This document shows, piece by piece, positions 1-64,000 of a stretch of 64,000 nucleotides of DNA (its first letter is position 1; every line of letters starts with the position of its first letter). The notes beneath the pieces are model-generated. The model had not been told where the DNA came from. It did no database searches and saw only the letters and a program-made list of their open reading frames with translations. Position numbers and translations under genes: made by a program. The DNA comes from Xanthobacteraceae bacterium (GTDB lineage Bacteria; Pseudomonadota; Alphaproteobacteria; Rhizobiales; Xanthobacteraceae), in contig JBAUYI010000342.1 in NCBI GenBank assembly GCA_049584715.1, positions 2,262-66,261 on the forward strand. The letters are read 5' to 3'.

Positions 1-70
1 CGTCCATAAATTCTTCGATGAGCTTTCCAGCCTGGCGATCCCAAACGGCTAATGGCAGAGGTTTGGCCAT
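1..70 (-). CDS. partial CDS (first 23 codons, runs off window); possibly phosphatidylserine decarboxylase-family
   Basis: ATG at 70..68 preceded by GGAAG. MAKPLPLAVWDRQAGKLIEEFMD resembles the N-terminus (IQEFMKDHP) of the Psd-like ORF at 15880. Confidence 0.3.
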   Translation of the reverse strand, partial: MAKPLPLAVWDRQAGKLIEEFMD

Positions 71-100
71 ATTCGGCTTCCAGCTGAATACTTTACACCT

Positions 101-301
101 CTAATCGAGGTCCTGGCCGTCTCCGGCCTTCCCCAATTCTTTGCGAACCGCGGCGGCAGAATTGCCAACTTTGTCGACGGCTCGTTGCAGTACTTCTCGG
201 GCAACGCCGAGGTGCTTGGTCCAGTATTTCACCTCCAATTCCTTGTCCATCGCGATGTGATTGCGAAGCGGCGGCGTTTTCGTTGTCAGAGCACCAGCCA
301 T
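101..301 (-). CDS. DUF3606 domain protein
   Basis: 66-aa ORF. Motif KYWTKHLGV..E.LQRAVDKVGNSAAAVRKELG is typical of DUF3606. Confidence 0.7.
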   Translation of the reverse strand: MAGALTTKTPPLRNHIAMDKELEVKYWTKHLGVAREVLQRAVDKVGNSAAAVRKELGKAGDGQDLD

Positions 302-352
302 TGGGACCCTCGGTATTGGGGCGTGAACGGAGGCAGTTGCTGTTAATCGCTG

Positions 353-481
353 CTAGGTGCGAAGCGAAAAATATGCCGTCATGATGACGACGAGCAAAAG
401 CATGGCACCCATCGCCCGAAGAAAAAATCCGAAAGACGGCTCAGGAATAACAGCTCTGCCGTTTTTGCTCGCGTTTGCCAT
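353..481 (-). CDS. possible 42-aa single-TM membrane peptide (not in ORF track)
   Basis: My translation: MANASKNGRAVIPEPSFGFFLRAMGAMLLLVVIMTAYFSLRT. It has a hydrophobic helix and lies directly upstream of DUF3606 on the same strand. Confidence 0.3.
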   Translation of the reverse strand: MANASKNGRAVIPEPSFGFFLRAMGAMLLLVVIMTAYFSLRT

Positions 482-584
482 GGATTCTGAACTGCAGGTG
501 GGCAGATTAGTTCCAAACCGGCCGCGCTGGAAAAGTCAAAACGCCGGGAATGCTCCCCATTGGGCGACAGAGCGACGGTCGCGG

Positions 585-749
585 CTATTTTGATTTTTTT
601 GCCGCCTCTTGCGCCACGTCTCGCAAGTCGGCTTCGTCGTTGTGCGAAGAACCCAACGGCTTATCAAAATTTGGCTCGGGCTGTTTCCCGCGGGTGTCTT
701 TGTCGGTGCCTTTAGCCTTGTCGGCAACACCCTGCACTTTATGGTCCAT
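585..749 (-). CDS. small hydrophilic protein (54 aa), hypothetical
   Basis: Internal ATG of ORF 585..932, preceded by AAGGAGG 5 nt upstream. Product is MDHKVQGVADKAKGTDKDTRGKQPE..., a highly charged hydrophilin-like peptide. Confidence 0.55.
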   Translation of the reverse strand: MDHKVQGVADKAKGTDKDTRGKQPEPNFDKPLGSSHNDEADLRDVAQEAAKKSK

Positions 750-765
750 CGTGACCTCCTTACTC

Positions 766-804
766 AAAAAAACGGCGCAAGCCCGCATTGGGCAGGCTTG
801 CGCC
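766..804 (-). terminator. Rho-independent terminator downstream of DUF892 copy 1
   Basis: Minus strand reads GGCGCAAGCC-loop-GGCTTGCGCC followed by GTTTTTTTGAG. Confidence 0.75.
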
Positions 805-832
805 GATAAATCTCCGCGCGATTCGGCTTGCT

Positions 833-1336
833 TCAGGCCGCTTTGCGGTTGACTTGACTTTCGGCCATCGCGGTCAGTTTCTTGTCGGTGGCCTTTTCCT
901 CGTCGAGCGTCTGTTGCAACAGTGCTACGCAATCATTGCGCCCGAGTTCCTTCGCCCACGAGATCAGCGTGCCGTAACGCGTCATCTCGTAATGCTCGAC
1001 CGCCTGCGCGGCGGCGATCAGCGCCGCGTCGAGCACCGACTTCTTCTCGACTTCGCCGGCGACGTCGTCGGCCTCTTCGAGGATGCCGTCGATCGCCGGG
1101 CAATCGACGCCCTGCGCCTTCTGGCCGATGAGCTTGAAAACCTGTTCCAGCCGCTTCACGTGATTTTCGGTTTCGCGCAGATGTGTCTGGAAACCTTGCT
1201 TGAGCTGCGGATCGGTGGATTTTTCGACCATGTCAGGCAAAGCCTTCACGATCTGGTTCTCGGCGTAATAGATGTCCTGCAGGGTGTGCACGAACAGGTC
1301 GTTCATAGTTTTGATGTCTTTGGAGAAGAAGCCCAT
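833..1336 (-). CDS. DUF892 / YciE-YciF ferritin-like stress protein (copy 1, 167 aa)
   Basis: C-terminal 167 codons of ORF 833..1747 starting MGFFSKDIK. It is a near-identical paralog of 23571..24074. The longer N-terminal extension is rejected. Confidence 0.85.
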   Translation of the reverse strand: MGFFSKDIKTMNDLFVHTLQDIYYAENQIVKALPDMVEKSTDPQLKQGFQTHLRETENHVKRLEQVFKLIGQKAQGVDCPAIDGILEEADDVAGEVEKKSVLDAALIAAAQAVEHYEMTRYGTLISWAKELGRNDCVALLQQTLDEEKATDKKLTAMAESQVNRKAA

Positions 1337-1405
1337 TGTTATTGTCCTTGTACTTCGCGGGGTTGATGGAACCGGCGAGGCCATGTGCGGCCCGCTCATT
1401 TTGCC

Positions 1406-1430
1406 AACGTGTGGCGACCCGGTCCGTTCC
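1406..1430 (-). promoter_or_regulatory. EcfG/ECF15-type general stress response promoter (GGAAC-N16-CGTT) for DUF892 copy 1
   Basis: Top strand is AACG-tgtggcgacccggtcc-GTTCC. It is conserved in the paralogous locus at 24154..24178. Confidence 0.7.
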
Positions 1431-1630
1431 GCTGCGACCCCGATTACCGCGATGCTGTAGGGAACCGCACGCCGGATGGTGAAAAAGCCGGCGTAGCTTG
1501 CCGCGCGACGCGCGATGATTGTGCGCTGCGATTTGGTTGCCGTGCGGGACCTGCTGTTCCCCTTTACGCCGCGGCGAATGGCGCCGCGCGCAATGGGCCT
1601 AAAGGATAACGGCAGTTTCGTCGGAGTGAC

Positions 1631-1676
1631 TGGTACAGCTGGGTGGACTCGAACCACCGGCCTCTTGATCCACAGT
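1631..1676 (-). repeat. attL-type direct repeat: displaced 3' part (anticodon loop to CCA) of tRNA-His
   Basis: 46/46 identical to 52377..52422 (tggtacagctgggtggactcgaaccaccggcctcttgatccacagt). Confidence 0.9.
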
Positions 1677-1792
1677 TTCAGGGCCTGCCTGTCCTCAGGG
1701 TTCCCTGGGATTCCGAAAGACGCTAATATAAGCCTTATTTCGGGCACTTCTGGTCAGGGAATATTCCGGCAGGTTCCGCGAGTTCCCCTGCC

Positions 1793-1811
1793 GTGGTCCC
1801 GCGGTGGTTCC
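1793..1811 (+). repeat. 19-bp sub-terminal repeat (candidate integrase arm-type site), left copy
   Basis: gtggtcccgcggtggttcc is identical to 52290..52308. The left arm also carries further GGTTCC-like iterations between 1697 and 1790. Confidence 0.55.
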
Positions 1812-1829
1812 TTGAAGGAGGTTTTGGGC

Positions 1830-3134
1830 ATGCGAGGAAAAGCAATCACAAAGCGCAGTGTGGATGCCCTTAGGCCGGCTGACCGCGAGTACTTCGTCTG
1901 GGATCGCGACCTCAAAGGTTTTGGCTTGCGGGTACAGCCGACGGGTGAAAAATCCTACATTGTAAAATACCGTGCAGGCGCCGGCCGGAATGCGCCGACA
2001 CGACGCGTCACGCTGGGACGGGTCGGCACGCTCAGCCCGGATGAAGCCCGCAAGCTGAGCAAGGTCACGCTTGGGTCTGTCGCCCATGGACTTGATCCAG
2101 CGGCCTTGAGGTCGGCGGAACGTCGCGCGGCAACGCTCAAGGAACTCGCGGACTTGTTCCTGTCCGAGCATGTCGAAGCCAAAAGCAAGCCGGCCACGGC
2201 GGTGCACTATCGGGATATTCTGGAACGGATCGTATTGCCCCAACTCGGCACCAGGCAGGCCGAGAAAGTCGCAACGCCGGACCTCGCCCGACTACACGTT
2301 GGCATGAAGCGGCGCCCTTATCTGGCAAACCGCATGTTGGCGGTGGTGGGCAGCCTCTATGCGTTCGCCGGCAAGCGCAAGCTGGTGTCGGCGGGCTTCA
2401 ATCCGGCTCGCGGTATCGACAAATATCCGGAGAAAGGCCGCGAGCGATTTCTGACCGGTGACGAACTTGGCAGGCTCGGCGACGCAATCCGGGAAGCCGA
2501 GACGATTGGACTGCCGTGGACCGTCGACGAGACCAAGCGAACGGCCAAGCACGCGCCAAAGGAGGCAAAACGCCGGACCGTCATCGATCCGTTCGCGGCG
2601 GCCGCGATCCGGCTCCTGATCCTGACCGGTGCCCGGCTGCGCGAAATCCTTAGGCTGGAATGGCCACATGTGGATTTTGAACGCGGCCTGCTTTTGCTGC
2701 CGGACAGTAAGACTGGCGCGAAATCGATTGTCCTGAATGCACCTGCGCTCGCAGTGCTTGCTGGATTGAAACGCGTCGGTACTCACGTCATCGCCGGCCA
2801 GAGCGCTGGCGCGGACGGCGAGAAGCCGCGTGCCGACCTGAACCGACCTTGGCGTTCGATCGCTAAACGGGCCAAGCTCCCTGGCTTGCGCATTCACGAC
2901 TTGCGGCACACCCACGCGAGTTTCGGTGCCGGCGCGGGTCTCGGGTTGCCGATTCTTGGCAGACTGTTGGGCCACGTACGCGCCAGCACCACGCAGCGCT
3001 ACGCACATCTCGATACCGACCCGCTACGCCGTGCATCGGATCATATCGGCGCTCGCCTCGCAGCGGCGTTGGGCGAGCCGAATCCCAAGCCCACGCAGTC
3101 GGCAGTCGTTGCAATCCGCGCCGCGAAATCGTGA
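1830..3134 (+). CDS. int: tyrosine-type site-specific integrase (P4-like, DUF4102 N-terminal arm-binding domain)
   Basis: ATG preceded by GAAGGAGG. N-terminus FVWDRDLKGFGLRVQPTGEKSYIVKYR. C-terminal catalytic residues are in RIHDLRHTHAS ... HVRASTTQRYAHL. Confidence 0.9.
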   Translation: MRGKAITKRSVDALRPADREYFVWDRDLKGFGLRVQPTGEKSYIVKYRAGAGRNAPTRRVTLGRVGTLSPDEARKLSKVTLGSVAHGLDPAALRSAERRAATLKELADLFLSEHVEAKSKPATAVHYRDILERIVLPQLGTRQAEKVATPDLARLHVGMKRRPYLANRMLAVVGSLYAFAGKRKLVSAGFNPARGIDKYPEKGRERFLTGDELGRLGDAIREAETIGLPWTVDETKRTAKHAPKEAKRRTVIDPFAAAAIRLLILTGARLREILRLEWPHVDFERGLLLLPDSKTGAKSIVLNAPALAVLAGLKRVGTHVIAGQSAGADGEKPRADLNRPWRSIAKRAKLPGLRIHDLRHTHASFGAGAGLGLPILGRLLGHVRASTTQRYAHLDTDPLRRASDHIGARLAAALGEPNPKPTQSAVVAIRAAKS

Positions 3135-3161
3135 GATTATGGGCTCCAAGAGCACAAAGCG

Positions 3162-3818
3162 GTGATGAAAACCCGCACCAAGGTCACTGCTGCCGAGGGC
3201 GCAGACTACGAGCTCTTGCTACAAAGGCTTGAAAGAATAGTCGACTCGGCAGCAACGAAATCATTCGGCCCTCTGAATCGAAAAGTTCTCGAGTTATTCG
3301 TCAGCGAAGCAATAATGGTCTACGAGGGCACTAAATTTTTGAATGAGTCTGCTTCGCATTCTACCCTTCATGAGCTTACAGAGCCACTTGCTCGCGTGAT
3401 TAAAATATTAGAGCACGAAGCCAACTACGACAGCGTTTTCGTTGCGTTGGGTGCGCCTGCTATGCTGGCTCTGAGCCCCGATCAAGAGGCTGTTAAAGGG
3501 GCAATAATGCGATACGAATATCTTTTGAACGACCTACATAGCATTGCCCGCGCGGTGCCGCGGCGTCCAGCTAAGCGCCGCAGAGGAAAGCCACCAAAAG
3601 CGAACGATTTATATGCCTTGGTGGATACGCTGGCGACTTACTGGCAGCGTGCGACCGGTAAGCCATTCACGCAATATTGGCATAATGGCAGCCCGGCCGC
3701 CGCCGCTGCGCAGTTTGTCCATGCCATAGTCGGTTTTATCGACCCCGAACGTGTGCGCTCATTGCGGAAGGTGACTGAACGCATCATCGCTGATCGTCGC
3801 TCGACTTCTCATAAATAG
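3162..3818 (+). CDS. hypothetical protein (island accessory, lower-GC)
   Basis: 218-aa ORF with no recognisable motif. It has a basic patch RRPAKRRRGKPPK. Confidence 0.5.
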   Translation: MMKTRTKVTAAEGADYELLLQRLERIVDSAATKSFGPLNRKVLELFVSEAIMVYEGTKFLNESASHSTLHELTEPLARVIKILEHEANYDSVFVALGAPAMLALSPDQEAVKGAIMRYEYLLNDLHSIARAVPRRPAKRRRGKPPKANDLYALVDTLATYWQRATGKPFTQYWHNGSPAAAAAQFVHAIVGFIDPERVRSLRKVTERIIADRRSTSHK

Positions 3819-3928
3819 ATCGTCTCTCGCGAATTACGGGAACTGGATTTTATAGCGGTCGCATCCGAACGAGCCTATTTAGTCCGCTTCATTCCCGGCA
3901 GAACCAGGAATTAGCGGACGGTGACATC

Positions 3929-4186
3929 ATGGCGATTGAGACTGAATATCAGGCGCCGCGGCAATTCGCCCGGACCACCAGCATTCCAACGTCAACGCTG
4001 GCTAAAATGCGAATGCGCGGAGGCGGGCCACCATTCGTCAAGATCGGCCGCAGCGTTCGCTACCCGGTGCGGGCTGGGCTCGAGTGGATGGCCTTACACG
4101 GTCGCGCGAACACCTCGGATGCAGCTGTCGAAAGCCGCTCCGGGAAAAGGCGGCGCACCGCGACGGCGGTAAATGCGGCGGGATGA
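3929..4186 (+). CDS. AlpA/excisionase-family helix-turn-helix DNA-binding protein
   Basis: IPTSTLAKMRMRGGGPPFVKIGRSVRYPVRAGLEWM matches the AlpA/HTH_17 pattern. It lies next to the integrase. Confidence 0.75.
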   Translation: MAIETEYQAPRQFARTTSIPTSTLAKMRMRGGGPPFVKIGRSVRYPVRAGLEWMALHGRANTSDAAVESRSGKRRRTATAVNAAG

Positions 4187-4189
4187 AAG

Positions 4190-4648
4190 TTGGCCCGAAA
4201 AGCGGCGCGCCCCCGACACTGCATCAACAGTGTGGAGGCGCGAGGCGTTGACGAGATTGCGGATCACGTCGACACCATCGCTAACTCTACATCGCAACTG
4301 CTGCAAGCGGCACCTCTTCGCGCCGAGTTGACCGGCGACACATGTTCCGCGGCGGGGCTTAGAGTGTCCGGCTACGCGCCGGTCTTGGCATTGGCTCGCA
4401 TGCTCATCGATGCGGGGCACAATCCAGCAACGCCGCTCAAGGTCTTTCGTGGCGACATGTTGTGCCTCACCGTGCGCGCGATCGGCGAGGCCGCCCGACT
4501 CGCTGTTGAAGATGACCGGCATGGCAGGCCACGGTTCCGACGTTGGCGTGGCAGAAGGTATGGCGCAGGCTCGCCCATCGCGCAGAAAGGGCGGGGTGAG
4601 GGGACGGCTAGCCAAACGCTCCCGAGCAAAGCGCCATCACCTGACTAG
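4190..4648 (+). CDS. hypothetical protein
   Basis: 152-aa ORF with a TTG start, tightly packed between the AlpA-like gene and the next ORF. Confidence 0.4.
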   Translation: MARKAARPRHCINSVEARGVDEIADHVDTIANSTSQLLQAAPLRAELTGDTCSAAGLRVSGYAPVLALARMLIDAGHNPATPLKVFRGDMLCLTVRAIGEAARLAVEDDRHGRPRFRRWRGRRYGAGSPIAQKGRGEGTASQTLPSKAPSPD

Positions 4649-4656
4649 GCTGACCC

Positions 4657-5217
4657 GTGGGCCGAGACAAGCACGAACGAGAACGGCACAAAGAGCGATT
4701 GCCCCCATTTGTGCCGGTCCTCATATCCACGCTCGATCAACGGGCTTGGCGTGCCATGTCGCTGGGCGCGCGGTCGCTCTACATCGCACTCAAGCGAAGG
4801 TGCAGTTATAAGAATCCCAATAACGGGCGGCTGTTCCTCCCACAGCGAAAAGCCGCGAAGGAACTCGGTTCGCACCATAACCAGATAGCGCGTTGGTTCC
4901 GCGAGTTGCAGCACTTTGGCTTTATCGAGATGACGACGCCCGGTTTCTTGGGCATCGAGGGCAAAGGACAATCACCGCGCTGGCGGCTTACCGAAATTGG
5001 CTACATGCGAGATCCACCAACACAGGATTACGCCCGTTGGGACGGAACGCCGTTCGTCGACAAAACAAAATCCCGTGCGAGAAAACCTGCACGGAGTGTG
5101 CCGGAAAATAGGCACGCCACCGTGCCGGAATGCCATCCACCGCATGATGTAACCGTGCAGGAAAAGCCGCACAAAGGAAACGGGATGCACCGTGCTACAA
5201 AGCCCGCACAAATCTAG
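4657..5217 (+). CDS. hypothetical protein, probable winged-helix/HTH protein of the mobile module
   Basis: 186-aa ORF. The segment KAAKELGSHHNQIARWFRELQHFGFI looks like an HTH. Confidence 0.45.
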   Translation: MGRDKHERERHKERLPPFVPVLISTLDQRAWRAMSLGARSLYIALKRRCSYKNPNNGRLFLPQRKAAKELGSHHNQIARWFRELQHFGFIEMTTPGFLGIEGKGQSPRWRLTEIGYMRDPPTQDYARWDGTPFVDKTKSRARKPARSVPENRHATVPECHPPHDVTVQEKPHKGNGMHRATKPAQI

Positions 5218-5615
5218 ATTGCCACTCCTGCTCTACAAAGCGGACGCCCGTTAGGCGGAGCGCGTGCGTAGCGCAGCCTAAAGCGGAGCGTAGCGCGCGC
5301 GGTCCGGTTCTACGCACGACGGCGCGGCTGGAACGGCGAGATCCACGCCTGTGCGCATGATCGCAAATATCGACCGATCACGTCGACTTTGCCCGCGCCA
5401 AAGCATATTATCGCCCTCGGGACAGCTCCAAAGTTGTCCCGGGGCGTGAGAACCCCAATCAAGGCGGCACTCAGTGCGGCCGCAAACGCACTCCTCGACC
5501 CTGTGGTCGGGGAGGCGTGCGCGTATGTCCGAGGATCGAAAGGTCTAAAGGCGCACGCGGCCTTCCCTTGGTTGGCTTCTCAACTCCCCGATCACCAGGG
5601 CGGGGAGACGAAGCC

Positions 5616-6404
5616 ATGCGCGTTCTGTCGGCGCTCGTGCTTTTTATAGTTATGATTTTGGTGGTGGCGGCGCTCAACGGCGGCAATTCCTCATCCTCCG
5701 TCGTCTCGGTGGAGAACCAGACGCTGCTCTCGGAGGATGGCGTCAACGATGCTGATTGGCAAAGGGTGAAAAATCGGAGCGGTGACGTGGCTGCGATCAT
5801 CGATCTGAAGACCGTGACCCGCGACCGCGACGGTAACGCCCACGCCCGGCTGTGCCTCATCAAGGACGGGGCGTGCCCCAAGGGATACCGGATGCGGTGG
5901 TACTTCGACTGCCGCGATCACTCTTACTCGTGGGTCGACACCGACGTTCTCCCGCAATTCCAGCACGAGATGAAGCGCGTCGAGCCGGGTTCCGTCGCGG
6001 ACCAACTCGCGGCCTTGGCCTGCGCGTCCGGCAATACTCAGCCGCCCACCGAAGCGGCAAAGAAAGCGCCCAAATGGCAGGCGGTCCCGTACCCCAACAT
6101 GTACGACAACACCCGCTTGGCGTTCGATGCCAACTCAGTCGTCGTCACCAACGACGAGAAGGGCAACGTCAACGGCGTCGATGTGACGGCCCGCGTCATC
6201 GCGGGCGATGTCTCGATCAACGGCAAATACATGGTTTTGAGCTTCGACTGCGCCAGCCACTATAGGATAAATCATTCGTATCCGCTCGCGCTGGATTCAC
6301 CCACGCAGGAAAGCTTCATCGGCAACATTGCCTGCGGTGCGGCCCGGTGCGAGATTCTGCGGCGTCAGGAAGGAAGGCCCGTCTGTAACGCCGCAGCAAA
6401 CTAG
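5616..6404 (+). CDS. membrane-anchored/secreted hypothetical protein
   Basis: Internal ATG after GGGGAG. N-terminal hydrophobic helix MRVLSALVLFIVMILVVAAL. Several paired Cys residues. Confidence 0.5.
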   Translation: MRVLSALVLFIVMILVVAALNGGNSSSSVVSVENQTLLSEDGVNDADWQRVKNRSGDVAAIIDLKTVTRDRDGNAHARLCLIKDGACPKGYRMRWYFDCRDHSYSWVDTDVLPQFQHEMKRVEPGSVADQLAALACASGNTQPPTEAAKKAPKWQAVPYPNMYDNTRLAFDANSVVVTNDEKGNVNGVDVTARVIAGDVSINGKYMVLSFDCASHYRINHSYPLALDSPTQESFIGNIACGAARCEILRRQEGRPVCNAAAN

Positions 6405-6622
6405 TTTTTGATGGCGTGTTTCTGATCAAAAATCCCTGTCGATCGCGAGTTCGTGCGTCTCTCGGATCAGGCAGAGATGGTATGGCGAAGGATTTTATGA
6501 AGATGGCCAATCGGGACGCTCGTCTTACTGCGGGCATTAACCAGCAGCTTGTTTTGATGAGCAGCTTTGCTATTTTGCGGGAATTTGCCAAATGATTTCG
6601 ACAATTCTGGCCGGAGTAGCAA

Positions 6623-7186
6623 ATGCGCAGACGCTATAGCGGTACCCCAACCTGCGAGGCTCATCATTGGATCGACGTTCGTCGTTGGCAGCGGGAGGGC
6701 CGGCTAAGACCCGGTCAGTCGTTTCCATATTCATGGACCCGCGAGGACGAGCCTTGCGGCGGCATCGGGGTGCGGATTGAACCAACCGCGGTCCTGCTGA
6801 GCTTTCGCGCCCGCATCGGCTACGATGACGAATGGCGGTCGGTGGAGCAGCGCGTCCCGGTCACGTGGACGCCATGCCGTTTCGGTGGCGGCCGACCGTG
6901 GTTTCTTTGCACTGCGACTTCAAATGGCACGTACTGCGGAAGACGTGCAGCTATTTTGTATCTCGGGAGTAGCGCGGTCTTCGCTTGTAGGCACTGCTAC
7001 GGGCTCGTTTACGCGAGCCAACTGGAGGCGCCGCCCTATCGAGGTCTCGGGCGGGCACGAAAAATCCGCATGAGGTTAGGCGGCGGTGCCGATCTATTTG
7101 GACCGTTCCCACCCCGACCGAGAGGGATGCATCAAAGCACATACGATCGCTTGCGTCAGATTCACGATCGCGCCGTTAACGGATAG
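6623..7186 (+). CDS. hypothetical Cys-rich protein (possible zinc ribbon)
   Basis: 187-aa ORF with CRFGGGRPWFLC...YCGRR...CRHCYGL. Confidence 0.5.
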   Translation: MRRRYSGTPTCEAHHWIDVRRWQREGRLRPGQSFPYSWTREDEPCGGIGVRIEPTAVLLSFRARIGYDDEWRSVEQRVPVTWTPCRFGGGRPWFLCTATSNGTYCGRRAAILYLGSSAVFACRHCYGLVYASQLEAPPYRGLGRARKIRMRLGGGADLFGPFPPRPRGMHQSTYDRLRQIHDRAVNG

Positions 7187-7281
7187 CTCTGGTATTAGGC
7201 GAATGACTGCAGAGAAAATTATAGGTGGAACACGCAGACGCTCCCGTTAGGAAATCCCTGGCTCGCGGATAGATTAGTCTT

Positions 7282-9336
7282 TCAGCGCCACATCCCACGC
7301 AACCGCGCCCCGATATCGATCGGCTGCTGACTCGCTTTCGGTCGATCAACTCTATGGTCCGCGGCAGGCGGCCATGCGCACTGCTCGAAATGCCTGGTGA
7401 TCGCATTGGGGATGAACCGCGTGCGGATGGCGTACATATGCCGGTCGGCATTGCTGCGCTGCTGATGGGCGAAGAAGCGCTGCGGAATGATCATGTGCAG
7501 GTGATCCTTGGCCCGCGTCATCGCGACATAGAGCAGGCGGCGCTCCTCCTCGGTTTCCGGTGTATTTCCGATTGCAAGGTCGGAAGGGATACAGCCATCG
7601 ACGCAGTTGAGTACAAAAACGGATTTCCATTCCTGCCCTTTAGCCGAGTGGATCGTGGAAAGGATCAGGTAGTCCTCGTCGAGCAAAGGCGCGCCGGCTT
7701 CGCCGCTGCTTGCAGTGGGAGGGTCAAGCGTGAGTTCGGTAAGGAAGCTTTGCCGGTTCGGATAAGTCGAGGCAATTTGGGCAAGCTGAAGCAGATCGGC
7801 TTCGCGGATCCTGGCATCTTCATGCAGACGCTCCAGATGCGGCGCATACCAGTGGCTCACTAAGTCAAATTCCGCCGGCCAGCCGGTCGTGTTGCTCCGT
7901 ACAAGCTTCAATACGTCCACGAAGGCAGGCCAATCTTCTGCACACGCGGCCGGCGGACGGAAGTCAGCGATTATTCCCAGGGGATCGTTGGCTTCCGCTA
8001 ACTGATCGAGCAGGCGCGCGGCGGTCGCGGGACCGGCGCCGGGCAGGAGCTGGATGACGCGAAAGCCAGACACCCGATCGCGCAGGTTCTCCGCCCAGCG
8101 TAGGAAAGCCAGCACATCCTTGATGTGTGCCGCTTCGAGGAACTTGAGGCCGCCGAACTTCACAAACGGGATGTTGCGGCGTGCGAGTTCAATTTCCAGC
8201 GGGCCGCTATGGTGCGACGCGCGAAACAGCACCGCCTGTTGTTTGAGTGCAATGCCGGCTTCGCGATGCTCCAGCACGCGCCCGGCCACGTAGCGCGCTT
8301 GTTCTCCTTCATTGCGGACCGTGATTAGCTGCGGAAGTTGGGCCGAGGGCCGGTCGGAGCGCAAGCTCTTCTTGTGGCGCTCCGCAGCAAGATCGATAAC
8401 CGCATTCGCGGCAGCGAGGATCGGCTGTGTCGAGCGGTAGTTGCGATCGAGCGTGATGATGTGGGCCGGCGGCGTGAAATGTTTCGGGAAGTCGAGGATG
8501 TTGCGCACCGTTGCCGCACGAAACGAATAAATCGACTGCGCATCGTCGCCGACGACGGTCAAACCGTTGCCATCTGGTTTCAGCGCAAGGAGGATCGAGG
8601 CCTGAAGACGGTTGGTGTCTTGATATTCGTCAACGAACACGTGATCGAAGCGCGACGAGACTTCCTGCGCGATAGCGCCTTCCTGCATCATCTGCGCCCA
8701 ATAGAGCAGGAGATCGTCGTAGTCGAGGACGCTCTGCTGCTGTTTCGCCTCCACGTAGCTGCCGAACAGAATCTTGAACTCGGCCTGCCAGTTTGCGCAC
8801 CACGGAAAATATCTTCCGAGGACCTCGGCCAGGGGCGTTTCTCCATTCACCACGCGCGAATAGACCGCCAGGCAGGTATTCTTTGTCGGGAAGCGCTCTT
8901 GCGTCTTGGAGAAGCCCAGGTCGTACCGCACAAGATTCATGAGGTCGGCGGAATCCTCACGGTCGTGAATGGTGAAGGCGCGATCAAGGCCGATTCGCTC
9001 TGCATTCTCCCGCAAAAGTCGCGCGCCAATTGCATGGAAGGTGCCCGCCCAGCTCAAGGCATCCACCATGACCCTGGCATGATACGGGAACACTTGCGTC
9101 GCAATTCGTTCAACCCTGCGGTTCATCTCAGCCGCGGCTCGCCGGGAAAAGGTCAGGAGCATCATGCGGCGCGGATCGGCTCCCTGTGCGATCAGATGCG
9201 CAACGCGATGCGCCAGCGTGTTGGTCTTGCCCGTTCCCGCGCCCGCGATAATCAGAAGCGGCGACGCATTCTCGCCACCATGCTCGACGGCACAGCGCTG
9301 TTCCAGATTGAGCGAAGCAAGGTAGGGCGCGGTCAT
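7282..9336 (-). CDS. UvrD/Rep/PcrA-family ATP-dependent DNA helicase
   Basis: 684 aa. Walker A AGAGTGKTNTL, VDEYQDTN (motif II), and a C-terminal helicase motif VAMTRAKDHL. Confidence 0.9.
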   Translation of the reverse strand: MTAPYLASLNLEQRCAVEHGGENASPLLIIAGAGTGKTNTLAHRVAHLIAQGADPRRMMLLTFSRRAAAEMNRRVERIATQVFPYHARVMVDALSWAGTFHAIGARLLRENAERIGLDRAFTIHDREDSADLMNLVRYDLGFSKTQERFPTKNTCLAVYSRVVNGETPLAEVLGRYFPWCANWQAEFKILFGSYVEAKQQQSVLDYDDLLLYWAQMMQEGAIAQEVSSRFDHVFVDEYQDTNRLQASILLALKPDGNGLTVVGDDAQSIYSFRAATVRNILDFPKHFTPPAHIITLDRNYRSTQPILAAANAVIDLAAERHKKSLRSDRPSAQLPQLITVRNEGEQARYVAGRVLEHREAGIALKQQAVLFRASHHSGPLEIELARRNIPFVKFGGLKFLEAAHIKDVLAFLRWAENLRDRVSGFRVIQLLPGAGPATAARLLDQLAEANDPLGIIADFRPPAACAEDWPAFVDVLKLVRSNTTGWPAEFDLVSHWYAPHLERLHEDARIREADLLQLAQIASTYPNRQSFLTELTLDPPTASSGEAGAPLLDEDYLILSTIHSAKGQEWKSVFVLNCVDGCIPSDLAIGNTPETEEERRLLYVAMTRAKDHLHMIIPQRFFAHQQRSNADRHMYAIRTRFIPNAITRHFEQCAWPPAADHRVDRPKASQQPIDIGARLRGMWR

Positions 9337-9476
9337 GAGGCCGAGGGGGTCGAATCAGCGACACCACCAGCAAGCACGGCTTTTTGGCTATCTGCAAATA
9401 AAGTGGCAGGTCAGGTTATTGGGCTAATCCTCAGTCCCGCGCCTAGGGTTGCTTCTTCCGCCGTCGCCCCGATAAG

Positions 9477-9507
9477 CAAAAGGGCTCCGGCGGTCGCGCC
9501 GGAGCCC
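9477..9507 (-). terminator. Rho-independent terminator after PRC-barrel gene
   Basis: Minus strand reads GGGCTCCGGC-gcgacc-GCCGGAGCCC followed by TTTTGCTT. Confidence 0.7.
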
Positions 9508-9520
9508 TTGTCGAGTCGAG

Positions 9521-9895
9521 CTAGTACCAGAGCGGTGTCTTGTAATAATCGTAGACGCTGCGATCGCGGGCGCGATCGGACCAATCCCAGTCTGTGTTCC
9601 GATTGTATTTTGGCGCCCCCTTGAGTTGATCCTCGGTCACGCCGACGCGGTAGCCGCCCAGCCGCGTGTCGTATTTCAGATTCGGCCACGGCATCGGGTA
9701 GTAGTCCTCGCCCATACCAAGAAAGCCGCCGAACGACACCACCGCATAGGCGACCTTGCCGCTGATTTTGTCGATCATGACCCGCTGAACGCTGCCGATC
9801 TTGCGTTCATCCGCGCCATAAACGGCCGTTCCATCGACCTTGTCGCTGCCGATCAACGACACCGTTTCCCGGCTCGTATCCACAGTCGTAGCCAT
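9521..9895 (-). CDS. PRC-barrel domain protein (124 aa)
   Basis: Internal ATG after AGGAGG. LIGSDKVDGTAVYGADERKIGSVQRVMIDKISGKVAYAVVSFGGFLGMGEDYYPMPW is a PRC-barrel signature. Confidence 0.85.
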   Translation of the reverse strand: MATTVDTSRETVSLIGSDKVDGTAVYGADERKIGSVQRVMIDKISGKVAYAVVSFGGFLGMGEDYYPMPWPNLKYDTRLGGYRVGVTEDQLKGAPKYNRNTDWDWSDRARDRSVYDYYKTPLWY

Positions 9896-9929
9896 CGTTT
9901 CCTCCTGTTGAAGATGAAGTTTCAAGGAG

Positions 9930-9954
9930 AACACCGGAGCAATCTGGCAGTTCC
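9930..9954 (-). promoter_or_regulatory. near-consensus EcfG-type promoter (GGAAC-N16-TGTT) for PRC-barrel gene
   Basis: Top strand is AACA-N16-GTTCC. The -10 lies 35 nt upstream of the ATG, the same spacing as at ppa and the cupin gene. Confidence 0.35.
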
Positions 9955-10148
9955 GCAGCGATGGGGAAAAAGAGGATCTCGGATACGTCGAATGACGTAC
10001 CGCCCGCAAATTGGATATGCCCTTTCGCAGTCCGGCAATTAGCCGAGACAGGCCTGGGATAGGTCACAGCCGGACGCGACACACGGGAAGAGCTCAAATA
10101 TTCACGTCGGGTTTCGGAGCCAATGGGGTAATTTCGATTTATCTTTCC

Positions 10149-11012
10149 ATGGCGCACTGGCTACCATCGCGAATGAAGCCGAAGCACTTGGCGCGCGGCC
10201 CCCTCGTCTGGATGGCGCGGATAGGCTATGCGGCGCGCGGCATCGTCTTTCTCCTGATCGGCACCTTTGCGCTTCTTGCTGCGAGCGGCTTCAGTGAGCG
10301 CCCCCAAGGCGCGCGCGACGCATTGGAGTTCGCGTTTCAATGGCCGTTCGGCGGATATTTTCTTTGGACGCTCGCCGTGGGTCTACTATGCTTCGCCGGC
10401 TGGCGATTGCTCCAGTCCGTGTTCGACGCCGACCGGCACGGCAGTGACTCCTATGGTTTGATGCGCCGCGCCGCGCTCGGCGGTAGTGCATTATTTTATC
10501 TTGCGCTGGCTGCGGCGACCGCACGCGTTACCTTCGAGGAGCGGCGCGTTAGCGAGGATCAGTCGGTACGCGAGTGGACGGCGTGGGTCATGACGCAACC
10601 CCTCGGACGCTTTCTAATCGCGCTGATTGCGATTGGATTTGTTGCGGTTTCGATCGGCCTAGCAGTGAAGGTCTTTCGGGCCCCGTACCGCGACGCGCTC
10701 GATGCGACGGAGGCGCAACGGACAATGGCGGTCGCCCTCGGATCGTTCGGAATCATGACGCGCGCGCTCGTATTCCTGATATTTGGCTGCTTTCTGGCTA
10801 TTGCCGCCTACGATGGCAATTCACGGGAGGCTGGCGGTCTGGCCAGCGTATTACGCGCAATGCAATATCACGCTTATGGCGGCGTGCTGCTTGGCATCGC
10901 CGCGCTCGGCCTCTTGGCTTTCGGCTTTTTTGAGATCATCGAGGCGACGGCGCGCCGGGCTGCCGCGGTGAAGCTCGATCCAAGGCCAGATCAACTGCGC
11001 GATCTGCATTAA
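10149..11012 (+). CDS. DUF1206 domain membrane protein
   Basis: Repeated hydrophobic modules with the ARG(I/V)VFLLIG pattern. Start chosen at MAHWLP and is uncertain. Confidence 0.65.
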   Translation: MAHWLPSRMKPKHLARGPLVWMARIGYAARGIVFLLIGTFALLAASGFSERPQGARDALEFAFQWPFGGYFLWTLAVGLLCFAGWRLLQSVFDADRHGSDSYGLMRRAALGGSALFYLALAAATARVTFEERRVSEDQSVREWTAWVMTQPLGRFLIALIAIGFVAVSIGLAVKVFRAPYRDALDATEAQRTMAVALGSFGIMTRALVFLIFGCFLAIAAYDGNSREAGGLASVLRAMQYHAYGGVLLGIAALGLLAFGFFEIIEATARRAAAVKLDPRPDQLRDLH

Positions 11013-11084
11013 GGCGGCAATGGAAGACAAGACGCGCCGCGTCGGTCACATGATGCAGCGACTTGGTCAGTAGGGAGAGAAATC

Positions 11085-11297
11085 ATGGCTGAATCCGCCT
11101 CTGAATTTTTGGAACGCTGGAGACATTCCTACATCGCCCGCGAGTCCCGTACGCTAGAACAGGTGGATGTGACGGTTAAAGAGTGTCTTGACGATGCAGC
11201 GGAGGCACATATCGCCGCCAGCGATCTAGAGGCCGCCGCAGGCGGCGATCTCAGGGGTTACCTTCTCGCTGCGCTCAAGGACGCAAGAGGCGGGTAA
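11085..11297 (+). CDS. small protein, DUF768-like
   Basis: 70 aa with GGGAGAG before the ATG. The FLERW... and acidic C-terminal pattern resembles rhizobial DUF768 (from memory). Confidence 0.45.
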   Translation: MAESASEFLERWRHSYIARESRTLEQVDVTVKECLDDAAEAHIAASDLEAAAGGDLRGYLLAALKDARGG

Positions 11298-11324
11298 ATG
11301 CGGTGCTGGCCCCTTTCCAAACCT

Positions 11325-11337
11325 GCTGGTCCCTTTG
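11325..11337 (+). repeat. 13-mer gctggtccctttg (copy 1; degenerate copies at 11305 and 11347)
   Basis: Identical 13-mer recurs at 12196..12208, bracketing the lower-GC small-ORF patch. Confidence 0.5.
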
Positions 11338-11412
11338 AAATTTACAGTGGCCCCTTTTGGTGACGCCCATCACGGAACGAGATTAAACACCAAGCTATTA
11401 GTGCATGGGATC

Positions 11413-11619
11413 ATGGGGCATCCAATGGACGATGCAGCCCGAGTAAGAGAGCGCGCGGTTCGCCTCTATGCGCTGGCCCTACAGGCCCGCGAGCGTAGCT
11501 ATACGAGCGCTGGCGAACTGGAAAGGCTGGCCAATGAGACAATGGCCCATGCCGAGGAATTAGAGCGGCGCGCCCGCATTGTGACGCCACAACCGCAGCC
11601 CAAAAAGGAGAAGAACTGA
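11413..11619 (+). CDS. small helical hypothetical protein
   Basis: Internal ATG of ORF 11335..11619. Start is uncertain. Confidence 0.35.
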   Translation: MGHPMDDAARVRERAVRLYALALQARERSYTSAGELERLANETMAHAEELERRARIVTPQPQPKKEKN

Positions 11620-11717
11620 TCGTGAAAAACTTGGGGAACTGTAGGGAACCGGACGGAACCGGCATTCGGATTGTGGATTAAATAGGCGGTATTGGAACCC
11701 AGAATTGGAATGTGGAA

Positions 11718-11849
11718 ATGGCCACAGCCGATGACTACCGCCAATACGCCGTAGAATGCCTACACTGGGCCGAGGAGGCGGAAACGGACCACCAGCGGCA
11801 ATCCTTCCTCGACATGGCGCGCGATTGGACTTTGGCTCCCTACACCTAG
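11718..11849 (+). CDS. 43-aa small protein, truncated member of the same family as 11914..12087 (not in ORF track)
   Basis: MATADDYRQYAVECLHWAEEAETDHQRQSFLDMARDW parallels MKTVAEYRKFAEDCRQLAAKLANPDDKRAVLLMATAW. Confidence 0.35.
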   Translation: MATADDYRQYAVECLHWAEEAETDHQRQSFLDMARDWTLAPYT

Positions 11850-11913
11850 CCATGTCAAAAGACACAGATGGGGCTTCTTCAACGGTGTAGTGAGTTCCGG
11901 GGAAGGAACTCCG

Positions 11914-12087
11914 ATGAAAACGGTTGCAGAGTACCGAAAGTTTGCCGAGGACTGTCGGCAACTTGCGGCGAAGCTTGCGAATCCTGACGACAAACGCGCG
12001 GTCCTGCTGATGGCTACGGCCTGGGACAAGGTCGCCAACGACAGGGAGGCGCACCTTAGAAAGACAGATCAGCCGGAGCCGGCATAG
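11914..12087 (+). CDS. 57-aa small helical protein (family common in Bradyrhizobiaceae)
   Basis: Internal ATG after GGAAGGAAC. Motif EYR.FAE.C..LA ... A.AW..(L/V)A. Confidence 0.5.
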   Translation: MKTVAEYRKFAEDCRQLAAKLANPDDKRAVLLMATAWDKVANDREAHLRKTDQPEPA

Positions 12088-12195
12088 GCCGCCTCAGTTG
12101 GCGGTCTCTTTCGTCACAGGCCGACCCCTGTGTCTTCCTCGGGGCGATAATCGAACGGTAGTTCGTACTGATCGTTGACCGCGGTCGAAATCCAG

Positions 12196-12208
12196 GCTGG
12201 TCCCTTTG
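12196..12208 (+). repeat. 13-mer gctggtccctttg (copy 2)
   Basis: Identical to 11325..11337. Confidence 0.5.
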
Positions 12209-12255
12209 GGGCTAAAGGGGTCAGTCCGTAAATGCGCTCCGTGAATGGCGCTGCC

Positions 12256-12576
12256 TCACTCTGATCCGGTCAGATACGTGCGTATATCATTTAGGTTTTG
12301 CGGAAATGACTTTTCTTCAATGACTTCCCACCGAAGCTTGCTACAGACATTTCTCAATGCCTTCAGATCATGATGTCGGAAAATAACGTGGCCTTCAGGT
12401 TGGAATGCTACGACGAAGTCTGTGCCATCGCGTTCAACCGACACTTTTCGCCCTCGTCCATATCCAAGAGACTTGCCAATTCTATCGGTAACTAAAGACA
12501 TTACGCACCCCTGGCGGCTGATCGGTGACGCGTTGTGCCGCAGCTCCATATTGCGGCGGATCAAGGTCCGCGTCAA
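12256..12576 (-). CDS. hypothetical protein (AT-richer; start may be the ATG at 12501)
   Basis: 106-aa ORF with no motif recognised. Confidence 0.35.
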   Translation of the reverse strand: MTRTLIRRNMELRHNASPISRQGCVMSLVTDRIGKSLGYGRGRKVSVERDGTDFVVAFQPEGHVIFRHHDLKALRNVCSKLRWEVIEEKSFPQNLNDIRTYLTGSE

Positions 12577-12688
12577 AGGCGCGCTGGGTTACAGCATCGA
12601 CAACAAACGCCATCGGATGGGAACTTCCCGATATTTTGCGATCGCGTATTTTAAGCTGAGGCTTACCAGGGCTCTGAGCCAACAGTCG

Positions 12689-13255
12689 TTAGCGTTGCTT
12701 TTTGCGGCGAAATTTCTTCATTCCGATCTTTATAAGCTCTTCAGCCTTCCCGGGCCCGACGGTCTTACCCGGCCTGAATTTGCGGCCGCGAAGTTTATTA
12801 TAGCTCACGAAAAATTCGACGATCTCGTCGACCAGGTGAGGACGGAGATCGCTAAACTTCTTCGCCTTTTCATAGGTCTGGGCATGGGTCGCCACGGCGA
12901 CCAACCGGTCGTTCCGCGTCCAGCCCTTGTCCTTCTCTTTCTGCTCCGCCTCGATTGCGCCGACCAAGCGGACCGTGACGACGCAGCCTGGCACCACCGG
13001 GCTTTCCATGAGAATCAAGATATCGAGTGGATCGCCATCGTCGCCGAGCGTCGAAGGGATGAAGCCGAAATCGTAGGGAAAGACCATGCCCTCGGGCAGC
13101 ACGGTCGAGAGCTGCAGGCAGTCGCATTCGGGATCATAGCTGTATTTGTTGCGACTGCCCTTGGGCGTCTCGATGACGATGCGGAGGTCCTCGGTCTTGG
13201 CGTCGTAGGGCGCAATGGCCGAGAGGATCGTATGGCGTGCAGTCTGGGGAGGCAT
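12689..13255 (-). CDS. ppa: inorganic pyrophosphatase, family I
   Basis: KYSYD...FPYDFGFIPSTLGDDGDPLDILILM...NDRLVAV are the PPase active-site motifs. Confidence 0.85.
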   Translation of the reverse strand: MPPQTARHTILSAIAPYDAKTEDLRIVIETPKGSRNKYSYDPECDCLQLSTVLPEGMVFPYDFGFIPSTLGDDGDPLDILILMESPVVPGCVVTVRLVGAIEAEQKEKDKGWTRNDRLVAVATHAQTYEKAKKFSDLRPHLVDEIVEFFVSYNKLRGRKFRPGKTVGPGKAEELIKIGMKKFRRKKQR

Positions 13256-13280
13256 GCGAGTTGAACCGATTTAGAGAATG

Positions 13281-13808
13281 TCATTTTGCAACGCATCCTT
13301 GCGGACCAGAGTTCCCGGGGGCGTGGATGAGTTGAAGGGCTTCGGTCAGGGCATCCGCCATGGCTTCGTCCAAAATCTTGGCGCGGCCGATCGGCCCGTA
13401 GTGCCGCTCGGTGTGCCGCGAAGGAAAGCCTTCGCGGGCTGCTGCGATGCACACAAAGCCTACAGGGTTATGGTCTTCATCGGGCTTCGGGCCGGCTACA
13501 CCCGTGATGGCGAGGGCGATGTTCGCAGGCGAGCGGCGCAAGGCTCCCTCAGCCATGGCGACCGCGGTATCGACGCAGACCGCCCCGCGTTCGCGTAAAA
13601 GCTCAAGCGAAACTCCAAGCAGCTTGGTTTTGGCTTCCTTCGTGTAGGTGACGAATCCGCCGTGCAAGTGCTCCCCGGCGCCGGGGACTTCGGACAGCAC
13701 ATTTGAGAGTTTGCCGGCGGTGCAGGATTCGGCGGTGACGAGCGAGAGACCTTGCATCCGCGCCGCTTCGATCACCTGTTTGGCGAGGGCTGCAAGCTTC
13801 GCGTTCAT
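13281..13808 (-). CDS. CinA-family protein / nicotinamide-nucleotide amidohydrolase (PncC-like)
   Basis: Starts MNAKLAAL. LVTAESCTAGKLS...GGFVTYT..AK...LGV is the CinA C-domain signature. ATGA overlap with the upstream gene. Confidence 0.8.
   Translation of the reverse strand: MNAKLAALAKQVIEAARMQGLSLVTAESCTAGKLSNVLSEVPGAGEHLHGGFVTYTKEAKTKLLGVSLELLRERGAVCVDTAVAMAEGALRRSPANIALAITGVAGPKPDEDHNPVGFVCIAAAREGFPSRHTERHYGPIGRAKILDEAMADALTEALQLIHAPGNSGPQGCVAK
13290..13315 (-). promoter_or_regulatory. EcfG-type promoter (GGAAC-N17-CGTT) for ppa, embedded in the 3' end of the CinA-like gene
   Basis: Top strand is AACG-catccttgcggaccaga-GTTCC. The -10 lies 35 nt from the ppa ATG. Confidence 0.65.
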
Positions 13809-14725
13809 GGGCGGCCGGTCTTTTTCAAGAGCCGTTGCGCGAGCGGGTACATATACCAGGTGCCCAATAAAACGACGATTGCCGCCAAACCGAGTAAGGT
13901 GGCAGCGCGATCCGACTGGAGGGCGCGACCGGCGGCGACAAAGGTATCGAGGGCAATTCCAAACGCGAGCGGCAAAGGCGCGGCAACAACGAAAAAGGAC
14001 GCAACCCTGACAAACGCCGGATCGTCCTCGCCGCCGAAAGCGATGCGATGGATTGAGGCGGGGGCCATCAGCATAATGACGGCTAGCCCGATGCAGCACA
14101 GGGCTGCGACATGCAGCATTTTAACGGCCTCCGGCAATTCGGCAAACGCCCGCATCAGGGTCACGGCAAACTGAAAGCCGAGTAGCGCTTGGGCGCCTGG
14201 GATGATCAGGCGCGCCTCGGTGAGCAGCTGATCGACTTGGACGTCGAGCGGCGTGCGAACTGCCTTATCTTTCGCCATGGCCGGCTTCTTGCTCCGTAAA
14301 AGAAATCCCAAGACGTACCAAGATAAAATCGCCACAATGAAAAAACCCGCACCGATAGTGGCTCCCGTGACGGGATCGAGCGTCCATGCGACGGTGACGA
14401 ACATATCGAAGGCAAGCGCGAAGGTGAGCGGCAGCAAAGCGAAGCCGGCAAAATCGCTGGCGAGTCTCAATACGCGCGCGTTGTCCTGGCCGCTCTCGAC
14501 AAGACGATGATGCATGGAGGGCGCGATGAGGAAGGCGATCGAGACCATGAGCAGCGTAAGGCCGGAAGTTTCGAGCACGCGCGAAGGGTACGGAAGGTCG
14601 ACAAACAGTTCCTGGAAGATACCGTTGAACTGAAAGCCGAACAGAACCTGCGTACCGAGAATCAGAAGACGGTTGTCGTTGAGCGCAAGTTTCAGTTTTT
14701 TTTGCAAGTCCATGACGACCGGCAA
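13805..14725 (-). CDS. integral membrane protein with internal duplication (DUF6328-like modules)
   Basis: The two halves align: RLLILGTQVLFGFQF..DLP..IAPSMHHRL vs RLIIPGAQALLGFQF..ELP..MAPASIHRI. Confidence 0.65.
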   Translation of the reverse strand: MPVVMDLQKKLKLALNDNRLLILGTQVLFGFQFNGIFQELFVDLPYPSRVLETSGLTLLMVSIAFLIAPSMHHRLVESGQDNARVLRLASDFAGFALLPLTFALAFDMFVTVAWTLDPVTGATIGAGFFIVAILSWYVLGFLLRSKKPAMAKDKAVRTPLDVQVDQLLTEARLIIPGAQALLGFQFAVTLMRAFAELPEAVKMLHVAALCCIGLAVIMLMAPASIHRIAFGGEDDPAFVRVASFFVVAAPLPLAFGIALDTFVAAGRALQSDRAATLLGLAAIVVLLGTWYMYPLAQRLLKKTGRP

Positions 14726-14728
14726 CGG

Positions 14729-15337
14729 CTAACGCGCGGGCGTCCAATATCTGAATAGCGCACCTGACGTACCGAAGAGAGGATCCTTGCGCGGCAAACC
14801 AACCTTTTTGACACGCCTCACGCCGACCGCATGTTCCTTGGGGTCCGGCAAACACTCATCGTAAGTACCGTTCGAGGGATAAGCGCCCACGATCAGGAAA
14901 TTTTTGCCGGCCTTGAGCGACTGATGTCCCGTCCCGGCTGGAAGGATGAGGACGTCGCCTGCTCCGATTTTAAAAGTTCGGCCTTTATCGCCGCCGAGCC
15001 GCACCTGGGCGCTGCCGCGCGCAACGCCGAGCGCTTCATGGATGCGCGAGTGATAGTGCAAATAGTCGTAAATGCCGTCGCGCCAGCTATCCCGCCATCC
15101 GTTGCGTTCGAAGATATCCTCGATGACCGCGGCGGGATCGAGATCGCGCGGAAAACGGACGGCGCGACGGTAGATGATGACCGGCCAGCGCGGGTTGTTC
15201 GGGATGAGGCCGTCGTCCCCGAACGTGTAGGTATTCGCTTTCGATTTTCGGACCAGCTTATCCAGCTCCGCCGACTTTGGCCGGTGCCAGCCCGTCAGAT
15301 GCTCCGTGGTCTTCTTTACGTCTTCCAGCAAAGGCAT
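14729..15337 (-). CDS. cupin-domain protein (YjlB-like)
   Basis: 202 aa. HYHSRIHEALGVARGSAQVRLGG..G..F.I.AGDVLILPAGTGH is a cupin motif. Confidence 0.75.
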   Translation of the reverse strand: MPLLEDVKKTTEHLTGWHRPKSAELDKLVRKSKANTYTFGDDGLIPNNPRWPVIIYRRAVRFPRDLDPAAVIEDIFERNGWRDSWRDGIYDYLHYHSRIHEALGVARGSAQVRLGGDKGRTFKIGAGDVLILPAGTGHQSLKAGKNFLIVGAYPSNGTYDECLPDPKEHAVGVRRVKKVGLPRKDPLFGTSGALFRYWTPAR

Positions 15338-15372
15338 GATGCGCCACGAAAAACTAGGGGCCGTTCAACCTC

Positions 15373-15398
15373 AACAGGGACGGAATGGCTTTGGTTCC
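15373..15398 (-). promoter_or_regulatory. near-consensus EcfG-type promoter (GGAAC-N17-TGTT) for the cupin-membrane-CinA operon
   Basis: Top strand is AACA-N17-GTTCC. The -10 lies 36 nt from the ATG. Confidence 0.35.
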
Positions 15399-15489
15399 AA
15401 AGGACACCAGCGCCGGACCCGCCGCGGTCCTGGCCGCTATCTGGCGTCGCTTGTCGAAAGCATGTGGCGCCACCGGTTCGGGAATTGCT

Positions 15490-15514
15490 GGAACCCACAG
15501 CCGGTGTGAGCATT
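15490..15514 (+). promoter_or_regulatory. marginal EcfG-like motif (GGAAC-N16-CATT) upstream of the small secreted protein
   Basis: One mismatch in the -10. The -10 lies 38 nt from the ATG at 15552. Confidence 0.25.
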
Positions 15515-15551
15515 GTTTTGAGTGACAGAACGCACAAAGGAGAACCGTCCA

Positions 15552-15764
15552 ATGCGTAAGCTCATCCTCGCCACGGTGGCCGCCGCCATTGTGACGGCAC
15601 CCATGACTGTGGCGGTCAAGGCCGAAGATACGACTATTATCAAGAAGGACAATGATACGGGCGACAAAACAGTCGTCAAGAAACGAGACGAGCTAAACGT
15701 GCTGCCCGTCCCGCACGTGGAAGAGAAGAAAACCATAATCAAGAAAGAACACGACGACGAATAA
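15552..15764 (+). CDS. small secreted Lys/Asp-rich protein (70 aa)
   Basis: AAGGAG before the ATG. Signal peptide MRKLILATVAAAIVTAPMTVAVKA. Repeated (I/V)(I/V)KK(D/E) units. Confidence 0.6.
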   Translation: MRKLILATVAAAIVTAPMTVAVKAEDTTIIKKDNDTGDKTVVKKRDELNVLPVPHVEEKKTIIKKEHDDE

Positions 15765-15879
15765 TAGAACGATGTCTGCAATCTCGGGAAGGCTCGCCGG
15801 TTGGTGGGCCTTCGCTTTGTTATTCGAGGCCAACATGGTGACGTCAAATCGTTCGGCGAGAACAGCATAGGCCGCCGAA

Positions 15880-16782
15880 ATGATAGAGACACAGGTTTCG
15901 GATGGCGAAGCCTCTTCCTTTACCCGTATGGGACCGATCCAAGAGTTCATGAAGGATCATCCCTCCACTTACGAAAGCCATCCCCGTCGCTCGCTCAACC
16001 AATGGCTGGAGGCCGAGCCGCTCTACGACTGGCTCCTCGCCGCCTATCAGAACAGCGCCCGGAGCGCCAAACAGATCGAGCCGTTTATTCGCGAGCACAA
16101 CATTGACATGAGCGAGTTCAAGCCGGTGATTTATCGCTGCTTTGCCGATTTCTTCGATCGCGAATTTAAGCCGGGTGAACGAAATTTCGTATCAGCGCCG
16201 GAGGAAATGGCCGCTTTTGCCGAAGCGCGGTATTTCGGCTGGGAAAAACTCACGCCCGATCAGGAATTTCCCGTCAAAGGACATTCGTTGAGCGCGGAGC
16301 AAATCCTTGGCAGCGCCAAGCGCGCCGCGGTTTTTGCCGGCGGCCCGGTTCTGCTCGCACGGCCATCGCCGATGGACTATCACCATGTGCATTATCCGGA
16401 CGACGGCACCACGCTCGATACCGACTGGATCGGGCGAAGCCTGTGGACCGTGAATTGGCATGCGCTCCTCAACCAAGCGGACATTTTGTTTCGTAATGAA
16501 CGGCAAATACACATCCTGGAAACACGAAACTTTGGGCGACTTGGCTTCGTGGAGGTCGGTGCGATGTCGGTCGGGCGTATTGTGCAGGTGCATCCAACCG
16601 AAACGGAATTTCATCGTGGCGAGGAAAAAGCGGTCTTCAAGTTCGGCGGTTCGGCGATCGTGGTTTTCGGCGAGGCCGGTATTTGGCGTCCCACGGACGA
16701 TATTCTTGAGCACACCGCCAAGGGTATAGAGACGCTAGTGAGGCTTGGGGATACCATTGCGCAGTGGTCAAGCCCGGCGTGA
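15880..16782 (+). CDS. psd: phosphatidylserine decarboxylase-family proenzyme
   Basis: HHVHYPDDG ... FKFGGSAIV (G-S self-cleavage motif). Start is uncertain (alternative ATG at 15928). Confidence 0.7.
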   Translation: MIETQVSDGEASSFTRMGPIQEFMKDHPSTYESHPRRSLNQWLEAEPLYDWLLAAYQNSARSAKQIEPFIREHNIDMSEFKPVIYRCFADFFDREFKPGERNFVSAPEEMAAFAEARYFGWEKLTPDQEFPVKGHSLSAEQILGSAKRAAVFAGGPVLLARPSPMDYHHVHYPDDGTTLDTDWIGRSLWTVNWHALLNQADILFRNERQIHILETRNFGRLGFVEVGAMSVGRIVQVHPTETEFHRGEEKAVFKFGGSAIVVFGEAGIWRPTDDILEHTAKGIETLVRLGDTIAQWSSPA

Positions 16783-16843
16783 AAGGACTCAAGCCCCTTG
16801 GGGCGCGGAAGCCACCCTGACCGTTGACGCCCGCTGACCTCCG

Positions 16844-16868
16844 GGAACGAGGTGGATCGCAATTCGTT
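16844..16868 (+). promoter_or_regulatory. orphan consensus EcfG-type promoter (GGAAC-N16-CGTT) with no convincing downstream protein gene
   Basis: ggaac-gaggtggatcgcaatt-cgtt. It points into the 3' end of the convergent SDR operon. Only a 21-codon ORF (16904..16969) follows. Confidence 0.5.
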
Positions 16869-17006
16869 CAAACCACGCTCACAACCTCGGGTCCCAGTGA
16901 CCCATGGCCGATGACGTGGGCAATACGGTGTGGCGCGTCAGACCGAAGCAACAAACCAGCAACAAGTAGGCCGGCCGGGTACGCCTTCGCCGTGGAACGC
17001 GGCGTT

Positions 17007-17159
17007 CTAGAGTTGCGTGCCGTAATAGCCGCCGCCGAACAGCACTACCAGTACGACGATCAGCAGCGGAACCCCTATCAGCCAATGCTCGCGTCCGCCG
17101 TAATCGCCGCGACTATAGCCCCAGTAACCGCCAAACAGCAGGCAGGGCTTGACCCTCAA
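17007..17159 (-). CDS. possible 50-aa Gly/Tyr-rich membrane peptide (not in ORF track)
   Basis: TTG start after GAGG. Product is MRVKPCLLFGGYWGYSRGDYGGREHWLIGVPLLIVVLVVLFGGGYYGTQL. It lies 22 nt downstream of the SDR gene. Confidence 0.35.
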   Translation of the reverse strand: MRVKPCLLFGGYWGYSRGDYGGREHWLIGVPLLIVVLVVLFGGGYYGTQL

Positions 17160-17181
17160 AACCGGGCCTCAACGTCTTTCG

Positions 17182-18204
17182 TTACCCGCCGCTATAGCCG
17201 CCGATGATGGGCAGAATTTCGCCGGTGATGTAACTCGAGCAAGCGGGCGCGGCCAAGAACACATAGGCCGGCGCGATCTCCTCCGGCTGCGCCGGCCGCC
17301 GCATCGGCGTGTCGCTGCCAAATTTGGCAACCGCTTCCGCCGGCTTGTCGGCAGGATTGAGCGGCGTCCACACCGGGCCCGGCGCCACCGCGTTCACTCT
17401 GATGCCGCGATCCACCAGATGGGTCGCCAGCGAACGCGTGAAGGCGTGGATGCCGCCCTTGGTCATCGAATAATCGAGCAGGTCCTTGTTGCCGAGGATG
17501 CCGGTGACCGAGCCGGTCATGACGATGGCGCTTCCCGGCTTCATGTGCGGCACCGCAGCTTTGGCCATGTGAAAGTAGCCATAGAGATTTGTCTTGATCG
17601 TGCGATCGAAATGCTCCTCGCTCAAATCCTCGAAATTGTCCACGTGCTCCTGGAACGCCGCATTGTTGACCAGCACATCGAGGCCGCCGAGGTCTTGCAC
17701 CGTAAGCTCGACCGCTTCCCGGCAATATGCCGGATCGGCAACGTCGCCGGGGATGAGGATGCAGGAACGGCCTTCCTTCTCCACGGCGCGCTTGGTTGCT
17801 TCGGCGTCCTCGTGCTCATTGAGATAGCAGATGGCGACGTCGGCACCTTCGCGAGCAAACAGCACCGCGACGGCGCGGCCGATGCCGGAATCGGCGCCGG
17901 TGATCAGCGCCACCTTGTCGAGCAACTTCTCCGAGCCCTTGTAACCGGGCGCCTCGTACATCGGCGCCAGATCGAGGGCCGCCTCGGAGCCGGGCTTTGC
18001 CATATGCTGAGCAGGCAGCGGCGGCGCCGGATATTCGCGCGTTCCAGCTTGCATCGGTTTCTTGTCGCCGTTGTGCTTCGCGCGCTGGTCCTTCTTGTCG
18101 ATTTTCGCCTGGATGGTACGCCCATGGGCGGCGGTGTCTTCCGCGCCCTGGGCGAAGCGGTCCTCTATGGTGCTGCGGGAAAGACGGGTACGGGACTGCG
18201 TCAT
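17182..18204 (-). CDS. SDR-family oxidoreductase, YdaD/YhxC/YghA (general stress protein 39)-like
   Basis: AAGGAG before the ATG. KVALITGADSGIGRAVAVLFAREGADV, NNAA, and the YSMTKGG catalytic motif. It has a long hydrophilic N-terminal extension. Confidence 0.85.
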   Translation of the reverse strand: MTQSRTRLSRSTIEDRFAQGAEDTAAHGRTIQAKIDKKDQRAKHNGDKKPMQAGTREYPAPPLPAQHMAKPGSEAALDLAPMYEAPGYKGSEKLLDKVALITGADSGIGRAVAVLFAREGADVAICYLNEHEDAEATKRAVEKEGRSCILIPGDVADPAYCREAVELTVQDLGGLDVLVNNAAFQEHVDNFEDLSEEHFDRTIKTNLYGYFHMAKAAVPHMKPGSAIVMTGSVTGILGNKDLLDYSMTKGGIHAFTRSLATHLVDRGIRVNAVAPGPVWTPLNPADKPAEAVAKFGSDTPMRRPAQPEEIAPAYVFLAAPACSSYITGEILPIIGGYSGG

Positions 18205-18244
18205 GGCGCAATACTCCTTACGATTCGGTTCGCTAATGTCGCGG

Positions 18245-18442
18245 CTATTTCTTTTTCGGAACCTTCTTACCTTTTTTGCGCGCCTTGGAGAGGCCGATGG
18301 CGATGGCCTGCTTGCGGCTTTTCACTTTGCCGCCCTTACCGCCTTTGCCGCTCTTGGCCGTGCCGCGCTTATAGCGGTGCATTTCGCTTTTGACGTCGCT
18401 GCCGGCGCTACGCGAATATTTTCGCTTCCGTTTCTTGGCCAT
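18245..18442 (-). CDS. small Lys-rich protein (DUF6496-like)
   Basis: 65 aa with ...EMHRYKRGTAKSGKGGKGGKVKSRKQAIAIGLSKARKKG. Family name is from memory. Confidence 0.55.
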   Translation of the reverse strand: MAKKRKRKYSRSAGSDVKSEMHRYKRGTAKSGKGGKGGKVKSRKQAIAIGLSKARKKGKKVPKKK

Positions 18443-18494
18443 GTGATTTCCTCCAAACCTTCGGGCGCATCCTTATGTCGGTGCGGCGTTCAAT

Positions 18495-18519
18495 AACCTC
18501 TGTAATCGCAATCGGTTGC
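18495..18519 (-). promoter_or_regulatory. one-mismatch EcfG-like motif (GCAAC-N16-GGTT) upstream of the Lys-rich protein/SDR operon
   Basis: Top strand is AACC-N16-GTTGC, 53 nt from the ATG. Confidence 0.3.
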
Positions 18520-18583
18520 CTACAAGGTGACAAAAAAAAAGTGTGCGCCAAGCTTGATTGGGCTTCACCGGTCGCCTGCTATG

Positions 18584-19204
18584 TCAGACCCCCGGGTATC
18601 TCTTCTGCTTGAGAAGCCGCGCCAGATGCGCGGTGTTCGAGGCCAGGAGCGGCGTCCACTCGGCAACCGCCTTTGGCGTCCTGAACAAGTCCTTGTAATC
18701 CTTGCTTCCCATGGCCTCGCCGACCCAATAGGTCACGCCGCCGGCCGGGATCGTAAAGCCCACTTCCAGGAGGGCCTGAAACAATTCGGCAGCGGTGTGA
18801 TGGGCGCCGTCCTCGTTGCCGACAACGACCGCAAGCGCGACCTTGCCGTAGGAAGGCATGCGACCCTTGGCATCGGTCTCGTCGAGGAAGGCGTCCATAC
18901 GCTCCAGGACGCGCTTGGCGACACTCGAAGGCTGCCCAAGCCATATCGGCGTCCCGATCACCAGGATGTCGGCATCCAGCACGCGCTTGCGCAGCATCGG
19001 CCACCCATCGCCTTCACCTTCGTCCGACGTTACCCCGGGTTTGATGTTGTGGTCGACGGCGCGGATGACCTCGCCCTTGGCGCCATGACGTTCGAGCGCG
19101 TCGAGCAACTGCTTCAACAACACGTCGGTGGATGATTTCTCGCGCCCATTCGCGCTCTTCAAGCTGCAATTGAATGCAAGCACCTTCAACGCGCGCGGCG
19201 ACAT
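18584..19204 (-). CDS. NAD(P)H-dependent FMN reductase / flavodoxin-like fold protein
   Basis: 206 aa. LKVLAFNCSLKS...ADILVIGTPIWLGQPSS matches the FMN_red pattern. Confidence 0.75.
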   Translation of the reverse strand: MSPRALKVLAFNCSLKSANGREKSSTDVLLKQLLDALERHGAKGEVIRAVDHNIKPGVTSDEGEGDGWPMLRKRVLDADILVIGTPIWLGQPSSVAKRVLERMDAFLDETDAKGRMPSYGKVALAVVVGNEDGAHHTAAELFQALLEVGFTIPAGGVTYWVGEAMGSKDYKDLFRTPKAVAEWTPLLASNTAHLARLLKQKRYPGV

Positions 19205-19378
19205 CGTTTACCGACTTTCCTTCGTGGCCGCGCCGGTAGTCGCGGTACGTAAAGCACCGGCTCGATTCGTGGCCCTCGTGCGGGGTCAAATGCCCGCTGC
19301 AATAAAAGTTCCCGACAGCGCAGCTCCCGATGGAACCCCAGGAACCCCCTGCAATTACCTGATCGACGACGGGCCTCA

Positions 19379-20431
19379 ATGACAGACGGCAGTCCGGCAA
19401 TGACTCTCCCGCTACGACCGCCGTTTAGTCCCATGGAGGCGCTATCGGTCGACCAAATTCCGGTCGGCAAGCACTGGCAATACGAGCCGAAATGGGACGG
19501 CTTCCGTTGCGTTGTTTTTCGCGACGGCAAGAAAGTCGAGCTGCAATCGAAGTCCGGCCGCATGATGACCCGCTATTTTCCGGAGCTGGTCGCGGCGATT
19601 GGCGCGTTGAGTCCGAAGCAATTCGTCCTTGATGGCGAGATCGTCGTTCCAGCCGGTGGTGCATTTTCCTTCGATGCTCTGCTGCAGCGGATCCATCCAG
19701 CGGCAAGCCGGGTCAAAAAGCTCTCGGTCGAGACGCCGGCGATGCTGATTGTGTTCGATCTGCTTGCCGGCGCTGATGGGCGATCGCTGATCGATGAGAC
19801 GCTCGAAGATCGCCGGCCTGTGCTGGAATCGTTCTTTCGCAGCTGCTGCCGAGGTAACCGGCGGATTCGATTATCGCCGATGACCAACAAGCTTGCGGAA
19901 GCCAAGGCCTGGCTCGGGCGGTCGGGTAAGGTGCTTGACGGCGTGATCGCTAAACGGCGCGATCTTACTTATCGGTCTGGTGACCGGACCGGCATGCAGA
20001 AGATCAAGAATTATCGCAGCGCCGACTGTGTGGTCGGCGGTTTCCGCTACAACGAGGGCAAACGTGTCGTCGGCTCGCTCTTGCTGGGCCTCTACGATGC
20101 CGGCGGCCTGCTGCATCACGTTGGCTTCACCTCGACGATCAAGAACCAGGATAAGCCGGCGCTCACCAAAAAACTAAAACCGTTGATCGGCCCTCCAGGC
20201 TTCACCGGCAATGCGCCCGGCGGCCCGAGCCGCTGGTCGACCAAGCGTTCGAGCGAATGGGAACCGCTCCGGCCGAAGCTTGTGGTCGAAGTCTGCTACG
20301 ATCATTTCAGCGGTGACCGCTTTCGGCATGGCACGCGGCTGTTGCGCTGGCGGCCCGACAAGGCGCCGAAACAATGCACCCTGGCGCAGGTCAGGCAGCA
20401 GAAAGCAAACCTGGCATCTCTCCTAGTGTGA
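19379..20431 (+). CDS. ATP-dependent DNA ligase (stand-alone LigC/LigD-ligase-domain type)
   Basis: Adenylation motif I EPKWDGFR, then LDGEIV, and a C-terminal OB-domain motif LLRWRPDK. Confidence 0.85.
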   Translation: MTDGSPAMTLPLRPPFSPMEALSVDQIPVGKHWQYEPKWDGFRCVVFRDGKKVELQSKSGRMMTRYFPELVAAIGALSPKQFVLDGEIVVPAGGAFSFDALLQRIHPAASRVKKLSVETPAMLIVFDLLAGADGRSLIDETLEDRRPVLESFFRSCCRGNRRIRLSPMTNKLAEAKAWLGRSGKVLDGVIAKRRDLTYRSGDRTGMQKIKNYRSADCVVGGFRYNEGKRVVGSLLLGLYDAGGLLHHVGFTSTIKNQDKPALTKKLKPLIGPPGFTGNAPGGPSRWSTKRSSEWEPLRPKLVVEVCYDHFSGDRFRHGTRLLRWRPDKAPKQCTLAQVRQQKANLASLLV

Positions 20432-20439
20432 GATTGCCG

Positions 20440-20464
20440 GGAACCGGCGTCCAGTCACCCTGTT
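20440..20464 (+). promoter_or_regulatory. near-consensus EcfG-like motif (GGAAC-N16-TGTT) upstream of the Cys-rich flavoprotein
   Basis: ggaac-cggcgtccagtcaccc-tgtt, about 144 nt from the ATG. Confidence 0.3.
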
Positions 20465-20607
20465 GTCGAAACGTCATGTTCGCAAAAGTGGAGCCTGGCG
20501 TATGACCTGCTGCGCCGGTGTCCCTGTTTAGTCGTCTCGATTAGTCGCTTTGGGGTGTCGATGTTCGATTGGCTCAAAAATGGTAAAGCCCCGCTCCTCG
20601 TAAAGGC

Positions 20608-21657
20608 ATGCCGAGCCCGAGGCTCGATGAGGCGGAGTTCAAGCGGCGCTTCCGAACGCAATTTCAGGACCAGAATTTCGAAGCGCTTTTGCCCGAGCTC
20701 GATACACTTACGCAAGCCGCATGGGATGCCTACGACCATTCGCGCAAGAGCCCGCATACGCGAAAAGCAGGAGCGGCATTCGCCGATCCGGACTACGACC
20801 TGGCCGTCGACTGGATCGCCGCCCACGAGGCGGTGCAGGCGGCACAGCGGCGGCATGACGAGGCCGAGGGACCGATTCGTATTTTGCTGATCAATGGCTC
20901 ACCGCGCTCCGAGCACACGTGTCCGGGCGAAATGTCGAAAAGCTATCGGCTCGTGCAAATCGCCGACGAAATCTTCAAACAGGCGAACGCGGCGGTGGAA
21001 CTGCTCGACCTGTCTCGCGTGACCTCGGAATACGGCCGCAACATTCATCCCTGCAAAGCTTGCTTTTCGACGGCGGCGCCACTCTGTCACTGGCCGTGCT
21101 CTTGTTACCCGAATTACTCGCTCGGCCAAACGCAAGACTGGATGAACGACATCTATCCCATGTGGGTCGCGGCCCATGGCATCATGATCGTAACCCCGGT
21201 GAATTGGTACCAAGTGACGTCGCCATTCAAGCTGATGATGGACCGGCTGGTTTGCGCCGACGGCGGCAATCCCGATCCGACGCAAACCCACGGCAAAAAT
21301 GCGTCAGAGGCCAAAGCGTTGGAGCTTGCAGGTTGGGACTATCCGCGACATCTGGCCGAACGTTTGTTTGCTGTCGTCGTGCACGGCGACACCGAGGGTA
21401 TCATGGGCGTGCGCCGCGCGATTTCCGATTGGCTCATCTCCATGCGCTTGAGACCTGCCGGTATCGCGGCGGAGGTCGATCGCTATATCGGCTACTGGGA
21501 GCCCTACGCGACCAGCCATGAAGAGCTCGATGCCGACACCGCGTTTCAAGAAGAGGTCCGCATCGTCGCTCGCACGCTTATTGCGGGAATTACCGCGCAA
21601 CGATCGGGGCAATTGGTGGAAGCCGCTCCGAACGTCCGTTCGCCACGCCAGAAGTGA
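20608..21657 (+). CDS. flavodoxin-fold NAD(P)H-dependent oxidoreductase with Cys cluster (iron-sulfur flavoprotein-like)
   Basis: ILLINGSPRSEHTCPGE...IHPCKACFSTAAPLCHWPCSCYP. It has a long N-terminal extension. Confidence 0.6.
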   Translation: MPSPRLDEAEFKRRFRTQFQDQNFEALLPELDTLTQAAWDAYDHSRKSPHTRKAGAAFADPDYDLAVDWIAAHEAVQAAQRRHDEAEGPIRILLINGSPRSEHTCPGEMSKSYRLVQIADEIFKQANAAVELLDLSRVTSEYGRNIHPCKACFSTAAPLCHWPCSCYPNYSLGQTQDWMNDIYPMWVAAHGIMIVTPVNWYQVTSPFKLMMDRLVCADGGNPDPTQTHGKNASEAKALELAGWDYPRHLAERLFAVVVHGDTEGIMGVRRAISDWLISMRLRPAGIAAEVDRYIGYWEPYATSHEELDADTAFQEEVRIVARTLIAGITAQRSGQLVEAAPNVRSPRQK

Positions 21658-21710
21658 TCGGGGATCGCTGCCTCAAGCGTGACGACGTGCCGCCTTATCT
21701 CTCGGAAATT

Positions 21711-23495
21711 TTATTTTCCGGGAATGATCGAAGCCAGGACCTGCTTTGCCGTCTCCACGATGACGCTGCGCTCATGGGGATCGCCCTCGATCAGCGCTGC
21801 GGTGAAATGCTTGGCTTGCTCGAGGGTGATGTGCGGCGGCAGCGGCGGCACTTCGGGATCGGTTTTCACTTCGAGCACCACGGGCCGATCGGCCGCAAGC
21901 GCTTCGTCCCATGCGGCGCCGACCGCGTCGTCCCGGTCCACATAGATGCCCTTGAGCCCGATCAGCTCGGCGAAGCTGTGATAGGGCACATTGGGAATCT
22001 GCTGCGAGGCATTAAATTTCGGATCGCCCTCCATCACCCGCTGTTCCCAGGTGACCTGGTTGAGATCTTCATTGTTGAAAACGCAGACGATGCAGCGATG
22101 GTCGGACCACTGCCGCCAATATTTGGCGATTGTGATCAGCTCGGCCATGTTGTTCATCTGCATGGCGCCATCGCCGACCAGGGCGATGACCGGGCGGTCG
22201 GGATGGGCGAACTTCGCGGCAATGGCGTACGGCACAGCCGCGCCCATGGAGGCAAGACCGCCCGATAGCGATGCCATCATGCCGCGCCGCATTTTCAGAT
22301 CGCGCGCGTACCAATTGGCGCAAGAGCCGGAATCGCTCGTGACAATGACGCGCTCCGGTAGACGCGGCGACAGTTCCCAGGTGACACGCTGCGGATTGAC
22401 AGGGTCAGCGGACTCCATTGCGCGCGCCTCAAGGGTCTTCCACCATTCGGCCGTGTTCTTTTCGATCGTGCCGCGCCACTTGGCGTCTTTTCCCGATTTC
22501 AGCAGCGGCAACAACGCGCGCAGCGTCTCCGCCGCGTCGCCGACCAGATTGACCTCCATCGGATAGCGCAGCGACAGCATGTCCGGCGCCAAATCGATCT
22601 GCACGCCGCGGGCCTGACCCTCCTTAGGCAAGAACTCCGAATAGGGAAAGCCGGAGCCGATCATCAGCAGCGTGTCGCATTCCATCATCATGTCGTAGCT
22701 TGGCTTGGTGCCAAGCAAGCCGATTGAGCCGGTTACCCAGGGCAGATCGTCCGGCAGCACGGCCTTGCCGAGCAGCGCCTTAGCGGCGCCGGCTTCCAGA
22801 CGGTCGGCAATTGCGATGACTTCGTTTGTCGCATTGAGCGCACCGGCGCCGACCAGGATCGCAACTCTTTTCCCGCTGTTGAGAATTTCGGCCGCACGAT
22901 GCAGATCGGCGTCATAAGGCACGGTTTTTGGCTTAGAGAAACCGACGCCTGAATGGATCGTGCCGTGCGCGCGTGCCGGCGCTTGATAAGTTACCTCTTG
23001 AAGATCGTTGGGCAGGATGATCGCGGTCACTCGGCGCTCGCCCAAGGCGATTCTGATTGCACGATCGACCAGATGGCGAACCTGCGCCGGCGTCGAAGCC
23101 TGGACCACAAAGGCGCTGGCGACATCCTTGAACAGTGCTGGCAGGTCGACTTCCTGCTGGTAATGACCGCCAATCGCGTTGCGCGATTGCTGGCCGGCGA
23201 TGGCGAGCACCGGCATGTGATCGAGCCGCGCATCGTAGAGGCCGGTGATGAGATGCGAGGCGCCAGGACCCGACGTCGCGATGCAGACGCCCAGTTCTCC
23301 GGTAAATTTGGCGTAGGCCGAGGCCATGAATGCTGCCATTTCCTCGTGCCGGGCCTGGATGAACTCGATCTTGCCTTCGGCGCGGTGGAGTGCACCGAAC
23401 ACGCCGTTGATGCCATCACCCGGATAACCGAAGATTTTTCTGACACCCCAGGCATGAAGGCGCTCGACAACAAAATCCCCGACGCTCTGGCTCAT
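21711..23495 (-). CDS. poxB: thiamine-diphosphate enzyme, pyruvate oxidase/pyruvate dehydrogenase (quinone) PoxB-like
   Basis: Starts MSQSVGD. ARHEEMAAFMASAYAKFTGELGVCIATSGPGASHLITGLYDA and the TPP motif GDGAMQMNNMAEL. Confidence 0.7.
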   Translation of the reverse strand: MSQSVGDFVVERLHAWGVRKIFGYPGDGINGVFGALHRAEGKIEFIQARHEEMAAFMASAYAKFTGELGVCIATSGPGASHLITGLYDARLDHMPVLAIAGQQSRNAIGGHYQQEVDLPALFKDVASAFVVQASTPAQVRHLVDRAIRIALGERRVTAIILPNDLQEVTYQAPARAHGTIHSGVGFSKPKTVPYDADLHRAAEILNSGKRVAILVGAGALNATNEVIAIADRLEAGAAKALLGKAVLPDDLPWVTGSIGLLGTKPSYDMMMECDTLLMIGSGFPYSEFLPKEGQARGVQIDLAPDMLSLRYPMEVNLVGDAAETLRALLPLLKSGKDAKWRGTIEKNTAEWWKTLEARAMESADPVNPQRVTWELSPRLPERVIVTSDSGSCANWYARDLKMRRGMMASLSGGLASMGAAVPYAIAAKFAHPDRPVIALVGDGAMQMNNMAELITIAKYWRQWSDHRCIVCVFNNEDLNQVTWEQRVMEGDPKFNASQQIPNVPYHSFAELIGLKGIYVDRDDAVGAAWDEALAADRPVVLEVKTDPEVPPLPPHITLEQAKHFTAALIEGDPHERSVIVETAKQVLASIIPGK

Positions 23496-23510
23496 GTTCA
23501 GAAACCTCAC

Positions 23511-23544
23511 GCAAGCCGGCAGCACATCGTGACCGCCGGCTTGC
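23511..23544 (-). terminator. hairpin after DUF892 copy 2 (weak U-tract)
   Basis: GCAAGCCGGC-14 nt-GCCGGCTTGC 10-bp stem. The downstream sequence is only GTGAGGTTTCTG. Confidence 0.4.
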
Positions 23545-23570
23545 GTCCTGTAGGTGCCGTGCGTCTCGGC

Positions 23571-24074
23571 TTACGCCGCCTTGCGGTTCACCTGGCTTTC
23601 GGCCATCGCGGTTAGCTTCTTGTCGGTGGCCTTTTCCTCGTCCAGGGTCTGCTGCAACAGCGTGACGCAGTCGTTGCGACCGAGCTCCTTCGCCCACGAT
23701 ATCAGCGTGCCGTAGCGCGTCATCTCGTAATGCTCGACCGCCTGCGCGGCGGCGATTAATGCCGCATCGAGCACCGACTTCTTCTCAACTTCGCCGGCGA
23801 CGTCGTTGGCCTCTTCGAGGATGCCGTCGATTGCCGGGCAATCGACACCCTGCGCCTTCTGGCCGATCAGCTTGAAAACCTGTTCCAGCCGTTTCACGTG
23901 ATTTTCCGTTTCACGCAGATGAGTCTGGAAGCCCTGTTTGAGCTGAGGATCGCTGGATTTTTCGACCATGTCGGGCAACGCCTTCACGATCTGGTTCTCG
24001 GCGTAATAGATGTCCTGCAGGGTGTGCACGAAAAGGTCGTTCATGTTTTTGATGTCTTTGGAGAAGAGGCCCAT
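23571..24074 (-). CDS. DUF892 / YciE-YciF ferritin-like stress protein (copy 2)
   Basis: 167-aa ORF with 5 aa differences from copy 1. Confidence 0.9.
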   Translation of the reverse strand: MGLFSKDIKNMNDLFVHTLQDIYYAENQIVKALPDMVEKSSDPQLKQGFQTHLRETENHVKRLEQVFKLIGQKAQGVDCPAIDGILEEANDVAGEVEKKSVLDAALIAAAQAVEHYEMTRYGTLISWAKELGRNDCVTLLQQTLDEEKATDKKLTAMAESQVNRKAA

Positions 24075-24153
24075 TGTTGTTGTCCTTGTACTACGCGGTG
24101 TACTTCGCGGATTGAGGGAACCGGGCGGGGCGTTTGCGCCCGCTCAATCCGCC

Positions 24154-24178
24154 AACGTGTGGCGACCACGTCCGTTCC
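24154..24178 (-). promoter_or_regulatory. EcfG-type promoter (GGAAC-N16-CGTT) for DUF892 copy 2
   Basis: Top strand is AACG-tgtggcgaccacgtcc-GTTCC. Confidence 0.7.
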
Positions 24179-24191
24179 GCCGACACCCCGG

Positions 24192-25145
24192 TTACCGCGG
24201 CGTCATGGACACCGCGCGCCGTGTCGCGAAATCGTCGCGCAAATCGCCGCCGAGCATTCCGCCCAGCGTCGCGCAGACGGCGCCGAACAGAAGCGACATG
24301 AAAGTCCAGAACGACAGATAAGCGGCCGCTTTGCGCGCCGTTTCGGCTGCCTGCGTCACGCTGGCGCGGGCCCGGTTCATCACATCGTCGACGCGCTTTT
24401 GGGCGTCGTCCATGCTCATGCCGGTGCGCGCGCTGACGATCTGCGCCAGATAGGTGCGGTCGTCGCTGGCAAGGCCGTTGGCGGCCACGGCCGTGATCAG
24501 GATGCGGCCGACCTGAGCATGCATTGCCGCGTTATTGTTATTGGGTGCCGCATTGTTGTTCGGTGGCGCATTGCTCGGTGCGGCGCCATTTGCCTCGGCC
24601 GAGGCTTGCGGATTGGTTCGCAGCAGCGAGTCGGTGAAATAGTCCATCGATGAAGGTTGACCGGAAGCGCCAGCGATGCCCGCTGCGGCGGCACCGGCAG
24701 TCGCAGTAGTTGCCGCTGCGCTGCCGGCCTTCTCCGCCGCACCAACAATGAGCAGCGAGCTCACCGCGACACCGATGGCCCAAACGACGAGCCCATTAGC
24801 GCCGTCACGGAACTTTGTCTCGCCGTCATGGATGGGAGCCGGGTCCCGGCGCAGGCGACCCGCAATGTAGCCGCCAGTCGCAAAGCCGACCGCTTGCGCA
24901 AACACCAGCCACACGGCGCCCAGCACCGTCAGCGTGCCAGCCGAAGGCGAGGACGAAAACGGCGAGGCGAGTACAAATCCGATACCAGATCCAAGCGCGA
25001 TCACGATGATGGTGACGGCGATGGCGGTGAACGTACCGGCGATTACCCCGCTCCATGACAAGCCACTGCGGGAAAATACACCCCACGCCGCATTTGGGGC
25101 TTCGACGATGTCGATATGATCGCCCACGATTGTGGTGTCTGCCAT
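24192..25145 (-). CDS. polytopic membrane protein with Ala/Asn-rich linker, hypothetical
   Basis: Internal ATG after GAGGAG (MADTTIVGDH). It has several TM helices and a low-complexity stretch APSNAPPNNNAAPNNNNAA. Confidence 0.6.
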   Translation of the reverse strand: MADTTIVGDHIDIVEAPNAAWGVFSRSGLSWSGVIAGTFTAIAVTIIVIALGSGIGFVLASPFSSSPSAGTLTVLGAVWLVFAQAVGFATGGYIAGRLRRDPAPIHDGETKFRDGANGLVVWAIGVAVSSLLIVGAAEKAGSAAATTATAGAAAAGIAGASGQPSSMDYFTDSLLRTNPQASAEANGAAPSNAPPNNNAAPNNNNAAMHAQVGRILITAVAANGLASDDRTYLAQIVSARTGMSMDDAQKRVDDVMNRARASVTQAAETARKAAAYLSFWTFMSLLFGAVCATLGGMLGGDLRDDFATRRAVSMTPR

Positions 25146-25250
25146 GTCTAACTCCTCGCGTTCCTCGATATCGATTGCGTTAAAGCGGATTTTCGGATGG
25201 CGCGAGAAAATCCCGATATTTGCCATCCAATTGCCGCGGTTCCCGTTGTG

Positions 25251-25275
25251 AACCAACAAATCAGGTTCCGGTTCC
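25251..25275 (-). promoter_or_regulatory. EcfG-type promoter (GGAAC-N16-GGTT) for membrane protein 24192..25145
   Basis: Top strand is AACC-aacaaatcaggttccg-GTTCC. Confidence 0.55.
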
Positions 25276-25460
25276 GCACTCCATCCGCGTTAAAATTCGT
25301 GCGGCTTTTCCCTTATTTTCCAACTGTCGAGCATCGACCAGGGCGCTGCAGCAATCATCGACTTGGAACTTTTCGCTATCCGGCATCTTTATGGCGAAAG
25401 ACTTCATCGTTGGAACGCACCCGCCGGGCGCGAGCTCCCAAGATTTGCGAGGACTAAGCC

Positions 25461-25634
25461 ATGCTCAATCTGGTCGTTACGCTCTTGATCATTGCCCTGA
25501 TCGCGGCCGTACTTGGATTCGGCGGCATCGCCGTGGCGGCAGTCGGCATCGCCAAGATCGTTTTCTTCGTCGCGCTGCTGCTATTCCTGATCGCTTTGCT
25601 CGCCGGCACGATGCGCGGTCCGCGGCCGCTGTAG
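25461..25634 (+). CDS. ytjA: UPF0391/DUF1328 membrane protein (YtjA-like, 57 aa; not in ORF track)
   Basis: GAGGA before the [45 protein letters not shown] is a family signature. Confidence 0.8.
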
Positions 25635-25681
25635 AGCCCGCACCGTGCGGCATCATGTACGCGCCGATGTAGTTACCGCGA

Positions 25682-25707
25682 GGAACCTTCGCTTTCGCTG
25701 AGGCGTT
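25682..25707 (+). promoter_or_regulatory. EcfG-type promoter (GGAAC-N17-CGTT) for the three-subunit FAD dehydrogenase operon
   Basis: ggaac-cttcgctttcgctgagg-cgtt, 49 nt upstream of the ATG at 25756. Confidence 0.6.
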
Positions 25708-25755
25708 TGGCGATTAGCGTTGGGTGGCGCGACCGGGACTAAAGCCGTGCTCCGA

Positions 25756-26478
25756 ATGAATAGGCGACAGCTTCTCGGCTCCAGCGCGGTGGTGCTGCTG
25801 GTGTTGAGTTCGCGTTCTATTCGCGCGGCGATCGTCAAAGGCGGTTTGCCATGGAAGCCGGGCTCGGCCGACCCGCCGGCGGTGGTAACGCCGGACGGCT
25901 GGAAGTATTTCACACCCCAGGAAGCCGCGACCGTCGAGGCTGTTGTCGACCGTCTCATTCCGACCGATCCCGAGACACCCGGCGGCAAAGAGTGCGGATG
26001 CGCGATATTCATCGACCGCCAGCTTGCCGGCCCATACGGCAGGTTCGACGGCTACTACATGGACGGACCCTTCCAAGAAGGGACGAAGCAGCAGGGACCG
26101 CAATCCTCGGTCACGCCTGCGCAACAATATCGTAAGGCGCTCGCTGCGCTCGACAGCGCCTGCCGCGCCAAATTCGCCAACCGCGGCTTCGCCGATCTCT
26201 CCGACGATCAAAAAGATGAGGTCATCAGCGGCCTTGAAGACGGCTCGCTGAAGCTCGAGGGCGCCGAAGGCAAGAAGTTCTTTGAGCTCATCCTCAAAGA
26301 TACACAGAATGGATTTTTGGCCGATCCGATTTACGGCGGCAACAAGGACATGGCGTCGTGGAAGATGATCGGCTTTCCCGGCGCGCACTACGACTATCGC
26401 GATTGGATCGATCGGCACAATCAGCGCGTCACCTTGCCGCCGGTCGGCATCAATAATCATCCGAACTGGTCGCTGTAA
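25756..26478 (+). CDS. gluconate 2-dehydrogenase subunit 3 (gamma)-family small subunit, Tat signal
   Basis: MNRRQLLGSSAVVLLVLSS...AA is a twin-arginine-type leader. It lies upstream of the GMC flavoprotein. Confidence 0.7.
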   Translation: MNRRQLLGSSAVVLLVLSSRSIRAAIVKGGLPWKPGSADPPAVVTPDGWKYFTPQEAATVEAVVDRLIPTDPETPGGKECGCAIFIDRQLAGPYGRFDGYYMDGPFQEGTKQQGPQSSVTPAQQYRKALAALDSACRAKFANRGFADLSDDQKDEVISGLEDGSLKLEGAEGKKFFELILKDTQNGFLADPIYGGNKDMASWKMIGFPGAHYDYRDWIDRHNQRVTLPPVGINNHPNWSL

Positions 26479-26527
26479 GCGTTGAGGAACCGCGTGTGCC
26501 CGCGGCTACTTTGTAGGTGGAACAACA

Positions 26528-28306
26528 ATGGCGCAGAAACTTCCCCGCAAAGACGTCGTCGTCATCGGCCTCGGCTGGACTGGCTCCATCCTAGCCAATG
26601 AATTGACCGACGCCGGCCTCGATGTGGTGGCGATCGAGCGCGGCCCATGGCGCGACACCGCGAGCGACTTTCCGATCTCCTACGCCCAGGACGAATTGCG
26701 CTATCGGCTGCAGCACGAGCTGTTCCTGCGGCCGTCGCAGATGTCGGTGACATTCCGCAATAACGGCAATCAAACGGCGCTCCCGGTGCGCAACTGGGGC
26801 GCCTTCATGCTCGGTAACGGCGTCGGTGGTGCCGGCGTTCATTGGAACGCCGAGACTTGGCGCTTCTTGCCGAGCGACTTCGTCCTTCGCAGTCATCTGA
26901 CGCAACGTTACGGCGCCAATTTCCTGCCGGCGGACATGACCATCCAGGATTGGGGCGTCACGTTCGACGATCTCGAGCCGCATTATGACGAGTTCGAATA
27001 TTTATGTGGCACGTCAGGCAAAGCCGGCAATCTCAAGGGAGCGATCCAGGAGGGCGGCAATCCGTTCGAGGGTGCGCGCTCGCGGCCCTATCCGACGCCA
27101 CCGCAGAAGCAAGGCTATGGCCATATGCTGTTTGCGAAGGCTGCCCAGGAGCTGGGCTACAAGCCGTTTCCGCAGCCGTCCGGAAATCTTTCGCAGTCCT
27201 ATACCAATCCGCTCGGCGTCACGCTGGGGCAGTGCACTTATTGCGGCTTCTGCGAATGGTTCGGCTGCGCCAATTATTCCAAGGCCAGCCCGCAGACCAC
27301 GATCCTGCCGGTGCTGACGCGAAAATCGAATTTCGAGGCGCGAACGGAATGCGAGGCCACTCGCATCGATCTCGACCGGTCGCGCAAGATGGCGACGGGC
27401 GTCACCTATGTGAATGCATCGGGCGAGGAATTTGAACAGCCGGCCGACCTCGTCATCCTCTGCAGCTTTCAGCTCTTCAATGTCCAGCTTCTACTTCTCT
27501 CGGGCATCGGGACGCCATACGACCCGAGCACCGGTCAAGGCCAGATTGGCCGCAATTTCACGCATCAGACCATGTCGACCGCGCTCGGCTTCTTCGACAA
27601 GGACAAATACAATTTCAACCCATTCGTCGCGTCCGGCGCGATCGGCATGATCATCGATGAGTTCAACGGTGATAATTTCGACCATGGGCCGCTGGGATTC
27701 GTCGGCGGTGGCTATCTCGGCCAGGTGCAGACCAACGGCCGGCCGCTCGAAAGCATGGAGCTGCCGCCAGGCACTCCGGCTTGGGGCGCGAAATGGAAGC
27801 AAGGGCTGCGCGACAACTATTTGAGCACACTCAATTCAGGCGGCGGGGTGCACGCTTCCTTCTACAGCTATCGCGATAATTACATCGACCTCGATCCGAT
27901 ATACAAGGACCGGTTCGGTCGGCCATTGGCGCGTTTGACATTCGACTTACACGACAACGAACTGAAGATGAGCGAGTGGCTCACCGACAAATACGCCGAG
28001 ATCGTCCAGCAGATGGGGGCCAGACAGGTCGTCAAGAAGCCGCGCAAAGGCCCCTACGACGTGACGCAATACCAGACGTCGCACCTCAACGGCGGCGCCA
28101 TCATGGGCGACAATCCCGGCAACAGCGCGCTCAACAGATATCTGCAGAGCTGGGACGTGCCCAATCTGTTCGTGCAAGGCGCATCCGCTTTCCCGCAGAA
28201 CGCCGGTTACAACCCGACTGGGACGGTGGGCGCGCTCGCCTTCTGGTCCGCCGCCGCGATCCGTTCGCAATATCTCAAAAATCCGGGCCCGCTCGTTCAT
28301 GCCTAG
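26528..28306 (+). CDS. GMC-family FAD-dependent dehydrogenase large subunit (gluconate 2-dehydrogenase alpha-like)
   Basis: 592 aa with an N-terminal Rossmann motif VVVIGLGWTGS and a GMC C-terminal region. Confidence 0.8.
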   Translation: MAQKLPRKDVVVIGLGWTGSILANELTDAGLDVVAIERGPWRDTASDFPISYAQDELRYRLQHELFLRPSQMSVTFRNNGNQTALPVRNWGAFMLGNGVGGAGVHWNAETWRFLPSDFVLRSHLTQRYGANFLPADMTIQDWGVTFDDLEPHYDEFEYLCGTSGKAGNLKGAIQEGGNPFEGARSRPYPTPPQKQGYGHMLFAKAAQELGYKPFPQPSGNLSQSYTNPLGVTLGQCTYCGFCEWFGCANYSKASPQTTILPVLTRKSNFEARTECEATRIDLDRSRKMATGVTYVNASGEEFEQPADLVILCSFQLFNVQLLLLSGIGTPYDPSTGQGQIGRNFTHQTMSTALGFFDKDKYNFNPFVASGAIGMIIDEFNGDNFDHGPLGFVGGGYLGQVQTNGRPLESMELPPGTPAWGAKWKQGLRDNYLSTLNSGGGVHASFYSYRDNYIDLDPIYKDRFGRPLARLTFDLHDNELKMSEWLTDKYAEIVQQMGARQVVKKPRKGPYDVTQYQTSHLNGGAIMGDNPGNSALNRYLQSWDVPNLFVQGASAFPQNAGYNPTGTVGALAFWSAAAIRSQYLKNPGPLVHA

Positions 28307-29561
28307 GAACGAAAGAATTTTGTCGAGGCTTACGCGAGCGCTACTCGCGGGCGCGGCACTCACTGTCTGCGTCGGCGCTGCCGAGGCGGCTGGTATCGAC
28401 ACGCAGAATTTCAACCAGGTCGAGCGCGGACATTATTTGTCCATCCTCGGCGATTGCGCGGCCTGCCACACATTGCCCGGCAGCGGCCATGACTTTGCCG
28501 GCGGACGGTCGATCGAAACGCCGTTTGGCAAGCTGGTTGCGCCCAATATAACGCCGGATCCGACGACCGGTATCGGGGCCTGGACCGACGATGAGTTCGT
28601 CAACGCTCTGACGAAAGGAACCGGCCGGAATGGTACGCATCTCTATCCGGCGATGCCCTACACCTATTACACCAAGCTGACGCGCGACGATGCGCTCGCC
28701 ATCCGCGCCTATCTCAATACGGTGCCGGCCGTGCATGACGCGGTGAATGCGGATCAACTGCCGTTTCCGTTCAATGTTCGCGCCTCCATGGCGGTTTGGG
28801 ACAAATTGTTCTTCACTCCAGGCACCTTCCAGCCGGCCGCCGATAAGAGCGCGGAATGGAACCGCGGCGCCTATCTGACGCAAGGCCCCGCCCATTGCGG
28901 CATGTGCCACACGCCGAAAAATTTTCTTGGCGCCGACAAAGCCGGTGAAGTGCTGCAAGGCTATGCGCTGCAAGGCTGGTTCGCGCCCAATATCACCAAC
29001 GATGCGCGGCACGGCCTCGGTTCATGGTCGGTCGACGATGTCGTCACTTATCTCAAGACCGGTCATAACCGGACGGGCGCGGCAACCGGGCCGATGTCGG
29101 AAACGCTCAATCTCTCGACCTCGCATATGAGCGACGACGACCTCAAGGCGATCGCGGTCTATCTGAAAGACATACCGGGCGAGCAGGAGAGCGCTCCACC
29201 AGCGCCCGACCAGAAGGCGATAACAATCGGTGCACAAATTTATGCCGATGAATGTTCCGGCTGTCACACCGCCAATGGCAAGGGCGTTGCCGGTATTTTT
29301 CCGGCACTGAGCGGCTCTCCGGCGGTGCAACAGAACGATCCGACATCGCTGTTGCATGTCGTGTTGCGTGGCGCGCGCAACGTCGGCACGGATAAGGCGC
29401 CGACGGCACCTGCCATGCCAGCCTTCGCGTGGGTTTTGAACGATGACCAGGTTGCCGCGGTCGTCACCTATATCCGCAACGCCTGGGGCAACGCGGCACC
29501 GCCGGTGAGCAGTGAGACTGTGAGCAAGACGCGCGGGGCCTTGGTCGAGCGAAGCGACTGA
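28299..29561 (+). CDS. tri-haem cytochrome c subunit of the membrane dehydrogenase
   Basis: Signal peptide plus three CxxCH motifs (CAACH, CGMCH, CSGCH). It overlaps the flavoprotein gene by 8 nt. Confidence 0.85.
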   Translation: MPRNERILSRLTRALLAGAALTVCVGAAEAAGIDTQNFNQVERGHYLSILGDCAACHTLPGSGHDFAGGRSIETPFGKLVAPNITPDPTTGIGAWTDDEFVNALTKGTGRNGTHLYPAMPYTYYTKLTRDDALAIRAYLNTVPAVHDAVNADQLPFPFNVRASMAVWDKLFFTPGTFQPAADKSAEWNRGAYLTQGPAHCGMCHTPKNFLGADKAGEVLQGYALQGWFAPNITNDARHGLGSWSVDDVVTYLKTGHNRTGAATGPMSETLNLSTSHMSDDDLKAIAVYLKDIPGEQESAPPAPDQKAITIGAQIYADECSGCHTANGKGVAGIFPALSGSPAVQQNDPTSLLHVVLRGARNVGTDKAPTAPAMPAFAWVLNDDQVAAVVTYIRNAWGNAAPPVSSETVSKTRGALVERSD

Positions 29562-29603
29562 ACGCGCAACTTCGACATGGGGAGACGATGACCGCGCTCA
29601 GCG

Positions 29604-29759
29604 TCAGGCGAAGTAAATCGCGTAGACCACGGCAAAGGCGACGATGACCCCGATAAGCCCGAAGCCCAGCACGTAACGGACATTGTGGCCCGTTACCCCC
29701 TCCCGCGCCTCCTGGGTCGATAGGATAGTGCGATGCTCGTCATCGGGCGAAGCGCTCAT
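29604..29759 (-). CDS. 51-aa single-TM membrane protein, hypothetical
   Basis: Internal ATG after AGGAGA. Product is MSASPDDEHRTILSTQEAREGVTGHNVRYVLGFGLIGVIVAFAVVYAIYFA. Confidence 0.55.
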   Translation of the reverse strand: MSASPDDEHRTILSTQEAREGVTGHNVRYVLGFGLIGVIVAFAVVYAIYFA

Positions 29760-29789
29760 GGAATTTCTCCTGCATCCTGGTGCGACGAT

Positions 29790-29814
29790 AACCGAAGCGC
29801 GGACCGTGTGTTCC
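29790..29814 (-). promoter_or_regulatory. EcfG-type promoter (GGAAC-N16-GGTT) for the 51-aa membrane protein
   Basis: Top strand is AACC-gaagcgcggaccgtgt-GTTCC. The -10 lies 31 nt from the ATG. Confidence 0.55.
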
Positions 29815-29840
29815 TGGAATTGCGGCGCGGTTCCCGGAAC

Positions 29841-29865
29841 GGAACCATTGCGGCAAGCGCGGGTT
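29841..29865 (+). promoter_or_regulatory. EcfG-type promoter (GGAAC-N16-GGTT) upstream of actA (ACIII/oxidase cluster)
   Basis: ggaac-cattgcggcaagcgcg-ggtt, 88 nt upstream of the ATG at 29953. It is divergent from the site at 29790. Confidence 0.5.
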
Positions 29866-29952
29866 AGCAAAAGACATTGGCCGGAGGCGGGAGCGTCACC
29901 GGATGCACGCGAGTGTCGGGGCGATTGATCTGGTTGGCGCGGAGAGCGGCAG

Positions 29953-30606
29953 ATGCCGCAGCTATTTCCACCCTATGCCGACACGATCGCCAGATTTGTC
30001 CTCGTCGCCATTGTCGTCGTGCCATTTCTAGCTGTCGGCGTAGCCTATTGGGTGAGTGCGTCCGAATACGTGACCGGGCGGTCTATCACTTACGACCAAC
30101 CGATTCCGTTCAGCCATGCCCATCATGTCGGTGGTCTCGGTCTCGATTGCCGCTACTGCCACACCGGCGTCGAAACATCCGCCGTCGCCGGCATCCCGCC
30201 CACTCGCACCTGCATGACCTGCCACTCGCAGCTTTACACCCAGACCGCGATGCTGGCGCCGGTGCGCGAGAGTCTCGCCGACGGCCGGCCGATCCATTGG
30301 AACAAAGTCAACAAGCTACCGGATTACGTCTACTTCGATCATTCCATCCACATCGCTAAAGGCGTCGGCTGCACGACATGCCATGGCGATGTGGCGCGCA
30401 TGCCGCTGATGCGACAGGCCGCGCCGCTCACCATGAGCTGGTGTCTCGACTGCCATCGCGATCCGGCACCGAACCTTCGGCCGGTTTCCGCGGTTTTCGA
30501 TCCGGACTGGAAATTTCCGGACGACGAGGCGCGGCGCGAGCCGACGCTGGCCCACCAAGCAATCGACAACAAACATCTCACCGACTGTTCCGTGTGTCAT
30601 CGATGA
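29953..30606 (+). CDS. actA: Alternative Complex III subunit ActA, membrane-anchored pentahaem cytochrome c
   Basis: N-terminal TM helix plus five CxxCH motifs (CRYCH, CMTCH, CTTCH, CLDCH, CSVCH). Confidence 0.85.
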   Translation: MPQLFPPYADTIARFVLVAIVVVPFLAVGVAYWVSASEYVTGRSITYDQPIPFSHAHHVGGLGLDCRYCHTGVETSAVAGIPPTRTCMTCHSQLYTQTAMLAPVRESLADGRPIHWNKVNKLPDYVYFDHSIHIAKGVGCTTCHGDVARMPLMRQAAPLTMSWCLDCHRDPAPNLRPVSAVFDPDWKFPDDEARREPTLAHQAIDNKHLTDCSVCHR

Positions 30607-33422
30607 GCGACCGGCATCCTTCTTTCGACATAGACCGCCGCGCGGCGCTGAAGCTTTTTGTCAGCGGCGCGGCATTGGCGTTGGCGTCGTGCGGCCGGCC
30701 AGATCAAGAGGTTGTGCCTTATGTCGAGATGCCCGAGCGCTTGACGCCCGGTCTGCCGCTGCGCTTTGCCAGTGCGCTGCCCCTCGCCGGTTATGGCCGC
30801 GGCGTCATCGTCACCACGGTCGAGGGCCGCCCGATCAAGATCGACGGCAATCCGCGCCATCCAGCGAGCCTCGGCGCCACCGACGTGTTTGCCGAAGCGG
30901 CGGTGCTGTCGCTCTATGACCCGGATCGCTCGCAGGCGCCGCGCAGTGGCGGTCGGATTCAATCGTGGAGCGCATTCGAGGCGGCGCTGCGAGCGCGGAT
31001 CGATCAGGAAGTTTTGCGCCACGGCTCCGGCCTTGCGCTGCTGACGGGGCGCGTGACTTCGCCAACGCTGATCAAGCAGATCGGCGATCTCATGCAGCGT
31101 TTCCCGGAAGCGAAGTGGTATCGCTATGAGCCGGTCGAAGACGACGCCATCCGCGCCGGCGCCCTCCAGGCATTCGGCCGACCGTTGACGGCTATCCCGC
31201 GCTTCAACGATGCGCGCGTGGCGTTGCTGCTCGACGCCGATCCGCTCGGCTTCGGACCCGAGCAGATCAGGTTCGCCCGTGACATCATCGCTGCGCGCCA
31301 ATCGCATACGCCGGAACGGTCGCTGCGGCTCTATGCGGTGGAACCGTCATGGACACTAAGCGGCGCGCTGGCCGATCACCGCTTGGCACTCCCCCATCAC
31401 CTCATCCGCAATGTCGCGCTGGCGATTGCCGGCGCGCTTGGTACCGCTGGGCCGCAGGCCGCATTGCCGGCCGATTTGGCACAATTCACCAGATCGGCCG
31501 CGGCCGATCTTCTGGCGCAACTCGGCGCCGCGATAGTTTTGGCCGGGCCGCGGCAGCCGCCCGAAGTGCACGCGCTGTGTCACTGGATCAATGAGCAGCT
31601 CGATGCGCCGATCGATTACATCGCGCCGGTCGATCCGGTCGCGACGGGGCACGCGGAATCGCTGCGCAATCTGGCCGGCGACATTCACGCCGGCGATATC
31701 GAAACGCTGCTCGTCATCGGTGCCAACCCAGCCTATGACACGGCGGGTGAGCTCGGCTTGGCCGGCGCTATCGGCACGGTGCCGTTCTCCACGCATCTCG
31801 CCCTCTATCAGGACGAGACCGCCGCGTGCTGCACTTGGCATCTGCCGTTGTCGCATCCGCTCGAAAGCTGGTCCGATCTTCGCGCCTGTGACGGCACGGC
31901 GAGTATCGTTCAGCCGCTCATCCGGCCGCTCTACGACAGCCGCACTGCCCATGAGGTCCTTGCCGTGCTCGGCGGTGCAGTCGCGCCGTCGGCGTTCGAC
32001 CTCGTCCGCGAGCAGTGGCGCGCCACCCATGGCGCGAGCGACTTCGACGCCTGGTGGCGCCAATCGTTGCAAGACGGCGTCATCGCCGACAGCGCTTCAG
32101 CCAAAATAGCGGCGCCGTCGCCGGTATTGCCGCAGCTCGCAGCGGCCACGGCCAAAAGCGGATTTAGCCTGGCCTTGGCGCCCGATCCTTCGGTGTTCGA
32201 CGGCAGCATGGCGAACAATGCCTGGCTGCAGGAATGTCCAAAGCCATTCACCAAACAGGTCTGGGGCAACGTGCTGCATGTCTCCGAAGCCGATGCCCGC
32301 AATCTCGGCGTTGTCGACGGCGACATGGTGCGGATTACAGACGACAAGCTGATCGTCGAGGCGCCGGTCCTGGTGCAGCCCGAACAGGCGACGCGCACCA
32401 TTTCAACGACATTGGGCTATGGGCGCACCCAGGCCGGCGGCATCGGCAGCAATATCGGCTTCGATGTCTATCGACTGCGTCGCGCCGATGCACCCTGGGC
32501 AATCGACAACGTCACGGTGAGCCCTACGGGCCGCAAGCAGAATCTGCTGCGCACGCAGCATTTCTTCACACTGGACGGCGAAGCCAAGGACTTGCAGCCG
32601 CGCTTCAATCTCGCCGATTTGGCGAAAAGCGATCTCGGCCTGAACAAACCGGGCGCCCATCCGCCGACGCTCTACCCGCCGCACACTTACGACACCTACA
32701 AATGGGCGATGGCGATCGACACGGCGGCCTGCATCGGCTGCAACGCCTGCGTCATCGCCTGCCAGGCGGAGAATAATGTGCCGATCGTTGGCCCCGACGA
32801 AATCGCCGTCGGCCGCGGCATGCACTGGCTGCGCATCGACGACTATGTGGTCGACGGCCGGCCCGGTTTCTCGCCGGTGCCCTGCATGCATTGCGAGCAT
32901 GCGCCGTGCGAGCCGGTGTGTCCGGTGGCGGCCTCTGTACATGACGGCGAGGGATTGAACGTCCAGGTCTACAATCGCTGCGTCGGCACGCGATTCTGCC
33001 AGTCGAACTGCCCCTACAAAGTGCGCCGCTTCAACTTCTTCGGCTATGCCGACGGCGAGGAATATTCGAGCTACGGTGCCGACATCGTCAAAGCCGTGTT
33101 CAATCCCGACGTCACGGTACGCGGGCGCGGCGTCATGGAGAAGTGCACCTATTGCGTCCAGCGCATCAGCCGCACGCGTCGCGCCGCCGAGAAAGACAAC
33201 CGCGCGATCGGCGAGGGTGAAGTCGTTACCGCCTGTCAGGCCGCCTGTCCGACACGGGCGATCAGTTTCGGCGATCTCTCCGATCCGAAATCCCGCGTCA
33301 ACGCATTGCGCAACGAGCCGCACGCCTACGCGCTGCTCGGTAACCTGGGCACGCGGCCACGCACCAGCTATCTCGCCCGGCTGCAAAATCCAAATCCGGA
33401 TTTCGGCAAGGTGCAGTCATGA
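30603..33422 (+). CDS. actB: ACIII subunit ActB (fused molybdopterin-like B1 + 4Fe-4S ferredoxin B2 domains)
   Basis: ATGA overlap with actA. Leader DRRAALKLFVSGAALALASCG. C-terminal Fe-S motifs CIGCNACVIAC, CMHCEHAPCEPVCP and CVGTRFCQSNCP. Confidence 0.85.
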   Translation: MSDRHPSFDIDRRAALKLFVSGAALALASCGRPDQEVVPYVEMPERLTPGLPLRFASALPLAGYGRGVIVTTVEGRPIKIDGNPRHPASLGATDVFAEAAVLSLYDPDRSQAPRSGGRIQSWSAFEAALRARIDQEVLRHGSGLALLTGRVTSPTLIKQIGDLMQRFPEAKWYRYEPVEDDAIRAGALQAFGRPLTAIPRFNDARVALLLDADPLGFGPEQIRFARDIIAARQSHTPERSLRLYAVEPSWTLSGALADHRLALPHHLIRNVALAIAGALGTAGPQAALPADLAQFTRSAAADLLAQLGAAIVLAGPRQPPEVHALCHWINEQLDAPIDYIAPVDPVATGHAESLRNLAGDIHAGDIETLLVIGANPAYDTAGELGLAGAIGTVPFSTHLALYQDETAACCTWHLPLSHPLESWSDLRACDGTASIVQPLIRPLYDSRTAHEVLAVLGGAVAPSAFDLVREQWRATHGASDFDAWWRQSLQDGVIADSASAKIAAPSPVLPQLAAATAKSGFSLALAPDPSVFDGSMANNAWLQECPKPFTKQVWGNVLHVSEADARNLGVVDGDMVRITDDKLIVEAPVLVQPEQATRTISTTLGYGRTQAGGIGSNIGFDVYRLRRADAPWAIDNVTVSPTGRKQNLLRTQHFFTLDGEAKDLQPRFNLADLAKSDLGLNKPGAHPPTLYPPHTYDTYKWAMAIDTAACIGCNACVIACQAENNVPIVGPDEIAVGRGMHWLRIDDYVVDGRPGFSPVPCMHCEHAPCEPVCPVAASVHDGEGLNVQVYNRCVGTRFCQSNCPYKVRRFNFFGYADGEEYSSYGADIVKAVFNPDVTVRGRGVMEKCTYCVQRISRTRRAAEKDNRAIGEGEVVTACQAACPTRAISFGDLSDPKSRVNALRNEPHAYALLGNLGTRPRTSYLARLQNPNPDFGKVQS

Positions 33423-34804
33423 CGGTGGCGACTGTCATGCGCGAGGACACGCCAGCCGTGGCAACGCGCTGGATTTTGCCGAAAGCGCGCGATTTTGAAA
33501 CCGTCAACGCACTGATCGCCGCACCGTTATTCGACCGCGGTTCTTGGACGTGGCGGGCCTGGTGGATTGGCTTCGCCGTAAGCCTGGCGCTGACGATGGC
33601 ATTCCTCGTCGCAGTGCTTTTGGTGTTTACCCGCGGTATCGGCATCTGGGGCGTCAACACCACCGTCGTCTGGGGCTTTGCCATCGCCAATTACGTCTGG
33701 TGGATCGGCATTGGCAATGCCGGCACCTTGATCTCGGCGATGCTGCTGTTGATGCGGCAGAAGTGGCGTGCCTCGACCAATCGCTTCGCCGAAGCGATGA
33801 CGCTGTTCGCCGCCGCCATCGCCGGCATTTTTCCGATCATTCACCTTGGCCGGCCGCTCTATTTCTACTGGCTTACGCCCTATCCCAATACGATGATGCT
33901 GTGGCCGCAATGGCGTAGCGCGTTGATCTGGGATTTCTGGGCGATCCTCAGTTATATCCTGTTCTCAATCCTGTTCTGGTATGTCGGTCTCATTCCCGAT
34001 CTCGCAACCATGCGGGATCGCGCCAAAACCAAAGCGCCACGCCTGATCTACGGCGCCTTGGCGCTCGGCTGGCGCGGCGCGGCGCGGCATTGGCACGCTT
34101 ACGAGACGCTGCATCTCGCACTCGCCTGTCTCGGTGTCCCACTCGTAGTCTCGCTGCACAGCGTCGTCGGCATGGATTTCGCCGCTAGCCTAATGCCGGG
34201 TTGGCAGGAAACGATCTTCCCGCCCTATTTCGTCATCGGCGCGATGTATTCCGGCTTCGCCATGGTGGTGTGCCTCGCCGCTCTGGTGCGTTGGGGCTTT
34301 TGCATGCAAAGCCTCATCACGGTGGCGCATTTCGACGTCATGGCGAAAGTCATGCTGGCGGCCTCGATCATCATGGGGCTGTCCTACGCCAGCGAATGGT
34401 TCAATGCCTGGTACGGCGGCGAGCATGTCGACCGCAGCTTGGTGGCGTTCCAGTTTACCGGCGCTTATGCGCCGTTGTTTTGGACGCTACTGCTCTGCAA
34501 TGTCGCCATCCCGCAGGCGTTTTGGTTAACCGCCGTGCGCGACAATATCGTCGCGGTGTTCGCCATCGCGGTGCTGATCAATATCGGGATGTGGCTCGAG
34601 CGCATCCTGATCGTCTGGAACACGCTGTCACACGATTACATGCCGGGCATGTGGCGCCTGTTCATCCCGACCATTTGGGATTGGATCACGACGCTCGGCT
34701 CGCTCGGGCTATTCACACTGATGTTCCTCATTTTCGTGCGCCTCGTGCCGGTGGTGTCGATGCACGAGGTGCGCAAGCTCGTCGCCGAGGAGGCCGCGTC
34801 ATGA
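33419..34804 (+). CDS. actC: ACIII subunit ActC (NrfD/PsrC-like quinol-interacting membrane subunit)
   Basis: 461-aa polytopic protein with an ATGA overlap, in the expected position after actB. Confidence 0.8.
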   Translation: MTVATVMREDTPAVATRWILPKARDFETVNALIAAPLFDRGSWTWRAWWIGFAVSLALTMAFLVAVLLVFTRGIGIWGVNTTVVWGFAIANYVWWIGIGNAGTLISAMLLLMRQKWRASTNRFAEAMTLFAAAIAGIFPIIHLGRPLYFYWLTPYPNTMMLWPQWRSALIWDFWAILSYILFSILFWYVGLIPDLATMRDRAKTKAPRLIYGALALGWRGAARHWHAYETLHLALACLGVPLVVSLHSVVGMDFAASLMPGWQETIFPPYFVIGAMYSGFAMVVCLAALVRWGFCMQSLITVAHFDVMAKVMLAASIIMGLSYASEWFNAWYGGEHVDRSLVAFQFTGAYAPLFWTLLLCNVAIPQAFWLTAVRDNIVAVFAIAVLINIGMWLERILIVWNTLSHDYMPGMWRLFIPTIWDWITTLGSLGLFTLMFLIFVRLVPVVSMHEVRKLVAEEAAS

Positions 34805-35325
34805 CTGGCCTCCTGCTCGCCGAATTTTCCGACCAGAGGCGCTTTGTCGAGGCGGCACGGCGCGCCAGCGGTGCGCGCTACCAGCTGCTCGACGCTTACA
34901 CGCCATTCCCGGTCGATGAAATCTTCGAACTCCTCGAACATCGCCGCAGCCACATTCGTCTCGCCATGTTTATCGGCGGCGTCACCATGGCAGCGCTGGC
35001 CTACGCAACCGAATATTTCTCAGCGGCGATCGATTATCCCTACAACAGCGGCGGTCGGCCGTTCGATGCCTGGCCGGCCTTCATGCTGGTGCCGTTCGCC
35101 ACCGGCATCCTCGTTGCCGCGATTGCCGGATTTGCCACGTTCCTGATCGAGACCGGCTTGCCGCGGTTGCACGACCCTCTGTTCGCGGTCGTGGGTTTCG
35201 AACGCGCCAGCCAAGACCGTTTCGTGTTGGCGATCGAGCGGCCCGACGCGAACGAGGAACGGCGTCACGTGATCGATCTTCTGCGCGGCGCCGGCGCCGC
35301 GGCAATCCGTGAGGTCGAGCCGTGA
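34801..35325 (+). CDS. actD: ACIII subunit ActD (DUF3341)
   Basis: ATGA overlap. MTGLLLAEFSD...LLDAYTPFPVDE plus two TM helices. Confidence 0.75.
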   Translation: MTGLLLAEFSDQRRFVEAARRASGARYQLLDAYTPFPVDEIFELLEHRRSHIRLAMFIGGVTMAALAYATEYFSAAIDYPYNSGGRPFDAWPAFMLVPFATGILVAAIAGFATFLIETGLPRLHDPLFAVVGFERASQDRFVLAIERPDANEERRHVIDLLRGAGAAAIREVEP

Positions 35326-35855
35326 CGCGCGGCGTCATCGTATTCGTCACGCTTGTAGCGTGCGGCTGTGCGCTTGCCGGCTGCGATCTCAGCATGACTG
35401 AGCAGCGCAAGCTGACGACTTATGCGCCGACCTCGCTTTGGCACGACGGCACGTCCGCCCGCCCGCTGCCGGATAACGTGGTGGCGCAGGGCGACGTCGA
35501 ACGCGCCACCGCTGCCAAAATACCGCCACCCGTCACCGCAGCGCTGCTGGCGCGCGGCCACGAGCGTTACGGCATTTTCTGTTCGCCGTGCCACGGCCTG
35601 GCGGGCGACGGCGACGGCGTCATCGTCGCCCACGGTTTTCCGGCGCCGCCGTCCTATCACATTGACCGCCTTGCCGCGGCGCCGGCGCAGCATTTCTACG
35701 ATGTGATGACCGAGGGCTATGGCGTGATGTTTTCCTATGCGGATCGCCTCGACCCGCACGACCGCTGGGCCGTCGCCGCCTATATCCGCGCGCTACAGCT
35801 GTCCCGCCGCGCCACCGTTGCCCAAATTCCCAAGGCGAGCGAGCGAATCAAATGA
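35322..35855 (+). CDS. actE: ACIII subunit ActE, monohaem lipoprotein cytochrome c
   Basis: GTGA overlap, lipobox LAGC, and a single CSPCH. Confidence 0.8.
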   Translation: MTRGVIVFVTLVACGCALAGCDLSMTEQRKLTTYAPTSLWHDGTSARPLPDNVVAQGDVERATAAKIPPPVTAALLARGHERYGIFCSPCHGLAGDGDGVIVAHGFPAPPSYHIDRLAAAPAQHFYDVMTEGYGVMFSYADRLDPHDRWAVAAYIRALQLSRRATVAQIPKASERIK

Positions 35856-36916
35856 TCCTGCCGCACCACCAACGCAAGGCGATCGGTGGCGCGGCCTTTG
35901 TCGCGGCGGCTGGGGCGGCAGTGCTGCTTGTCGTGGCCGCCGTGTTCGATGCCAAAGGCGCCGCAGCCGGCTGGCTCATCGGCTTTGCGTTCTGGGCCCA
36001 AATCCTAGCTGGCTGCCTGGCGCTGCTCATGATCCACCGGCTGACCGGCGGGCGCTGGGGTGAACTCGCCGCGCCCATTATCGGGCCGACCGCAGCTGCA
36101 ATGCCGCTGCTCATTGTGCTCGCCATTCCGCTGTTCATCGCCATTCCGGCGCTCTATCCGTGGTCGCACCATCCGGATGCGATCAAGCCGGATGTGTTGT
36201 CGTATTATCTGAACACGCCCGGCTTCATTGTTCGCACCGTGCTGGCGCTCGCTGGTTGGACGGCGCTGGCGATCTTGCTGCCGCGCAATGCCGGGGCGCG
36301 TGGCCGGCTGCTCGCCGCGCTTGGTCTCGTCTTCCACGCCGTCGTCATCAGCAGCGTATCGATCGACTGGTATTTGTCGCTCGAAGCGCCGTTCACGTCA
36401 TCGTCGTTTGGCGCCAGCGTCGCGATCTCCTCACTGGTCGCCGCACTCGCCTGGACGGCAGTCTTGGCGCCCGCGCCGGCCGACGATCCCGCCATCGGCG
36501 ATCTTGGCGCTTTGCTGCTCGCGACCGTGCTCGGCATCACCTACATCGATTTTATGGCGGTGCTGGTGATCTGGTACGGCGACCTGCCGCGCGAAGAGGC
36601 CTGGTTTGTCGCGCGCGACAGCTTACCTTGGACGGCTTTGGCGGTCGCGGCTTTTATTCTTGTTTCCCTGCTGCCGATCTTGGCGCTGCTGCTGTCGCGC
36701 GTGCGCAATGCGCGCAAGCCCCTGCGCGCGGTCGGACTCTGCATACTCGTTGGGCTCGCTTGCTATGACGCTTATCTAATCGCGCCGCCGTCAGGTGCGC
36801 TGACGCTGTTGAGCGGACTCATCGCCATCGTCGGTATCGGACTTGGCTATTGCGGAGTCTTGTTGAGCGGCGTGACGGCACTGTTCACATCGCGGGAGCC
36901 GGCCGATGTCCGCTGA
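35852..36916 (+). CDS. actF: ACIII subunit ActF (second NrfD-like membrane subunit)
   Basis: ATGA overlap. 354-aa polytopic protein. Confidence 0.75.
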   Translation: MILPHHQRKAIGGAAFVAAAGAAVLLVVAAVFDAKGAAAGWLIGFAFWAQILAGCLALLMIHRLTGGRWGELAAPIIGPTAAAMPLLIVLAIPLFIAIPALYPWSHHPDAIKPDVLSYYLNTPGFIVRTVLALAGWTALAILLPRNAGARGRLLAALGLVFHAVVISSVSIDWYLSLEAPFTSSSFGASVAISSLVAALAWTAVLAPAPADDPAIGDLGALLLATVLGITYIDFMAVLVIWYGDLPREEAWFVARDSLPWTALAVAAFILVSLLPILALLLSRVRNARKPLRAVGLCILVGLACYDAYLIAPPSGALTLLSGLIAIVGIGLGYCGVLLSGVTALFTSREPADVR

Positions 36917-37289
36917 AGAACACATCCATTACATCCCGGAGTCGCCTGCGGTCGACAGCAAAGCCGTGCTCCTGTGCGCACTCGGCGCGCTTATCTTGCT
37001 CGCCGGCACCATTGCCGGTTTCCACGAGGTCTACCGGCGCGGCGTGCCGGTCAAAGACGTGCCAGCCCCGCAAGCCTTTCCGCAGCCGCGCGTCGTTACC
37101 AGCCAAGCCGAGTTCGAGGAACGCCAGCGTCTCACCGCCGCGCAACAGAAGCGCCTCGAAACCTGGCGCTGGGCGAATGATCAGCACACCGTGGTGCAGA
37201 TCCCGATCGAGCGCGCCATGGAGATTTTGACGCAAATGGGCGCCGCAGCCTACGACCCGTTGTTGCCGATGCCGGAGAAGCAGCCGTGA
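36906..37289 (+). CDS. single-TM 127-aa protein, possible ActG equivalent
   Basis: 11-nt overlap with actF and one TM helix (AVLLCALGALILLAGTIAGF). The assignment rests only on size and position. Confidence 0.5.
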   Translation: MSAEEHIHYIPESPAVDSKAVLLCALGALILLAGTIAGFHEVYRRGVPVKDVPAPQAFPQPRVVTSQAEFEERQRLTAAQQKRLETWRWANDQHTVVQIPIERAMEILTQMGAAAYDPLLPMPEKQP

Positions 37290-38086
37290 AATCTCCGATG
37301 GCAACAGCGATCTTTTTGCTTGCGTTTTGTGCTGTAGTGCCCGTGCCGGCAATGGCCGGCTTCACATCCGCGCAGCTTGCCGCGATCTCGGCTGCGCCGC
37401 CGCCGAATGCCACGCTGCCGCTTGAGCTCGGCTTCCGCAACGAAAGTGGAAAGCCGTCAACGCTCGCGGGCGCCATCGGCGGCGTGCCGGCCATCGTCAT
37501 TTTTGCCGATTATACCTGCCACACGCTGTGCGGTCCGATCGTGGAGTTTGCTGTTGCCGGCCTTAAGCGGACCGGATTGAGACCCGGCGTCGACTACCGT
37601 TTGATTATAATCGGACTCAACCCCAAGGATGGTCTCGACAGCGCGCGTGCGATGCGCGCCACGCACATCGAGGCAGCGGATCCGATCGGTCGCGCCGCGG
37701 TTTTCTTGAGCGGCGGCGACGCCGACATCCGCGCCGCAACGACGGCTGTCGGTTTCAACTACGCCTATGATGCCGAGCACGATCAATATGCGCATCCGGC
37801 CGCGGCCTACATAATCGATGCCGCCGGCCGCGTGCGGCGGGTGCTCTCGCCGCTTGGACTGGACGGCGGCGATCTGAGGCTTGCTCTGGTTGATGCCGGC
37901 GATGGCGCTGTCGGCAGTTTTGCCGATCGCATCCACCTGCTTTGCTATGGCTACGACCCGGTGCGCGGCATCTATACCGAGCGCATCACCACCATGCTGG
38001 AAATCGCCGCCGGGACGACACTGCTGGCGATGGCCAGCGGCATTTTCATCATGACCTGGCGCGAACGGCGGAGGGCGGCGTCATGA
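37286..38086 (+). CDS. SCO1/SenC-family copper chaperone (thioredoxin fold)
   Basis: GTGA overlap, FADYTCHTLCGPIV (CxxxC), and a C-terminal TM helix. Confidence 0.8.
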   Translation: MKSPMATAIFLLAFCAVVPVPAMAGFTSAQLAAISAAPPPNATLPLELGFRNESGKPSTLAGAIGGVPAIVIFADYTCHTLCGPIVEFAVAGLKRTGLRPGVDYRLIIIGLNPKDGLDSARAMRATHIEAADPIGRAAVFLSGGDADIRAATTAVGFNYAYDAEHDQYAHPAAAYIIDAAGRVRRVLSPLGLDGGDLRLALVDAGDGAVGSFADRIHLLCYGYDPVRGIYTERITTMLEIAAGTTLLAMASGIFIMTWRERRRAAS

Positions 38087-39036
38087 CGCTCAGCCAATTC
38101 GTTACGCCGGCTTCCGATTATGCGACCCGTGTCGACCATCTGTTCTATCTGCTCTCGGTGATCTCCGGCGTTGTCGTCCTAGTGGTCACCGGACTGATCG
38201 TTGTCTTCTTCGCGATCTATCACCGCGGCTCGCCCATGCCGCGCGGCGAATTGCCGGAGCGCAAGAGCCATGAGATCGAAATCGGCTGGACGGTGGCGAC
38301 GCTGTTCACCTTCCTGTTCATCTTCTGGTGGGCGGCGTCGGATCAACTCACCGCGCTGACGCAGCCCAAAGACGCGCTCGAAATCCATGTCGTGGCCAAA
38401 CAATGGATGTGGCGTATCCAGCATCCAAGCGGCGCGCGAGAAATCGACGAGTTGCATGTGCCGGCCGACACCGATGTGCGGCTGGCAATGACGTCGCAGG
38501 ACGTCATCCACGACCTTTATCTGCCGGCGCTCCGGCTCAAGCAGGACATCCTGCCGGACCGCTATACCTATCTGTGGTTCAAGGCCAACAAGACCGGTGT
38601 CTTTCATCTGACCTGCGCCGAATTTTGCGGCACCGACCATTCGGTGATGGCGGGCCGATTGGTGATCGTGACGCCCGCCGATTATGCGCGCTGGACCGCG
38701 GCGCAGCCGCAAGGCGACGATCTCGCCCACCAGGGCGAAGTTTTGTTCCGCTCGCTCGGCTGCTCGGGATGCCATACGCCAGGCTCGACCGTGCACGCAC
38801 CCGACCTGCACGGCGTTTACGGCCGTCCGGTCCACCTGTCCGACGGCCGCACCGTCATTGCCGACGAAGCCTATCTGCGTGATTCGATCATGCTGCCGAA
38901 CAAGGACATCGTTGCCGGCTTTGCGCCGGTCATGCCGAGCTTTGCCGGCACCGCGAGCGAGGGCCAGCTGGTCGAGCTGCTGGCCTATTTGAAGTCGCTC
39001 ACGACGCAGCCGCAGGCCGACGGAGCATCGCCATGA
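38083..39036 (+). CDS. ctaC: cytochrome c oxidase subunit II with fused cytochrome c domain (caa3-type)
   Basis: ATGA overlap, CuA site HLTCAEFCGTDHSVM, and C-terminal CSGCH. Confidence 0.9.
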   Translation: MTLSQFVTPASDYATRVDHLFYLLSVISGVVVLVVTGLIVVFFAIYHRGSPMPRGELPERKSHEIEIGWTVATLFTFLFIFWWAASDQLTALTQPKDALEIHVVAKQWMWRIQHPSGAREIDELHVPADTDVRLAMTSQDVIHDLYLPALRLKQDILPDRYTYLWFKANKTGVFHLTCAEFCGTDHSVMAGRLVIVTPADYARWTAAQPQGDDLAHQGEVLFRSLGCSGCHTPGSTVHAPDLHGVYGRPVHLSDGRTVIADEAYLRDSIMLPNKDIVAGFAPVMPSFAGTASEGQLVELLAYLKSLTTQPQADGASP

Positions 39037-40712
39037 CCGACGTCACGCTGCCCTTCGTGCCGCCGCTCGAAAGCGGAAGAGGAAGCTACCTCGATGAGGG
39101 CCACACTTTGATGTCGTGGCTCGCCACTACCGATCACAAGCGCATCGCCATTCTCTACGCGCTGTCGATCACCGTGTTCTTCTTCATCGGCGGCATCGCC
39201 ATCGCGCTGGTGCGGCTCGAGCTCGTCAGTCCAACCGGGCTGCTGCTGACGTCCGACGAATATAATCGCCTGTTCACGATTCACGGCATCATCATGGTGT
39301 GGTTCTTCCTGGTGCCGTCGATCCCCGCCACAATGGGAAATTTCATCCTGCCGCTGATGATCGGCGCGCCGGATGTGGCCTTTCCGCGCCTCAATCTGCT
39401 CTCCTGGTATCTCTATGTGATCGGCGCGGCATTCACCGTCTATGTGCTGCTGTCGGGCGGCGTCGATACCGGCTGGACGTTCTATCCGCCGTTCTCGTCC
39501 GAATATTCCCACTCCAACGTAGTCGCCGCGGCGGCCGGCGTGTTCGTGGTCGGATTTTCGTCGATCGCCACCGGCGTGAATTTCATGGCCACCATCCACA
39601 TGCTGCGTGCGCCCGGCATGACTTGGTTCCGGCTGCCGCTGTTCGCCTGGTCGATGTATGTCGTCAGCATGGTGATGGTGCTGGCGACGCCAGTGCTCGC
39701 CATGTCGCTGTTGCTCATTACTGCCGAGCGCTGGCTGCACCTGCCGATTTTCGATCCGGCGGCCGGCGGCGATCCGTTGCTGTTCCAGCACCTGTTCTGG
39801 TTCTACAGCCATCCCGCCGTCTACATCATGATCCTACCGGCGATGGGCGTGGTCTCGGAAGTGTTCGCATGCTTCGCGCGGCGCCGCGTGTTCGGTTACG
39901 CCTTCATGGTCTTTTCGCTTCTGACCATCGGCGTGATCGGCTTCATGGTCTGGGGCCACCACATGTTCGTCGCCGGTCAATCGCCGTTGGCCAACCTCAT
40001 CTTCTCATTCCTGTCGTTCATCGTCGCGGTGCCGTCCGCTATCAAAGTCTTCAACTGGACGGCAACGCTCTATCGCGGCCATATCGGCTTCGAGGCGCCG
40101 ATGATCTATGCGCTCGGCTTTCTCGGCCTGTTCACCATCGGTGGGCTGACCGGACTGTTCCTCGCCTCGGTGCCGATCGACGTCGCGGCGACAGACTCTT
40201 ACTTCGTGGTCGCGCATTTCCACACCATCATGGTCGGCGGCACGGTGTCGGCGTTCATGGCCGGCATCCATTATTGGTGGCCGAAGGTGACGGGCCGTCT
40301 CTACAACGAGTTCTGGGCGCAGTTTGCCGCCATCACCATGTTCCTCGGCTTCAACGTGACGTTCCTGCCGCAGTTCGTCATGGGCTGGCTCGGGATGCCA
40401 CGCCGCTACCACTATTACCCGGACGTTTTTCAGATCTGGCACATCCTCTCCAGCGGCGGTGCGGTGATCCTCGCCGTCGCCTATCTGATGCCGCTCGTCT
40501 ATCTCGGCTGGTCTTTATTCTACGGCGAACAGGCGCCGGACAATCCGTGGCAGGCGACCGGCCTCGAATGGCAGACTACGTCACCACCGCCGAAACAGAA
40601 CTTTTTCCGGCCGCCGCGCATTGGTGTCGATCCGTACGACTACCACGACTTCGGCCGCGCCGAGGAGACGGGCGGCGAGGGACGCGCGCAGCCGCAGGGT
40701 GGACAGACATGA
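39033..40712 (+). CDS. ctaD: cytochrome c oxidase subunit I
   Basis: 559 aa with FWFYSHPAVYIMILPAMG and HHMF motifs. ATGA overlap. Confidence 0.95.
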   Translation: MTDVTLPFVPPLESGRGSYLDEGHTLMSWLATTDHKRIAILYALSITVFFFIGGIAIALVRLELVSPTGLLLTSDEYNRLFTIHGIIMVWFFLVPSIPATMGNFILPLMIGAPDVAFPRLNLLSWYLYVIGAAFTVYVLLSGGVDTGWTFYPPFSSEYSHSNVVAAAAGVFVVGFSSIATGVNFMATIHMLRAPGMTWFRLPLFAWSMYVVSMVMVLATPVLAMSLLLITAERWLHLPIFDPAAGGDPLLFQHLFWFYSHPAVYIMILPAMGVVSEVFACFARRRVFGYAFMVFSLLTIGVIGFMVWGHHMFVAGQSPLANLIFSFLSFIVAVPSAIKVFNWTATLYRGHIGFEAPMIYALGFLGLFTIGGLTGLFLASVPIDVAATDSYFVVAHFHTIMVGGTVSAFMAGIHYWWPKVTGRLYNEFWAQFAAITMFLGFNVTFLPQFVMGWLGMPRRYHYYPDVFQIWHILSSGGAVILAVAYLMPLVYLGWSLFYGEQAPDNPWQATGLEWQTTSPPPKQNFFRPPRIGVDPYDYHDFGRAEETGGEGRAQPQGGQT

Positions 40713-41341
40713 CCGACCTCGCCCGCGCGCTCCAGGAGCCTTGGCCCGATCTGCGGCTGCAGCGCCAAGGCGTCGGCCTCGGCATGTGGATGTTCCTGGC
40801 GAGCGAAGTGTTGTTCTTCTCCGGCTTGTTCATCACCTATGCGGTTTACCGCAGCTTCAATGCCGAGGCTTTCCGTATCGCCGGCGCGCATACCCAGATC
40901 ATCTATGGCTCGATCAACACCGCGCTCCTTCTCACCAGCAGCCTGACCATGACGGTTGCCTTGCGTGCCGCGACCGCGCGGCTGCGCGACTGGACGCTGG
41001 TCTGTCTCGGCCTGACCGCAGCGCTCGGGCTCGCGTTCCTCACTTGCAAAGGCCTGGAATATCGCGCCGATCTTGCGGAGCACCTCGTGCCTGGACCCGG
41101 CTTTCCCCTGTCGCCGCCGGCGACGCAAATGTTCTGGGGGCTTTATTGGATCATGACCGGCATTCACGCCGTTCACTTGACTGCGGGCATCGGTGTCGTT
41201 GCGGTTGTTTTCGTCTTATTCGCGCGCCGCGTCATTCCGGTGCAAGGCTCGACCATGGAAGGCGTCGCCATCTATTGGCACTTCGTCGATTGCGTCTGGC
41301 TCGTTCTCTTTCCGCTGCTCTATCTGGCGGGCCGGTCATGA
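40709..41341 (+). CDS. ctaE: cytochrome c oxidase subunit III
   Basis: Last 210 codons of ORF 39299..41341 starting MTDLARAL. ATGA overlap. It has five or more TM helices and YWHFVD. Confidence 0.85.
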   Translation: MTDLARALQEPWPDLRLQRQGVGLGMWMFLASEVLFFSGLFITYAVYRSFNAEAFRIAGAHTQIIYGSINTALLLTSSLTMTVALRAATARLRDWTLVCLGLTAALGLAFLTCKGLEYRADLAEHLVPGPGFPLSPPATQMFWGLYWIMTGIHAVHLTAGIGVVAVVFVLFARRVIPVQGSTMEGVAIYWHFVDCVWLVLFPLLYLAGRS

Positions 41342-41625
41342 TCCGACAAAGCACCCGGGCGCTGTGGCAAGGCCCGGCAATCGCCTGGCTCGCGCTGCTG
41401 GTCCTGTTCGCCGGCACTCTCGGCTCGGCCTACCTGCCGCTCGGCGCCGGCAATGTTGCTGTCAATCTTCTCATCGCCGCCATCATGATCGCCGTGCTGG
41501 CGACCTTCCTCATGGATTTGCGGCACGCGACCATGCTGACGCGCATCGTCGCCGCGGCCGGACTGTTCTGGGTCGTCCTGATGTTCGCGCTGACGTTCAG
41601 TGACTATCTCTCCCGCCATTATTGA
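41338..41625 (+). CDS. cytochrome c oxidase subunit IV (prokaryotic small subunit)
   Basis: ATGA overlap. 95 aa with 3 TM helices. Confidence 0.65.
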   Translation: MIRQSTRALWQGPAIAWLALLVLFAGTLGSAYLPLGAGNVAVNLLIAAIMIAVLATFLMDLRHATMLTRIVAAAGLFWVVLMFALTFSDYLSRHY

Positions 41626-41637
41626 TCGAGAGCGGCC

Positions 41638-42450
41638 ATGTCGAAGCAAAAGAGACGCACCGAACGCGAAGTCGAAGACATCGAGGAACGATCGACGCCC
41701 AGCACGCCGGTCATCTACGAAGTCGTCTGCCGCCTCGGCGAGGAAGAGATGGCGCGGCCGGCGGTGTCGCTGTGGTGGTCGGGCGTAGCCGCCGGCCTGT
41801 CCATAAGCTTTTCGCTATTGGCGCAAGCCATCCTGCTCACCCATCTGCCTGACGCGCCGTGGCGGCCGCTCGTTGTCAGCTTCGGTTATTCGCTCGGCTT
41901 CGTCATGGTGGTGCTGTCGCGCCAGCAGCTGTTCACCGAGACGACAATTACCGCCGTATTGCCGGTCATGGCCGCGCTCACCCCCGGCAACCTGTGGAAG
42001 CTCGCGCGCATGTGGGGCATCGTGCTGCTGGCGAATTTTGCCGGCACGCTGTTCGCGGCGCTGTTCTGTACGTTCACGCCAGTGCTCACGCCGGAGTTAA
42101 AAAGCGGGATGCTGGAGATCAGCCGGCAACTCATGACGCCGGGCTGGTTGGAAATGGTCTTCAAGGGAATTTCGTCCGGGTTTTTGATGGCCGCGATGGT
42201 CTGGCTGTTGCCGAGCGCGGAGTCGGCCCAATTCCACGTCACGGTGCTGATGACCTGGCTCATTTCCGCCGGCGGCTTTATGCACGTCGTCGCCGGCAGC
42301 ATCGAAGCCTTCCTGCTGGTGCTCAACGGCGACCTGCAATGGCTCTCGATGATCGACGGTTTCATGGTTCCGGTTCTCATCGGCAACATTATCGGCGGCA
42401 CCGCTTTGTTCGCCTTGATCGCTTACGCGCAAGTCATGAAAGAAATTTAG
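41638..42450 (+). CDS. formate/nitrite transporter (FNT) family channel, YfdC-like
   Basis: 270 aa with 6 TM helices and LVVSFGYSLGFVMVVLSRQQLFTE. It starts 12 nt after the oxidase subunit IV gene. Confidence 0.75.
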   Translation: MSKQKRRTEREVEDIEERSTPSTPVIYEVVCRLGEEEMARPAVSLWWSGVAAGLSISFSLLAQAILLTHLPDAPWRPLVVSFGYSLGFVMVVLSRQQLFTETTITAVLPVMAALTPGNLWKLARMWGIVLLANFAGTLFAALFCTFTPVLTPELKSGMLEISRQLMTPGWLEMVFKGISSGFLMAAMVWLLPSAESAQFHVTVLMTWLISAGGFMHVVAGSIEAFLLVLNGDLQWLSMIDGFMVPVLIGNIIGGTALFALIAYAQVMKEI

Positions 42451-42480
42451 CCACTCGGACTGTGGGAGCGTTCCAACTAT

Positions 42481-42506
42481 GGAACTGCGGACCACCGGTT
42501 CGCGTT
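42481..42506 (+). promoter_or_regulatory. EcfG-type promoter (GGAAC-N17-CGTT) upstream of hypothetical ORF 42526..42837
   Basis: ggaac-tgcggaccaccggttcg-cgtt. The -35 is the right arm of GTTCC-N6-GGAAC. Confidence 0.55.
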
Positions 42507-42525
42507 GTGATTTGTTACAATTGCT

Positions 42526-42837
42526 GTGAGTCCGATGCCATTGCGATCGCGGAAAAAGTCCAAAAGCCCCTTGCGGGATTTGGCGGATTTCCGCGCCAGC
42601 CTCTGGGAAACACTAGCAAAGAACGCGAAAGGCCTAACCGGCTTACAGGTCGTCCGAGCTCTCCGCGAGGTCTCGGACGATATTTATCATGCCGGAATCG
42701 ACGCCGCTTACACGACGACCAAAGTCCGCGATCCGCAAAACCTCGCCGATGCTTGGGATCTGACCTGGCTGACGGCTCTCAGCGTCAAGCTACTGCATCT
42801 TCAGAGGCCAAGATCGCACCATAAGCCGCCGCAGTAG
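42526..42837 (+). CDS. hypothetical protein (start may be the ATG at 42535)
   Basis: 103-aa ORF directly downstream of a consensus stress promoter. No SD and no motif were found. Confidence 0.4.
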   Translation: MSPMPLRSRKKSKSPLRDLADFRASLWETLAKNAKGLTGLQVVRALREVSDDIYHAGIDAAYTTTKVRDPQNLADAWDLTWLTALSVKLLHLQRPRSHHKPPQ

Positions 42838-42873
42838 GGCGGATTCCACGCAAATCAGCTTAGCGGAGTTCCC

Positions 42874-42898
42874 GGAACCGCGATTGCGCGGCGCCGTT
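42874..42898 (+). promoter_or_regulatory. EcfG-type promoter (GGAAC-N16-CGTT) upstream of the PaoABC-like operon
   Basis: ggaac-cgcgattgcgcggcgc-cgtt, 77 nt from the ATG at 42975. It is preceded by an inverted GTTCC. Confidence 0.6.
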
Positions 42899-42974
42899 AG
42901 AGTCTTGCAATGCGCCCCGATGGGGACGCGCAATGATTTGGCGAAAGCCAACGGTTCATGTCCGAGGATGTCTG

Positions 42975-43507
42975 ATGCCGTCACCACGCCTCCCCCATAT
43001 CGGCGCCGACCGGAGATCGTTCCTAATGGCAACAGTCTCGACAGCGGCGGCGCCGCTCCTGGCGGGGGCGTCGGGCGCCAAAGCCGCGACCGCTCCCGCG
43101 ACAGAGAACCCGCACAAGCCAGTCGACTCCATTCTGCACATCAACGGCCGCGATCATCAGCTTGCCTTCGATGTCCGCACATCGTTGGACGGCGGGAGCT
43201 GTCGTGCCTGACGCTTGCTGTGGCTGCGCATGGTCGCAATGTCACGACTATCGAAGGTCTCGCGCCGAATGGCGAGCTGCATCCGATGCAGCAGGCCTTC
43301 ATCGACCATGATGCATTCCAGTGCGGGTATTGCACGCCCGGCCAAATCATGTCGGCGGTCGCCTGCGTCAACGAGGGCCATGCCGGCAACGACGCCGACA
43401 TCCGCGAATATATGAGCGGCAATCTGTGCCGTTGCGCCGCCTATCCCAATATTGTCGAGGCGGTGAAACAGGCAAGGCCGGCCATGAAGACGGCGAGCAG
43501 AGAATAG
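42975..43507 (+). pseudogene. PaoA-like Tat-exported 2Fe-2S small subunit, disrupted by an internal deletion plus frameshift
   Basis: Frame A gives the Tat leader DRRSFLMATV and ILHINGRDHQLAFDVRTSL, then stops at 43209. Frame B resumes at RRELSCLTLAV...QCGYCTPG...CRCAAY. The segment carrying C-x4-C-x2-C of the first cluster is absent. Confidence 0.7.
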
Positions 43508-43509
43508 CC

Positions 43510-44508
43510 ATGCAAACCTTCATCTACGAGCGGGCGACTAATCCTGCCGATGCCGTTGCGGCGGCTTCGCGCCAAAACAACGCGCACTATCTTGCGGGCG
43601 GCACGACGCTGTTCGATCTGATGAAGCTCGACGTGATGCGGCCGCAGACCGTCGTCGACATCAATGTGCTCGGCGGCACGGCGCATGGTCGCATCGAGCT
43701 TGGCCGCAGCGGCTTGCGGCTTGGCGCGCTGGTGCGCATGGCCGATGCCGCGGACCATCCGCAGATCAGGGAGCAATATCCGGTCATCGCGCAGTCGCTG
43801 CAACTTGCGGCGAGCCAGCAAATCCGCAACATGGCCAGCCTCGGCGGCAATGTGTTGCAACGCACGCGCTGCCCCTATTTCCGCGATGTCGCCTATGCGG
43901 CCTGCAACAAACGCGAGCCGGGCTCGGGCTGTGCCGCCATCGGCGGGTTCAACCGGGCCCAAGCGGTGCTCGGCACCAGCGACGACTGCATCGCGGCCTA
44001 TGCGGGGGACTTCGCCCAGGCTTTGATTGCGCTCGATGCGGCTGTCGAGATCGCCGGTGCCGAAGGAACCCGCACGATCCCGTTCATAGCCCTGCACCGC
44101 AAGCCAGGCGAAACCCCGGACAAGGAGACGGCGTTGCTGCCGGGCGAGTTGATCGTGTCGTTCCTGGTGCCAGCTGCGGCGTGGACGCGCCGGTCTGTCT
44201 ATCTGAAGGTCCGCGACCGCGAATCCTACGAGTTTGCGCTCGCTTCAGCGGCGGTCGCGCTCGATCAGCAAAATGGCACTGTGCGCAATGCGCGTATCGC
44301 GCTCGGCGGCGTGGCCACGGTGCCATGGCGTGCGACCGAAGCGGAGGCGTTGCTTTCCGGCAAGCCGATCAATGAACAGAACGCAAAGATTGCCGCGGAT
44401 GCCGCATTCGCGGCCGCCAAAGGCTACGGCCATAACGATTTCAAGATCGAGCTCGGCAAGCGCACGTTGCGCCGCGCGCTGCAACAGGCAGCGGCGCTGG
44501 AGATATAA
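43510..44508 (+). CDS. PaoB-like FAD-binding medium subunit (CO dehydrogenase flavoprotein fold)
   Basis: Starts MQTFIYERA. LAGGTTLFDLMK and the Cys-rich insert RCPYFRD...ACNKREPGSGCAA. Confidence 0.8.
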   Translation: MQTFIYERATNPADAVAAASRQNNAHYLAGGTTLFDLMKLDVMRPQTVVDINVLGGTAHGRIELGRSGLRLGALVRMADAADHPQIREQYPVIAQSLQLAASQQIRNMASLGGNVLQRTRCPYFRDVAYAACNKREPGSGCAAIGGFNRAQAVLGTSDDCIAAYAGDFAQALIALDAAVEIAGAEGTRTIPFIALHRKPGETPDKETALLPGELIVSFLVPAAAWTRRSVYLKVRDRESYEFALASAAVALDQQNGTVRNARIALGGVATVPWRATEAEALLSGKPINEQNAKIAADAAFAAAKGYGHNDFKIELGKRTLRRALQQAAALEI

Positions 44509-44509
44509 A

Positions 44510-46792
44510 ATGACAAATGCAGCGGCACCCGAGCCGAAAGCCAATATGGGTGCGCCGGCCCCACGCTATGATGCGCGGTTGAAGGTTACCGGCGAGGCCC
44601 GTTTCGCTTCCGATATGGCGGTCGCCAATCCCGCTTACGCGGTCCTGGTCACCAGCGCGATCGCGAAGGGCCAGATCGCGAGCATCGAACTCGATCAAGC
44701 GCGCGCCGTGCCGGGAGTCCTGGACATCCTGACCCAGGACAACACGTCCGAGCTCAAACCGGTCAAGTTTGGCGACGGCTCCGCGACCTCGATCCAGAAG
44801 CTTGGCCCCGAGATTTTTCACAGCGGTCAGATCATCGCTGTGGTGATTGCCGACACGTTCGAGGCCGCGAGTGAAGCTGCCAACAATGTGAAAGTAAATT
44901 ACGACGAACAGGCCCCCGCCGCGACATTCGGCGCGCCGGGACTGCAGGAGGAGGACGCCACCAAAGTATCGCAGCAGCACAAGCATCTGCCGCAAGCCGG
45001 TGACGCGGAAAGTGCGATCGCCGGCGCCGACGTTACCATCGACGTCGAATACGAAACGCCGACCCAGCATCACAATCCGATGGAGCTGTTCACGACAACC
45101 TGCGCGTGGACCGGCGACCGCCTGACCGTGTACGAGCCGAGCCAGTTCGTCTACGGCCTCAAGAACGGCGTCGCGCAGCGGCTCGGCATAGAGCCTGAAA
45201 AAGTCGATGTCATCAGCCCCTACGTGGGCGGCGCGTTCGGCTCAAAAGGCACGATGACGCCCCGCACGGCCATGATCGCTCTGGCTGCGAAAAGGCTGAA
45301 CCGGCCGGTGAAGCTTGTCGCCACCCGCGCCCAGGGTTTTACGGTGTCAACCTACCGCGCCGAAACGCGACACCACATCCGTCTTGGCGCCAGACGCGAC
45401 GGCAAGCTCGTCGGTTATAGCCACGACGGCTGGGAAATCAGCTCGCGGCCCGATCCTTATGTCGTGGCGGGCGTGGAAGACAGCGCGCAGCTCTATGCCT
45501 TCGGCGCGGTCGCGACCAAGGTCAACGTCGTCCACGCCGACCGCGGCACGCCGGGCTTCATGCGTTCGCCGCCGGTGGTGCCTTACATCTATGCGCTGGA
45601 GAGCGCGATGGATGAAATGGCCGTTAAACTGAACATAGACCCGATCGAATTTCGTCGGGTCAACGACACCATGAAAAGCCCGGTCGACGGCAAGCCATAT
45701 TCGAGCCGCTCGTTGATGACGTGCTACGACCAGGCCGCCGCGGCGTTCGGCTGGAAAGAGCGCAATCCCACGCCCGGCTCGATGCGCGACGGCGAATGGC
45801 TGGTCGGTTTCGGCTGTGCCACCGCGCTCTATCCCACCCATATCGGGCCCGCCGCAGCGCGTGTTCGCATGAAACCGAATGGCGAGGTCCGCGTGCAGAT
45901 CGCCGCCCACGAGATCGGCAACGGCGTCTACACGGTGCTTGCCCAGATGGCGGCGGAAAGGCTCGGCGTCGACTTGGCGTCAGTCACGGTGGAGGTCGGC
46001 GATTCCCGCCTGCCGCCGGCGCCGGTCGCGGGCGGCTCCAATACGACGGCAAGCTCCTGCAGCGCGGTGATGAAAACCTGCGATGTCATTCGCGACAAGC
46101 TGTTCCGTGCCGCGGTCACGGCCAATGACGGACCGCTCGCCGGCCGCGACACCGACGGGCTGACGCTCAAAGACGGTCGGATTTCTGCACCCGATGGCGC
46201 CACGGAAAATCTCCCGGATGTGTTCAAGCGTCTCGGCGTCAGCACGATCGAGGAGTATGCGGAGTTCGTACCCAAGGGCCTGAAGCCGGATGCCGTGCAA
46301 GACCTCTACGCCGGCAAGCTCACCATGACCGGCGGTCCGCACGGCGAAAAAGTCATGTACGCAACGGGCGCCGAGTTCGTCGAGGTCCGCGTCCATGCCT
46401 TGACGCGCGAAATCCGTGTGCCGCGCATCGTTGGCGCCTTTGCCGCCGGCCGCCTGATGAACACTCGCACGGTACACAGCCAGCTCATGGGCGGCATGAT
46501 CTGGGGCATCAGTTCGGCGCTGCACGAAGCGACCGAAATCGACACAGCACGGGCGCGCTACGTCAACGACAATCTCGCCGACTATATGGTGCCGGTGAAC
46601 GCCGACGTTCAACAAGTCGAAGTGATTCTGGTGCCGGAAGTCGATCACGACGTGAATCCCGCCGGCGTCAAAGGCCTAGGCGAACTTGCCAACGTCGGCA
46701 CCGCGGCGGCGATCGCTAATGCGGTCTATCACGCCACCGGCACACGCATTCGCAAACTGCCGATCCGTATCGAGAAATTGCTGACCGCTTAG
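44510..46792 (+). CDS. PaoC-like molybdopterin-binding large subunit (xanthine dehydrogenase family)
   Basis: Starts MTNAAAPEP. 760 aa with KVTGEARFASD and GGAFGSK motifs. Confidence 0.85.
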   Translation: MTNAAAPEPKANMGAPAPRYDARLKVTGEARFASDMAVANPAYAVLVTSAIAKGQIASIELDQARAVPGVLDILTQDNTSELKPVKFGDGSATSIQKLGPEIFHSGQIIAVVIADTFEAASEAANNVKVNYDEQAPAATFGAPGLQEEDATKVSQQHKHLPQAGDAESAIAGADVTIDVEYETPTQHHNPMELFTTTCAWTGDRLTVYEPSQFVYGLKNGVAQRLGIEPEKVDVISPYVGGAFGSKGTMTPRTAMIALAAKRLNRPVKLVATRAQGFTVSTYRAETRHHIRLGARRDGKLVGYSHDGWEISSRPDPYVVAGVEDSAQLYAFGAVATKVNVVHADRGTPGFMRSPPVVPYIYALESAMDEMAVKLNIDPIEFRRVNDTMKSPVDGKPYSSRSLMTCYDQAAAAFGWKERNPTPGSMRDGEWLVGFGCATALYPTHIGPAAARVRMKPNGEVRVQIAAHEIGNGVYTVLAQMAAERLGVDLASVTVEVGDSRLPPAPVAGGSNTTASSCSAVMKTCDVIRDKLFRAAVTANDGPLAGRDTDGLTLKDGRISAPDGATENLPDVFKRLGVSTIEEYAEFVPKGLKPDAVQDLYAGKLTMTGGPHGEKVMYATGAEFVEVRVHALTREIRVPRIVGAFAAGRLMNTRTVHSQLMGGMIWGISSALHEATEIDTARARYVNDNLADYMVPVNADVQQVEVILVPEVDHDVNPAGVKGLGELANVGTAAAIANAVYHATGTRIRKLPIRIEKLLTA

Positions 46793-46833
46793 CTTGCGGT
46801 ATTTGCTCGGCGAGAGCCGATGACGTGAGTGTC

Positions 46834-47532
46834 ATGACTGAAATTGTCGCTTGGTAGCCGATTGCGCTGCGTCTTTTCCTGACCCTCGTTGCCGGCGTCC
46901 TCATCGGCTTCAACCGCGGCGAACATGGCGAGCCGGCAGGACTGCGCACGACATTGCTGGTTGGTCTGGCAGCGTCGATAGCGATGCTGCAGGCCAATCT
47001 GCTGTTGGGCACCGCCGGACGGTCGCCGGATTCCTACGTCATCCTGGACCTGATGCGGCTGCCACTGGGCATTTTGACCGGGGTCGGCTTCATCGGCGCG
47101 GGCGCCATATTCCGGCAGAACGATATGCTGCGTGGCGTTACCACGGCGGCGACGCTTTGGTTCGTCACGGTGATCGGGCTTTGCTTCGGCGGCGGGCAGA
47201 TCGGTCTTGGCATCGCCGGCACGGCCATTGGCGTCGGCGTGCTGTGGGGCCTGAAGATCCTCGAACGGCATCTGGAAACAGAGAAAAACGCGTTGTTGGT
47301 GATAATTGCGACCCCCGAGGGACCGGCTGCCGATGTTATTCGGGCCCAGCTGCAAGGCGCAGGCTTTCGGATCGCCAAGTTCAGCGAAGCCCGCGTCAAT
47401 ACCGGAGACCGTCACCACGCCATGCGCTGTAGCCTGCGCTGGCGCGCTCTGCCGCACGACACCGCGGTGCCGAGCATCATTTCCGCAATGGCCAAAGCCG
47501 ACGGTGTCTTGCAGCTACAATGGAAGCCTTGA
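46834..47532 (+). pseudogene. MgtC/SapB-family membrane protein with an in-frame TAG at codon 8 (possible pseudogene or non-canonical start)
   Basis: ATG ACT GAA ATT GTC GCT TGG TAG CCG ATT GCG CTG... reads MTEIVAW*PIALRLFLTLVAGVLIGFNRGEHGEPAGLRTTLLV. The family N-terminus continues straight through the stop. The first canonical start after it (TTG at 46954) would remove TM1. Confidence 0.5.
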
Positions 47533-47567
47533 GGCGCGTCAAGCGCCGGAATGTCCCGGCGCCGCCT

Positions 47568-47732
47568 TCAAATCCTGCCCATCAGGATCAGGATCAATAG
47601 AATGACGATCACCACGCCAAGGCCGCCGCCGCCGTAGTAACCGGTTCCGTAGAACGGGCCACCGCCGAAGCCGCTGAAGCCACCGAGAAGGATGATGATC
47701 AGTATGATGAGAATGATGGTTCCGACCGACAC
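47568..47732 (-). CDS. DUF3309 family small membrane protein (54 aa; not in ORF track)
   Basis: GTG start after GAGGAA. Product is MSVGTIILIILIIILLGGFSGFGGGPFYGTGYYGGGGLGVVIVILLILILMGRI. Confidence 0.75.
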   Translation of the reverse strand: MSVGTIILIILIIILLGGFSGFGGGPFYGTGYYGGGGLGVVIVILLILILMGRI

Positions 47733-47844
47733 GACGTTTCCTCGCTGAATATTTTCCGCCCGATGCCCGCTTGATCGACGTTAACTGGCCAGGTGCATTT
47801 CTGAATAGACCACCGAAGTGTGGTCTCGCCAATTCAATCAACAA

Positions 47845-47869
47845 AACATTTCCTGCGTCGATTCGTTCC
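47845..47869 (-). promoter_or_regulatory. near-consensus EcfG-like motif (GGAAC-N16-TGTT) upstream of DUF3309
   Basis: Top strand is AACA-tttcctgcgtcgattc-GTTCC. Confidence 0.3.
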
Positions 47870-47889
47870 GCAAATATTTCAAGCGAGGC

Positions 47890-47914
47890 GGCACAAATGG
47901 TTCATTCATGCGTT
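47890..47914 (+). promoter_or_regulatory. one-mismatch EcfG-like motif (GGCAC-N16-CGTT) upstream of the secreted PRC-barrel gene
   Basis: The -10 lies 39 nt from the ATG at 47953. It is divergent from the site at 47845. Confidence 0.3.
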
Positions 47915-47952
47915 AGCTTGCATGGTTTAACAACATTCCGGAGGTAAGCCCA

Positions 47953-48366
47953 ATGAAGAGAAGTCTGACCGTATTCGCCGCAGGCGTACTGCTCGTCGGC
48001 AGCGCCGCTTTTGCGGTGTCGGCCGCGAGGGCCGATGTGATGACCAGCGTCCCAAGCAGCAGTCTCACCGTGACCGACTGGTACAAGCAGGACGTCTACG
48101 ATCAATCCAACACCAAGATCGGGCAGATCATGGACGTGCTGGTCGGCCAGGACGGACAAGTGAGCGCGCTGATCGTCGGCGTCGGCGGCTTTCTTGGCGC
48201 CGGCGAAAAGGACGTTGCCGTCAGCTTCAACACCGTGAAGGCAGCGATGAAGGACAACAAGATCTACCTGACGATGAATACCACCAAGGATGCGCTCAAA
48301 TCCGCGCCGGGCTTCAAATACGACCGCGACAAGACGGCGTGGGTGCCGGATAGCAGTTCGAGATAA
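47953..48366 (+). CDS. secreted PRC-barrel domain protein
   Basis: GGAGG before the ATG, a signal peptide ending AARA, and KIGQIMDVLVGQDGQVSALIVGVGGFLGAGEKDVAV. Confidence 0.85.
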   Translation: MKRSLTVFAAGVLLVGSAAFAVSAARADVMTSVPSSSLTVTDWYKQDVYDQSNTKIGQIMDVLVGQDGQVSALIVGVGGFLGAGEKDVAVSFNTVKAAMKDNKIYLTMNTTKDALKSAPGFKYDRDKTAWVPDSSSR

Positions 48367-48402
48367 CGGCGCAAGCGAATCTCTGAGCAAAGGCGTATCC
48401 AG

Positions 48403-48431
48403 GAAAAGCCTCGGCCAAGCCGAGGCTTTTC
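48403..48431. terminator. bidirectional Rho-independent terminator
   Basis: GAAAAGCCTCGGC-caa-GCCGAGGCTTTTC sits between convergent genes, with a U-tract on both strands. Confidence 0.8.
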
Positions 48432-48492
48432 GCTTCATGATGCCGCAGCATCGACAGGGTCGCGGCGAAGTCCGGCACCGGAAGTCCGCATC

Positions 48493-48906
48493 TTAGCCGA
48501 TGTAGGCGACCCGTTGCGGAATTGCGGCGTCGTCGGTCGTCTTTGGCTGCACCGGCAACTGCAGGACCGTGGCCTGCTGCCCCTCGCGCAACGCCGTCAG
48601 CAGCACGACCTGTCCATTCGGAAATTCCAGCGCGTCGTGATGCGCCGCCAATCGGTCCTTGTCGACCTGTCGAAAAATCGCTGTCTTGTGGTTGATCACC
48701 TTGGGACGCCAGGGTAGCAGGCCGGTCCGATCGCACCGAACTTCGTCGGCAAAGGCCAGCTCGGTTCCGGGCAGGACGCAAACGGCAACGTCGGCGTCTT
48801 GCAACGCGCAGAAACCACGCGTGCCAGTGCCGAAATTGCGCGTGATGAGCTTGTCGCCGACACTTGCGGGTTGGGATCGGATGCTGGAAAGACTGTAGTC
48901 GCACAT
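48493..48906 (-). CDS. conserved hypothetical protein (137 aa)
   Basis: ATG-start ORF MCDYSLSSIRS... No motif was recognised. Confidence 0.5.
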   Translation of the reverse strand: MCDYSLSSIRSQPASVGDKLITRNFGTGTRGFCALQDADVAVCVLPGTELAFADEVRCDRTGLLPWRPKVINHKTAIFRQVDKDRLAAHHDALEFPNGQVVLLTALREGQQATVLQLPVQPKTTDDAAIPQRVAYIG

Positions 48907-48954
48907 TGGGGCACTCTCCGGTTTTGCAGCCCCGCAACGTGAACGGGCCGGAGT

Positions 48955-49296
48955 TTATTTTGTTTCACCGTGACGTTGGCTCGTTGCAAACAAATTTGCG
49001 CTCTTAGTGTCGCCGAAACAGTACGCCGACCTTTCCGCAGCGCAGCAGTAACAGGTGAAGCCGCAGAACACGCTTCGGCTTCCCATTGCCCGGACATAGT
49101 GCTGTCCGATCTCTGCACTGCACTGCGCGCAATAGGCCTGGGTCTTAAGATTTGCGTCGTTGACCAGGACGTATCGCGGGACGGATGAATCAGATGAATC
49201 AAATGTGTCGCGATTGGACGCGACAGGAATGTCAGACGATGAGGGAGAACCCGCCGTTGACGCTGAAGGCCAAATAATCAAAGAACCGTCGACCAT
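48955..49296 (-). CDS. Cys-rich hypothetical protein (113 aa from the internal ATG)
   Basis: The ATG at 49296 has GGAG 8 nt upstream. C-terminal YCAQCSAEIG...FCGFTCYCC looks like a zinc ribbon. The stress promoter lies 41 nt upstream. Confidence 0.4.
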   Translation of the reverse strand: MVDGSLIIWPSASTAGSPSSSDIPVASNRDTFDSSDSSVPRYVLVNDANLKTQAYCAQCSAEIGQHYVRAMGSRSVFCGFTCYCCAAERSAYCFGDTKSANLFATSQRHGETK

Positions 49297-49336
49297 GGCA
49301 GGGCTCCCTGAGCCTCCACCCGTACGCACGCGACTC

Positions 49337-49362
49337 AACGCTGGCGATGTTGCACAGGTTCC
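49337..49362 (-). promoter_or_regulatory. EcfG-type promoter (GGAAC-N17-CGTT) for the Cys-rich protein/137-aa ORF pair
   Basis: Top strand is AACG-ctggcgatgttgcacag-GTTCC. Confidence 0.55.
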
Positions 49363-49546
49363 ATGCGCGCAAGGTCGCTGACCACATGGAACGGCTCCCC
49401 TCGAGCGGCTTTGATCTAATTATGGCGCATACGGCCGGCGCCCCGATCAGCACTGGAGGGTTGCCGTGGTTATCGCCCGCGACCGGGGTTTCCAATCGGA
49501 AAACACGGATGACCGACGGGCCGAGCGGCTCAAATCCGCGCCGCCG

Positions 49547-50662
49547 ATGTCCCCCGAACGTGCCGAGCGTCCGCGTGATCCGGCGCCTCCCCGGCATGAC
49601 AGGCAATCGAGCGAAAAGGAGCCGAAAGCCGCCTCTATCCACGACATGATCCGCAGGCACCCCATGGCGACCGCCGCGGTCGTCGTCGCGGTCATTCTGG
49701 TGATGATCGGCGGGATCGCTTGGTGGCTCCATGCTCGGCATTTCGAATCGACCGATGATGCCTTCATCGATGCGCGCATCGCCACAATCTCATCCCAGGT
49801 CAGCGGCACCGTCACCGAGCTCGCGGTCACCGACAACCAGGCGGTCGAGGCCGGTGCGTTGCTCTTGAAGATCGACGACCGCGACTACCGCGCCGCGCTG
49901 GCGCAGGCCGTGGCGCAGGTCGAGCAGGCTGCGGCGAACGTCACCAATCTGGCGGATCAGATCGACGCCCAGAACGCGCGGATCGATCAAGCCAAGAATC
50001 AGGTGATCCAAGCCCAAGCCGCCTTGACCTTTGCCCAGCAAGAGGATGCGCGCGCCCAGGACCTGCTCACCAAGCAGGCTGGCACGCGGCAATCGGCGCA
50101 GCAGACCTCCTCCAATCTTCGGCAGGGCCAATCCTCGCTTGCCGCAGCACAGGCCAACGAGGTCGCCGCCGAGAAGCAAATCGCCGTGTTGCACAGTCAG
50201 CGTGACACGGCCATCGGCCAACTCGACCAAGCGCGCGCGGTCCAGAGCCAGGCGGAAACCAACTTGGCGCGGACCGAGCTCACCGCCCCGGTCGACGGCC
50301 GCGCTACCAAGATTTCCGTCGCCAAGGGCAATTACGCTCAGCCCGGTCAGGCACTGATGATGTTTGTGCCGCGCACATTATGGGTCACCGCGAATTTCAA
50401 GGAAACCCAGCTGACCTATATGCGGCCGGGCCAACCGGTCGATATCAGCATCGACAGCTATCCGGGTCGCACATTCCGCGGCCATGTCGAAAGCCTGCAA
50501 TCCGGCAGCGGCAACGTGTTCAGCCTGCTGCCGGCGGAGAATGCCACCGGCAATTACGTCAAGATCGTGCAGCGCATTCCGGTCAAGATCGTGTTCGACC
50601 AGCCGCCTGACGTCTTCATCGGCCCCGGCATGTCGGTGGTGCCGACGGTGAGAGTGAGGTGA
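49547..50662 (+). CDS. emrA: HlyD/EmrA-family membrane fusion protein
   Basis: TM anchor, then STDDAFIDARIATISSQVSGTV, a long coiled coil and a beta-barrel C-terminus. Start is uncertain (ORF opens at 49466). Confidence 0.8.
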   Translation: MSPERAERPRDPAPPRHDRQSSEKEPKAASIHDMIRRHPMATAAVVVAVILVMIGGIAWWLHARHFESTDDAFIDARIATISSQVSGTVTELAVTDNQAVEAGALLLKIDDRDYRAALAQAVAQVEQAAANVTNLADQIDAQNARIDQAKNQVIQAQAALTFAQQEDARAQDLLTKQAGTRQSAQQTSSNLRQGQSSLAAAQANEVAAEKQIAVLHSQRDTAIGQLDQARAVQSQAETNLARTELTAPVDGRATKISVAKGNYAQPGQALMMFVPRTLWVTANFKETQLTYMRPGQPVDISIDSYPGRTFRGHVESLQSGSGNVFSLLPAENATGNYVKIVQRIPVKIVFDQPPDVFIGPGMSVVPTVRVR

Positions 50663-52248
50663 GCACGGAGCGCAGAGAATTTGACGGCAGCCGCTCGGCA
50701 GCTGGCGACCATAATCCGTGGCTGATCGCCGTCGTGGTCTCGATCGCGACCTTCATGCTGGTGCTCGATACGTCCATCGCCAATGTTGCGTTGCGCTACA
50801 TTGCCGGCAGTCTTGCGGCAGGTGTCGACGAGAGCACGTGGGTCATCACCAGCTATCTGGTCGCCAACGCCGTCGTACTGCCGGTGAGCGGTTGGCTAGC
50901 GCGGGTGGTCGGGCGCAAGCGCTTCTACATGCTTTGCGTTGCGTTGTTCACCGTAGGCTCGTTGCTCTGCGGCTTGGCGACGAATCTCCCGATGCTCATT
51001 GTCTTTCGTGTATTGCAGGGCCTCGGCGGCGGCGGCATGGCGCCGAGCGAGCAATCCATTCTGGCCGACACCTTTCCGCCGGAGAAACGTGCCCAGGCCT
51101 TCGCGCTTTACGGCGTCGCCGTGGTCGTCGCGCCGACAGTCGGACCCGCGCTCGGCGGCTGGATCACCGACAACTGGTCGTGGAATTGGATCTTCTTCAT
51201 CAATGTCCCGGTCGGCATCGCCTCGCTGTTGCTCGTGCAATGGCTCTTGGTCGAGCCCGAAGTGCTCCAGGAGGAGCGCCGGGAGCATCTGCGGGGCGGA
51301 CTGCATATCGATTGGGTCGGCTTTGTCTTGGTCGCACTGTTTCTTGGCTGTCTGGAGGTCGTACTCGACAAGGGTCAGCGCGAAGATTGGTTTGAGTCGA
51401 GCTTCATCATCCTTTTTGCCGTCGTCTCAGCCGTCTCCTTTCTCGTGTTCGTGCCGTGGGAGCTCACGCGCGAGGAACCCATCGTCGACTTGCGGTTGAT
51501 GGGGCATCGCCAGTTTGCGCTGTCCTTCGTGGCGATGATGGCGCTCGGCGCCACGGTCTTCGCCACCATTCAGTTGCTGCCGCAGCTCTTGCAGGAAAAT
51601 TTCAACTACTCGGCTGCGTTATCCGGCCTGGCGCTGATGCCGGGCGGCGTAGTCATGCTCATCCTGATGCCGATCGCCGGCTGGCTCACTGGCATGGTTC
51701 AGCCGAAATACCTGGTTGCTTTGGGCATGCTGCTGACCGCATGCGGTCTCTACTACATGACGTCGTTCTCGCCCGATGCCGATTTCGATTTCTTCGCCTG
51801 GGCGCGGGTCTTTCAAATGCTCGGCGCGCCGTTCCTGTTCATTCCGATCACGACGCTCTCATATGCCGGCTTGCCACCGGAAAAAACCAACGAAGCTGCG
51901 GCTCTGATCAATGTCGCGCGCAACGAAGGAGGCAGCATCGGCGTATCGCTGGTGACCACAATGCTTGCCCAGCGTGAGCAATTTCACCAGTCGCGCCTGG
52001 TCGATAGCGTGACGCCAACGTCGCCGCAGTTACAGGCCATGGTGCACCAGGGTGCGCAGCATTTCACGTCGACAGGCGCGTCGTTGCCCGATGCCCAGCA
52101 CCAGGCGCTCGGACTCATTGGCGAGCTGGTGCAGAACCAATCGCAACTGCTGTCGTATATCGATGTCTATTTCGCCCTGGCCATCATCGCGGCCGTGATG
52201 GTTCCGATTGCGCTAATGCTGCGGCCGATTGAGCGGGAACCGCGCTAG
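50659..52248 (+). CDS. emrB: DHA2 (EmrB/QacA) family MFS efflux transporter, 14 TMS
   Basis: GTGA overlap with emrA. LDTSIANVALRYIAGSL and RVVGRKRFYM motifs. Confidence 0.85.
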   Translation: MSTERREFDGSRSAAGDHNPWLIAVVVSIATFMLVLDTSIANVALRYIAGSLAAGVDESTWVITSYLVANAVVLPVSGWLARVVGRKRFYMLCVALFTVGSLLCGLATNLPMLIVFRVLQGLGGGGMAPSEQSILADTFPPEKRAQAFALYGVAVVVAPTVGPALGGWITDNWSWNWIFFINVPVGIASLLLVQWLLVEPEVLQEERREHLRGGLHIDWVGFVLVALFLGCLEVVLDKGQREDWFESSFIILFAVVSAVSFLVFVPWELTREEPIVDLRLMGHRQFALSFVAMMALGATVFATIQLLPQLLQENFNYSAALSGLALMPGGVVMLILMPIAGWLTGMVQPKYLVALGMLLTACGLYYMTSFSPDADFDFFAWARVFQMLGAPFLFIPITTLSYAGLPPEKTNEAAALINVARNEGGSIGVSLVTTMLAQREQFHQSRLVDSVTPTSPQLQAMVHQGAQHFTSTGASLPDAQHQALGLIGELVQNQSQLLSYIDVYFALAIIAAVMVPIALMLRPIEREPR

Positions 52249-52289
52249 CCGTCATCCATCGCTGCCTACCGGGCTGGAAAACCGATCTT

Positions 52290-52308
52290 GTGGTCCCGCG
52301 GTGGTTCC
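52290..52308 (+). repeat. 19-bp sub-terminal repeat, right copy
   Basis: Identical to 1793..1811, and 69 nt inside the right att repeat. Confidence 0.55.
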
Positions 52309-52376
52309 GCGTTAGCCTGGATCAGCGGCAGTTCTAAGCTCGGATAGAAATATTCTATATATTTCAGATAGCTGCT

Positions 52377-52422
52377 TGGTACAGCTGGGTGGACTCGAAC
52401 CACCGGCCTCTTGATCCACAGT
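52377..52422 (-). repeat. attR-type direct repeat (within intact tRNA-His)
   Basis: 46/46 identical to 1631..1676. Confidence 0.9.
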
Positions 52423-52453
52423 CAAGCGCTCTAACCAACTGAGCTACAGCTGC
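52377..52453 (-). tRNA. tRNA-His (anticodon GTG), 77 nt with encoded CCA
   Basis: Hand-folded cloverleaf: acceptor GCAGCTG/CAGCTGT, D stem GCTC/GAGC, anticodon stem CTTGA/TCAAG with loop CTGTGGA, T stem GGTGG/CCACC, A73, CCA. Confidence 0.9.
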
Positions 52454-52544
52454 ACGGGCTCGCGGTCGGCAAGCGGGCGGAACCTATGGGCAATGCCGTA
52501 TTTTGGCAAGGCTGAAGGTCAGGCCGGCAAGTGCAGCTCTCAAG

Positions 52545-52570
52545 CAAAAGCCCGGGCACAAACCCGGGCT
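52545..52570 (-). terminator. Rho-independent terminator after the phasin gene
   Basis: Minus strand reads AGCCCGGG-tttgtg-CCCGGGCT followed by TTTTGCTT. Confidence 0.7.
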
Positions 52571-52609
52571 TCCCCTCACCATAACGCTTTGGAATTAAGG
52601 GCGCCAGAC

Positions 52610-53107
52610 TTAAGCAGCGACCTTGCTGAACGCCTTGTTCATGCCGCTCTTGATCGGCTCGGCGGTCTCGGTGGCGACCTTTTGCGCCAGCGCGCCGAGC
52701 TCCTTGCTCTGTGCCGTGAGCGCCTCGAACTGCTTGCGCGCATGCGCGCTCGACAGCTCGATCACTTCGGAGAGCGACTTCGCGGTGATCAATTCGCCGT
52801 AAAAATCGAAGGCGGCGTTGGTGTTGACGCGCGTCGCCTCGATGACCTTGAGGCCGTAATCGGCGGCGCCCTTGCTGGCGGTCGAATAGGTGGTCTCAAG
52901 CACGTCGGTCGCCTCTTCGGCGGCGACCTTCATCTTCTCGTAGGTGTCCTTGGCCTGCGCCACGCCGCGCTCCGCAAATTCGCGGAAAGCAGCCGGCATC
53001 TCGACCTTCGGGATGTCGAACTTGGGCATTTCGAATTTGGGCATTTCGAACGCGCCCGTCACGGGCTTGCTCGTCTTCGCTTTGGGGGCTGTGGTGGCTT
53101 CGACCAT
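52610..53107 (-). CDS. phasin family protein (PHA granule-associated)
   Basis: Starts MVEATTAP. The Phasin_2-like helical region is FREFAERGVAQAKDTYEKMK...NTNAAFDF. The N-terminus has EMPKF/EMPKF/DIPKV repeats. Confidence 0.8.
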   Translation of the reverse strand: MVEATTAPKAKTSKPVTGAFEMPKFEMPKFDIPKVEMPAAFREFAERGVAQAKDTYEKMKVAAEEATDVLETTYSTASKGAADYGLKVIEATRVNTNAAFDFYGELITAKSLSEVIELSSAHARKQFEALTAQSKELGALAQKVATETAEPIKSGMNKAFSKVAA

Positions 53108-53229
53108 GATCGGTGTCCTTAAACGCTTGTTGTTGTGCGAAGCCTCAATCCGCTTCGCTGCTGATCCCGCGGCTGAACGCTGAACATTTCCAAGCCCGCG
53201 GCTTCCAGAACCTATATAGCATGTTTTTG

Positions 53230-53260
53230 GTGCAACGCAACAGAATATATTGCATTGCAC
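53230..53260. promoter_or_regulatory. imperfect inverted repeat in the phasin upstream region (candidate PhaR-type operator)
   Basis: GTGCAACGCAA-N9-TTGCATTGCAC (10/11 complementary) lies in an AT-rich gap ~125 nt upstream of the phasin ATG. Confidence 0.3.
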
Positions 53261-53336
53261 AAATATTTTAAGGGATTGAAATATTGGAACTTTTCTCGCC
53301 GATGCGAAAATTCTGGCGAAAATTCCTGCTGCGCAA

Positions 53337-53720
53337 TCAGGTCTTAGGTTTGGCGGCTTCCATCGCCATTTTGGCGGCACTTTGGCTAAGATCCTGAACC
53401 TGGGCCGAAATTGTCTGCATCTGACGGGACAGATATTCCGATTGCAGCCCCATCAGCTCGGCGGCGTCCTTGGCGCGCATGAGCTTTTGCGCGAAATCGA
53501 AGGTCGCCGCCACGTTCTGCTCGGCATAGGTCATCGACTTCTGGGCGATCTCCTGGGCCCCGCTGCGTGCCAGCTGGGCCTGCCCTTGGAACTGCCCCAT
53601 GGCCTGGTTGGCCGCCTGGAGGAAACCGTCAAAGGCCTGGCGGGCCTGGGCCACACTCTGCTCAGCGAAGCTGCGCATCTCGTTCGGGATTGCAAATTGC
53701 TCGAAGGGATCCTTGGCCAT
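53337..53720 (-). CDS. phasin family protein (second copy)
   Basis: 127 aa. FAEQSVAQARQAFDGF...NVAATFDFAQKL resembles the neighbouring phasin. Confidence 0.8.
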   Translation of the reverse strand: MAKDPFEQFAIPNEMRSFAEQSVAQARQAFDGFLQAANQAMGQFQGQAQLARSGAQEIAQKSMTYAEQNVAATFDFAQKLMRAKDAAELMGLQSEYLSRQMQTISAQVQDLSQSAAKMAMEAAKPKT

Positions 53721-53919
53721 GGTGTGCTCCGCAAAAGGGCCGGCGGCTTGATCCTACCGTAATTTCGCCTCGGACATGCAAGGCCCAAAATGGCGCAGCT
53801 ACGCCCTCGGCACGGCGATTAAGGTTATCCTGCCAAGGCCCGCGGCGGAGGGCTTCCCGCCATGGACGCCGCAGCGGCCCGGCCCTATTAAGAATTCCTT
53901 AGGCAACGAGTTCCGTCGC

Positions 53920-56541
53920 ATGACGTTTGTAGAGTCAGAGCTCGCCCTATTGCGTGATCCGCGACTTGCGGCGCTGGCGACGAGCCCATGGCCCGTGTGG
54001 CTGTGGAGCACCGATGCCTCGCGGATCCTCTGGGCGAATGCGGCCGGCGCGGCGCTGTTTGGCGCCGCCGATACGCGCGAATGCGTGCAGCGCCGCTTCG
54101 ACACCAACAACCCGGCCGTCGCACAAATCATCCGCCTCGCCGCCACCTTGCCGTCGGCCGGCCCGCCGCGCCTCGAACGCTTGCGCGGTTTTGGGCTTGG
54201 CTTCGGCCGCGCGCTCACTTGTGCCTGCTCGCGCCTCGTTCTGACGGACGGCAAAGCCGCGGTCCTGATTGCGGCGACCGAGCCGGCAGGACCGGCGCTG
54301 TCGCTCGCCGACCGTGTCCGCCGCCTGTTCGGAGATGAAGAACCGCTCGCCGTCTTCGCGGCCGATGGCGCGCTGATTCACGCCACGGCAGCAGCGCGCG
54401 CCCAGCTTGGCGGAGCAAATTCCTTGTCCGCGCTCGGCATCCTCGAATCCAATTTGCAACGGCTCGGCGATGGACCGACGCGCGTGCTGGTGCTCAGCTT
54501 GCCGCAGCCGCAAGCTGCGCATATCGAAGCGGCAGATGTGAAGCCGAGCGCGACCGTAGTTCCGTCAGCTCCGCCTGAAGCGTCGGTAGCAGCGCCGACG
54601 GCGCCGCAAACCGCTTCGCCTGCCGAGCCGATCGTCGAACGGCGCCACCCGTTGCGCTTCGTCTGGCAGATGGATGCCGACGGCCGCTTCGTCGTCGGCT
54701 CCGATGAATTCATCGAACTGGTCGGACCGAAAACTACGGCGGCGTTCGGCCGCACCTGGAACGAGATCTCAGCCGCGCTGAGACTCGATCCGGACAATCA
54801 GATCGCGCGTGCGGTGTCGAGCCACGAGACCTGGAGCGGCATCGTCATTCCCTGGCCGGTCGATGAAACCAGCGACCGGCTGCCGGTCGAGCTGTCGGGC
54901 CTGCCGGTGTTCGATCGCGACCGCAGCTTTCGCGGCTATCGCGGTTTTGGCGTCTGTCGCGACATTGCCCGCATCAACCAATTGGCGCGCGCGCGCCGCG
55001 AACGGCCGATCGGCTTCATGCCGGCGCCGGAAACCGATGACACCGCACCTTTGGCACCGCAAAGCCCCGCGGCAGCCGAAGCAGCAAAGCCGCCCGAGCG
55101 CGCGGCGCAAACGATGGCGCCGGCTGCGGCCAATGTGGTGCCGTTTCGTCAGGCGCCGCCCGTGGAACCGAAAGCGCCGACGCTCAGTCCGGTAGAGCGC
55201 AGGGCGTTCCGCGAACTGGCGCAGGAATTGAACGCACGCCTGCGCGGCACGCCGGAGTCGCGCGCTGCCGCCGAGCCCGGTGTCGAAGGCGCGTTGGCCG
55301 AAGCGCCGAAGCCGCCGGACCAAGCCGCCGAATCCGCGGCCTCATTGTCCTCATCCGAGGTGCCGCCGCTGCGTGCGGATGCACCCGAGAGCCCTGTTGC
55401 GGCAGAAGCGGTCGCCGCCGTAGCGCCGCCGGCCGCCGTCATCGATCCATCGCTGCTCGACCGTTTTCCGATCGGCGTGCTGGTTTACCGGCACGATGCG
55501 CTGCTCTACGCCAATCGCCATTTCCTCGAAACGACCGGCTACGACAATCTCACGGCGCTCGAAGCCGCCGGCGGCTTGAATTCCTTGTTCGTCGAGCGCG
55601 GTGCCGATGCGCTTGCGGAAAGCACCGGCACGCAGGCGCTGTCGATCATGACGGGCCGCGGCGACACGGTTGCGGTCGACGGCCGGCTGTTCTCGGTGCC
55701 GTGGAACGGCGCCTCGGCGCTGGCGCTCATCCTGACCAACGGATTGAACGCGGTCGGCCGCCGCGCTACCGAGCTTGCGCTCGCCGCCGCCGAGACCGAG
55801 CTGCGCAACGCCAAGCGCGAAACGCAAAAGTCGGCGGCGGCCAAAGCCGAGTTCCTCGCCAAGATCAGCCACGAGATTCGCACACCGCTCAACGCCATGA
55901 CCGGCTTCGCCGAGGTCATGATGGCGGAACGTTTCGGCCCGATCGGCAACGAGCGCTACCGCGATTATCTCAAGGACATCCACGGCGCCGGCGCGCAACT
56001 GGTTTCGCTGCTCAACGATATGCTCGATCTGTCCAAGGTCGAGAGCGGCAAGCTCGATCTCAGCTTCGGCAATGTCGGGGTCAACGATCTCACCCAGCAA
56101 TGCGTCGGCATCATGCAGCCGCAGGCCAACCGTGCGCGCATCATCATCCGCACTTCGCTGACGCCGGCGCTGCCGCAGGTGGTCGCCGACGAACGGTCGC
56201 TGCGCCAGATCGTGCTCAATCTTCTGGCCAACTCGATCAAGTTCACCGGGCCCGGCGGCCAGGTGATCGTGTCTACCGCGGTCTCCGACAGCAGCGAAGT
56301 GGTCCTGCGGGTGCGCGATACCGGCGTCGGCATGAGCGAGAAAGACATCGAGGCGGCGCTCGAGCCGTTCCGCCAGGTAGCGACGTCGGGCAGCTGGGGC
56401 TCCGGCGGCACCGGGCTCGCCCTGCCGCTGATCAAGGCGCTGGCCGAGGCCAACCGCGCCAACTTCCACATCAAGAGCGCGCCGAACGCCGGCACCCTGG
56501 TCGAAATCGCCTTCCCGCCAAGCCGCGTCGTCACCAATTAG
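53920..56541 (+). CDS. cytoplasmic multi-PAS sensor histidine kinase
   Basis: Starts MTFVESEL. H-box FLAKISHEIRTPLNAM, N box LLANSIKFT, G boxes DTGVGM and GTGLAL. No TM helix or receiver domain. Confidence 0.85.
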   Translation: MTFVESELALLRDPRLAALATSPWPVWLWSTDASRILWANAAGAALFGAADTRECVQRRFDTNNPAVAQIIRLAATLPSAGPPRLERLRGFGLGFGRALTCACSRLVLTDGKAAVLIAATEPAGPALSLADRVRRLFGDEEPLAVFAADGALIHATAAARAQLGGANSLSALGILESNLQRLGDGPTRVLVLSLPQPQAAHIEAADVKPSATVVPSAPPEASVAAPTAPQTASPAEPIVERRHPLRFVWQMDADGRFVVGSDEFIELVGPKTTAAFGRTWNEISAALRLDPDNQIARAVSSHETWSGIVIPWPVDETSDRLPVELSGLPVFDRDRSFRGYRGFGVCRDIARINQLARARRERPIGFMPAPETDDTAPLAPQSPAAAEAAKPPERAAQTMAPAAANVVPFRQAPPVEPKAPTLSPVERRAFRELAQELNARLRGTPESRAAAEPGVEGALAEAPKPPDQAAESAASLSSSEVPPLRADAPESPVAAEAVAAVAPPAAVIDPSLLDRFPIGVLVYRHDALLYANRHFLETTGYDNLTALEAAGGLNSLFVERGADALAESTGTQALSIMTGRGDTVAVDGRLFSVPWNGASALALILTNGLNAVGRRATELALAAAETELRNAKRETQKSAAAKAEFLAKISHEIRTPLNAMTGFAEVMMAERFGPIGNERYRDYLKDIHGAGAQLVSLLNDMLDLSKVESGKLDLSFGNVGVNDLTQQCVGIMQPQANRARIIIRTSLTPALPQVVADERSLRQIVLNLLANSIKFTGPGGQVIVSTAVSDSSEVVLRVRDTGVGMSEKDIEAALEPFRQVATSGSWGSGGTGLALPLIKALAEANRANFHIKSAPNAGTLVEIAFPPSRVVTN

Positions 56542-56664
56542 CCGGCAGGCGGCCGAAAGCTATCCACCGGCCGTCATCCGATGGTACCGGTGCCGCGGAA
56601 TCGGCTAGACTTGCCCGGTCGAGGCTTGCGCCCGGCTGGGCGGCAACCTCGGTGAGGTGTGATC

Positions 56665-57414
56665 ATGCGCCCGATCAGAACCTTCCTGACGTCGCTCGTC
56701 GCGGCCGCCATCTTTGTTCCCGTGGCGGCACGCGCTGCCGAAGACGTCGACCTGCTTCTGGTGCTGGCCGTCGACGTATCGCGCAGCATCGACGCCGCCA
56801 AATTCCAGCTGCAGCGCGAGGGTTACGCCGCCGCGGTCGCCGATCCGCACGTGCTTGAAGCCATCAGCACCGGCCGCACCGGCCGCATCGGCTTGACCTT
56901 CGTGGAATGGTCCGGCGTCGGCGCCCAGAAAGTAGTGATCGACTGGACCACGATCGGCGGCGCAGATTCGGCAAAAGGTTTTGGCGACCGCCTCCTGGAA
57001 GCGCCGCGCTCGTTCGCCGACCGCACCTCGATCTCGGGCGCGATCGAATTCGCCATGGGACAGCTCGACAAAGCGCCCTATGAGGCGGCGCGCCGCACCA
57101 TCGACGTCTCCGGCGACGGCACCAACAATGCCGGCCGCGACGTCGCCATGCTGCGCGACGAGGCCGTGGCCAAAGGCATCACCATCAACGGCCTGGTTAT
57201 CCTCAGCGACAATCCGATGTCGTGGAATCCCGACCACACCAATCCGCCGGGTGGTCTCGCCAATTATTATCGCAACAACGTGGTCGGCGGCCCGAGCGCC
57301 TTCGTCATGGTGGCGGAAAACTTCAACTCGTTCGGGCAGGCCATCATCAAAAAAATGATCGCCGAGGTGGCGCAGGCGCATGAGCCCCGGCCGCTTCGGG
57401 CCGCCGCCCGTTAA
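56665..57414 (+). CDS. DUF1194 (vWA-like) secreted protein
   Basis: Signal peptide, then LLLVLAVDVSRSID...VEWSG...DVSGDGTNN. Confidence 0.8.
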   Translation: MRPIRTFLTSLVAAAIFVPVAARAAEDVDLLLVLAVDVSRSIDAAKFQLQREGYAAAVADPHVLEAISTGRTGRIGLTFVEWSGVGAQKVVIDWTTIGGADSAKGFGDRLLEAPRSFADRTSISGAIEFAMGQLDKAPYEAARRTIDVSGDGTNNAGRDVAMLRDEAVAKGITINGLVILSDNPMSWNPDHTNPPGGLANYYRNNVVGGPSAFVMVAENFNSFGQAIIKKMIAEVAQAHEPRPLRAAAR

Positions 57415-57592
57415 GCGCGGGTCGGCTCGGAGCCAACCTCGAGCGATCCGGCGCCGCGGCTATTTTTTGTTTTAAATCCAGCATTTGGGCGTGGTTTGCG
57501 GTGGCACCGGCCACGAAAGCGACACAGATGTCGAGCACGTTTGCAGCGTACCGGCCGCCCGGTATATTTCTACAGTTCTTGCAACATCGGAT

Positions 57593-59530
57593 ATGCGTCC
57601 TTTGCCCGTGGCTACCGGCTTGAAACGCCTCGCCATCGCCGCTGCCGCCATGGTCGCGGTGGCGTTCGTCACCCTGATTGCGCTGTCGTTTCTCATGCCC
57701 GCCGCGGTGGTGCGCGATGCGGTCGCCAAACAAATCCAGGCTGTCACCGGACTCGATCCGATCCTGCGCGGCGACGTTTCGGTGTCGCTGTTCCCGTCCG
57801 GAACCGTGACCTTCCGTAACGTGCTGCTCGGCGACGACCGCACCGGCGAGCCGGCCGTGGTCACCGATGAGCTGACCGCGCGGCTGCGCTATTTCCCGCT
57901 GCTGGCCGGGCGGATCGAAATCGCCGACGTGACGCTGGTGCGGCCGACGATCACCGTCACCTTCATGCCCGATGGCCTATCGAACTGGTCCGGGCTGATC
58001 GGCTCGCTTGCCCGCGCGCTCGCGCCCAATCCCGACCGTGCCGCGTCATTTTCGGAAATCGGCATCAACGACGGCACCATCGTCGTCCGTGACACCGAGA
58101 AGGGTTACATCGAGCGGCTCGACAATGTGGAATTCCAGATCGCCTGGCCGTCGATCTCGCGTAGTTTCGGCGCCAACGGCCGTCTGGTCTGGCATGGCGA
58201 ACCGGTCGAGGCGAGCCTTACGCTCACCGATTTTCTCGCGGCGCTGTCGGGCCAGCGCTCCGGCGTCAAGGTGCGGCTCGCGGGCGCGCCGCTCAAGCTC
58301 GCCTTTGATGGCGCGGCGAGCGCGCAGCCGATGCTCAAGCTCGACGGCACTTTGGGTGTCGATGCGCCGTCGCTGCGCGACGCCTTGCGCTGGACCGGCA
58401 AGAGCAAAGTGCCGTTCGGCGGTTTCGGCCGTTTCGCCTTGCGGGCGCAGAGCACGATCGGCGACGGGGTGATCTCGCTCGCCAACGTCAATGTCGAGCT
58501 CGACGGCAACACCGCCGAAGGCGTGCTGACGCTCTCGACCGGCGATCATCGCATGGTCCAGGGCACGCTGGCGGCCGATGCGCTGGATCTGACGCCCTAT
58601 GTCACCGGCATGCGGTTGCTGGCCACCAACGAGAGCAATTGGGATCAACTGCCGATCGTGCTGGATGGTCTTGCCGATATGAACCTCGACCTGCGGCTCT
58701 CGGCGGCGAGCATCAAGATCGCCAACGCGCAATTGGGCCGCACCGCGGTCGCGGCGAATATGCGCGACGGCAAGCTCGACGTGACGATCGGTGAATCGCA
58801 AGCCTACGGCGGGGTCGTGAAGGGCGCCGTCGGTATCGCCAGTGCCAATGGCGGTGCCGAGGCGATGACGCACCTGCAATTCGTCGACGTCGATCTGGAA
58901 AGCTGCCTCGGCCAGGTGTTCGGCATTCAGAAAGTCGCCGGCCGCGGCAACCTGATGCTCAACATCGACAGCGCGGGCGATTCCGTGCTGGCGATGACCA
59001 ATACGCTCAACGGCACCGCCAGCCTCACGGCCCATAACGGCGCGCTGGTCGGCCTCAATGTCGAGCAATTGCTGCGGCGTCTCGAGCGCCGGCCGCTCTC
59101 CGGCAACGGCGACTTCCGCTCCGGGCGCACGCCGTTCGACCAGCTGGTGCTGAATCTGGCGATCGATCACGGCGTGGTGGCGGTCCAGGACATGCACATT
59201 GATGGGCCGGCGGTGCGGCTCGCGGTCGGCGGCCAGGCGTCGGTGCCGATGCGCGATCTCGACCTTAAAGGCACCGCGACGCTGATCTCGAGCGCCACCA
59301 CCACCGAGTTCGAGTTGCCGTTCGTGGTGCAGGGCCGCTGGGACGACCCGATCATGCTGCCCGATCCGCAGAGCCTGATCCGCCATTCGGGGGCGGCCGC
59401 GCCCTTGCTTGATGCCGTCAAGGGCCGCACCGCGGGCGAGGCGGTCCGCTCGGTGATCGACCAGCTGATGGCGCAGCCGCCGGCGGCGCCTGCCGCCGAG
59501 CCGGCTGCCGCTCCTGCGCCGCCCAAATAA
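57593..59530 (+). CDS. AsmA-family outer-membrane biogenesis protein
   Basis: Starts MRPLPVATGLKRL with an N-terminal anchor, followed by a long beta-rich repetitive body and a C-terminal Ala/Pro tail. Confidence 0.75.
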   Translation: MRPLPVATGLKRLAIAAAAMVAVAFVTLIALSFLMPAAVVRDAVAKQIQAVTGLDPILRGDVSVSLFPSGTVTFRNVLLGDDRTGEPAVVTDELTARLRYFPLLAGRIEIADVTLVRPTITVTFMPDGLSNWSGLIGSLARALAPNPDRAASFSEIGINDGTIVVRDTEKGYIERLDNVEFQIAWPSISRSFGANGRLVWHGEPVEASLTLTDFLAALSGQRSGVKVRLAGAPLKLAFDGAASAQPMLKLDGTLGVDAPSLRDALRWTGKSKVPFGGFGRFALRAQSTIGDGVISLANVNVELDGNTAEGVLTLSTGDHRMVQGTLAADALDLTPYVTGMRLLATNESNWDQLPIVLDGLADMNLDLRLSAASIKIANAQLGRTAVAANMRDGKLDVTIGESQAYGGVVKGAVGIASANGGAEAMTHLQFVDVDLESCLGQVFGIQKVAGRGNLMLNIDSAGDSVLAMTNTLNGTASLTAHNGALVGLNVEQLLRRLERRPLSGNGDFRSGRTPFDQLVLNLAIDHGVVAVQDMHIDGPAVRLAVGGQASVPMRDLDLKGTATLISSATTTEFELPFVVQGRWDDPIMLPDPQSLIRHSGAAAPLLDAVKGRTAGEAVRSVIDQLMAQPPAAPAAEPAAAPAPPK

Positions 59531-59614
59531 CGTGCGGGGCAGGCTTTTTCGTACGTCATGCTATGATTCCCGCGCACGAATCAGCGCGGGTTTGCCGCCC
59601 GCGATGGGCGCAAA

Positions 59615-59869
59615 ATGCTCAACCGCCTCACGCGCACTCTGGTCAAGGTGCTGGTCGCTTCGCTGATCGTCGGCACGATCCTGGCGCATTTCGGCATTTC
59701 CACCGGAGAGCTGATGAAGACCGCGGGGCTGTCGCCCGAGCGCATCGAGGAATTGGCCCGCGAAGGCTTTGCCTGGGCGCTGCCCAACCTGCTGCTCGGC
59801 TCGCTGGTGATCGTGCCGGTGTGGTTTCTGTTCTATCTGTTCCGGCCGCCGGGCGAGAGTAGGGATTGA
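59615..59869 (+). CDS. small two-TM membrane protein, hypothetical
   Basis: 84-aa ORF with hydrophobic N- and C-terminal helices. Confidence 0.5.
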   Translation: MLNRLTRTLVKVLVASLIVGTILAHFGISTGELMKTAGLSPERIEELAREGFAWALPNLLLGSLVIVPVWFLFYLFRPPGESRD

Positions 59870-59884
59870 TCCGCGGCCTCTTCG

Positions 59885-60685
59885 TTACGGCCGCGCCGGT
59901 GTTCCTCGCACTATATTGACCTTGGCCAGCAGCGAGGCGGCGATGACGGCAACGCCGACGACGCCGATCATGATGCTGCAGACCGCATTCATTTCCGGCT
60001 TCACGCCGAGGCGGACCTCGGAATAGATGCGGATCGGCAGCGTCGTCGCGCCCGGCCCGGTGGTGAAGCTCGCGATCACCAGATCGTCGAGCGACAGCGC
60101 GAAGGCGAGCATCCAGCCGGCGGCGATGGCCGGCAGGATCAGCGGCAAGGTCACGGCGCGGAACGTCTCGAGCGGCGAGGCGCCGAGGTCCATCGCGGCT
60201 TCCTCGAGGTTCATGTCGAAATCGACCAGCCGCGCCTGCACGATCACGGTGACGAAACACATCGTCATGGTGGTGTGTGCGATGGCAACAGTCCAGAAGC
60301 CGCGGTCGATCGCGACCGCCACGAACAGCAGCAGCATGGACAGGCCGGTGATGACCTCCGGCATGACCAACGGCGCATAGATCATCGAGGCAAAAAGCAG
60401 CCGGCCACGGAACCGGCCGAAACGCACCAATGCCACAGCCCCCAGTGTGCCCAGAATCGTCGCCGCGGTCGCCGAGACCAGCGCCAGGCGGATGCTGATG
60501 AAGGCGGAGTCGAGCAGCGGCGCGTCATTGATCAGCGCGGCATACCAGCGTGTCGACCAGCCGCCCCACACCGCGACCAATTGCGAGGCGTTGAACGAGA
60601 AGATCACCAGGATGGCGATCGGCAGATAAAGAAAGACGAGGCCGAGCACGATGGCGGCGAGATTGAATGCGGAGATTTTGCGCAT
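59885..60685 (-). CDS. ABC transporter permease, spermidine/putrescine PotC/PotI-like
   Basis: Starts MRKISAFNL with the EAAMDLGASPLETFRAVTLP (EAA loop). Confidence 0.8.
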   Translation of the reverse strand: MRKISAFNLAAIVLGLVFLYLPIAILVIFSFNASQLVAVWGGWSTRWYAALINDAPLLDSAFISIRLALVSATAATILGTLGAVALVRFGRFRGRLLFASMIYAPLVMPEVITGLSMLLLFVAVAIDRGFWTVAIAHTTMTMCFVTVIVQARLVDFDMNLEEAAMDLGASPLETFRAVTLPLILPAIAAGWMLAFALSLDDLVIASFTTGPGATTLPIRIYSEVRLGVKPEMNAVCSIMIGVVGVAVIAASLLAKVNIVRGTPARP

Positions 60686-60687
60686 GG

Positions 60688-61602
60688 TCAGCCACGCTCC
60701 ACGGCGCGCATGGTCTGGTGCTGGAAAATGACGATCGGCGTCACCAACAGGCCCACCAGCACGACGGCAACGGCCGCGGCGGCCGGCCAATCCTTGTTGC
60801 CGAAAAATTCCGTCCAGATGGTCTGTCCGATCATCGGCGCCTGCGAGCCGCCGAGCAGATCGGGAATGACGAATTCGCCGACCGCGGGGATGAAGCACAG
60901 CAGTGCGCCGGCCAAGACGCCAGGTGCGGACAACGGCAGCGTGACCTCCCAAAAAATCTTGCTGCGCGGGCAGCCGAGATCGGCCGCCGCTTCGAGCAGC
61001 GACTCGTCCAGCTTTTCCAGCGTCGCATAAAGCGGCAGCACCATGAACGGCAGGTAGGAGTAGACGATGCCGATATAGATGGCGGTGTCGGTGGAGAGCC
61101 AGACCGGCGGCGTGCTGACGACATGCAGCGCCATGAGCAGCTGATTGAGCGGCCCGTCATGCTGCAAAATGTTCATCCAGGCATAGATGCGGATCAGGAA
61201 CGCGGTCCAGAACGGCAGCATGACGAGCGTCATGAGCGCCGCCTGGACGCGGCGCGGCGTGCGCGTGATGCCGTATGCGATCGGATAACCGATGATCAGC
61301 AGAAGCAACGTGGAGAACGCGGCGATCTCGACGCTCTTCACCAAGGACAAAAGATAGAGCGGGTCGGAGCCGATGAGGGCGTAGTTGTCGAACGACAACG
61401 CGCCGAAGAACGCCGTAATGCCATGCCAGCCGGCCAGGAGGTCAAGGAGCGGCGTGTAGGGCGGCTGCGCCAGCGCCGGCTGCGATAGGCTGATCCGCAG
61501 CACGATCAGAAATGGCACTAGAAAAAACACCAGCAGCCAGGCGTAGGGAATCCTGACGACGAGCTTTTCTGCAAAAGATCGTTTCGGGGTCATGGCGTCC
61601 AC
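60688..61602 (-). CDS. ABC transporter permease, PotB/PotH-like
   Basis: 304 aa with the EAAADLGCPRSKIFWEVTLP EAA loop. Confidence 0.8.
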   Translation of the reverse strand: MDAMTPKRSFAEKLVVRIPYAWLLVFFLVPFLIVLRISLSQPALAQPPYTPLLDLLAGWHGITAFFGALSFDNYALIGSDPLYLLSLVKSVEIAAFSTLLLLIIGYPIAYGITRTPRRVQAALMTLVMLPFWTAFLIRIYAWMNILQHDGPLNQLLMALHVVSTPPVWLSTDTAIYIGIVYSYLPFMVLPLYATLEKLDESLLEAAADLGCPRSKIFWEVTLPLSAPGVLAGALLCFIPAVGEFVIPDLLGGSQAPMIGQTIWTEFFGNKDWPAAAAVAVVLVGLLVTPIVIFQHQTMRAVERG

Positions 61603-61609
61603 CGCAACT

Positions 61610-62761
61610 TCATTTGGTCAGCACGATGGCGGCTTCGGGTGCAAAGCTTATCCAGGCGCGTTCGTCCCAGTCGAGCGGGCGCTCGGCGGCGTGGCCGCTA
61701 TTGGCGATTGCTGCGGTCACGATCGCGCCGTCGGCGAGGCGCAATTTGTAGATCGTCAGCTCGCCGAGATAGCCGATGTCGACAATGGTGCCGGCGGCGC
61801 AGTTTTCGGGCGGCTGTTGCGGCGGCGCCGGCGGCGACGACGGCTCAGGCGTGACGCGCATCTTTTCCGGCCGCACCGCGAGCCAAACCGTTGCGCCCGG
61901 CTTGGCATCGATCTTCGCAGCCACGCGTAGCGTGCCGGCCGCCGTGCCTTCGACGCTCAAGCCATCTTCGCCGACGCGGCCTTCGAACACATTGACGTCG
62001 CCGACGAAATCCGCGACCCAGCGCGAATTCGGCTGCTCGTAGATTTCAGCGGGCCGCGCGACCTGCCGCAGCCAGCCGCGGTCCATCACGCCGATACGGT
62101 CGGCGACGATCATGGCTTCGCTCTGGTCGTGGGTGACGATGACGAAAGTGAGCCCGAGCTTGCGTTGCAGGTCCATCAGCTCGAAGCGGGTCTGGTCGCG
62201 CAGCTTCTTGTCGAGCGCCGCCAACGGCTCGTCGAGGAGGAGCACGCGCGGGCGCTTCACCAAAGCGCGCGCCAGCGCCACGCGCTGACGTTGGCCGCCG
62301 GACAATTCATGCGGCTTGCGCCGGCCAAAACTTTCCAGTTTCACCATGGCCAGCATGTCGGCGACGCGCTGGGCGATCTCGGCTTTGGCCAAGCCCTCCT
62401 GCTTGAGGCCGAAGGCGACATTGGCCTCGACATTGAGGTGCGGGAACAGTGCGTAGTTCTGGAACATCATGTTGACCGGGCGGCGGTAGGGCGGCACCGC
62501 CGCGAGATCGACGCCGTCGAGCAGGATGCGGCCGGAGTCCGGCCGCTCGAGGCCGGCGATCAGGCGCAACAGCGTGGTCTTGCCACAGCCGGACGGCCCG
62601 AGCAGCGCAAAGAACTCGCCTTGGTAGATGTCGAGGGAAAGCTGATCGACCGCCGCGCTGCCGCCAAAGCGCTTGCTCAAATCCTCGATGCGCAACAGCG
62701 GGCGCTCGGTCGAGTCCGCCCACGGCGCAAAGTTACGTTTCGATCGGACGGTTGGCATCAT
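61610..62761 (-). CDS. ABC transporter ATP-binding protein, PotA/PotG-like
   Basis: Walker A GPSGCGKTT, signature LSGGQRQRVALARAL, and Walker B LLLDEP. Confidence 0.9.
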   Translation of the reverse strand: MMPTVRSKRNFAPWADSTERPLLRIEDLSKRFGGSAAVDQLSLDIYQGEFFALLGPSGCGKTTLLRLIAGLERPDSGRILLDGVDLAAVPPYRRPVNMMFQNYALFPHLNVEANVAFGLKQEGLAKAEIAQRVADMLAMVKLESFGRRKPHELSGGQRQRVALARALVKRPRVLLLDEPLAALDKKLRDQTRFELMDLQRKLGLTFVIVTHDQSEAMIVADRIGVMDRGWLRQVARPAEIYEQPNSRWVADFVGDVNVFEGRVGEDGLSVEGTAAGTLRVAAKIDAKPGATVWLAVRPEKMRVTPEPSSPPAPPQQPPENCAAGTIVDIGYLGELTIYKLRLADGAIVTAAIANSGHAAERPLDWDERAWISFAPEAAIVLTK

Positions 62762-62859
62762 ACTCTGGCGGCAACGGCGCGCATCCCCGACGGCGCGGCG
62801 TCAAGCTAGAGCATTTTTCCTCTGACTGGAAATGATCGGGAAGCTCGGCCCGGTGGCGA

Positions 62860-63402
62860 TCAATCGACCATCGCAACCGCCGGCGTCTCGATGATGGGCG
62901 CATCGTCGAGGCTTTCGGACATCAACTTGCGCGGCTCAGGGCCGTAATAATCGCCGAGTTGCACCACCGGCCGCGGCTGCATCATGATCGAGACCAGGCG
63001 GTCGTACAGCGCCTTCGCCGAAACCGGCTTGATCAGGTATTCGTGGACGCCGAGCCGCACCGCCTCGACGACCCTCCAGCGCTCGCCGTGGCCGCTGAGC
63101 ATGATGATCGGCACGTCGGGCATCGGAAACACGCCAGGCGAGCGGACAATGCGCACCAGCTCGGCGCCACTCAACAGCGGCATTTCCCAATCCAGGATCA
63201 CCACGTCGGGGGCGACGCTGCGGATGGCGTCAAGCGCGGCGATGCCGTCATTGGCCTCGTAAATATCCTTGATGCCGCAATTGACCAGCAAGTTGCGGAT
63301 CATCTTGCGCATATACTGATTGTCATCGACCACCAGCACCGCCAGCGACTGGATCTGATCGGCGATGTGTGTCTTCGACGGGTTCGCGGTCATGGTTTGC
63401 AT
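62860..63402 (-). CDS. single-domain response regulator (CheY-like receiver with C-terminal tail)
   Basis: Starts MQTMTANP. LVVDDNQYMRK...VVILDWEMP...IMLSGHGE...KP. Confidence 0.8.
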   Translation of the reverse strand: MQTMTANPSKTHIADQIQSLAVLVVDDNQYMRKMIRNLLVNCGIKDIYEANDGIAALDAIRSVAPDVVILDWEMPLLSGAELVRIVRSPGVFPMPDVPIIMLSGHGERWRVVEAVRLGVHEYLIKPVSAKALYDRLVSIMMQPRPVVQLGDYYGPEPRKLMSESLDDAPIIETPAVAMVD

Positions 63403-63416
63403 GCCAGGCGGGCGGA

Positions 63417-63935
63417 TTAGACGAATACGACATCGTCGAGCGCCGGATCGTTCTCGGGCTTGTAGCTCGACATTTTGCGCGGCGCGGGGACGTAGCGGTC
63501 GCCCTTCTTCACCATCTCGCGCGGCTTGGCGAGGATGGAGACCAGCCGTGCCAGGAGCGCCGTCGAGGACACCGGCTTGAGCAGGAATTCGTTGACGCCG
63601 AGCCGCACCGCCTCGACCACCCGCGAACGTTCGCCGTGCGCGGTGAGCATGATGATCGGCACGTCGGGATAGGGGAAGTGGCCGGGCGCGCGCACATGGC
63701 GCACGAATTCCGGGCCATTGGGGCTCGGCATCGACCAATCGAGAATGACCACGTCGGGCGCCCAACGGCAGATGGCTTCGAGGCCGCTGCGGCCGTCGCA
63801 AGCCTCGTAAATGGTCTTGACGCCGATCACTTGCAGGAGCGATTTCGTGACCTTGCGCATGGTCGACTCGTCGTCGACGATCAACACCTTCAGCGCCTCG
63901 AGCTGCTGCGTAAACTGGCTGGCGACCGGCTGCAT
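63417..63935 (-). CDS. single-domain response regulator, tandem paralog
   Basis: LIVDDESTMRK...VVILDWSMP...IMLTAHGE...KP, with the same architecture as its neighbour. Confidence 0.8.
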   Translation of the reverse strand: MQPVASQFTQQLEALKVLIVDDESTMRKVTKSLLQVIGVKTIYEACDGRSGLEAICRWAPDVVILDWSMPSPNGPEFVRHVRAPGHFPYPDVPIIMLTAHGERSRVVEAVRLGVNEFLLKPVSSTALLARLVSILAKPREMVKKGDRYVPAPRKMSSYKPENDPALDDVVFV

Positions 63936-64000
63936 GGGATCCCTGCAATGCGTCGGCGATGAATTCCTCGCCAGCGAAACTGATCACAATTTTCTAATTT

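Follow-up and report, generated by a model that had tools for sequence, protein, structure and literature searches.

Does the 64,000-nt stretch analysed here (the window), from a soil member of a Bradyrhizobium-related family (the Xanthobacteraceae of GTDB), carry a concentrated set of general stress response (GSR) promoters, and does this make it a stress-regulon island? A first-pass annotation had reported 11 strict matches to GGAAC-N16/17-SGTT, all of which we recovered at the same positions and on the same strands (Table 1). Its estimate of about 2 chance strict matches per 64 kb on both strands was close to the mean of 1.73 (maximum 6) obtained in 100 dinucleotide shuffles of the whole window, none of which reached 11. 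Non-coding DNA makes up approximately 20% of the window and holds 10 of the 11 matches; when only the intergenic segments were shuffled (1000 times), the mean was 0.39 and the maximum 5, with no shuffle reaching 10, and coding DNA was not enriched (1 match vs 1.28 expected). The excess depends on the length of the spacer, as spacers of N12-13, N14-15, N18-19 and N20-21 yielded 4, 2, 0 and 3 matches, respectively, and reversed or permuted boxes yielded 0-3. GGAAC by itself is over-represented between genes (63 of 148 copies in ~20% of the sequence), as would be seen if the excess arose by chance or from the composition of GC-rich intergenic DNA. The shuffles, the spacing controls and the conservation of the boxes in up to 80 genomes (see below) refute this explanation, the probability of which we regard as negligible.

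The strict sites are also positioned like promoters. Ten of them had been described as lying 20-110 nt upstream of a co-oriented ORF, which is the case for 8 of the 11 (1406, 13290, 24154, 25251, 25682, 29790, 29841 and 42874; confident genes, 30-105 nt, against a baseline of 23% for random intergenic positions, binomial P = 7e-4), and does not extend to 42481, 16844 and 49337, where the ORF is doubtful or missing. The ORF downstream of 42481 has a weak coding score, no match in Pfam or NCBIfam and no homologue in the related loci examined. A transcript from 16844, with only a dubious ORF downstream, would run antisense into the small17007/SDR operon, and the site at 49337 (fold z = -0.78), near a terminator-like hairpin (49225-49206(-)), possibly gives rise to a short non-coding transcript. 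Site 13290 falls within the 3′ end of CinA, the gene upstream of it.

Table 1 Promoter-like sites, genes they precede and landmarks of the integrative element in the window
Feature	Coordinates	Strand	Context
Strict site GGAAC-N16-CGTT	1406..1430	-	69 nt upstream of DUF892 gene 833-1336(-)
Strict site GGAAC-N17-CGTT	13290..13315	-	34 nt upstream of inorganic pyrophosphatase gene 12689-13255(-)
Strict site	16844..16868	+	No credible + strand gene downstream
Strict site	24154..24178	-	79 nt upstream of DUF892 gene 23571-24074(-), followed by TPP (pyruvate-oxidase-like) enzyme gene 21711-23510(-)
Strict site GGAAC-N16-GGTT	25251..25275	-	105 nt upstream of 317-aa membrane protein gene 24192-25145(-)
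Strict site	25682..25707	+	48 nt upstream of three-gene membrane-bound dehydrogenase operon
Strict site	29790..29814	-	30 nt upstream of 51-aa gene 29604-29759(-)
Strict site	29841..29865	+	87 nt upstream of actA 29953-30606; heads gene string 29953-42450(+): ACIII (ActA-F), SCO-like, COX2/1/3, FNT
Strict site	42481..42506	+	28 nt upstream of doubtful 100-aa ORF 42535-42837(+)
Strict site	42874..42898	+	69 nt upstream of 2Fe-2S subunit gene (ATG 42968) of three-subunit molybdenum oxidoreductase
Strict site	49337..49362	-	No credible ORF downstream, only a dubious one
One-mismatch candidate GGAAC-N16-TGTT	9930..9954	-	34 nt upstream of PRC-barrel gene (ATG 9895)
One-mismatch candidate GGAAC-N17-TGTT	15373..15398	-	41 nt upstream of cupin, DUF6328, CinA operon 13281-15331(-)
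One-mismatch candidate GGAAC-N16-CATT	15490..15514	+	37 nt upstream of small secreted-protein gene 15552-15764(+)
One-mismatch site GCAAC-N16-GGTT	18495..18519	-	52 nt upstream of operon 17007-18442(-): DUF6496, SDR (YdaD-like), 50-aa gene
One-mismatch candidate GGAAC-N16-TGTT	20440..20464	+	143 nt (long) upstream of FMN-reductase-domain gene 20608-21657(+)
One-mismatch candidate GGAAC-N16-TGTT	47845..47869	-	112 nt upstream of DUF3309 gene 47568-47732(-)
One-mismatch site GGCAC-N16-CGTT	47890..47914	+	38 nt upstream of PRC-barrel gene 47953-48366(+)
Extra one-mismatch candidate GAAAC-N16-CGTT	48942..48966	-	35 nt upstream of 137-aa ORF 48493-48906(-)
Dehydrogenase operon	25756-26478; 26528-28306; 28320-29561	+	Gluconate_2-dh3; GMC flavoprotein; cytochrome c
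Mo-oxidoreductase genes, then MgtC	42968-46792; 46954-47532	+	PaoA/B/C-like; MgtC
Left (distal) att repeat	1631..1676	.	46-bp exact copy of tRNA-His 3′ end; matches 52377-52422
P4-type tyrosine integrase	1860..3134	+	Pfam Phage_integrase + Arm-DNA-bind_3
Intact tRNA-His (GUG)	52377..52453	-	ARAGORN; Rfam tRNA 74.9 bits

We compared the upstream regions of orthologous genes from up to 80 related genomes. Strict sites were present in 19 of 20 orthologues of the DUF892 gene behind site 24154 (with both boxes conserved in the alignment), in 12 of 13 orthologues of the 317-aa membrane protein, whose gene start agrees with the metagenome gene call, and in 17 of 31 orthologues of the 51-aa gene. Six of 8 loci had a strict site ahead of ActA, as did all 4 additional lineages, among them the cultured Bradyrhizobium sp. 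ORS 111 (10/12 altogether). Among orthologues of the dehydrogenase operon, 49 of 79 had a strict and 58 of 79 a relaxed site, at a median of 44 nt from the start, with 30 of 79 lacking the strict motif; the orthologous Mo-oxidoreductase operon of the related genome L045 (77-86% identical) also has a strict site upstream. No strict sites were found upstream of 9 operon-internal control genes or of the ActB-F and CoxI controls. In unbiased alignments, the GGAAC and CGTT columns were ~70-99% conserved vs 10-40% in their surroundings, and the boxes ahead of the orthologues are under purifying selection, of which the operon-internal controls gave no sign. Dozens of related genomes retain the signature in front of the same genes, so the promoters look real. 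Strict sites 13290, 42481, 16844 and 49337 and most one-mismatch sites are without orthologue support.

Two other explanations bear on the same data. Sites 1406 and 24154 are not independent occurrences because they belong to homologous gene-plus-promoter copies (86.6% identical DNA over 673 nt), and duplication, or a dispersed repeat element containing the motif, might be the source of the whole excess. This is scarcely plausible, as the spacers and flanks of the remaining nine sites are unrelated in sequence, no extended flanking homology shared among the sites was seen, dropping one paralogous copy leaves 9 intergenic sites vs 0.39 expected, and in the orthologues the spacers are scrambled and the boxes persist. 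The boxes could instead be half-sites of an operator for a dimeric transcription factor, given that GAACG and CGTTC are mutually reverse-complementary and that some sites match in both orientations (16844(+)/16846(-) and 25251(-)/25249(+) in the window, 9077(+)/9079(-) in the related locus L003). An operator is nonetheless very improbable: the symmetric positions are not kept in the orthologues, in which the bases after GGAAC and after CGTT vary freely, no symmetric counterpart exists for the first G of GGAAC, and all 8 sites beside confident genes are co-oriented and at promoter-like distances, neither of which a symmetric operator needs.

In addition to the strict promoter sites, the first-pass annotation listed seven one-mismatch sites. 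All of them exist as described and stand as candidates, with clear orthologue support for 47890 (PRC_2) alone; the candidate at 48942 had been absent from that list. The one-mismatch class as such is enriched (31 intergenic matches vs 11.0 ± 3.5 expected), and its placement near genes is not significant (10 of 28 well placed, P = 0.09). A one-mismatch site occurs in 9 of 11 PRC_2 orthologues, in 8 of these 9 as an invariant CGTT 33-46 nt from the start combined with a weak -35 box (GGCAC, GGGAC or GGAGC). DUF6496 orthologues have a strict site ≤260 nt upstream in 5 of 12 cases, 3 of which are at 61-69 nt. CATT -10 boxes, as at 15490, are known among the EcfG targets of S. melonis (PMC6599016).

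Which sigma factor would recognize these promoters? The motif of the window matches the published sigma-EcfG consensus of R. etli, GGAAC-N16-CGTT (PMC3892343), and that of S. melonis, GGAAC-N17-20-GTT, which is enriched ≤100 bp from CDS starts and for which 72 B. diazoefficiens EcfG targets served as the seed (PMC6599016). We infer that EcfG is the sigma factor and that the genes served would be induced by stress. Conceivably, the promoters are real and conserved and are read by another ECF sigma factor of the lineage, which we consider unlikely. A -35 box resembling GGAAC is found with many ECF sigma factors and is common to several ECF groups. Moreover, PMC3420878 gives 17 ECF sigma factors for Bradyrhizobium, and DUF1328 orthologues bear a related element, GGAACTTTT, with a different spacing (15-nt spacer), which hints that GGAAC-type promoters in the locus fall into more than one class. 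What speaks for EcfG over such a relative is the combination of two boxes, N16-17 and a CGTT -10 that constitutes the published signature in both Rhizobium and Sphingomonas, the seeding of the S. melonis motif with B. diazoefficiens targets, and the GSR-type character of the genes served and of the Ku, LigD and ligase neighbours found elsewhere.

The cargo of the island comprises ~40 kb and ~21 transcription units, of which at least 7 (~25 kb) begin with the canonical GGAAC-N16/17-(C/G)GTT putative sigma-EcfG (ECF15) promoter and another 2-8 with weaker versions. Pfam confirmed the gene labels of the first-pass annotation. Stress-type products (DUF892/YciF, PRC-barrel, DUF3309, DUF6496, DUF1328, YdaD-like SDR, cupin, CinA and pyrophosphatase) stand beside periplasmic or membrane dehydrogenases (the GMC/cytochrome c enzyme and a Pao/Cox-type Mo-enzyme) and a complete alternative complex III plus aa3 oxidase chain. 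We take DUF892, PRC-barrel, DUF3309, the YdaD-like SDR and the CoxSML-like enzyme to be GSR-type families, and the description of the served genes as classic stress-regulon members is borne out by their belonging to typical GSR families. Members that had been singled out as unexpected are not anomalous: the Pao-like Mo-oxidoreductase has a precedent in the CoxSML homologue of S. melonis, which is reported to be EcfG-dependent there alongside PRC-barrel, Ku and small secreted proteins (PMC6599016), and the ACIII and GMC-dehydrogenase promoters recur as conserved features throughout the family. Promoter type and gene set are both of known kinds.

The window carries a genuine tRNA-His integrative element of 50.7 kb (1677-52376), inserted at the 3′ end of tRNA-His and bounded on the right by the 3′ 46 nt of this gene (52377-52422). 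All strict sites but one had been assigned to the island, and indeed 1406 alone lies outside, to the left of the 46-bp repeat. The integrase begins 229 nt inside the left repeat; soil metagenome contigs encode integrases 80-88% identical at the same distance from att-like partial tRNA-His sequences, and the same att site is also used by related integrases whose cargo is unrelated. The backbone (~8 kb) consists of the integrase, unknown genes and a UvrD-like helicase, the GC content is about 0.60 in the island vs 0.65 in the right flank, and no conjugation machinery was found among the annotated island genes. The island is presumably mobile at present.

Strict-motif density in the island is 12.6 per 64 kb, about 6x the 2.2 per 64 kb counted in the outer flanks of 52 related genomes (612 kb altogether, from regions no more than 10 kb away from a GSR cluster), where wrong-spacing controls gave 0.6-1.7. 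The reading as a stress-regulon island is partly supported. The clustering is not island-specific. Related genomes keep the same promoter-plus-gene modules, in other orders, in equally dense chromosomal clusters with no tRNA within the stretch examined, for instance in L045, where a 758-kb contig has 11 sites within 21.8 kb. This module mosaic was seen in L045, L041, L002, L003 and L108-L115, and in other genomes the modules are adjoined by Ku, LigD and ligase, which are classic GSR genes as well.

PhyR-NepR-EcfG is an established partner switch, and the ecfG-nepR-phyR locus of the host is absent from the window. Stress-activated kinases would phosphorylate PhyR, PhyR~P would sequester NepR and free EcfG, and free EcfG would guide RNA polymerase to the -35/-10 boxes of the cargo, itself a mosaic made up of promoter-plus-gene modules. 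We consider it likely that the locus is a stress-promoter island, in which EcfG-promoter modules form the mosaic cargo of a tRNA-His element and are switched together. EcfG and its promoter signature are conserved throughout the class, which would keep each module connected to the regulon wherever it is inserted, and the single stress sigma factor of the host would turn on the entire cargo at once.

Strict sites, i.e. matches to GGAAC-N16/17-(C/G)GTT, occur 11 times in the window, and our pattern search of both strands recovered all 11 sites of the first-pass annotation at the same coordinates and on the same strands. Dinucleotide-preserving shuffles of the whole window yielded 1.73 matches on average and never more than 6; the earlier estimate was about two by chance. 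Ten of the sites lie in non-coding DNA, which makes up ~20% of the window; shuffling the intergenic sequence only (n = 1000) gave 0.39 expected matches and at most 5, and coding DNA holds a single match vs 1.28 expected. Control spacings of N12-13, N14-15, N18-19 and N20-21 returned 4, 2, 0 and 3 matches, respectively, and reversed or permuted boxes returned 0-3. The excess over the shuffles, the intergenic bias and the loss at other spacings together show that the signal is real, intergenic and spacing-dependent.

For the placement of the sites we used a gene map from a self-trained codon model, checked against Pfam and one independent metagenome gene call, because gene calling from GC3 alone was too crude for the island, the 50.7-kb integrative element at tRNA-His, whose GC3 is lower. 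A confident, co-oriented gene starts 30-105 nt downstream of 8 of the 11 strict sites, compared with 23% for a random intergenic position and strand (P = 7e-4). The earlier claim of ten gene-linked sites thus stands for these eight but not for 42481, which is followed only by a 100-aa ORF that scores weakly as coding sequence and matches no family, nor for 16844 and 49337, for which no credible downstream gene was found, the overlapping ORFs having no Pfam or NCBIfam match.

Features of the window discussed in the text. Strict sites and one-mismatch sites are named by their start coordinate; distances run from the site to the start of the gene.
Position	Strand	Feature	Distance (nt)	Gene or content
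101-301		Gene in left flank		DUF3606
490-514		Motif in left flank		GGAAC-N16-AGTT
833-1474		Gene-plus-promoter copy outside island		DUF892
1406		Strict site	69	DUF892
1631-1676		Left 46-bp repeat
1677-52376		Island
1860-3134		P4-type integrase		Phage_integrase, Arm-DNA-bind_3
3162-7186		Backbone ORFs
11085-12087	+	Four small ORFs		45-94 aa
13290		Strict site	34	pyrophosphatase
16844	+	Strict site, orphan
16844-16870	-	Motif overlapping the strict site		TGAAC-N16-CGTT
23557-24221		Gene-plus-promoter copy inside island		DUF892
24154		Strict site	79	DUF892
25146-25250	-	Leader with conserved block		317-aa membrane protein
25251	-	Strict site	105	317-aa membrane protein
25365-25390	+	Degenerate copy of DUF1328 element
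25461-25634		Gene		DUF1328
25682		Strict site	48	Gluconate_2-dh3 / GMC / cytochrome c operon
25756-29561	+	Dehydrogenase operon		Gluconate_2-dh3, GMC flavoprotein, cytochrome c
29790		Strict site	30	51-aa gene
29841		Strict site	87	actA
37301-37326	+	One-mismatch element in 47-nt gap		GCAAC-N17-CGTT
42481		Strict site		100-aa ORF
42874		Strict site	69	PaoA-like 2Fe-2S subunit
47890		One-mismatch site (GGCAC...CGTT)		PRC_2
47953-48366	+	PRC-barrel gene		PRC_2
48942	-	One-mismatch candidate
49195-49362	-	Possible short non-coding RNA
49225-49206	-	Weak terminator-like hairpin
49337	-	Strict site, orphan
52377-52422		Right 46-bp repeat
53776-56541, 62860-63935	+, -	Genes in right flank		PAS-HisKA histidine kinase, two tandem single-domain response regulators

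About 0.4 strict matches are expected by chance in the intergenic DNA. A transcript from 16844 would run antisense into the operon of the DUF6496, SDR and 50-aa genes; this strict site is overlapped by a related motif on the opposite strand. Downstream of 49337, at ~110 nt, lies a weak terminator-like hairpin, and the region may give rise to a short EcfG-dependent non-coding RNA comparable to ReC64 of R. etli, for which a TSS has been mapped downstream of the consensus motif (PMC3892343). For the two orphan sites we found no Rfam family and no homologues in the fetched loci, and the fold z-score of -0.78 is not unusual. GsrN of C. crescentus is another EcfG-dependent non-coding RNA. Orphan EcfG-type promoters lacking a downstream ORF resemble ReC64 and GsrN, which could explain both sites, but unlike these RNAs the window's orphan sites come without sequence or structural support.

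The seven one-mismatch sites that had been proposed as additional, equally positioned promoters are all present, but the placement of the class is not significantly above random. Intergenic one-mismatch matches number 31 against 11.0 +/- 3.5 expected, and 10 of 28 are well placed (P = 0.09); we therefore treat these sites as candidates, not as findings. A further well-placed candidate beyond the seven is 48942. The element at 37301, between the genes of ACIII (alternative complex III, ActA-F) and the SCO-like/COX2 genes, may drive the oxidase half of this operon as an internal promoter. Two one-mismatch matches, at 11655 and 11901, sit among four small ORFs of GC 0.56 that have no Pfam match.

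We further explored the conservation of the motif by searching GTDB species genomes with the GMC flavoprotein, which gave 80 loci (1.5 Mb), mostly from soil 'Xanthobacteraceae' MAGs at 77-93% protein identity. Orthologues of the window genes were placed by tblastn, and a strict site was scored if it lay on the gene's strand and no more than 260 nt before it. Such a site precedes 19/20 DUF892 orthologues, 12/13 of the 317-aa membrane protein, 6/8 of ActA, 17/31 of the 51-aa gene and 5/12 of DUF6496; for the dehydrogenase operon the count is 49/79, rising to 58/79 when one mismatch type is allowed, at a median distance of 44 nt to the start. The control genes in the same orthologue scan (GMC, cytochrome c subunit, ActB-F, CoxI, PaoB and PaoC) had no upstream strict sites. 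An ActA homologue search added four further actA lineages, three of which, among them the cultured Bradyrhizobium sp. ORS 111, have the strict site 56-74 nt upstream and the fourth at 282 nt, so that 10 of 12 actA genes are preceded by one in total.

The spacers of orthologous strict sites show essentially no mutual similarity. In MAFFT alignments that took in all upstream regions, motif-bearing or not, GGAAC is ~80-99% and CGTT 70-99% conserved before the dehydrogenase operon (80 sequences), compared with 10-40% for the surroundings; the footprints of the DUF892 and membrane-protein genes are comparable, while those of ActA (9 sequences) and the 51-aa gene are less clear. The weak site before PRC_2 has kept its position: in eight orthologues CGTT is invariant and lies 33-46 nt before the start. 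Hence the boxes are kept while spacer and flanks diverge at six strict promoters and one weak one, a pattern of the kind that purifying selection on a two-box promoter produces. This footprint test covers the sites other than 13290, 42481, 16844, 49337 and most one-mismatch sites.

Two further conserved elements were noticed in the same upstream regions. The leader between 25251 and the 317-aa gene contains a ~55-nt block, CACAACGGGAACCGCGGCAATTGGATGGCAAATA..., whose conservation across 13 orthologous loci, at 80-99%, goes well beyond the needs of a promoter; it could be a leader peptide (there is an in-frame ATG at 25226) or a regulatory RNA element. DUF1328 orthologues share a conserved GGAACTTTT...C(A/G)TT with a 15-nt spacer 60-70 nt before the start, of which the window's DUF1328 gene has a degenerate copy; this may be a shorter-spacer EcfG promoter or the site of a different ECF sigma factor.

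Which sigma factor reads the strict sites is suggested by both boxes and the spacer, which equal the published EcfG consensus. In R. etli this is GGAAC-N16-CGTT, carried by 19 of 56 transcription units downregulated in an ecfG1 mutant (PMC3892343). The S. melonis motif, GGAAC-N17-20-GTT, for which 72 EcfG targets of B. diazoefficiens served as the seed, is concentrated within 100 bp of CDS starts (PMC6599016), and the B. diazoefficiens regulon is reported to comprise 'more than 100 genes' (PMC8092242). According to Pfam, the genes served in the window belong to the same kinds of family as the top S. melonis targets, which are PRC-barrel, Ku, small secreted proteins, general stress protein 26 and a three-subunit CoxSML-type Mo-enzyme (PMC6599016). 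In other genomes the ACIII operon has DUF892, ATP-dependent ligase, Ku/LigD, PRC-barrel, pyrophosphatase, MgtC and TPP-enzyme genes as neighbours. EcfG-type (ECF15) regulons are also known through C. crescentus SigT and S. meliloti RpoE2. Since other ECF sigma factors likewise have a GGAAC -35 box, one of them might read the sites instead, but the exact match to the EcfG consensus and the match of the served families to EcfG targets make this improbable. A symmetric operator (GAACG/CGTTC) in place of a promoter is also unlikely, as the symmetric positions are not conserved and every gene-linked site is co-oriented with its gene. We infer that the sigma factor is EcfG. The ecfG-nepR-phyR locus is absent from the window; the host presumably encodes PhyR-NepR-EcfG, given that the module has been characterised in Bradyrhizobium (PMC8092242) and that the R. 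etli study describes it as conserved class-wide in Alphaproteobacteria (PMC3892343). By analogy with this well-established system, the promoters would quite probably act in the same manner.

The island carrying most of these sites is bounded by an exact 46-bp direct repeat corresponding to the 3' 46 nt of tRNA-His, with the integrase starting 229 nt inside the left copy, and its GC of ~0.60 compares with 0.65 in the right flank. Integrases with 80-88% identity occur in soil metagenome contigs, where they are equally far from an att-like partial tRNA-His, yet these contigs share only the first backbone gene (g3162), and their remaining cargo is unrelated and not motif-rich (0-3 strict sites; one in the five contigs of 84% identity), which argues that this integrase family does not generally carry general stress response (GSR) cargo. 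A plasmid search with the 23.5-30 kb region matched only the dehydrogenase operon, at 64-69% identity. Neither relaxase, coupling protein and type IV secretion genes nor sigma-factor, NepR or PhyR domains were found among the Pfam-scanned island genes. Four scanned backbone ORFs had no Pfam match, the ORFs at 3921-4648 lying outside the scan; as the unannotated backbone spans only ~4 kb, a T4SS cannot fit. We considered whether the element is an ICE and rejected this because conjugation genes were not found among the scanned island genes; it is a non-conjugative integrative island.

The two DUF892 gene-plus-promoter copies, one on each side of the left repeat, share 86.6% DNA identity. A recent duplication was rejected since their divergence matches that seen among orthologues from other genomes; the copies are related but differ in origin. 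The 1.6-kb left flank, with a GC of 0.57, a DUF3606 gene and a near-match to the motif, may itself derive from an earlier insertion at tRNA-His. On the right chromosomal flank, a PAS-HisKA histidine kinase and two tandem single-domain response regulators are encoded. In other alphaproteobacteria, single-domain regulators such as SdrG and MrrA act as inputs to the GSR phosphorelay. A 4.3-kb metagenome contig (L001, ENA ERZ25039482 contig_5055) corresponds to ~24.0-28.3 kb of the window and encodes an identical GMC flavoprotein; its DNA is ~99% identical in the 141-nt stretch compared, so the same or a nearly identical strain is present in that sample. The ACIII loci L112-L115 stem from samples of the same series (ERZ250394xx, ERZ250395xx).

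The island has 12.6 strict sites per 64 kb. As background we used related genomes, a proxy for the host's own: 612 kb from 52 genomes, lying >4 kb away from the dehydrogenase operon, contain 2.2 strict sites per 64 kb (0.6-1.7 for wrong-spacing controls). The ~six-fold enrichment over the flanks of related genomes agrees with the first-pass description of a stress-regulon island, but dense clustering is not peculiar to this island. In MAG MFD10064.bin.1.12 (L045; CAVOUR010000002.1, 97-119 kb), 11 strict sites occur within 21.8 kb (1-21776) of a 758-kb contig, a stretch in which no tRNA was found. Its genes (PaoABC, PRC_2, DUF6496, the membrane protein, DUF1328, the dehydrogenase operon, the 51-aa gene and DUF892) form modules that correspond to three separate parts of the island in a changed order. 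Another locus (L041) has 8 strict sites, one (L002) has the local gene order of the island, and in a third (L003) the ACIII operon is inverted and has its own promoter. Because the modules recur elsewhere in a different order, the cargo is best described as a mosaic of promoter-plus-gene modules reshuffling in the family, and the island has captured one such assembly. No synteny with the left cargo (SDR, ligase, FMN reductases, TPP enzyme) was found among the fetched loci. In Bradyrhizobium sp. ORS 111 (CP120701.1:1547063-1567716), three strict sites lie within 20 kb, 145 nt before an SDR gene, 52 nt before a TPP-enzyme/GMC operon and 56 nt before actA; as the strain is cultured, it is tractable for testing EcfG control of ACIII.

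The individual sites resemble EcfG promoters in their identical -35 (GGAAC) and -10 (CGTT) boxes, the 16-17 nt spacer and a location no further than ~100 nt from the CDS start (PMC3892343, PMC6599016), and the targets, which include PRC-barrel, small secreted or membrane proteins, a CoxSML-type Mo-enzyme and stress-type SDR and DUF proteins, resemble those of EcfG regulons. Unlike in known EcfG regulons, 7 gene-linked strict sites and up to ~17 candidates are packed into 50 kb, most of the window's sites are on a tRNA-integrated island, and the set includes the operons of ACIII plus aa3 oxidase and of the GMC/cytochrome c dehydrogenase. The duplicated tRNA 3' end, the integrase with an Arm-binding domain beside the repeat, the lower GC and the differing cargo of relatives are typical of P4-type tRNA islands. 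In contrast to the usual tRNA 'fitness' islands, the cargo genes do not form a set for catabolism, symbiosis, virulence or resistance; most of the cargo seems to be made up of units under a single sigma factor of the host, and no regulator was found among the scanned island genes. The closest published concept is ICE3 of Sphingopyxis granuli TFA, which a December 2025 preprint calls a 'stress-response ICE' (bioRxiv 10.64898/2025.12.11.693706). Both are alphaproteobacterial integrative elements at a tRNA site with direct repeats and stress-linked cargo, the link here being a promoter signature. ICE3, however, has 213 genes, is conjugative, and encodes a T4SS and its own sigma-70-family factor; its stress link comes from RNA-seq (47 of 213 genes changing), and an EcfG promoter analysis is not reported (bioRxiv 10.64898/2025.12.11.693706). 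The island, at 50.7 kb, differs in that conjugation genes were not found among its annotated genes.

EcfG promoters, the PhyR-NepR-EcfG switch, the gene families involved and tRNA-integrated islands are well known, and the known GSR mechanism is left unchanged by these results. What seems new is how very densely EcfG-type promoters are packed locally, that the same modules recur in the family as rearranged superclusters, and that an EcfG-type promoter is conserved before the ACIII plus aa3 oxidase and the GMC-dehydrogenase operons; among open-access papers and bioRxiv we found no published link of EcfG with ACIII or with genomic islands. The interpretation as a stress-regulon island is largely supported, with corrections. 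If the promoters are EcfG-dependent, they provide a compact comparative definition of the GSR regulon for uncultured soil relatives of Bradyrhizobium, and the two-box motif combined with orthologue footprinting would find GSR genes in MAGs that lack expression data. The ACIII plus aa3 oxidase operon and the GMC/cytochrome c dehydrogenase would then join the regulon as conserved members, pointing to a stress-specific respiratory branch. The island would also be a concrete case of horizontally mobile cargo that can do without its own regulator, as a class-wide conserved sigma factor reads its promoters; this bears on how transferred genes join the regulation of a new host.

Tentatively, we propose that a large part of the EcfG regulon in this Bradyrhizobium-related family consists of self-contained promoter-plus-gene modules forming a rearrangeable supercluster, which would include a dedicated respiratory branch of periplasmic dehydrogenases, ACIII and aa3 oxidase. 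A tRNA-His integrative island could take up this supercluster whole and would become a transferable regulon block, needing no own regulator since every alphaproteobacterial recipient would already have EcfG. If this is true, stress tolerance could spread horizontally, already connected to the regulation of the recipient, and respiration through ACIII would serve under stress or in dormancy.

Follow-up and report, generated by a model that had tools for sequence, protein, structure and literature searches.

A gene chain for alternative complex III and a caa3 oxidase behind a predicted ECF-type promoter, likely carried on a tRNA-His island of a Xanthobacteraceae bacterium

The gene chain

In a stretch of 64,000 nucleotides from a Xanthobacteraceae bacterium (the window), twelve plus-strand open reading frames (ORFs) form a chain from 29953 to 41625. 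The start codons are inferred. The chain consists of the following genes:

29953-30606 (+): actA, pentahaem cytochrome c with five CxxCH motifs and an N-terminal transmembrane (TM) helix
30603-33422 (+): actB, subunit that fuses a molybdopterin-like part (B1) with one carrying four FeS clusters (B2); twin-arginine signal
33419-34804 (+): actC, NrfD/PsrC-type quinol-binding membrane subunit (Pfam)
34801-35325 (+): actD (PF11821, E 1.7e-47)
35322-35855 (+): actE, monohaem cytochrome c with a lipobox (LAGC) and CSPCH
35852-36916 (+): actF, second large membrane subunit, matching ActF chains of alternative complex III (ACIII)
36906-37289 (+): actG, 127 aa, one TM helix, conserved C-terminal FPxPR...IPIxRAM motif
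37286-38086 (+): sco, divergent SCO1/SenC-type copper chaperone with a signal peptide, CHTLC...H170 and a C-terminal TM helix
38083-39036 (+): oxidase subunit II, CuA site CAEFCGTDHSVM and fused C-terminal cytochrome c (CSGCH)
39033-40712 (+): oxidase subunit I, A2 type, YSHPAV in helix VI
40709-41341 (+): oxidase subunit III (PF00510)
41338-41625 (+): oxidase subunit IV, 95 aa, weak COX4_pro match (E 0.0013)

Eight junctions are 4-nt ATGA overlaps (actA/B, B/C, C/D, E/F, sco/coxII, coxII/I, I/III and III/IV) and two are 4-nt GTGA overlaps (actD/E and actG/sco). At the remaining one, actF and actG overlap by 11 nt, with the actG ATG at 36906 and the actF stop at 36914-36916. Coordinates and junctions agree with the preliminary description, which had reported twelve genes with ten 4-nt overlaps and one of 11 nt. 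The overlap chain, including the 11-nt junction, is common to the whole alphaproteobacterial clade. Such stop/start overlaps would couple translation along the twelve genes. Two further features follow the chain:

41638-42450 (+): channel gene of the FNT (formate/nitrite-transporter) family
42486-42504 (+): terminator-like hairpin, T-rich tail, downstream of the FNT gene

Because the FNT gene starts 12 nt behind coxIV and is followed by the hairpin, it is probably the thirteenth gene of the unit. The twelve genes, probably together with the FNT gene, would be transcribed as one unit from the ECF-type promoter at 29841-29865.

The SCO protein alone gave no Pfam match. It was recognised only when a profile built from the orthologues was used; this profile matches Sco structures, and residues C78, C82 and H170 do not vary. 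Orthologues of coxIV carry the annotation subunit IV family. A Pfam scan of about 65 ORFs of the window detected no haem A/O synthase domain. The absence, which had been pointed out before as an oddity, is real but uninformative, as it is expected for an accessory oxidase.

Upstream motifs and predicted stress control

The 193-nt gap upstream of actA contains the two back-to-back GGAAC-N16-GGTT motifs that had been described earlier, and a further motif of this type precedes a dehydrogenase operon:

25682-25707 (+): EcfG-type motif ahead of an operon (25756-29561) for a three-subunit GMC flavoprotein dehydrogenase
29604-29759 (-): gene of a 51-aa single-TM peptide, divergent from actA
29790-29814 (-): GGAAC-N16-GGTT, 30 nt before the ATG of the 51-aa gene
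29841-29865 (+): GGAAC-N16-GGTT, predicted EcfG-type operon promoter, 87 nt before the actA ATG

The 51-aa peptide belongs to no Pfam family; conserved counterparts occur in L001-3 (82%) and L006/L007 (about 50%). The GMC dehydrogenase is a possible membrane quinone-reducing feeder.

With 11 occurrences in the window, the motif GGAAC-N16/17-SGTT exceeds the expected number of about 1.7. DUF892, a DUF1328 neighbour, PPase and further stress-type genes are likewise preceded by it, and L006/L007 have kept this set of promoters. Three of the 11 motifs have no convincing gene downstream or overlap a terminator-like hairpin. The density was 1.7 per 10 kb in the window and 1.29 in alphaproteobacterial ACIII loci, compared with 0.16 in flank loci of the same lineages. 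No sigma-70-like site was detected anywhere in 29400-43200. The window contains no phyR, nepR or ecfG.

A motif stands 58-115 nt ahead of actA in the window and in eight other loci (L001, L004, L006, L007, L008, L011, L016 and L017). It is kept in nine alphaproteobacterial lineages, mostly with the canonical CGTT, and the only invariant letters of the upstream alignment are those of the -35 and -10 elements. No such motif was observed upstream of actA in about 60 non-alphaproteobacterial loci. The published EcfG consensus is GGAAC-N16-CGTT with a flexible -10 (PMC7083833). As in the EcfG regulon promoters of that study and of PMC3892343, the window motifs combine a GGAAC -35, a spacer of 16-17 nt and an xGTT -10, and typical stress genes in the window carry them too; the -10 ahead of actA is GGTT, in contrast to the canonical CGTT. 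In the searchable literature, no description of a respiratory complex III/IV operon as a member of the EcfG regulon was found. Judged from these sequences, EcfG-dependent transcription of the operon is the favoured reading, and the retention of the motif across alphaproteobacterial genera is in line with the earlier proposal that this respiratory branch may belong to the general stress response.

Alternatively, control of the ACIII-caa3 operon could rest with a different ECF sigma factor or with oxygen/redox regulators, with GGAAC...GTT not acting as an EcfG promoter and its enrichment reflecting a different regulon or a local sequence bias. The GGTT of the window fits this explanation, as does the occurrence of GGAAC -35 boxes in many ECF groups (PMC8103513). 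Moreover, acidobacterial ACIII-caa3 superoperons respond to the O2 level (PMC8407424), a Crp/Fnr regulator lies near the Bradyrhizobium japonicum plasmid copy, and the motif is missing from the alphaproteobacterial ACIII loci of Roseomonas, Roseicella and Methylobacterium frigidaeris and from L009/L010. However, relatives have the canonical CGTT at the same position, the motif precedes a conserved set of stress-type genes, and it is limited to Alphaproteobacteria, the sole class with EcfG according to PMC3892343. Control by such other regulators is considered rather doubtful.

The tRNA-His island

The unit lies between an intact tRNA-His gene and a distant copy of its 3' end, together with features of an integrative element:

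1631-1676 (no strand): left att repeat, identical over 46 nt to the tRNA-His 3' end and 50.7 kb away from the intact tRNA
1793-1811 (+): 19-nt repeat GTGGTCCCGCGGTGGTTCC, likely arm-type integrase site, left island end
1830-3134 (+): P4-type tyrosine integrase, 434 aa (Arm-DNA-bind_3 and Phage_integrase), just inside the left att
52290-52308 (+): second copy of the 19-nt arm-type repeat, right island end
52377-52453 (-): intact tRNA-His, whose 3' 46 nt (52377-52422) form the right att repeat

This arrangement argues strongly that a 50.7-kb integrative island (about 1677-52376), placed in the tRNA-His 3' end by a P4-type integrase, carries the unit as cargo. The preliminary description had proposed a tRNA-bounded island. 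This is supported, with one qualification: tRNA-His is the only tRNA gene in the window, and the other boundary is the 46-nt fragment. Similarity to island-free relatives begins exactly at tRNA-His (52377). Relatives of about 90% identity have empty sites, and in these the match to the window ends precisely at the tRNA. Occupation of this locus in island-free relatives had been suggested as a check, and the cluster was absent from the tRNA-His locus in all those examined.

The repeat GTGGTCCCGCGGTGGTTCC has just two copies in the window (0.04 expected); in L166-L168 it is likewise placed in this position next to integrase homologues. Integrase homologues with 85-89% identity adjoin the same tRNA-His fragment with other cargo. 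The 62 nt before the left att (1569-1630) resemble the native spacer found 3' of tRNA-His in relatives. By sequence scans, the island carries about ten EcfG-type motifs of presumed promoter function, typical stress genes and the membrane GMC-type dehydrogenase; no conjugation or replication genes were recognised on it. It shares with P4-type tRNA-integrating islands the Arm-DNA-bind_3 tyrosine recombinase, the direct repeat of the tRNA 3' end, the arm-type repeats at the ends and a cargo that varies between strains. It differs from them in that its integrase is found at the end away from the intact tRNA and the cargo consists mostly of stress and respiratory genes.

The ACIII-caa3 block could instead be an old chromosomal neighbourhood adjoining tRNA-His and not true mobile cargo, the 46-nt repeat and the integrase coming from a smaller element and having been moved by later rearrangement or by recombination between the two DUF892 copies. 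The outer left flank is in accordance with this, as it does not match the corresponding flank of the relatives (flank X) and consists of DUF892a. In L089, L091, L092 and L096 the tRNA-His site has DUF892, h323 and DUF1328 as its chromosomal neighbours, and the GC difference between island (0.61) and right flank (0.647) is small. The block DUF892-h323-dehydrogenase-ACIII-caa3-FNT is also kept in more distant Xanthobacteraceae MAGs (L006/L007); therefore it might be older than this island. On the other hand, the family-specific 19-nt repeat is present at both ends, in the positions seen in other family members, similarity to four island-free relatives ends exactly at the tRNA 3' end, and the native spacer is kept beside the distal repeat. 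Furthermore, there is no third repeat copy that would point to a smaller element, and ACIII-caa3 modules are demonstrably located on mobilizable and conjugative plasmids in related genera. An old neighbourhood is thought unlikely, and the island is the preferred reading.

Identity of the module and its counterparts

The best solved relatives of ActB were the ActB chains of four ACIII structures (E 1e-260 to 4e-132). The structures matched by ActB, ActF and ActG were 6lod, 8k9e, 6f0k and 6btm. ActF, without a Pfam match, matched the ActF chains 6f0k_F and 6lod_F (E about 7e-17). The 127-aa ORF product was assigned as ActG, since profile A2 matched the ActG chain 8k9e_G (E 1e-6), its sole solved relative. 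The closest solved ActB proteins are those of PDB 6LOD/6LOE and 8K9E (E 1e-260), whose sources we take to be Roseiflexus and related phototrophic Chloroflexota. In these phototrophs, ACIII works in photosynthetic or respiratory chains and is not known to be joined to such an oxidase operon.

A check by HMM for another CISM family (Psr, Nrf or Qrc) left the ACIII identity standing, the best matches being ACIII chains. A Qrc-, Psr-, Nrf- or Dsr-like CISM-type complex is effectively refuted by low model scores and the ACIII chain matches: ActA, ActB and ActC do have sub-threshold matches to the NCBIfam models QrcA, QrcC, QrcB, DsrO, NrfC and DsrP, though these reflect shared modules, and all Qrc, Nrf, Dsr and Ttr models stayed far under their cut-offs (QrcC 187 against 400 bits, QrcB 84 against 440), whereas the ActD-specific family PF11821 is present and caa3 oxidase genes follow the act genes. 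Pfam and NCBIfam results, structure matches, haem and CuA motifs and gene order make it practically certain that the twelve genes encode, as had been described, a complete quinol-to-oxygen branch of ACIII (ActABCDEFG), a dedicated SCO-type CuA chaperone and an A2-type caa3 oxidase.

The literature describes this arrangement under two names, COX operon type a-I (Refojo 2010 and Degli Esposti 2014, both via PMC6431628) and ACIII-A2 caa3 superoperon (Trojan 2021, PMC8407424), and an ACIII-caa3 supercomplex has been observed (PMC5928083). The same gene order recurs in about 60 retrieved loci, which span at least seven phyla, and annotated plasmids of Nitrobacter hamburgensis and Bradyrhizobium japonicum show it as well; as a module it is therefore ordinary. 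Its overlap chain, SCO gene and gene order are not unusual, as the superoperon is published and the features are clade-wide. Like that superoperon, the unit comprises actABCDEF(G), SCO and II(c)-I-III-IV, with an A2-type subunit I. Unlike the general superoperon, the alphaproteobacterial clade has overlaps at every junction, a conserved EcfG-type motif upstream and an appended FNT gene, and in the window the unit is on the tRNA-His island.

Identical 12-gene chains, in which the 4-nt overlaps and the 11-nt overlap are unchanged, are found on Nitrobacter hamburgensis X14 plasmid 1 (NC_007959) and on B. japonicum pS11L-1 (NZ_CP126014); they include a gene annotated as 'SCO family protein'. An EcfG-type motif precedes the unit's first gene, and GMC dehydrogenase, TPP-enzyme or Ku genes lie close by. 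In contrast to the window, the vehicle is a plasmid and not an integrative island, the FNT gene is lacking, and an extra first gene (small transducer-like, or ydeP/fdhF-like) lies ahead of actA. The ACIII and supercomplex of Rhodothermus marinus (PDB 6F0K; PMC5928083) share ActA-F homologues (ActB E 3e-209, ActF E 7e-17) and a single-TM ActG, and direct electron transfer from ActE to subunit IIc is expected as well; the host here is a mesophilic alphaproteobacterium, and regulation differs.

By analogy with solved ACIII and ACIII-oxidase structures, quinol would be oxidised at ActC, and the iron-sulfur clusters of ActB and then the haems of ActA would hand the electrons on to the lipid-anchored ActE. 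ActE would donate them directly to the cytochrome c domain fused to subunit II, from which they would reach CuA, haem a and the haem a3-CuB site, where O2 would be reduced. Neither a bc1 complex nor a soluble cytochrome c would be required. The whole reading, an ACIII-caa3 branch behind an ECF/EcfG-type promoter and carried by a tRNA-His integrative island, is considered likely. The module is a well-known respiratory operon type; what is less ordinary is its location on a tRNA-His island and the conserved EcfG-type motif upstream.

Composition of the ACIII-caa3 unit

Between positions 29953 and 41625, direct reading of the sequence revealed twelve co-oriented ORFs with zero intergenic space. 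Their junctions consist of eight ATGA and two GTGA stop/start overlaps, together with an 11-nt overlap between genes 6 and 7 (ActF/ActG; ATG at 36906, stop ending at 36916). This is the chained module of twelve genes, with ten 4-nt overlaps and one of 11 nt, that had been claimed in the preliminary description. The start codons of the chain are inferred assignments; that of actE, a GTG, is supported because it restores a signal peptide and a lipobox. Both the 11-nt ActF/ActG overlap and the whole chain of overlaps are common to essentially all alphaproteobacterial loci compared (L001-L018; L-numbers denote fetched comparison loci), but not to those of other phyla. Judging from the sequence, the overlapping stop and start codons would couple translation and so keep the subunit stoichiometry.

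A gene of the formate/nitrite-transporter family (FNT) was found 12 nt after coxIV, a position that it also occupies in L001-L003 and L007. Since a terminator-like hairpin lies behind it, the transcription unit probably comprises 13 genes. The features assigned to the unit were the following.

Features of the ACIII-caa3 unit (29953-41625, +) and its downstream gene
ActA: multihaem cytochrome c with five CxxCH motifs (Pfam/NCBIfam and sequence)
ActB: 939 aa; Fer4_7, Fer4_11 and Molydop_binding domains, RR motif (Tat signal), four Cys-cluster motifs
ActC: PsrC/NrfD-type membrane subunit (PF03916, E 1.4e-19)
ActD: ACIII-specific subunit (PF11821, E 1.7e-47, full length)
ActE: monohaem cytochrome c with one CxxCH (CSPCH) and a lipobox
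Oxidase subunit II: full CuA motif, ligands H...CAEFCGTDHSVM, and C-terminal CSGCH (fused haem c domain)
Oxidase subunit I: FWFYSHPAVYIM and YSHPAV, an A2-type signature (COX1 E 4e-140)
41638-42504: FNT gene and hairpin
42486-42504: terminator-like hairpin behind the FNT gene

In ActB a molybdopterin-like domain is fused to a domain with four FeS clusters (4Fe-4S). Its best PDB matches are ActB chains (6lod_B, E 1e-260; 6f0k_B, E 3e-209), and among solved structures its nearest relatives are the ActB chains of the four ACIII complexes (6lod, 8k9e, 6f0k and 6btm). ActB relatives number in the thousands; the closest relatives are metagenome contigs of 92% identity. The sixth protein, ActF, has no Pfam match, yet it matches the ActF chains of the same four structures. 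The 127-aa protein that follows gave nothing meaningful as a single query against PDB and Pfam, and a profile was needed. It is a member of a conserved family that, in Alphaproteobacteria and Acidobacteriota, is encoded in the interval from actF to sco, and it was assigned as ActG because the family profile matches the ActG chain of 8k9e (E 1e-6). By homology the unit encodes the complete ACIII subunit set, along with a CuA chaperone and an A2 oxidase fused to cytochrome c.

Membership of another CISM family (Qrc, Psr, Nrf or Dsr) was checked by model scores and rejected. The NCBIfam models scored far below their curated cut-offs (bits/cut-off: QrcA 80/180, QrcC 187/400, QrcB 84/440, NrfC 92/378, DsrP 34/350), the Ttr models likewise, and the best solved relatives of ActB are those of ACIII. 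The ACIII identity thus withstood the comparison.

The 266-aa SCO-like protein also gave nothing meaningful as a single query against PDB and Pfam. A profile of 27 positional orthologues matched Sco structures (3me7, E 6e-19; 1on4, E 1e-7); PF02630 was matched by 22 of these orthologues, and the triad C78, C82 and H170 (C-x3-C...H) is invariant among them. The protein is a divergent SCO chaperone, anchored in the membrane by its C-terminus. Oxidase subunit II scored 154.9 bits with the CoxB model TIGR02866, over the cut-off of 147.7, while subunit I scored 657.6 bits with CtaD_CoxA, slightly below the cut-off of 670.75; subunit III was also recognised (Pfam/NCBIfam). The A2 motif is given as YSHPxV in helix VI, instead of the A1 motif GHPEV (Pereira et al. 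2001, as cited in PMC6431628). Among the window ORFs scanned, none had a domain of haem A or haem O synthase (UbiA, COX15) or of Cox11/CtaG. The lack of synthase genes had been regarded as unusual. It is to be expected and carries no information, because this is an accessory oxidase and the bacterium presumably encodes an aa3 oxidase elsewhere. The haem A synthesis genes are presumably located elsewhere in the genome too.

The gene order ActABCDEF-(ActG)-SCO-II-I-III-IV recurred among 85 loci fetched around ActB homologues, in Alphaproteobacteria, Acidobacteriota, Planctomycetota, Verrucomicrobiota, Gammaproteobacteria, Gemmatimonadota and Latescibacterota. In the literature the same arrangement appears as COX operon type a-I, which includes SCO genes and A2 oxidases (PMC6431628), and as the ACIII-A2 caa3 superoperon (PMC8407424); a physical ACIII-caa3 supercomplex has been observed (PMC5928083). 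Plasmid 1 of Nitrobacter hamburgensis X14 and a conjugative Bradyrhizobium japonicum plasmid are annotated with the same gene chain, preceded by one additional gene (ydeP/fdhF-like, or a small gene annotated as "sensory rhodopsin transducer"). The unit itself is ordinary and already described, and holds nothing new for bioenergetics. Overall, the observation in the preliminary description was confirmed and its interpretation supported, for a core object that was already known.

The tRNA-His island and its cargo

The only tRNA in the window is a tRNA-His (ARAGORN and Rfam), and no other structured RNA was detected in the window at the Rfam gathering thresholds. Its 3' 46 nt are repeated exactly near the left end of the window, with an integrase directly inside this copy.

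Features of the island and its surroundings
833-1451: DUF892 paralogue outside the island
1631-1676: exact copy of the tRNA-His 3' 46 nt (52377-52422)
1793-1811 and 52290-52308: exact 19-nt repeat GTGGTCCCGCGGTGGTTCC, confined to these two sites in the window
1830-3134: P4-type integrase, directly inside the 1631-1676 att copy
9521-10009 (-) and 47953-48366 (+): two PRC-barrel proteins
10011-11012 (+): DUF1206 protein
13805-14725 (-): DUF6328 protein
19379-20431 (+): ATP-dependent (LigD-type) DNA ligase
23571-24199: DUF892 paralogue inside the island
25682-29561: three-subunit membrane dehydrogenase
42874-46792: three-subunit molybdoenzyme
46954-47532 (+): MgtC protein
52377-52453 (-): tRNA-His
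62927-63226 and 63475-63774: 300-nt direct repeat

Other contigs have near-identical copies of the 19-nt repeat next to integrase homologues (L166-L168) or, in L102, L103, L110 and L161, 87 nt inside tRNA-His, a distribution that fits arm-type sites of one island family. When 80 metagenome loci around the histidine kinase right of tRNA-His were compared with the window, relatives of about 90% nucleotide identity (L086, L088, L090, L092-L094, L097 and L153) aligned from exactly 52376/52377 rightwards. To the left of tRNA-His they carry an unrelated, mutually conserved flank, here called X. To the left of the distal repeat, 62 nt (1569-1630) resemble the native spacer found 3' of tRNA-His in these relatives, and integrase homologues of 85-89% identity adjoin the same tRNA fragment and X-like DNA with unrelated cargo. 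An integrative island of 50.7 kb at about 1677-52376, with the ACIII-caa3 unit among its cargo, is well supported by the att and 19-nt repeats, the integrase, the empty sites in relatives, the retained spacer and the integrase homologues with other cargo. The earlier claim that the respiratory module is island cargo is upheld. The GC content (0.61 in the island vs 0.647 in the flank) differs too little to serve as evidence. A search for tandem islands turned up no third, degenerate att copy, and no conjugation genes were recognised in the cargo.

Two caveats apply. The outer left flank of the window differs from that of the relatives: beyond the retained spacer it has a DUF892 gene and not X. 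DUF892, h323 (a gene near DUF892) and DUF1328 are found within the island and also, in some relatives and in several arrangements, on the chromosome next to tRNA-His. Furthermore, the block DUF892-h323-dehydrogenase-51-aa gene-ACIII-caa3-FNT is also kept in more distant Xanthobacteraceae MAGs and might be older than this island.

The two DUF892 paralogues are 89% identical at the nucleotide level and their EcfG-type promoters (GGAACGGACCGGGTCGCCACACGTT and GGAACGGACGTGGTCGCCACACGTT) nearly identical; island and chromosome could recombine through them. Close relatives show other arrangements here. Three contigs (L089, L091 and L096, at about 6.5-8.8 kb) have the order X-DUF892-h323-DUF1328-phasin with tRNA-His wholly missing, and L092 (1-880) reads h323-DUF1328-native spacer-tRNA-His. 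The tRNA-His locus is a rearrangement hotspot. The 300-nt direct repeat (72% identity) at the right end of the window is present in relatives too and probably represents tandem paralogous small genes.

The PRC-barrel, MgtC, DUF1206, DUF6328 and ligase genes are cargo of a stress or dormancy type. The dehydrogenase directly upstream of the unit has its own EcfG-type motif and three subunits: a GMC flavoprotein, a multihaem cytochrome c and a "gluconate 2-dehydrogenase subunit 3" protein bearing a Tat signal. In L001-L003, L006 and L007 this dehydrogenase likewise accompanies ACIII-caa3, as do GMC and subunit 3 on the Nitrobacter plasmid, and it could feed the quinone pool. The molybdoenzyme is of the xanthine-dehydrogenase/CoxSML type (2Fe-2S, FAD and Moco subunits), again with an EcfG-type motif upstream. 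L007 has a similar motif sequence downstream of its FNT gene; no molybdoenzyme homologue was detected after it in the roughly 0.6 kb of sequence available there.

Predicted EcfG-type promoters

EcfG, the general stress sigma factor of Alphaproteobacteria, has the consensus GGAAC-N16-CGTT, in which AAC is nearly invariant and the -10 element flexible (PMC7083833; PMC8103513). The back-to-back GGAAC-N16-GGTT motifs that the preliminary description had placed in the sole upstream gap were found, facing the two genes it had named. One (29790-29814, -) lies 30 nt ahead of a 51-aa single-TM ORF (29759..29604) and the other (29841-29865, +) 87 nt ahead of actA. The -10 element of actA is GGTT in the window vs CGTT in most relatives.

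The window contains 11 matches to GGAAC-N16/17-SGTT, against about 1.7 expected. At least 8 of the 11 are correctly oriented and 20-110 nt upstream of a plausible gene start, the genes being the two DUF892 paralogues, a pyrophosphatase, h323, the dehydrogenase operon, the 51-aa gene, actA and the molybdoenzyme operon. Three others are without a convincing downstream gene: 16844-16868 (+), 49362-49337 (-) and 42481-42506 (+), which overlaps with the hairpin of terminator type. Chance, small unannotated genes or antisense transcription may account for these three.

Nine distinct alphaproteobacterial lineages (including Bradyrhizobium sp. ISRA443, Xanthobacteraceae, Pseudolabrys, Rhizomicrobium and Roseiarcus) carry the motif 58-115 nt upstream of actA, the canonical CGTT being the usual form, and none of about 60 non-alphaproteobacterial loci has it there; several alphaproteobacterial ACIII loci are without it. 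In the alignment of the upstream regions the only invariant letters are those of the -35 and -10 elements, and in L006 and L007 the neighbouring promoters are conserved as a complete set. Per 10 kb, the window has 1.7 motifs, compared with 1.29 for alphaproteobacterial ACIII loci, 0.24 for other phyla and 0.16 for loci of the same lineage outside the island. On the Nitrobacter (L169, 6563-6587) and B. japonicum (pS11L-1; L170, 4647-4889) plasmids the motif stands ahead of the unit's extra first gene, in L170 again as one of a divergent pair. No sigma-70-like site was found in 29400-43200.

This strong comparative evidence points to an ECF-type promoter for actA, most likely of the EcfG type, and makes EcfG general-stress control of ACIII-caa3 plausible in an alphaproteobacterial clade. 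The proposed wiring of the respiratory branch into the stress response, a prediction from sequence, is supported by the conservation of the motif across alphaproteobacterial genera. Searches of the open-access literature on ACIII and the general stress response, EcfG and cytochrome oxidase, and PhyR and terminal oxidase returned no relevant report.

Possible role of the island-borne respiratory chain

The interest of the unit lies in its context, namely its carriage on the tRNA-His island, which is well supported, and its EcfG control, which is plausible and apparently unreported. It is quite possible, if still somewhat short of probable, that ACIII-caa3 is a member of the EcfG regulon in Hyphomicrobiales and some other Alphaproteobacteria, and that the window holds a 50.7-kb mobile stress-respiration island bearing it as pre-wired cargo. 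Transcription would start at the EcfG-type promoter. By analogy with the solved structures and the published supercomplex (PMC5928083), quinol would be oxidised at ActC and electrons would pass through the FeS clusters of ActB and the haems of ActA to ActE, then through the cytochrome c domain of subunit II to CuA, haem a and haem a3-CuB, with proton translocation in ActC/F and the oxidase. With the GMC dehydrogenase feeding quinones, the unit would form a self-contained, stress-induced chain.

If this is true, the cargo combines a periplasmic GMC-type dehydrogenase, ACIII, caa3 oxidase, a molybdoenzyme and stress proteins, and about ten EcfG-type promoters tie it to a sigma factor present in every alphaproteobacterial recipient. 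One transfer would then install a complete bc1-independent, stress-induced electron transport chain. The island illustrates how acquired genes can be "plug-and-play" if their promoters serve a sigma factor conserved throughout the class. The link to stress control is directly testable in the cultured plasmid carriers Nitrobacter hamburgensis X14 and Bradyrhizobium japonicum S11L-Bj. Should the promoter inference hold, it would be the first link found that ties a dedicated complex III/IV branch to the general stress response of Alphaproteobacteria, and it would give ACIII-caa3 a role in bc1-aa3 bacteria, that of respiration in stressed or growth-arrested cells.
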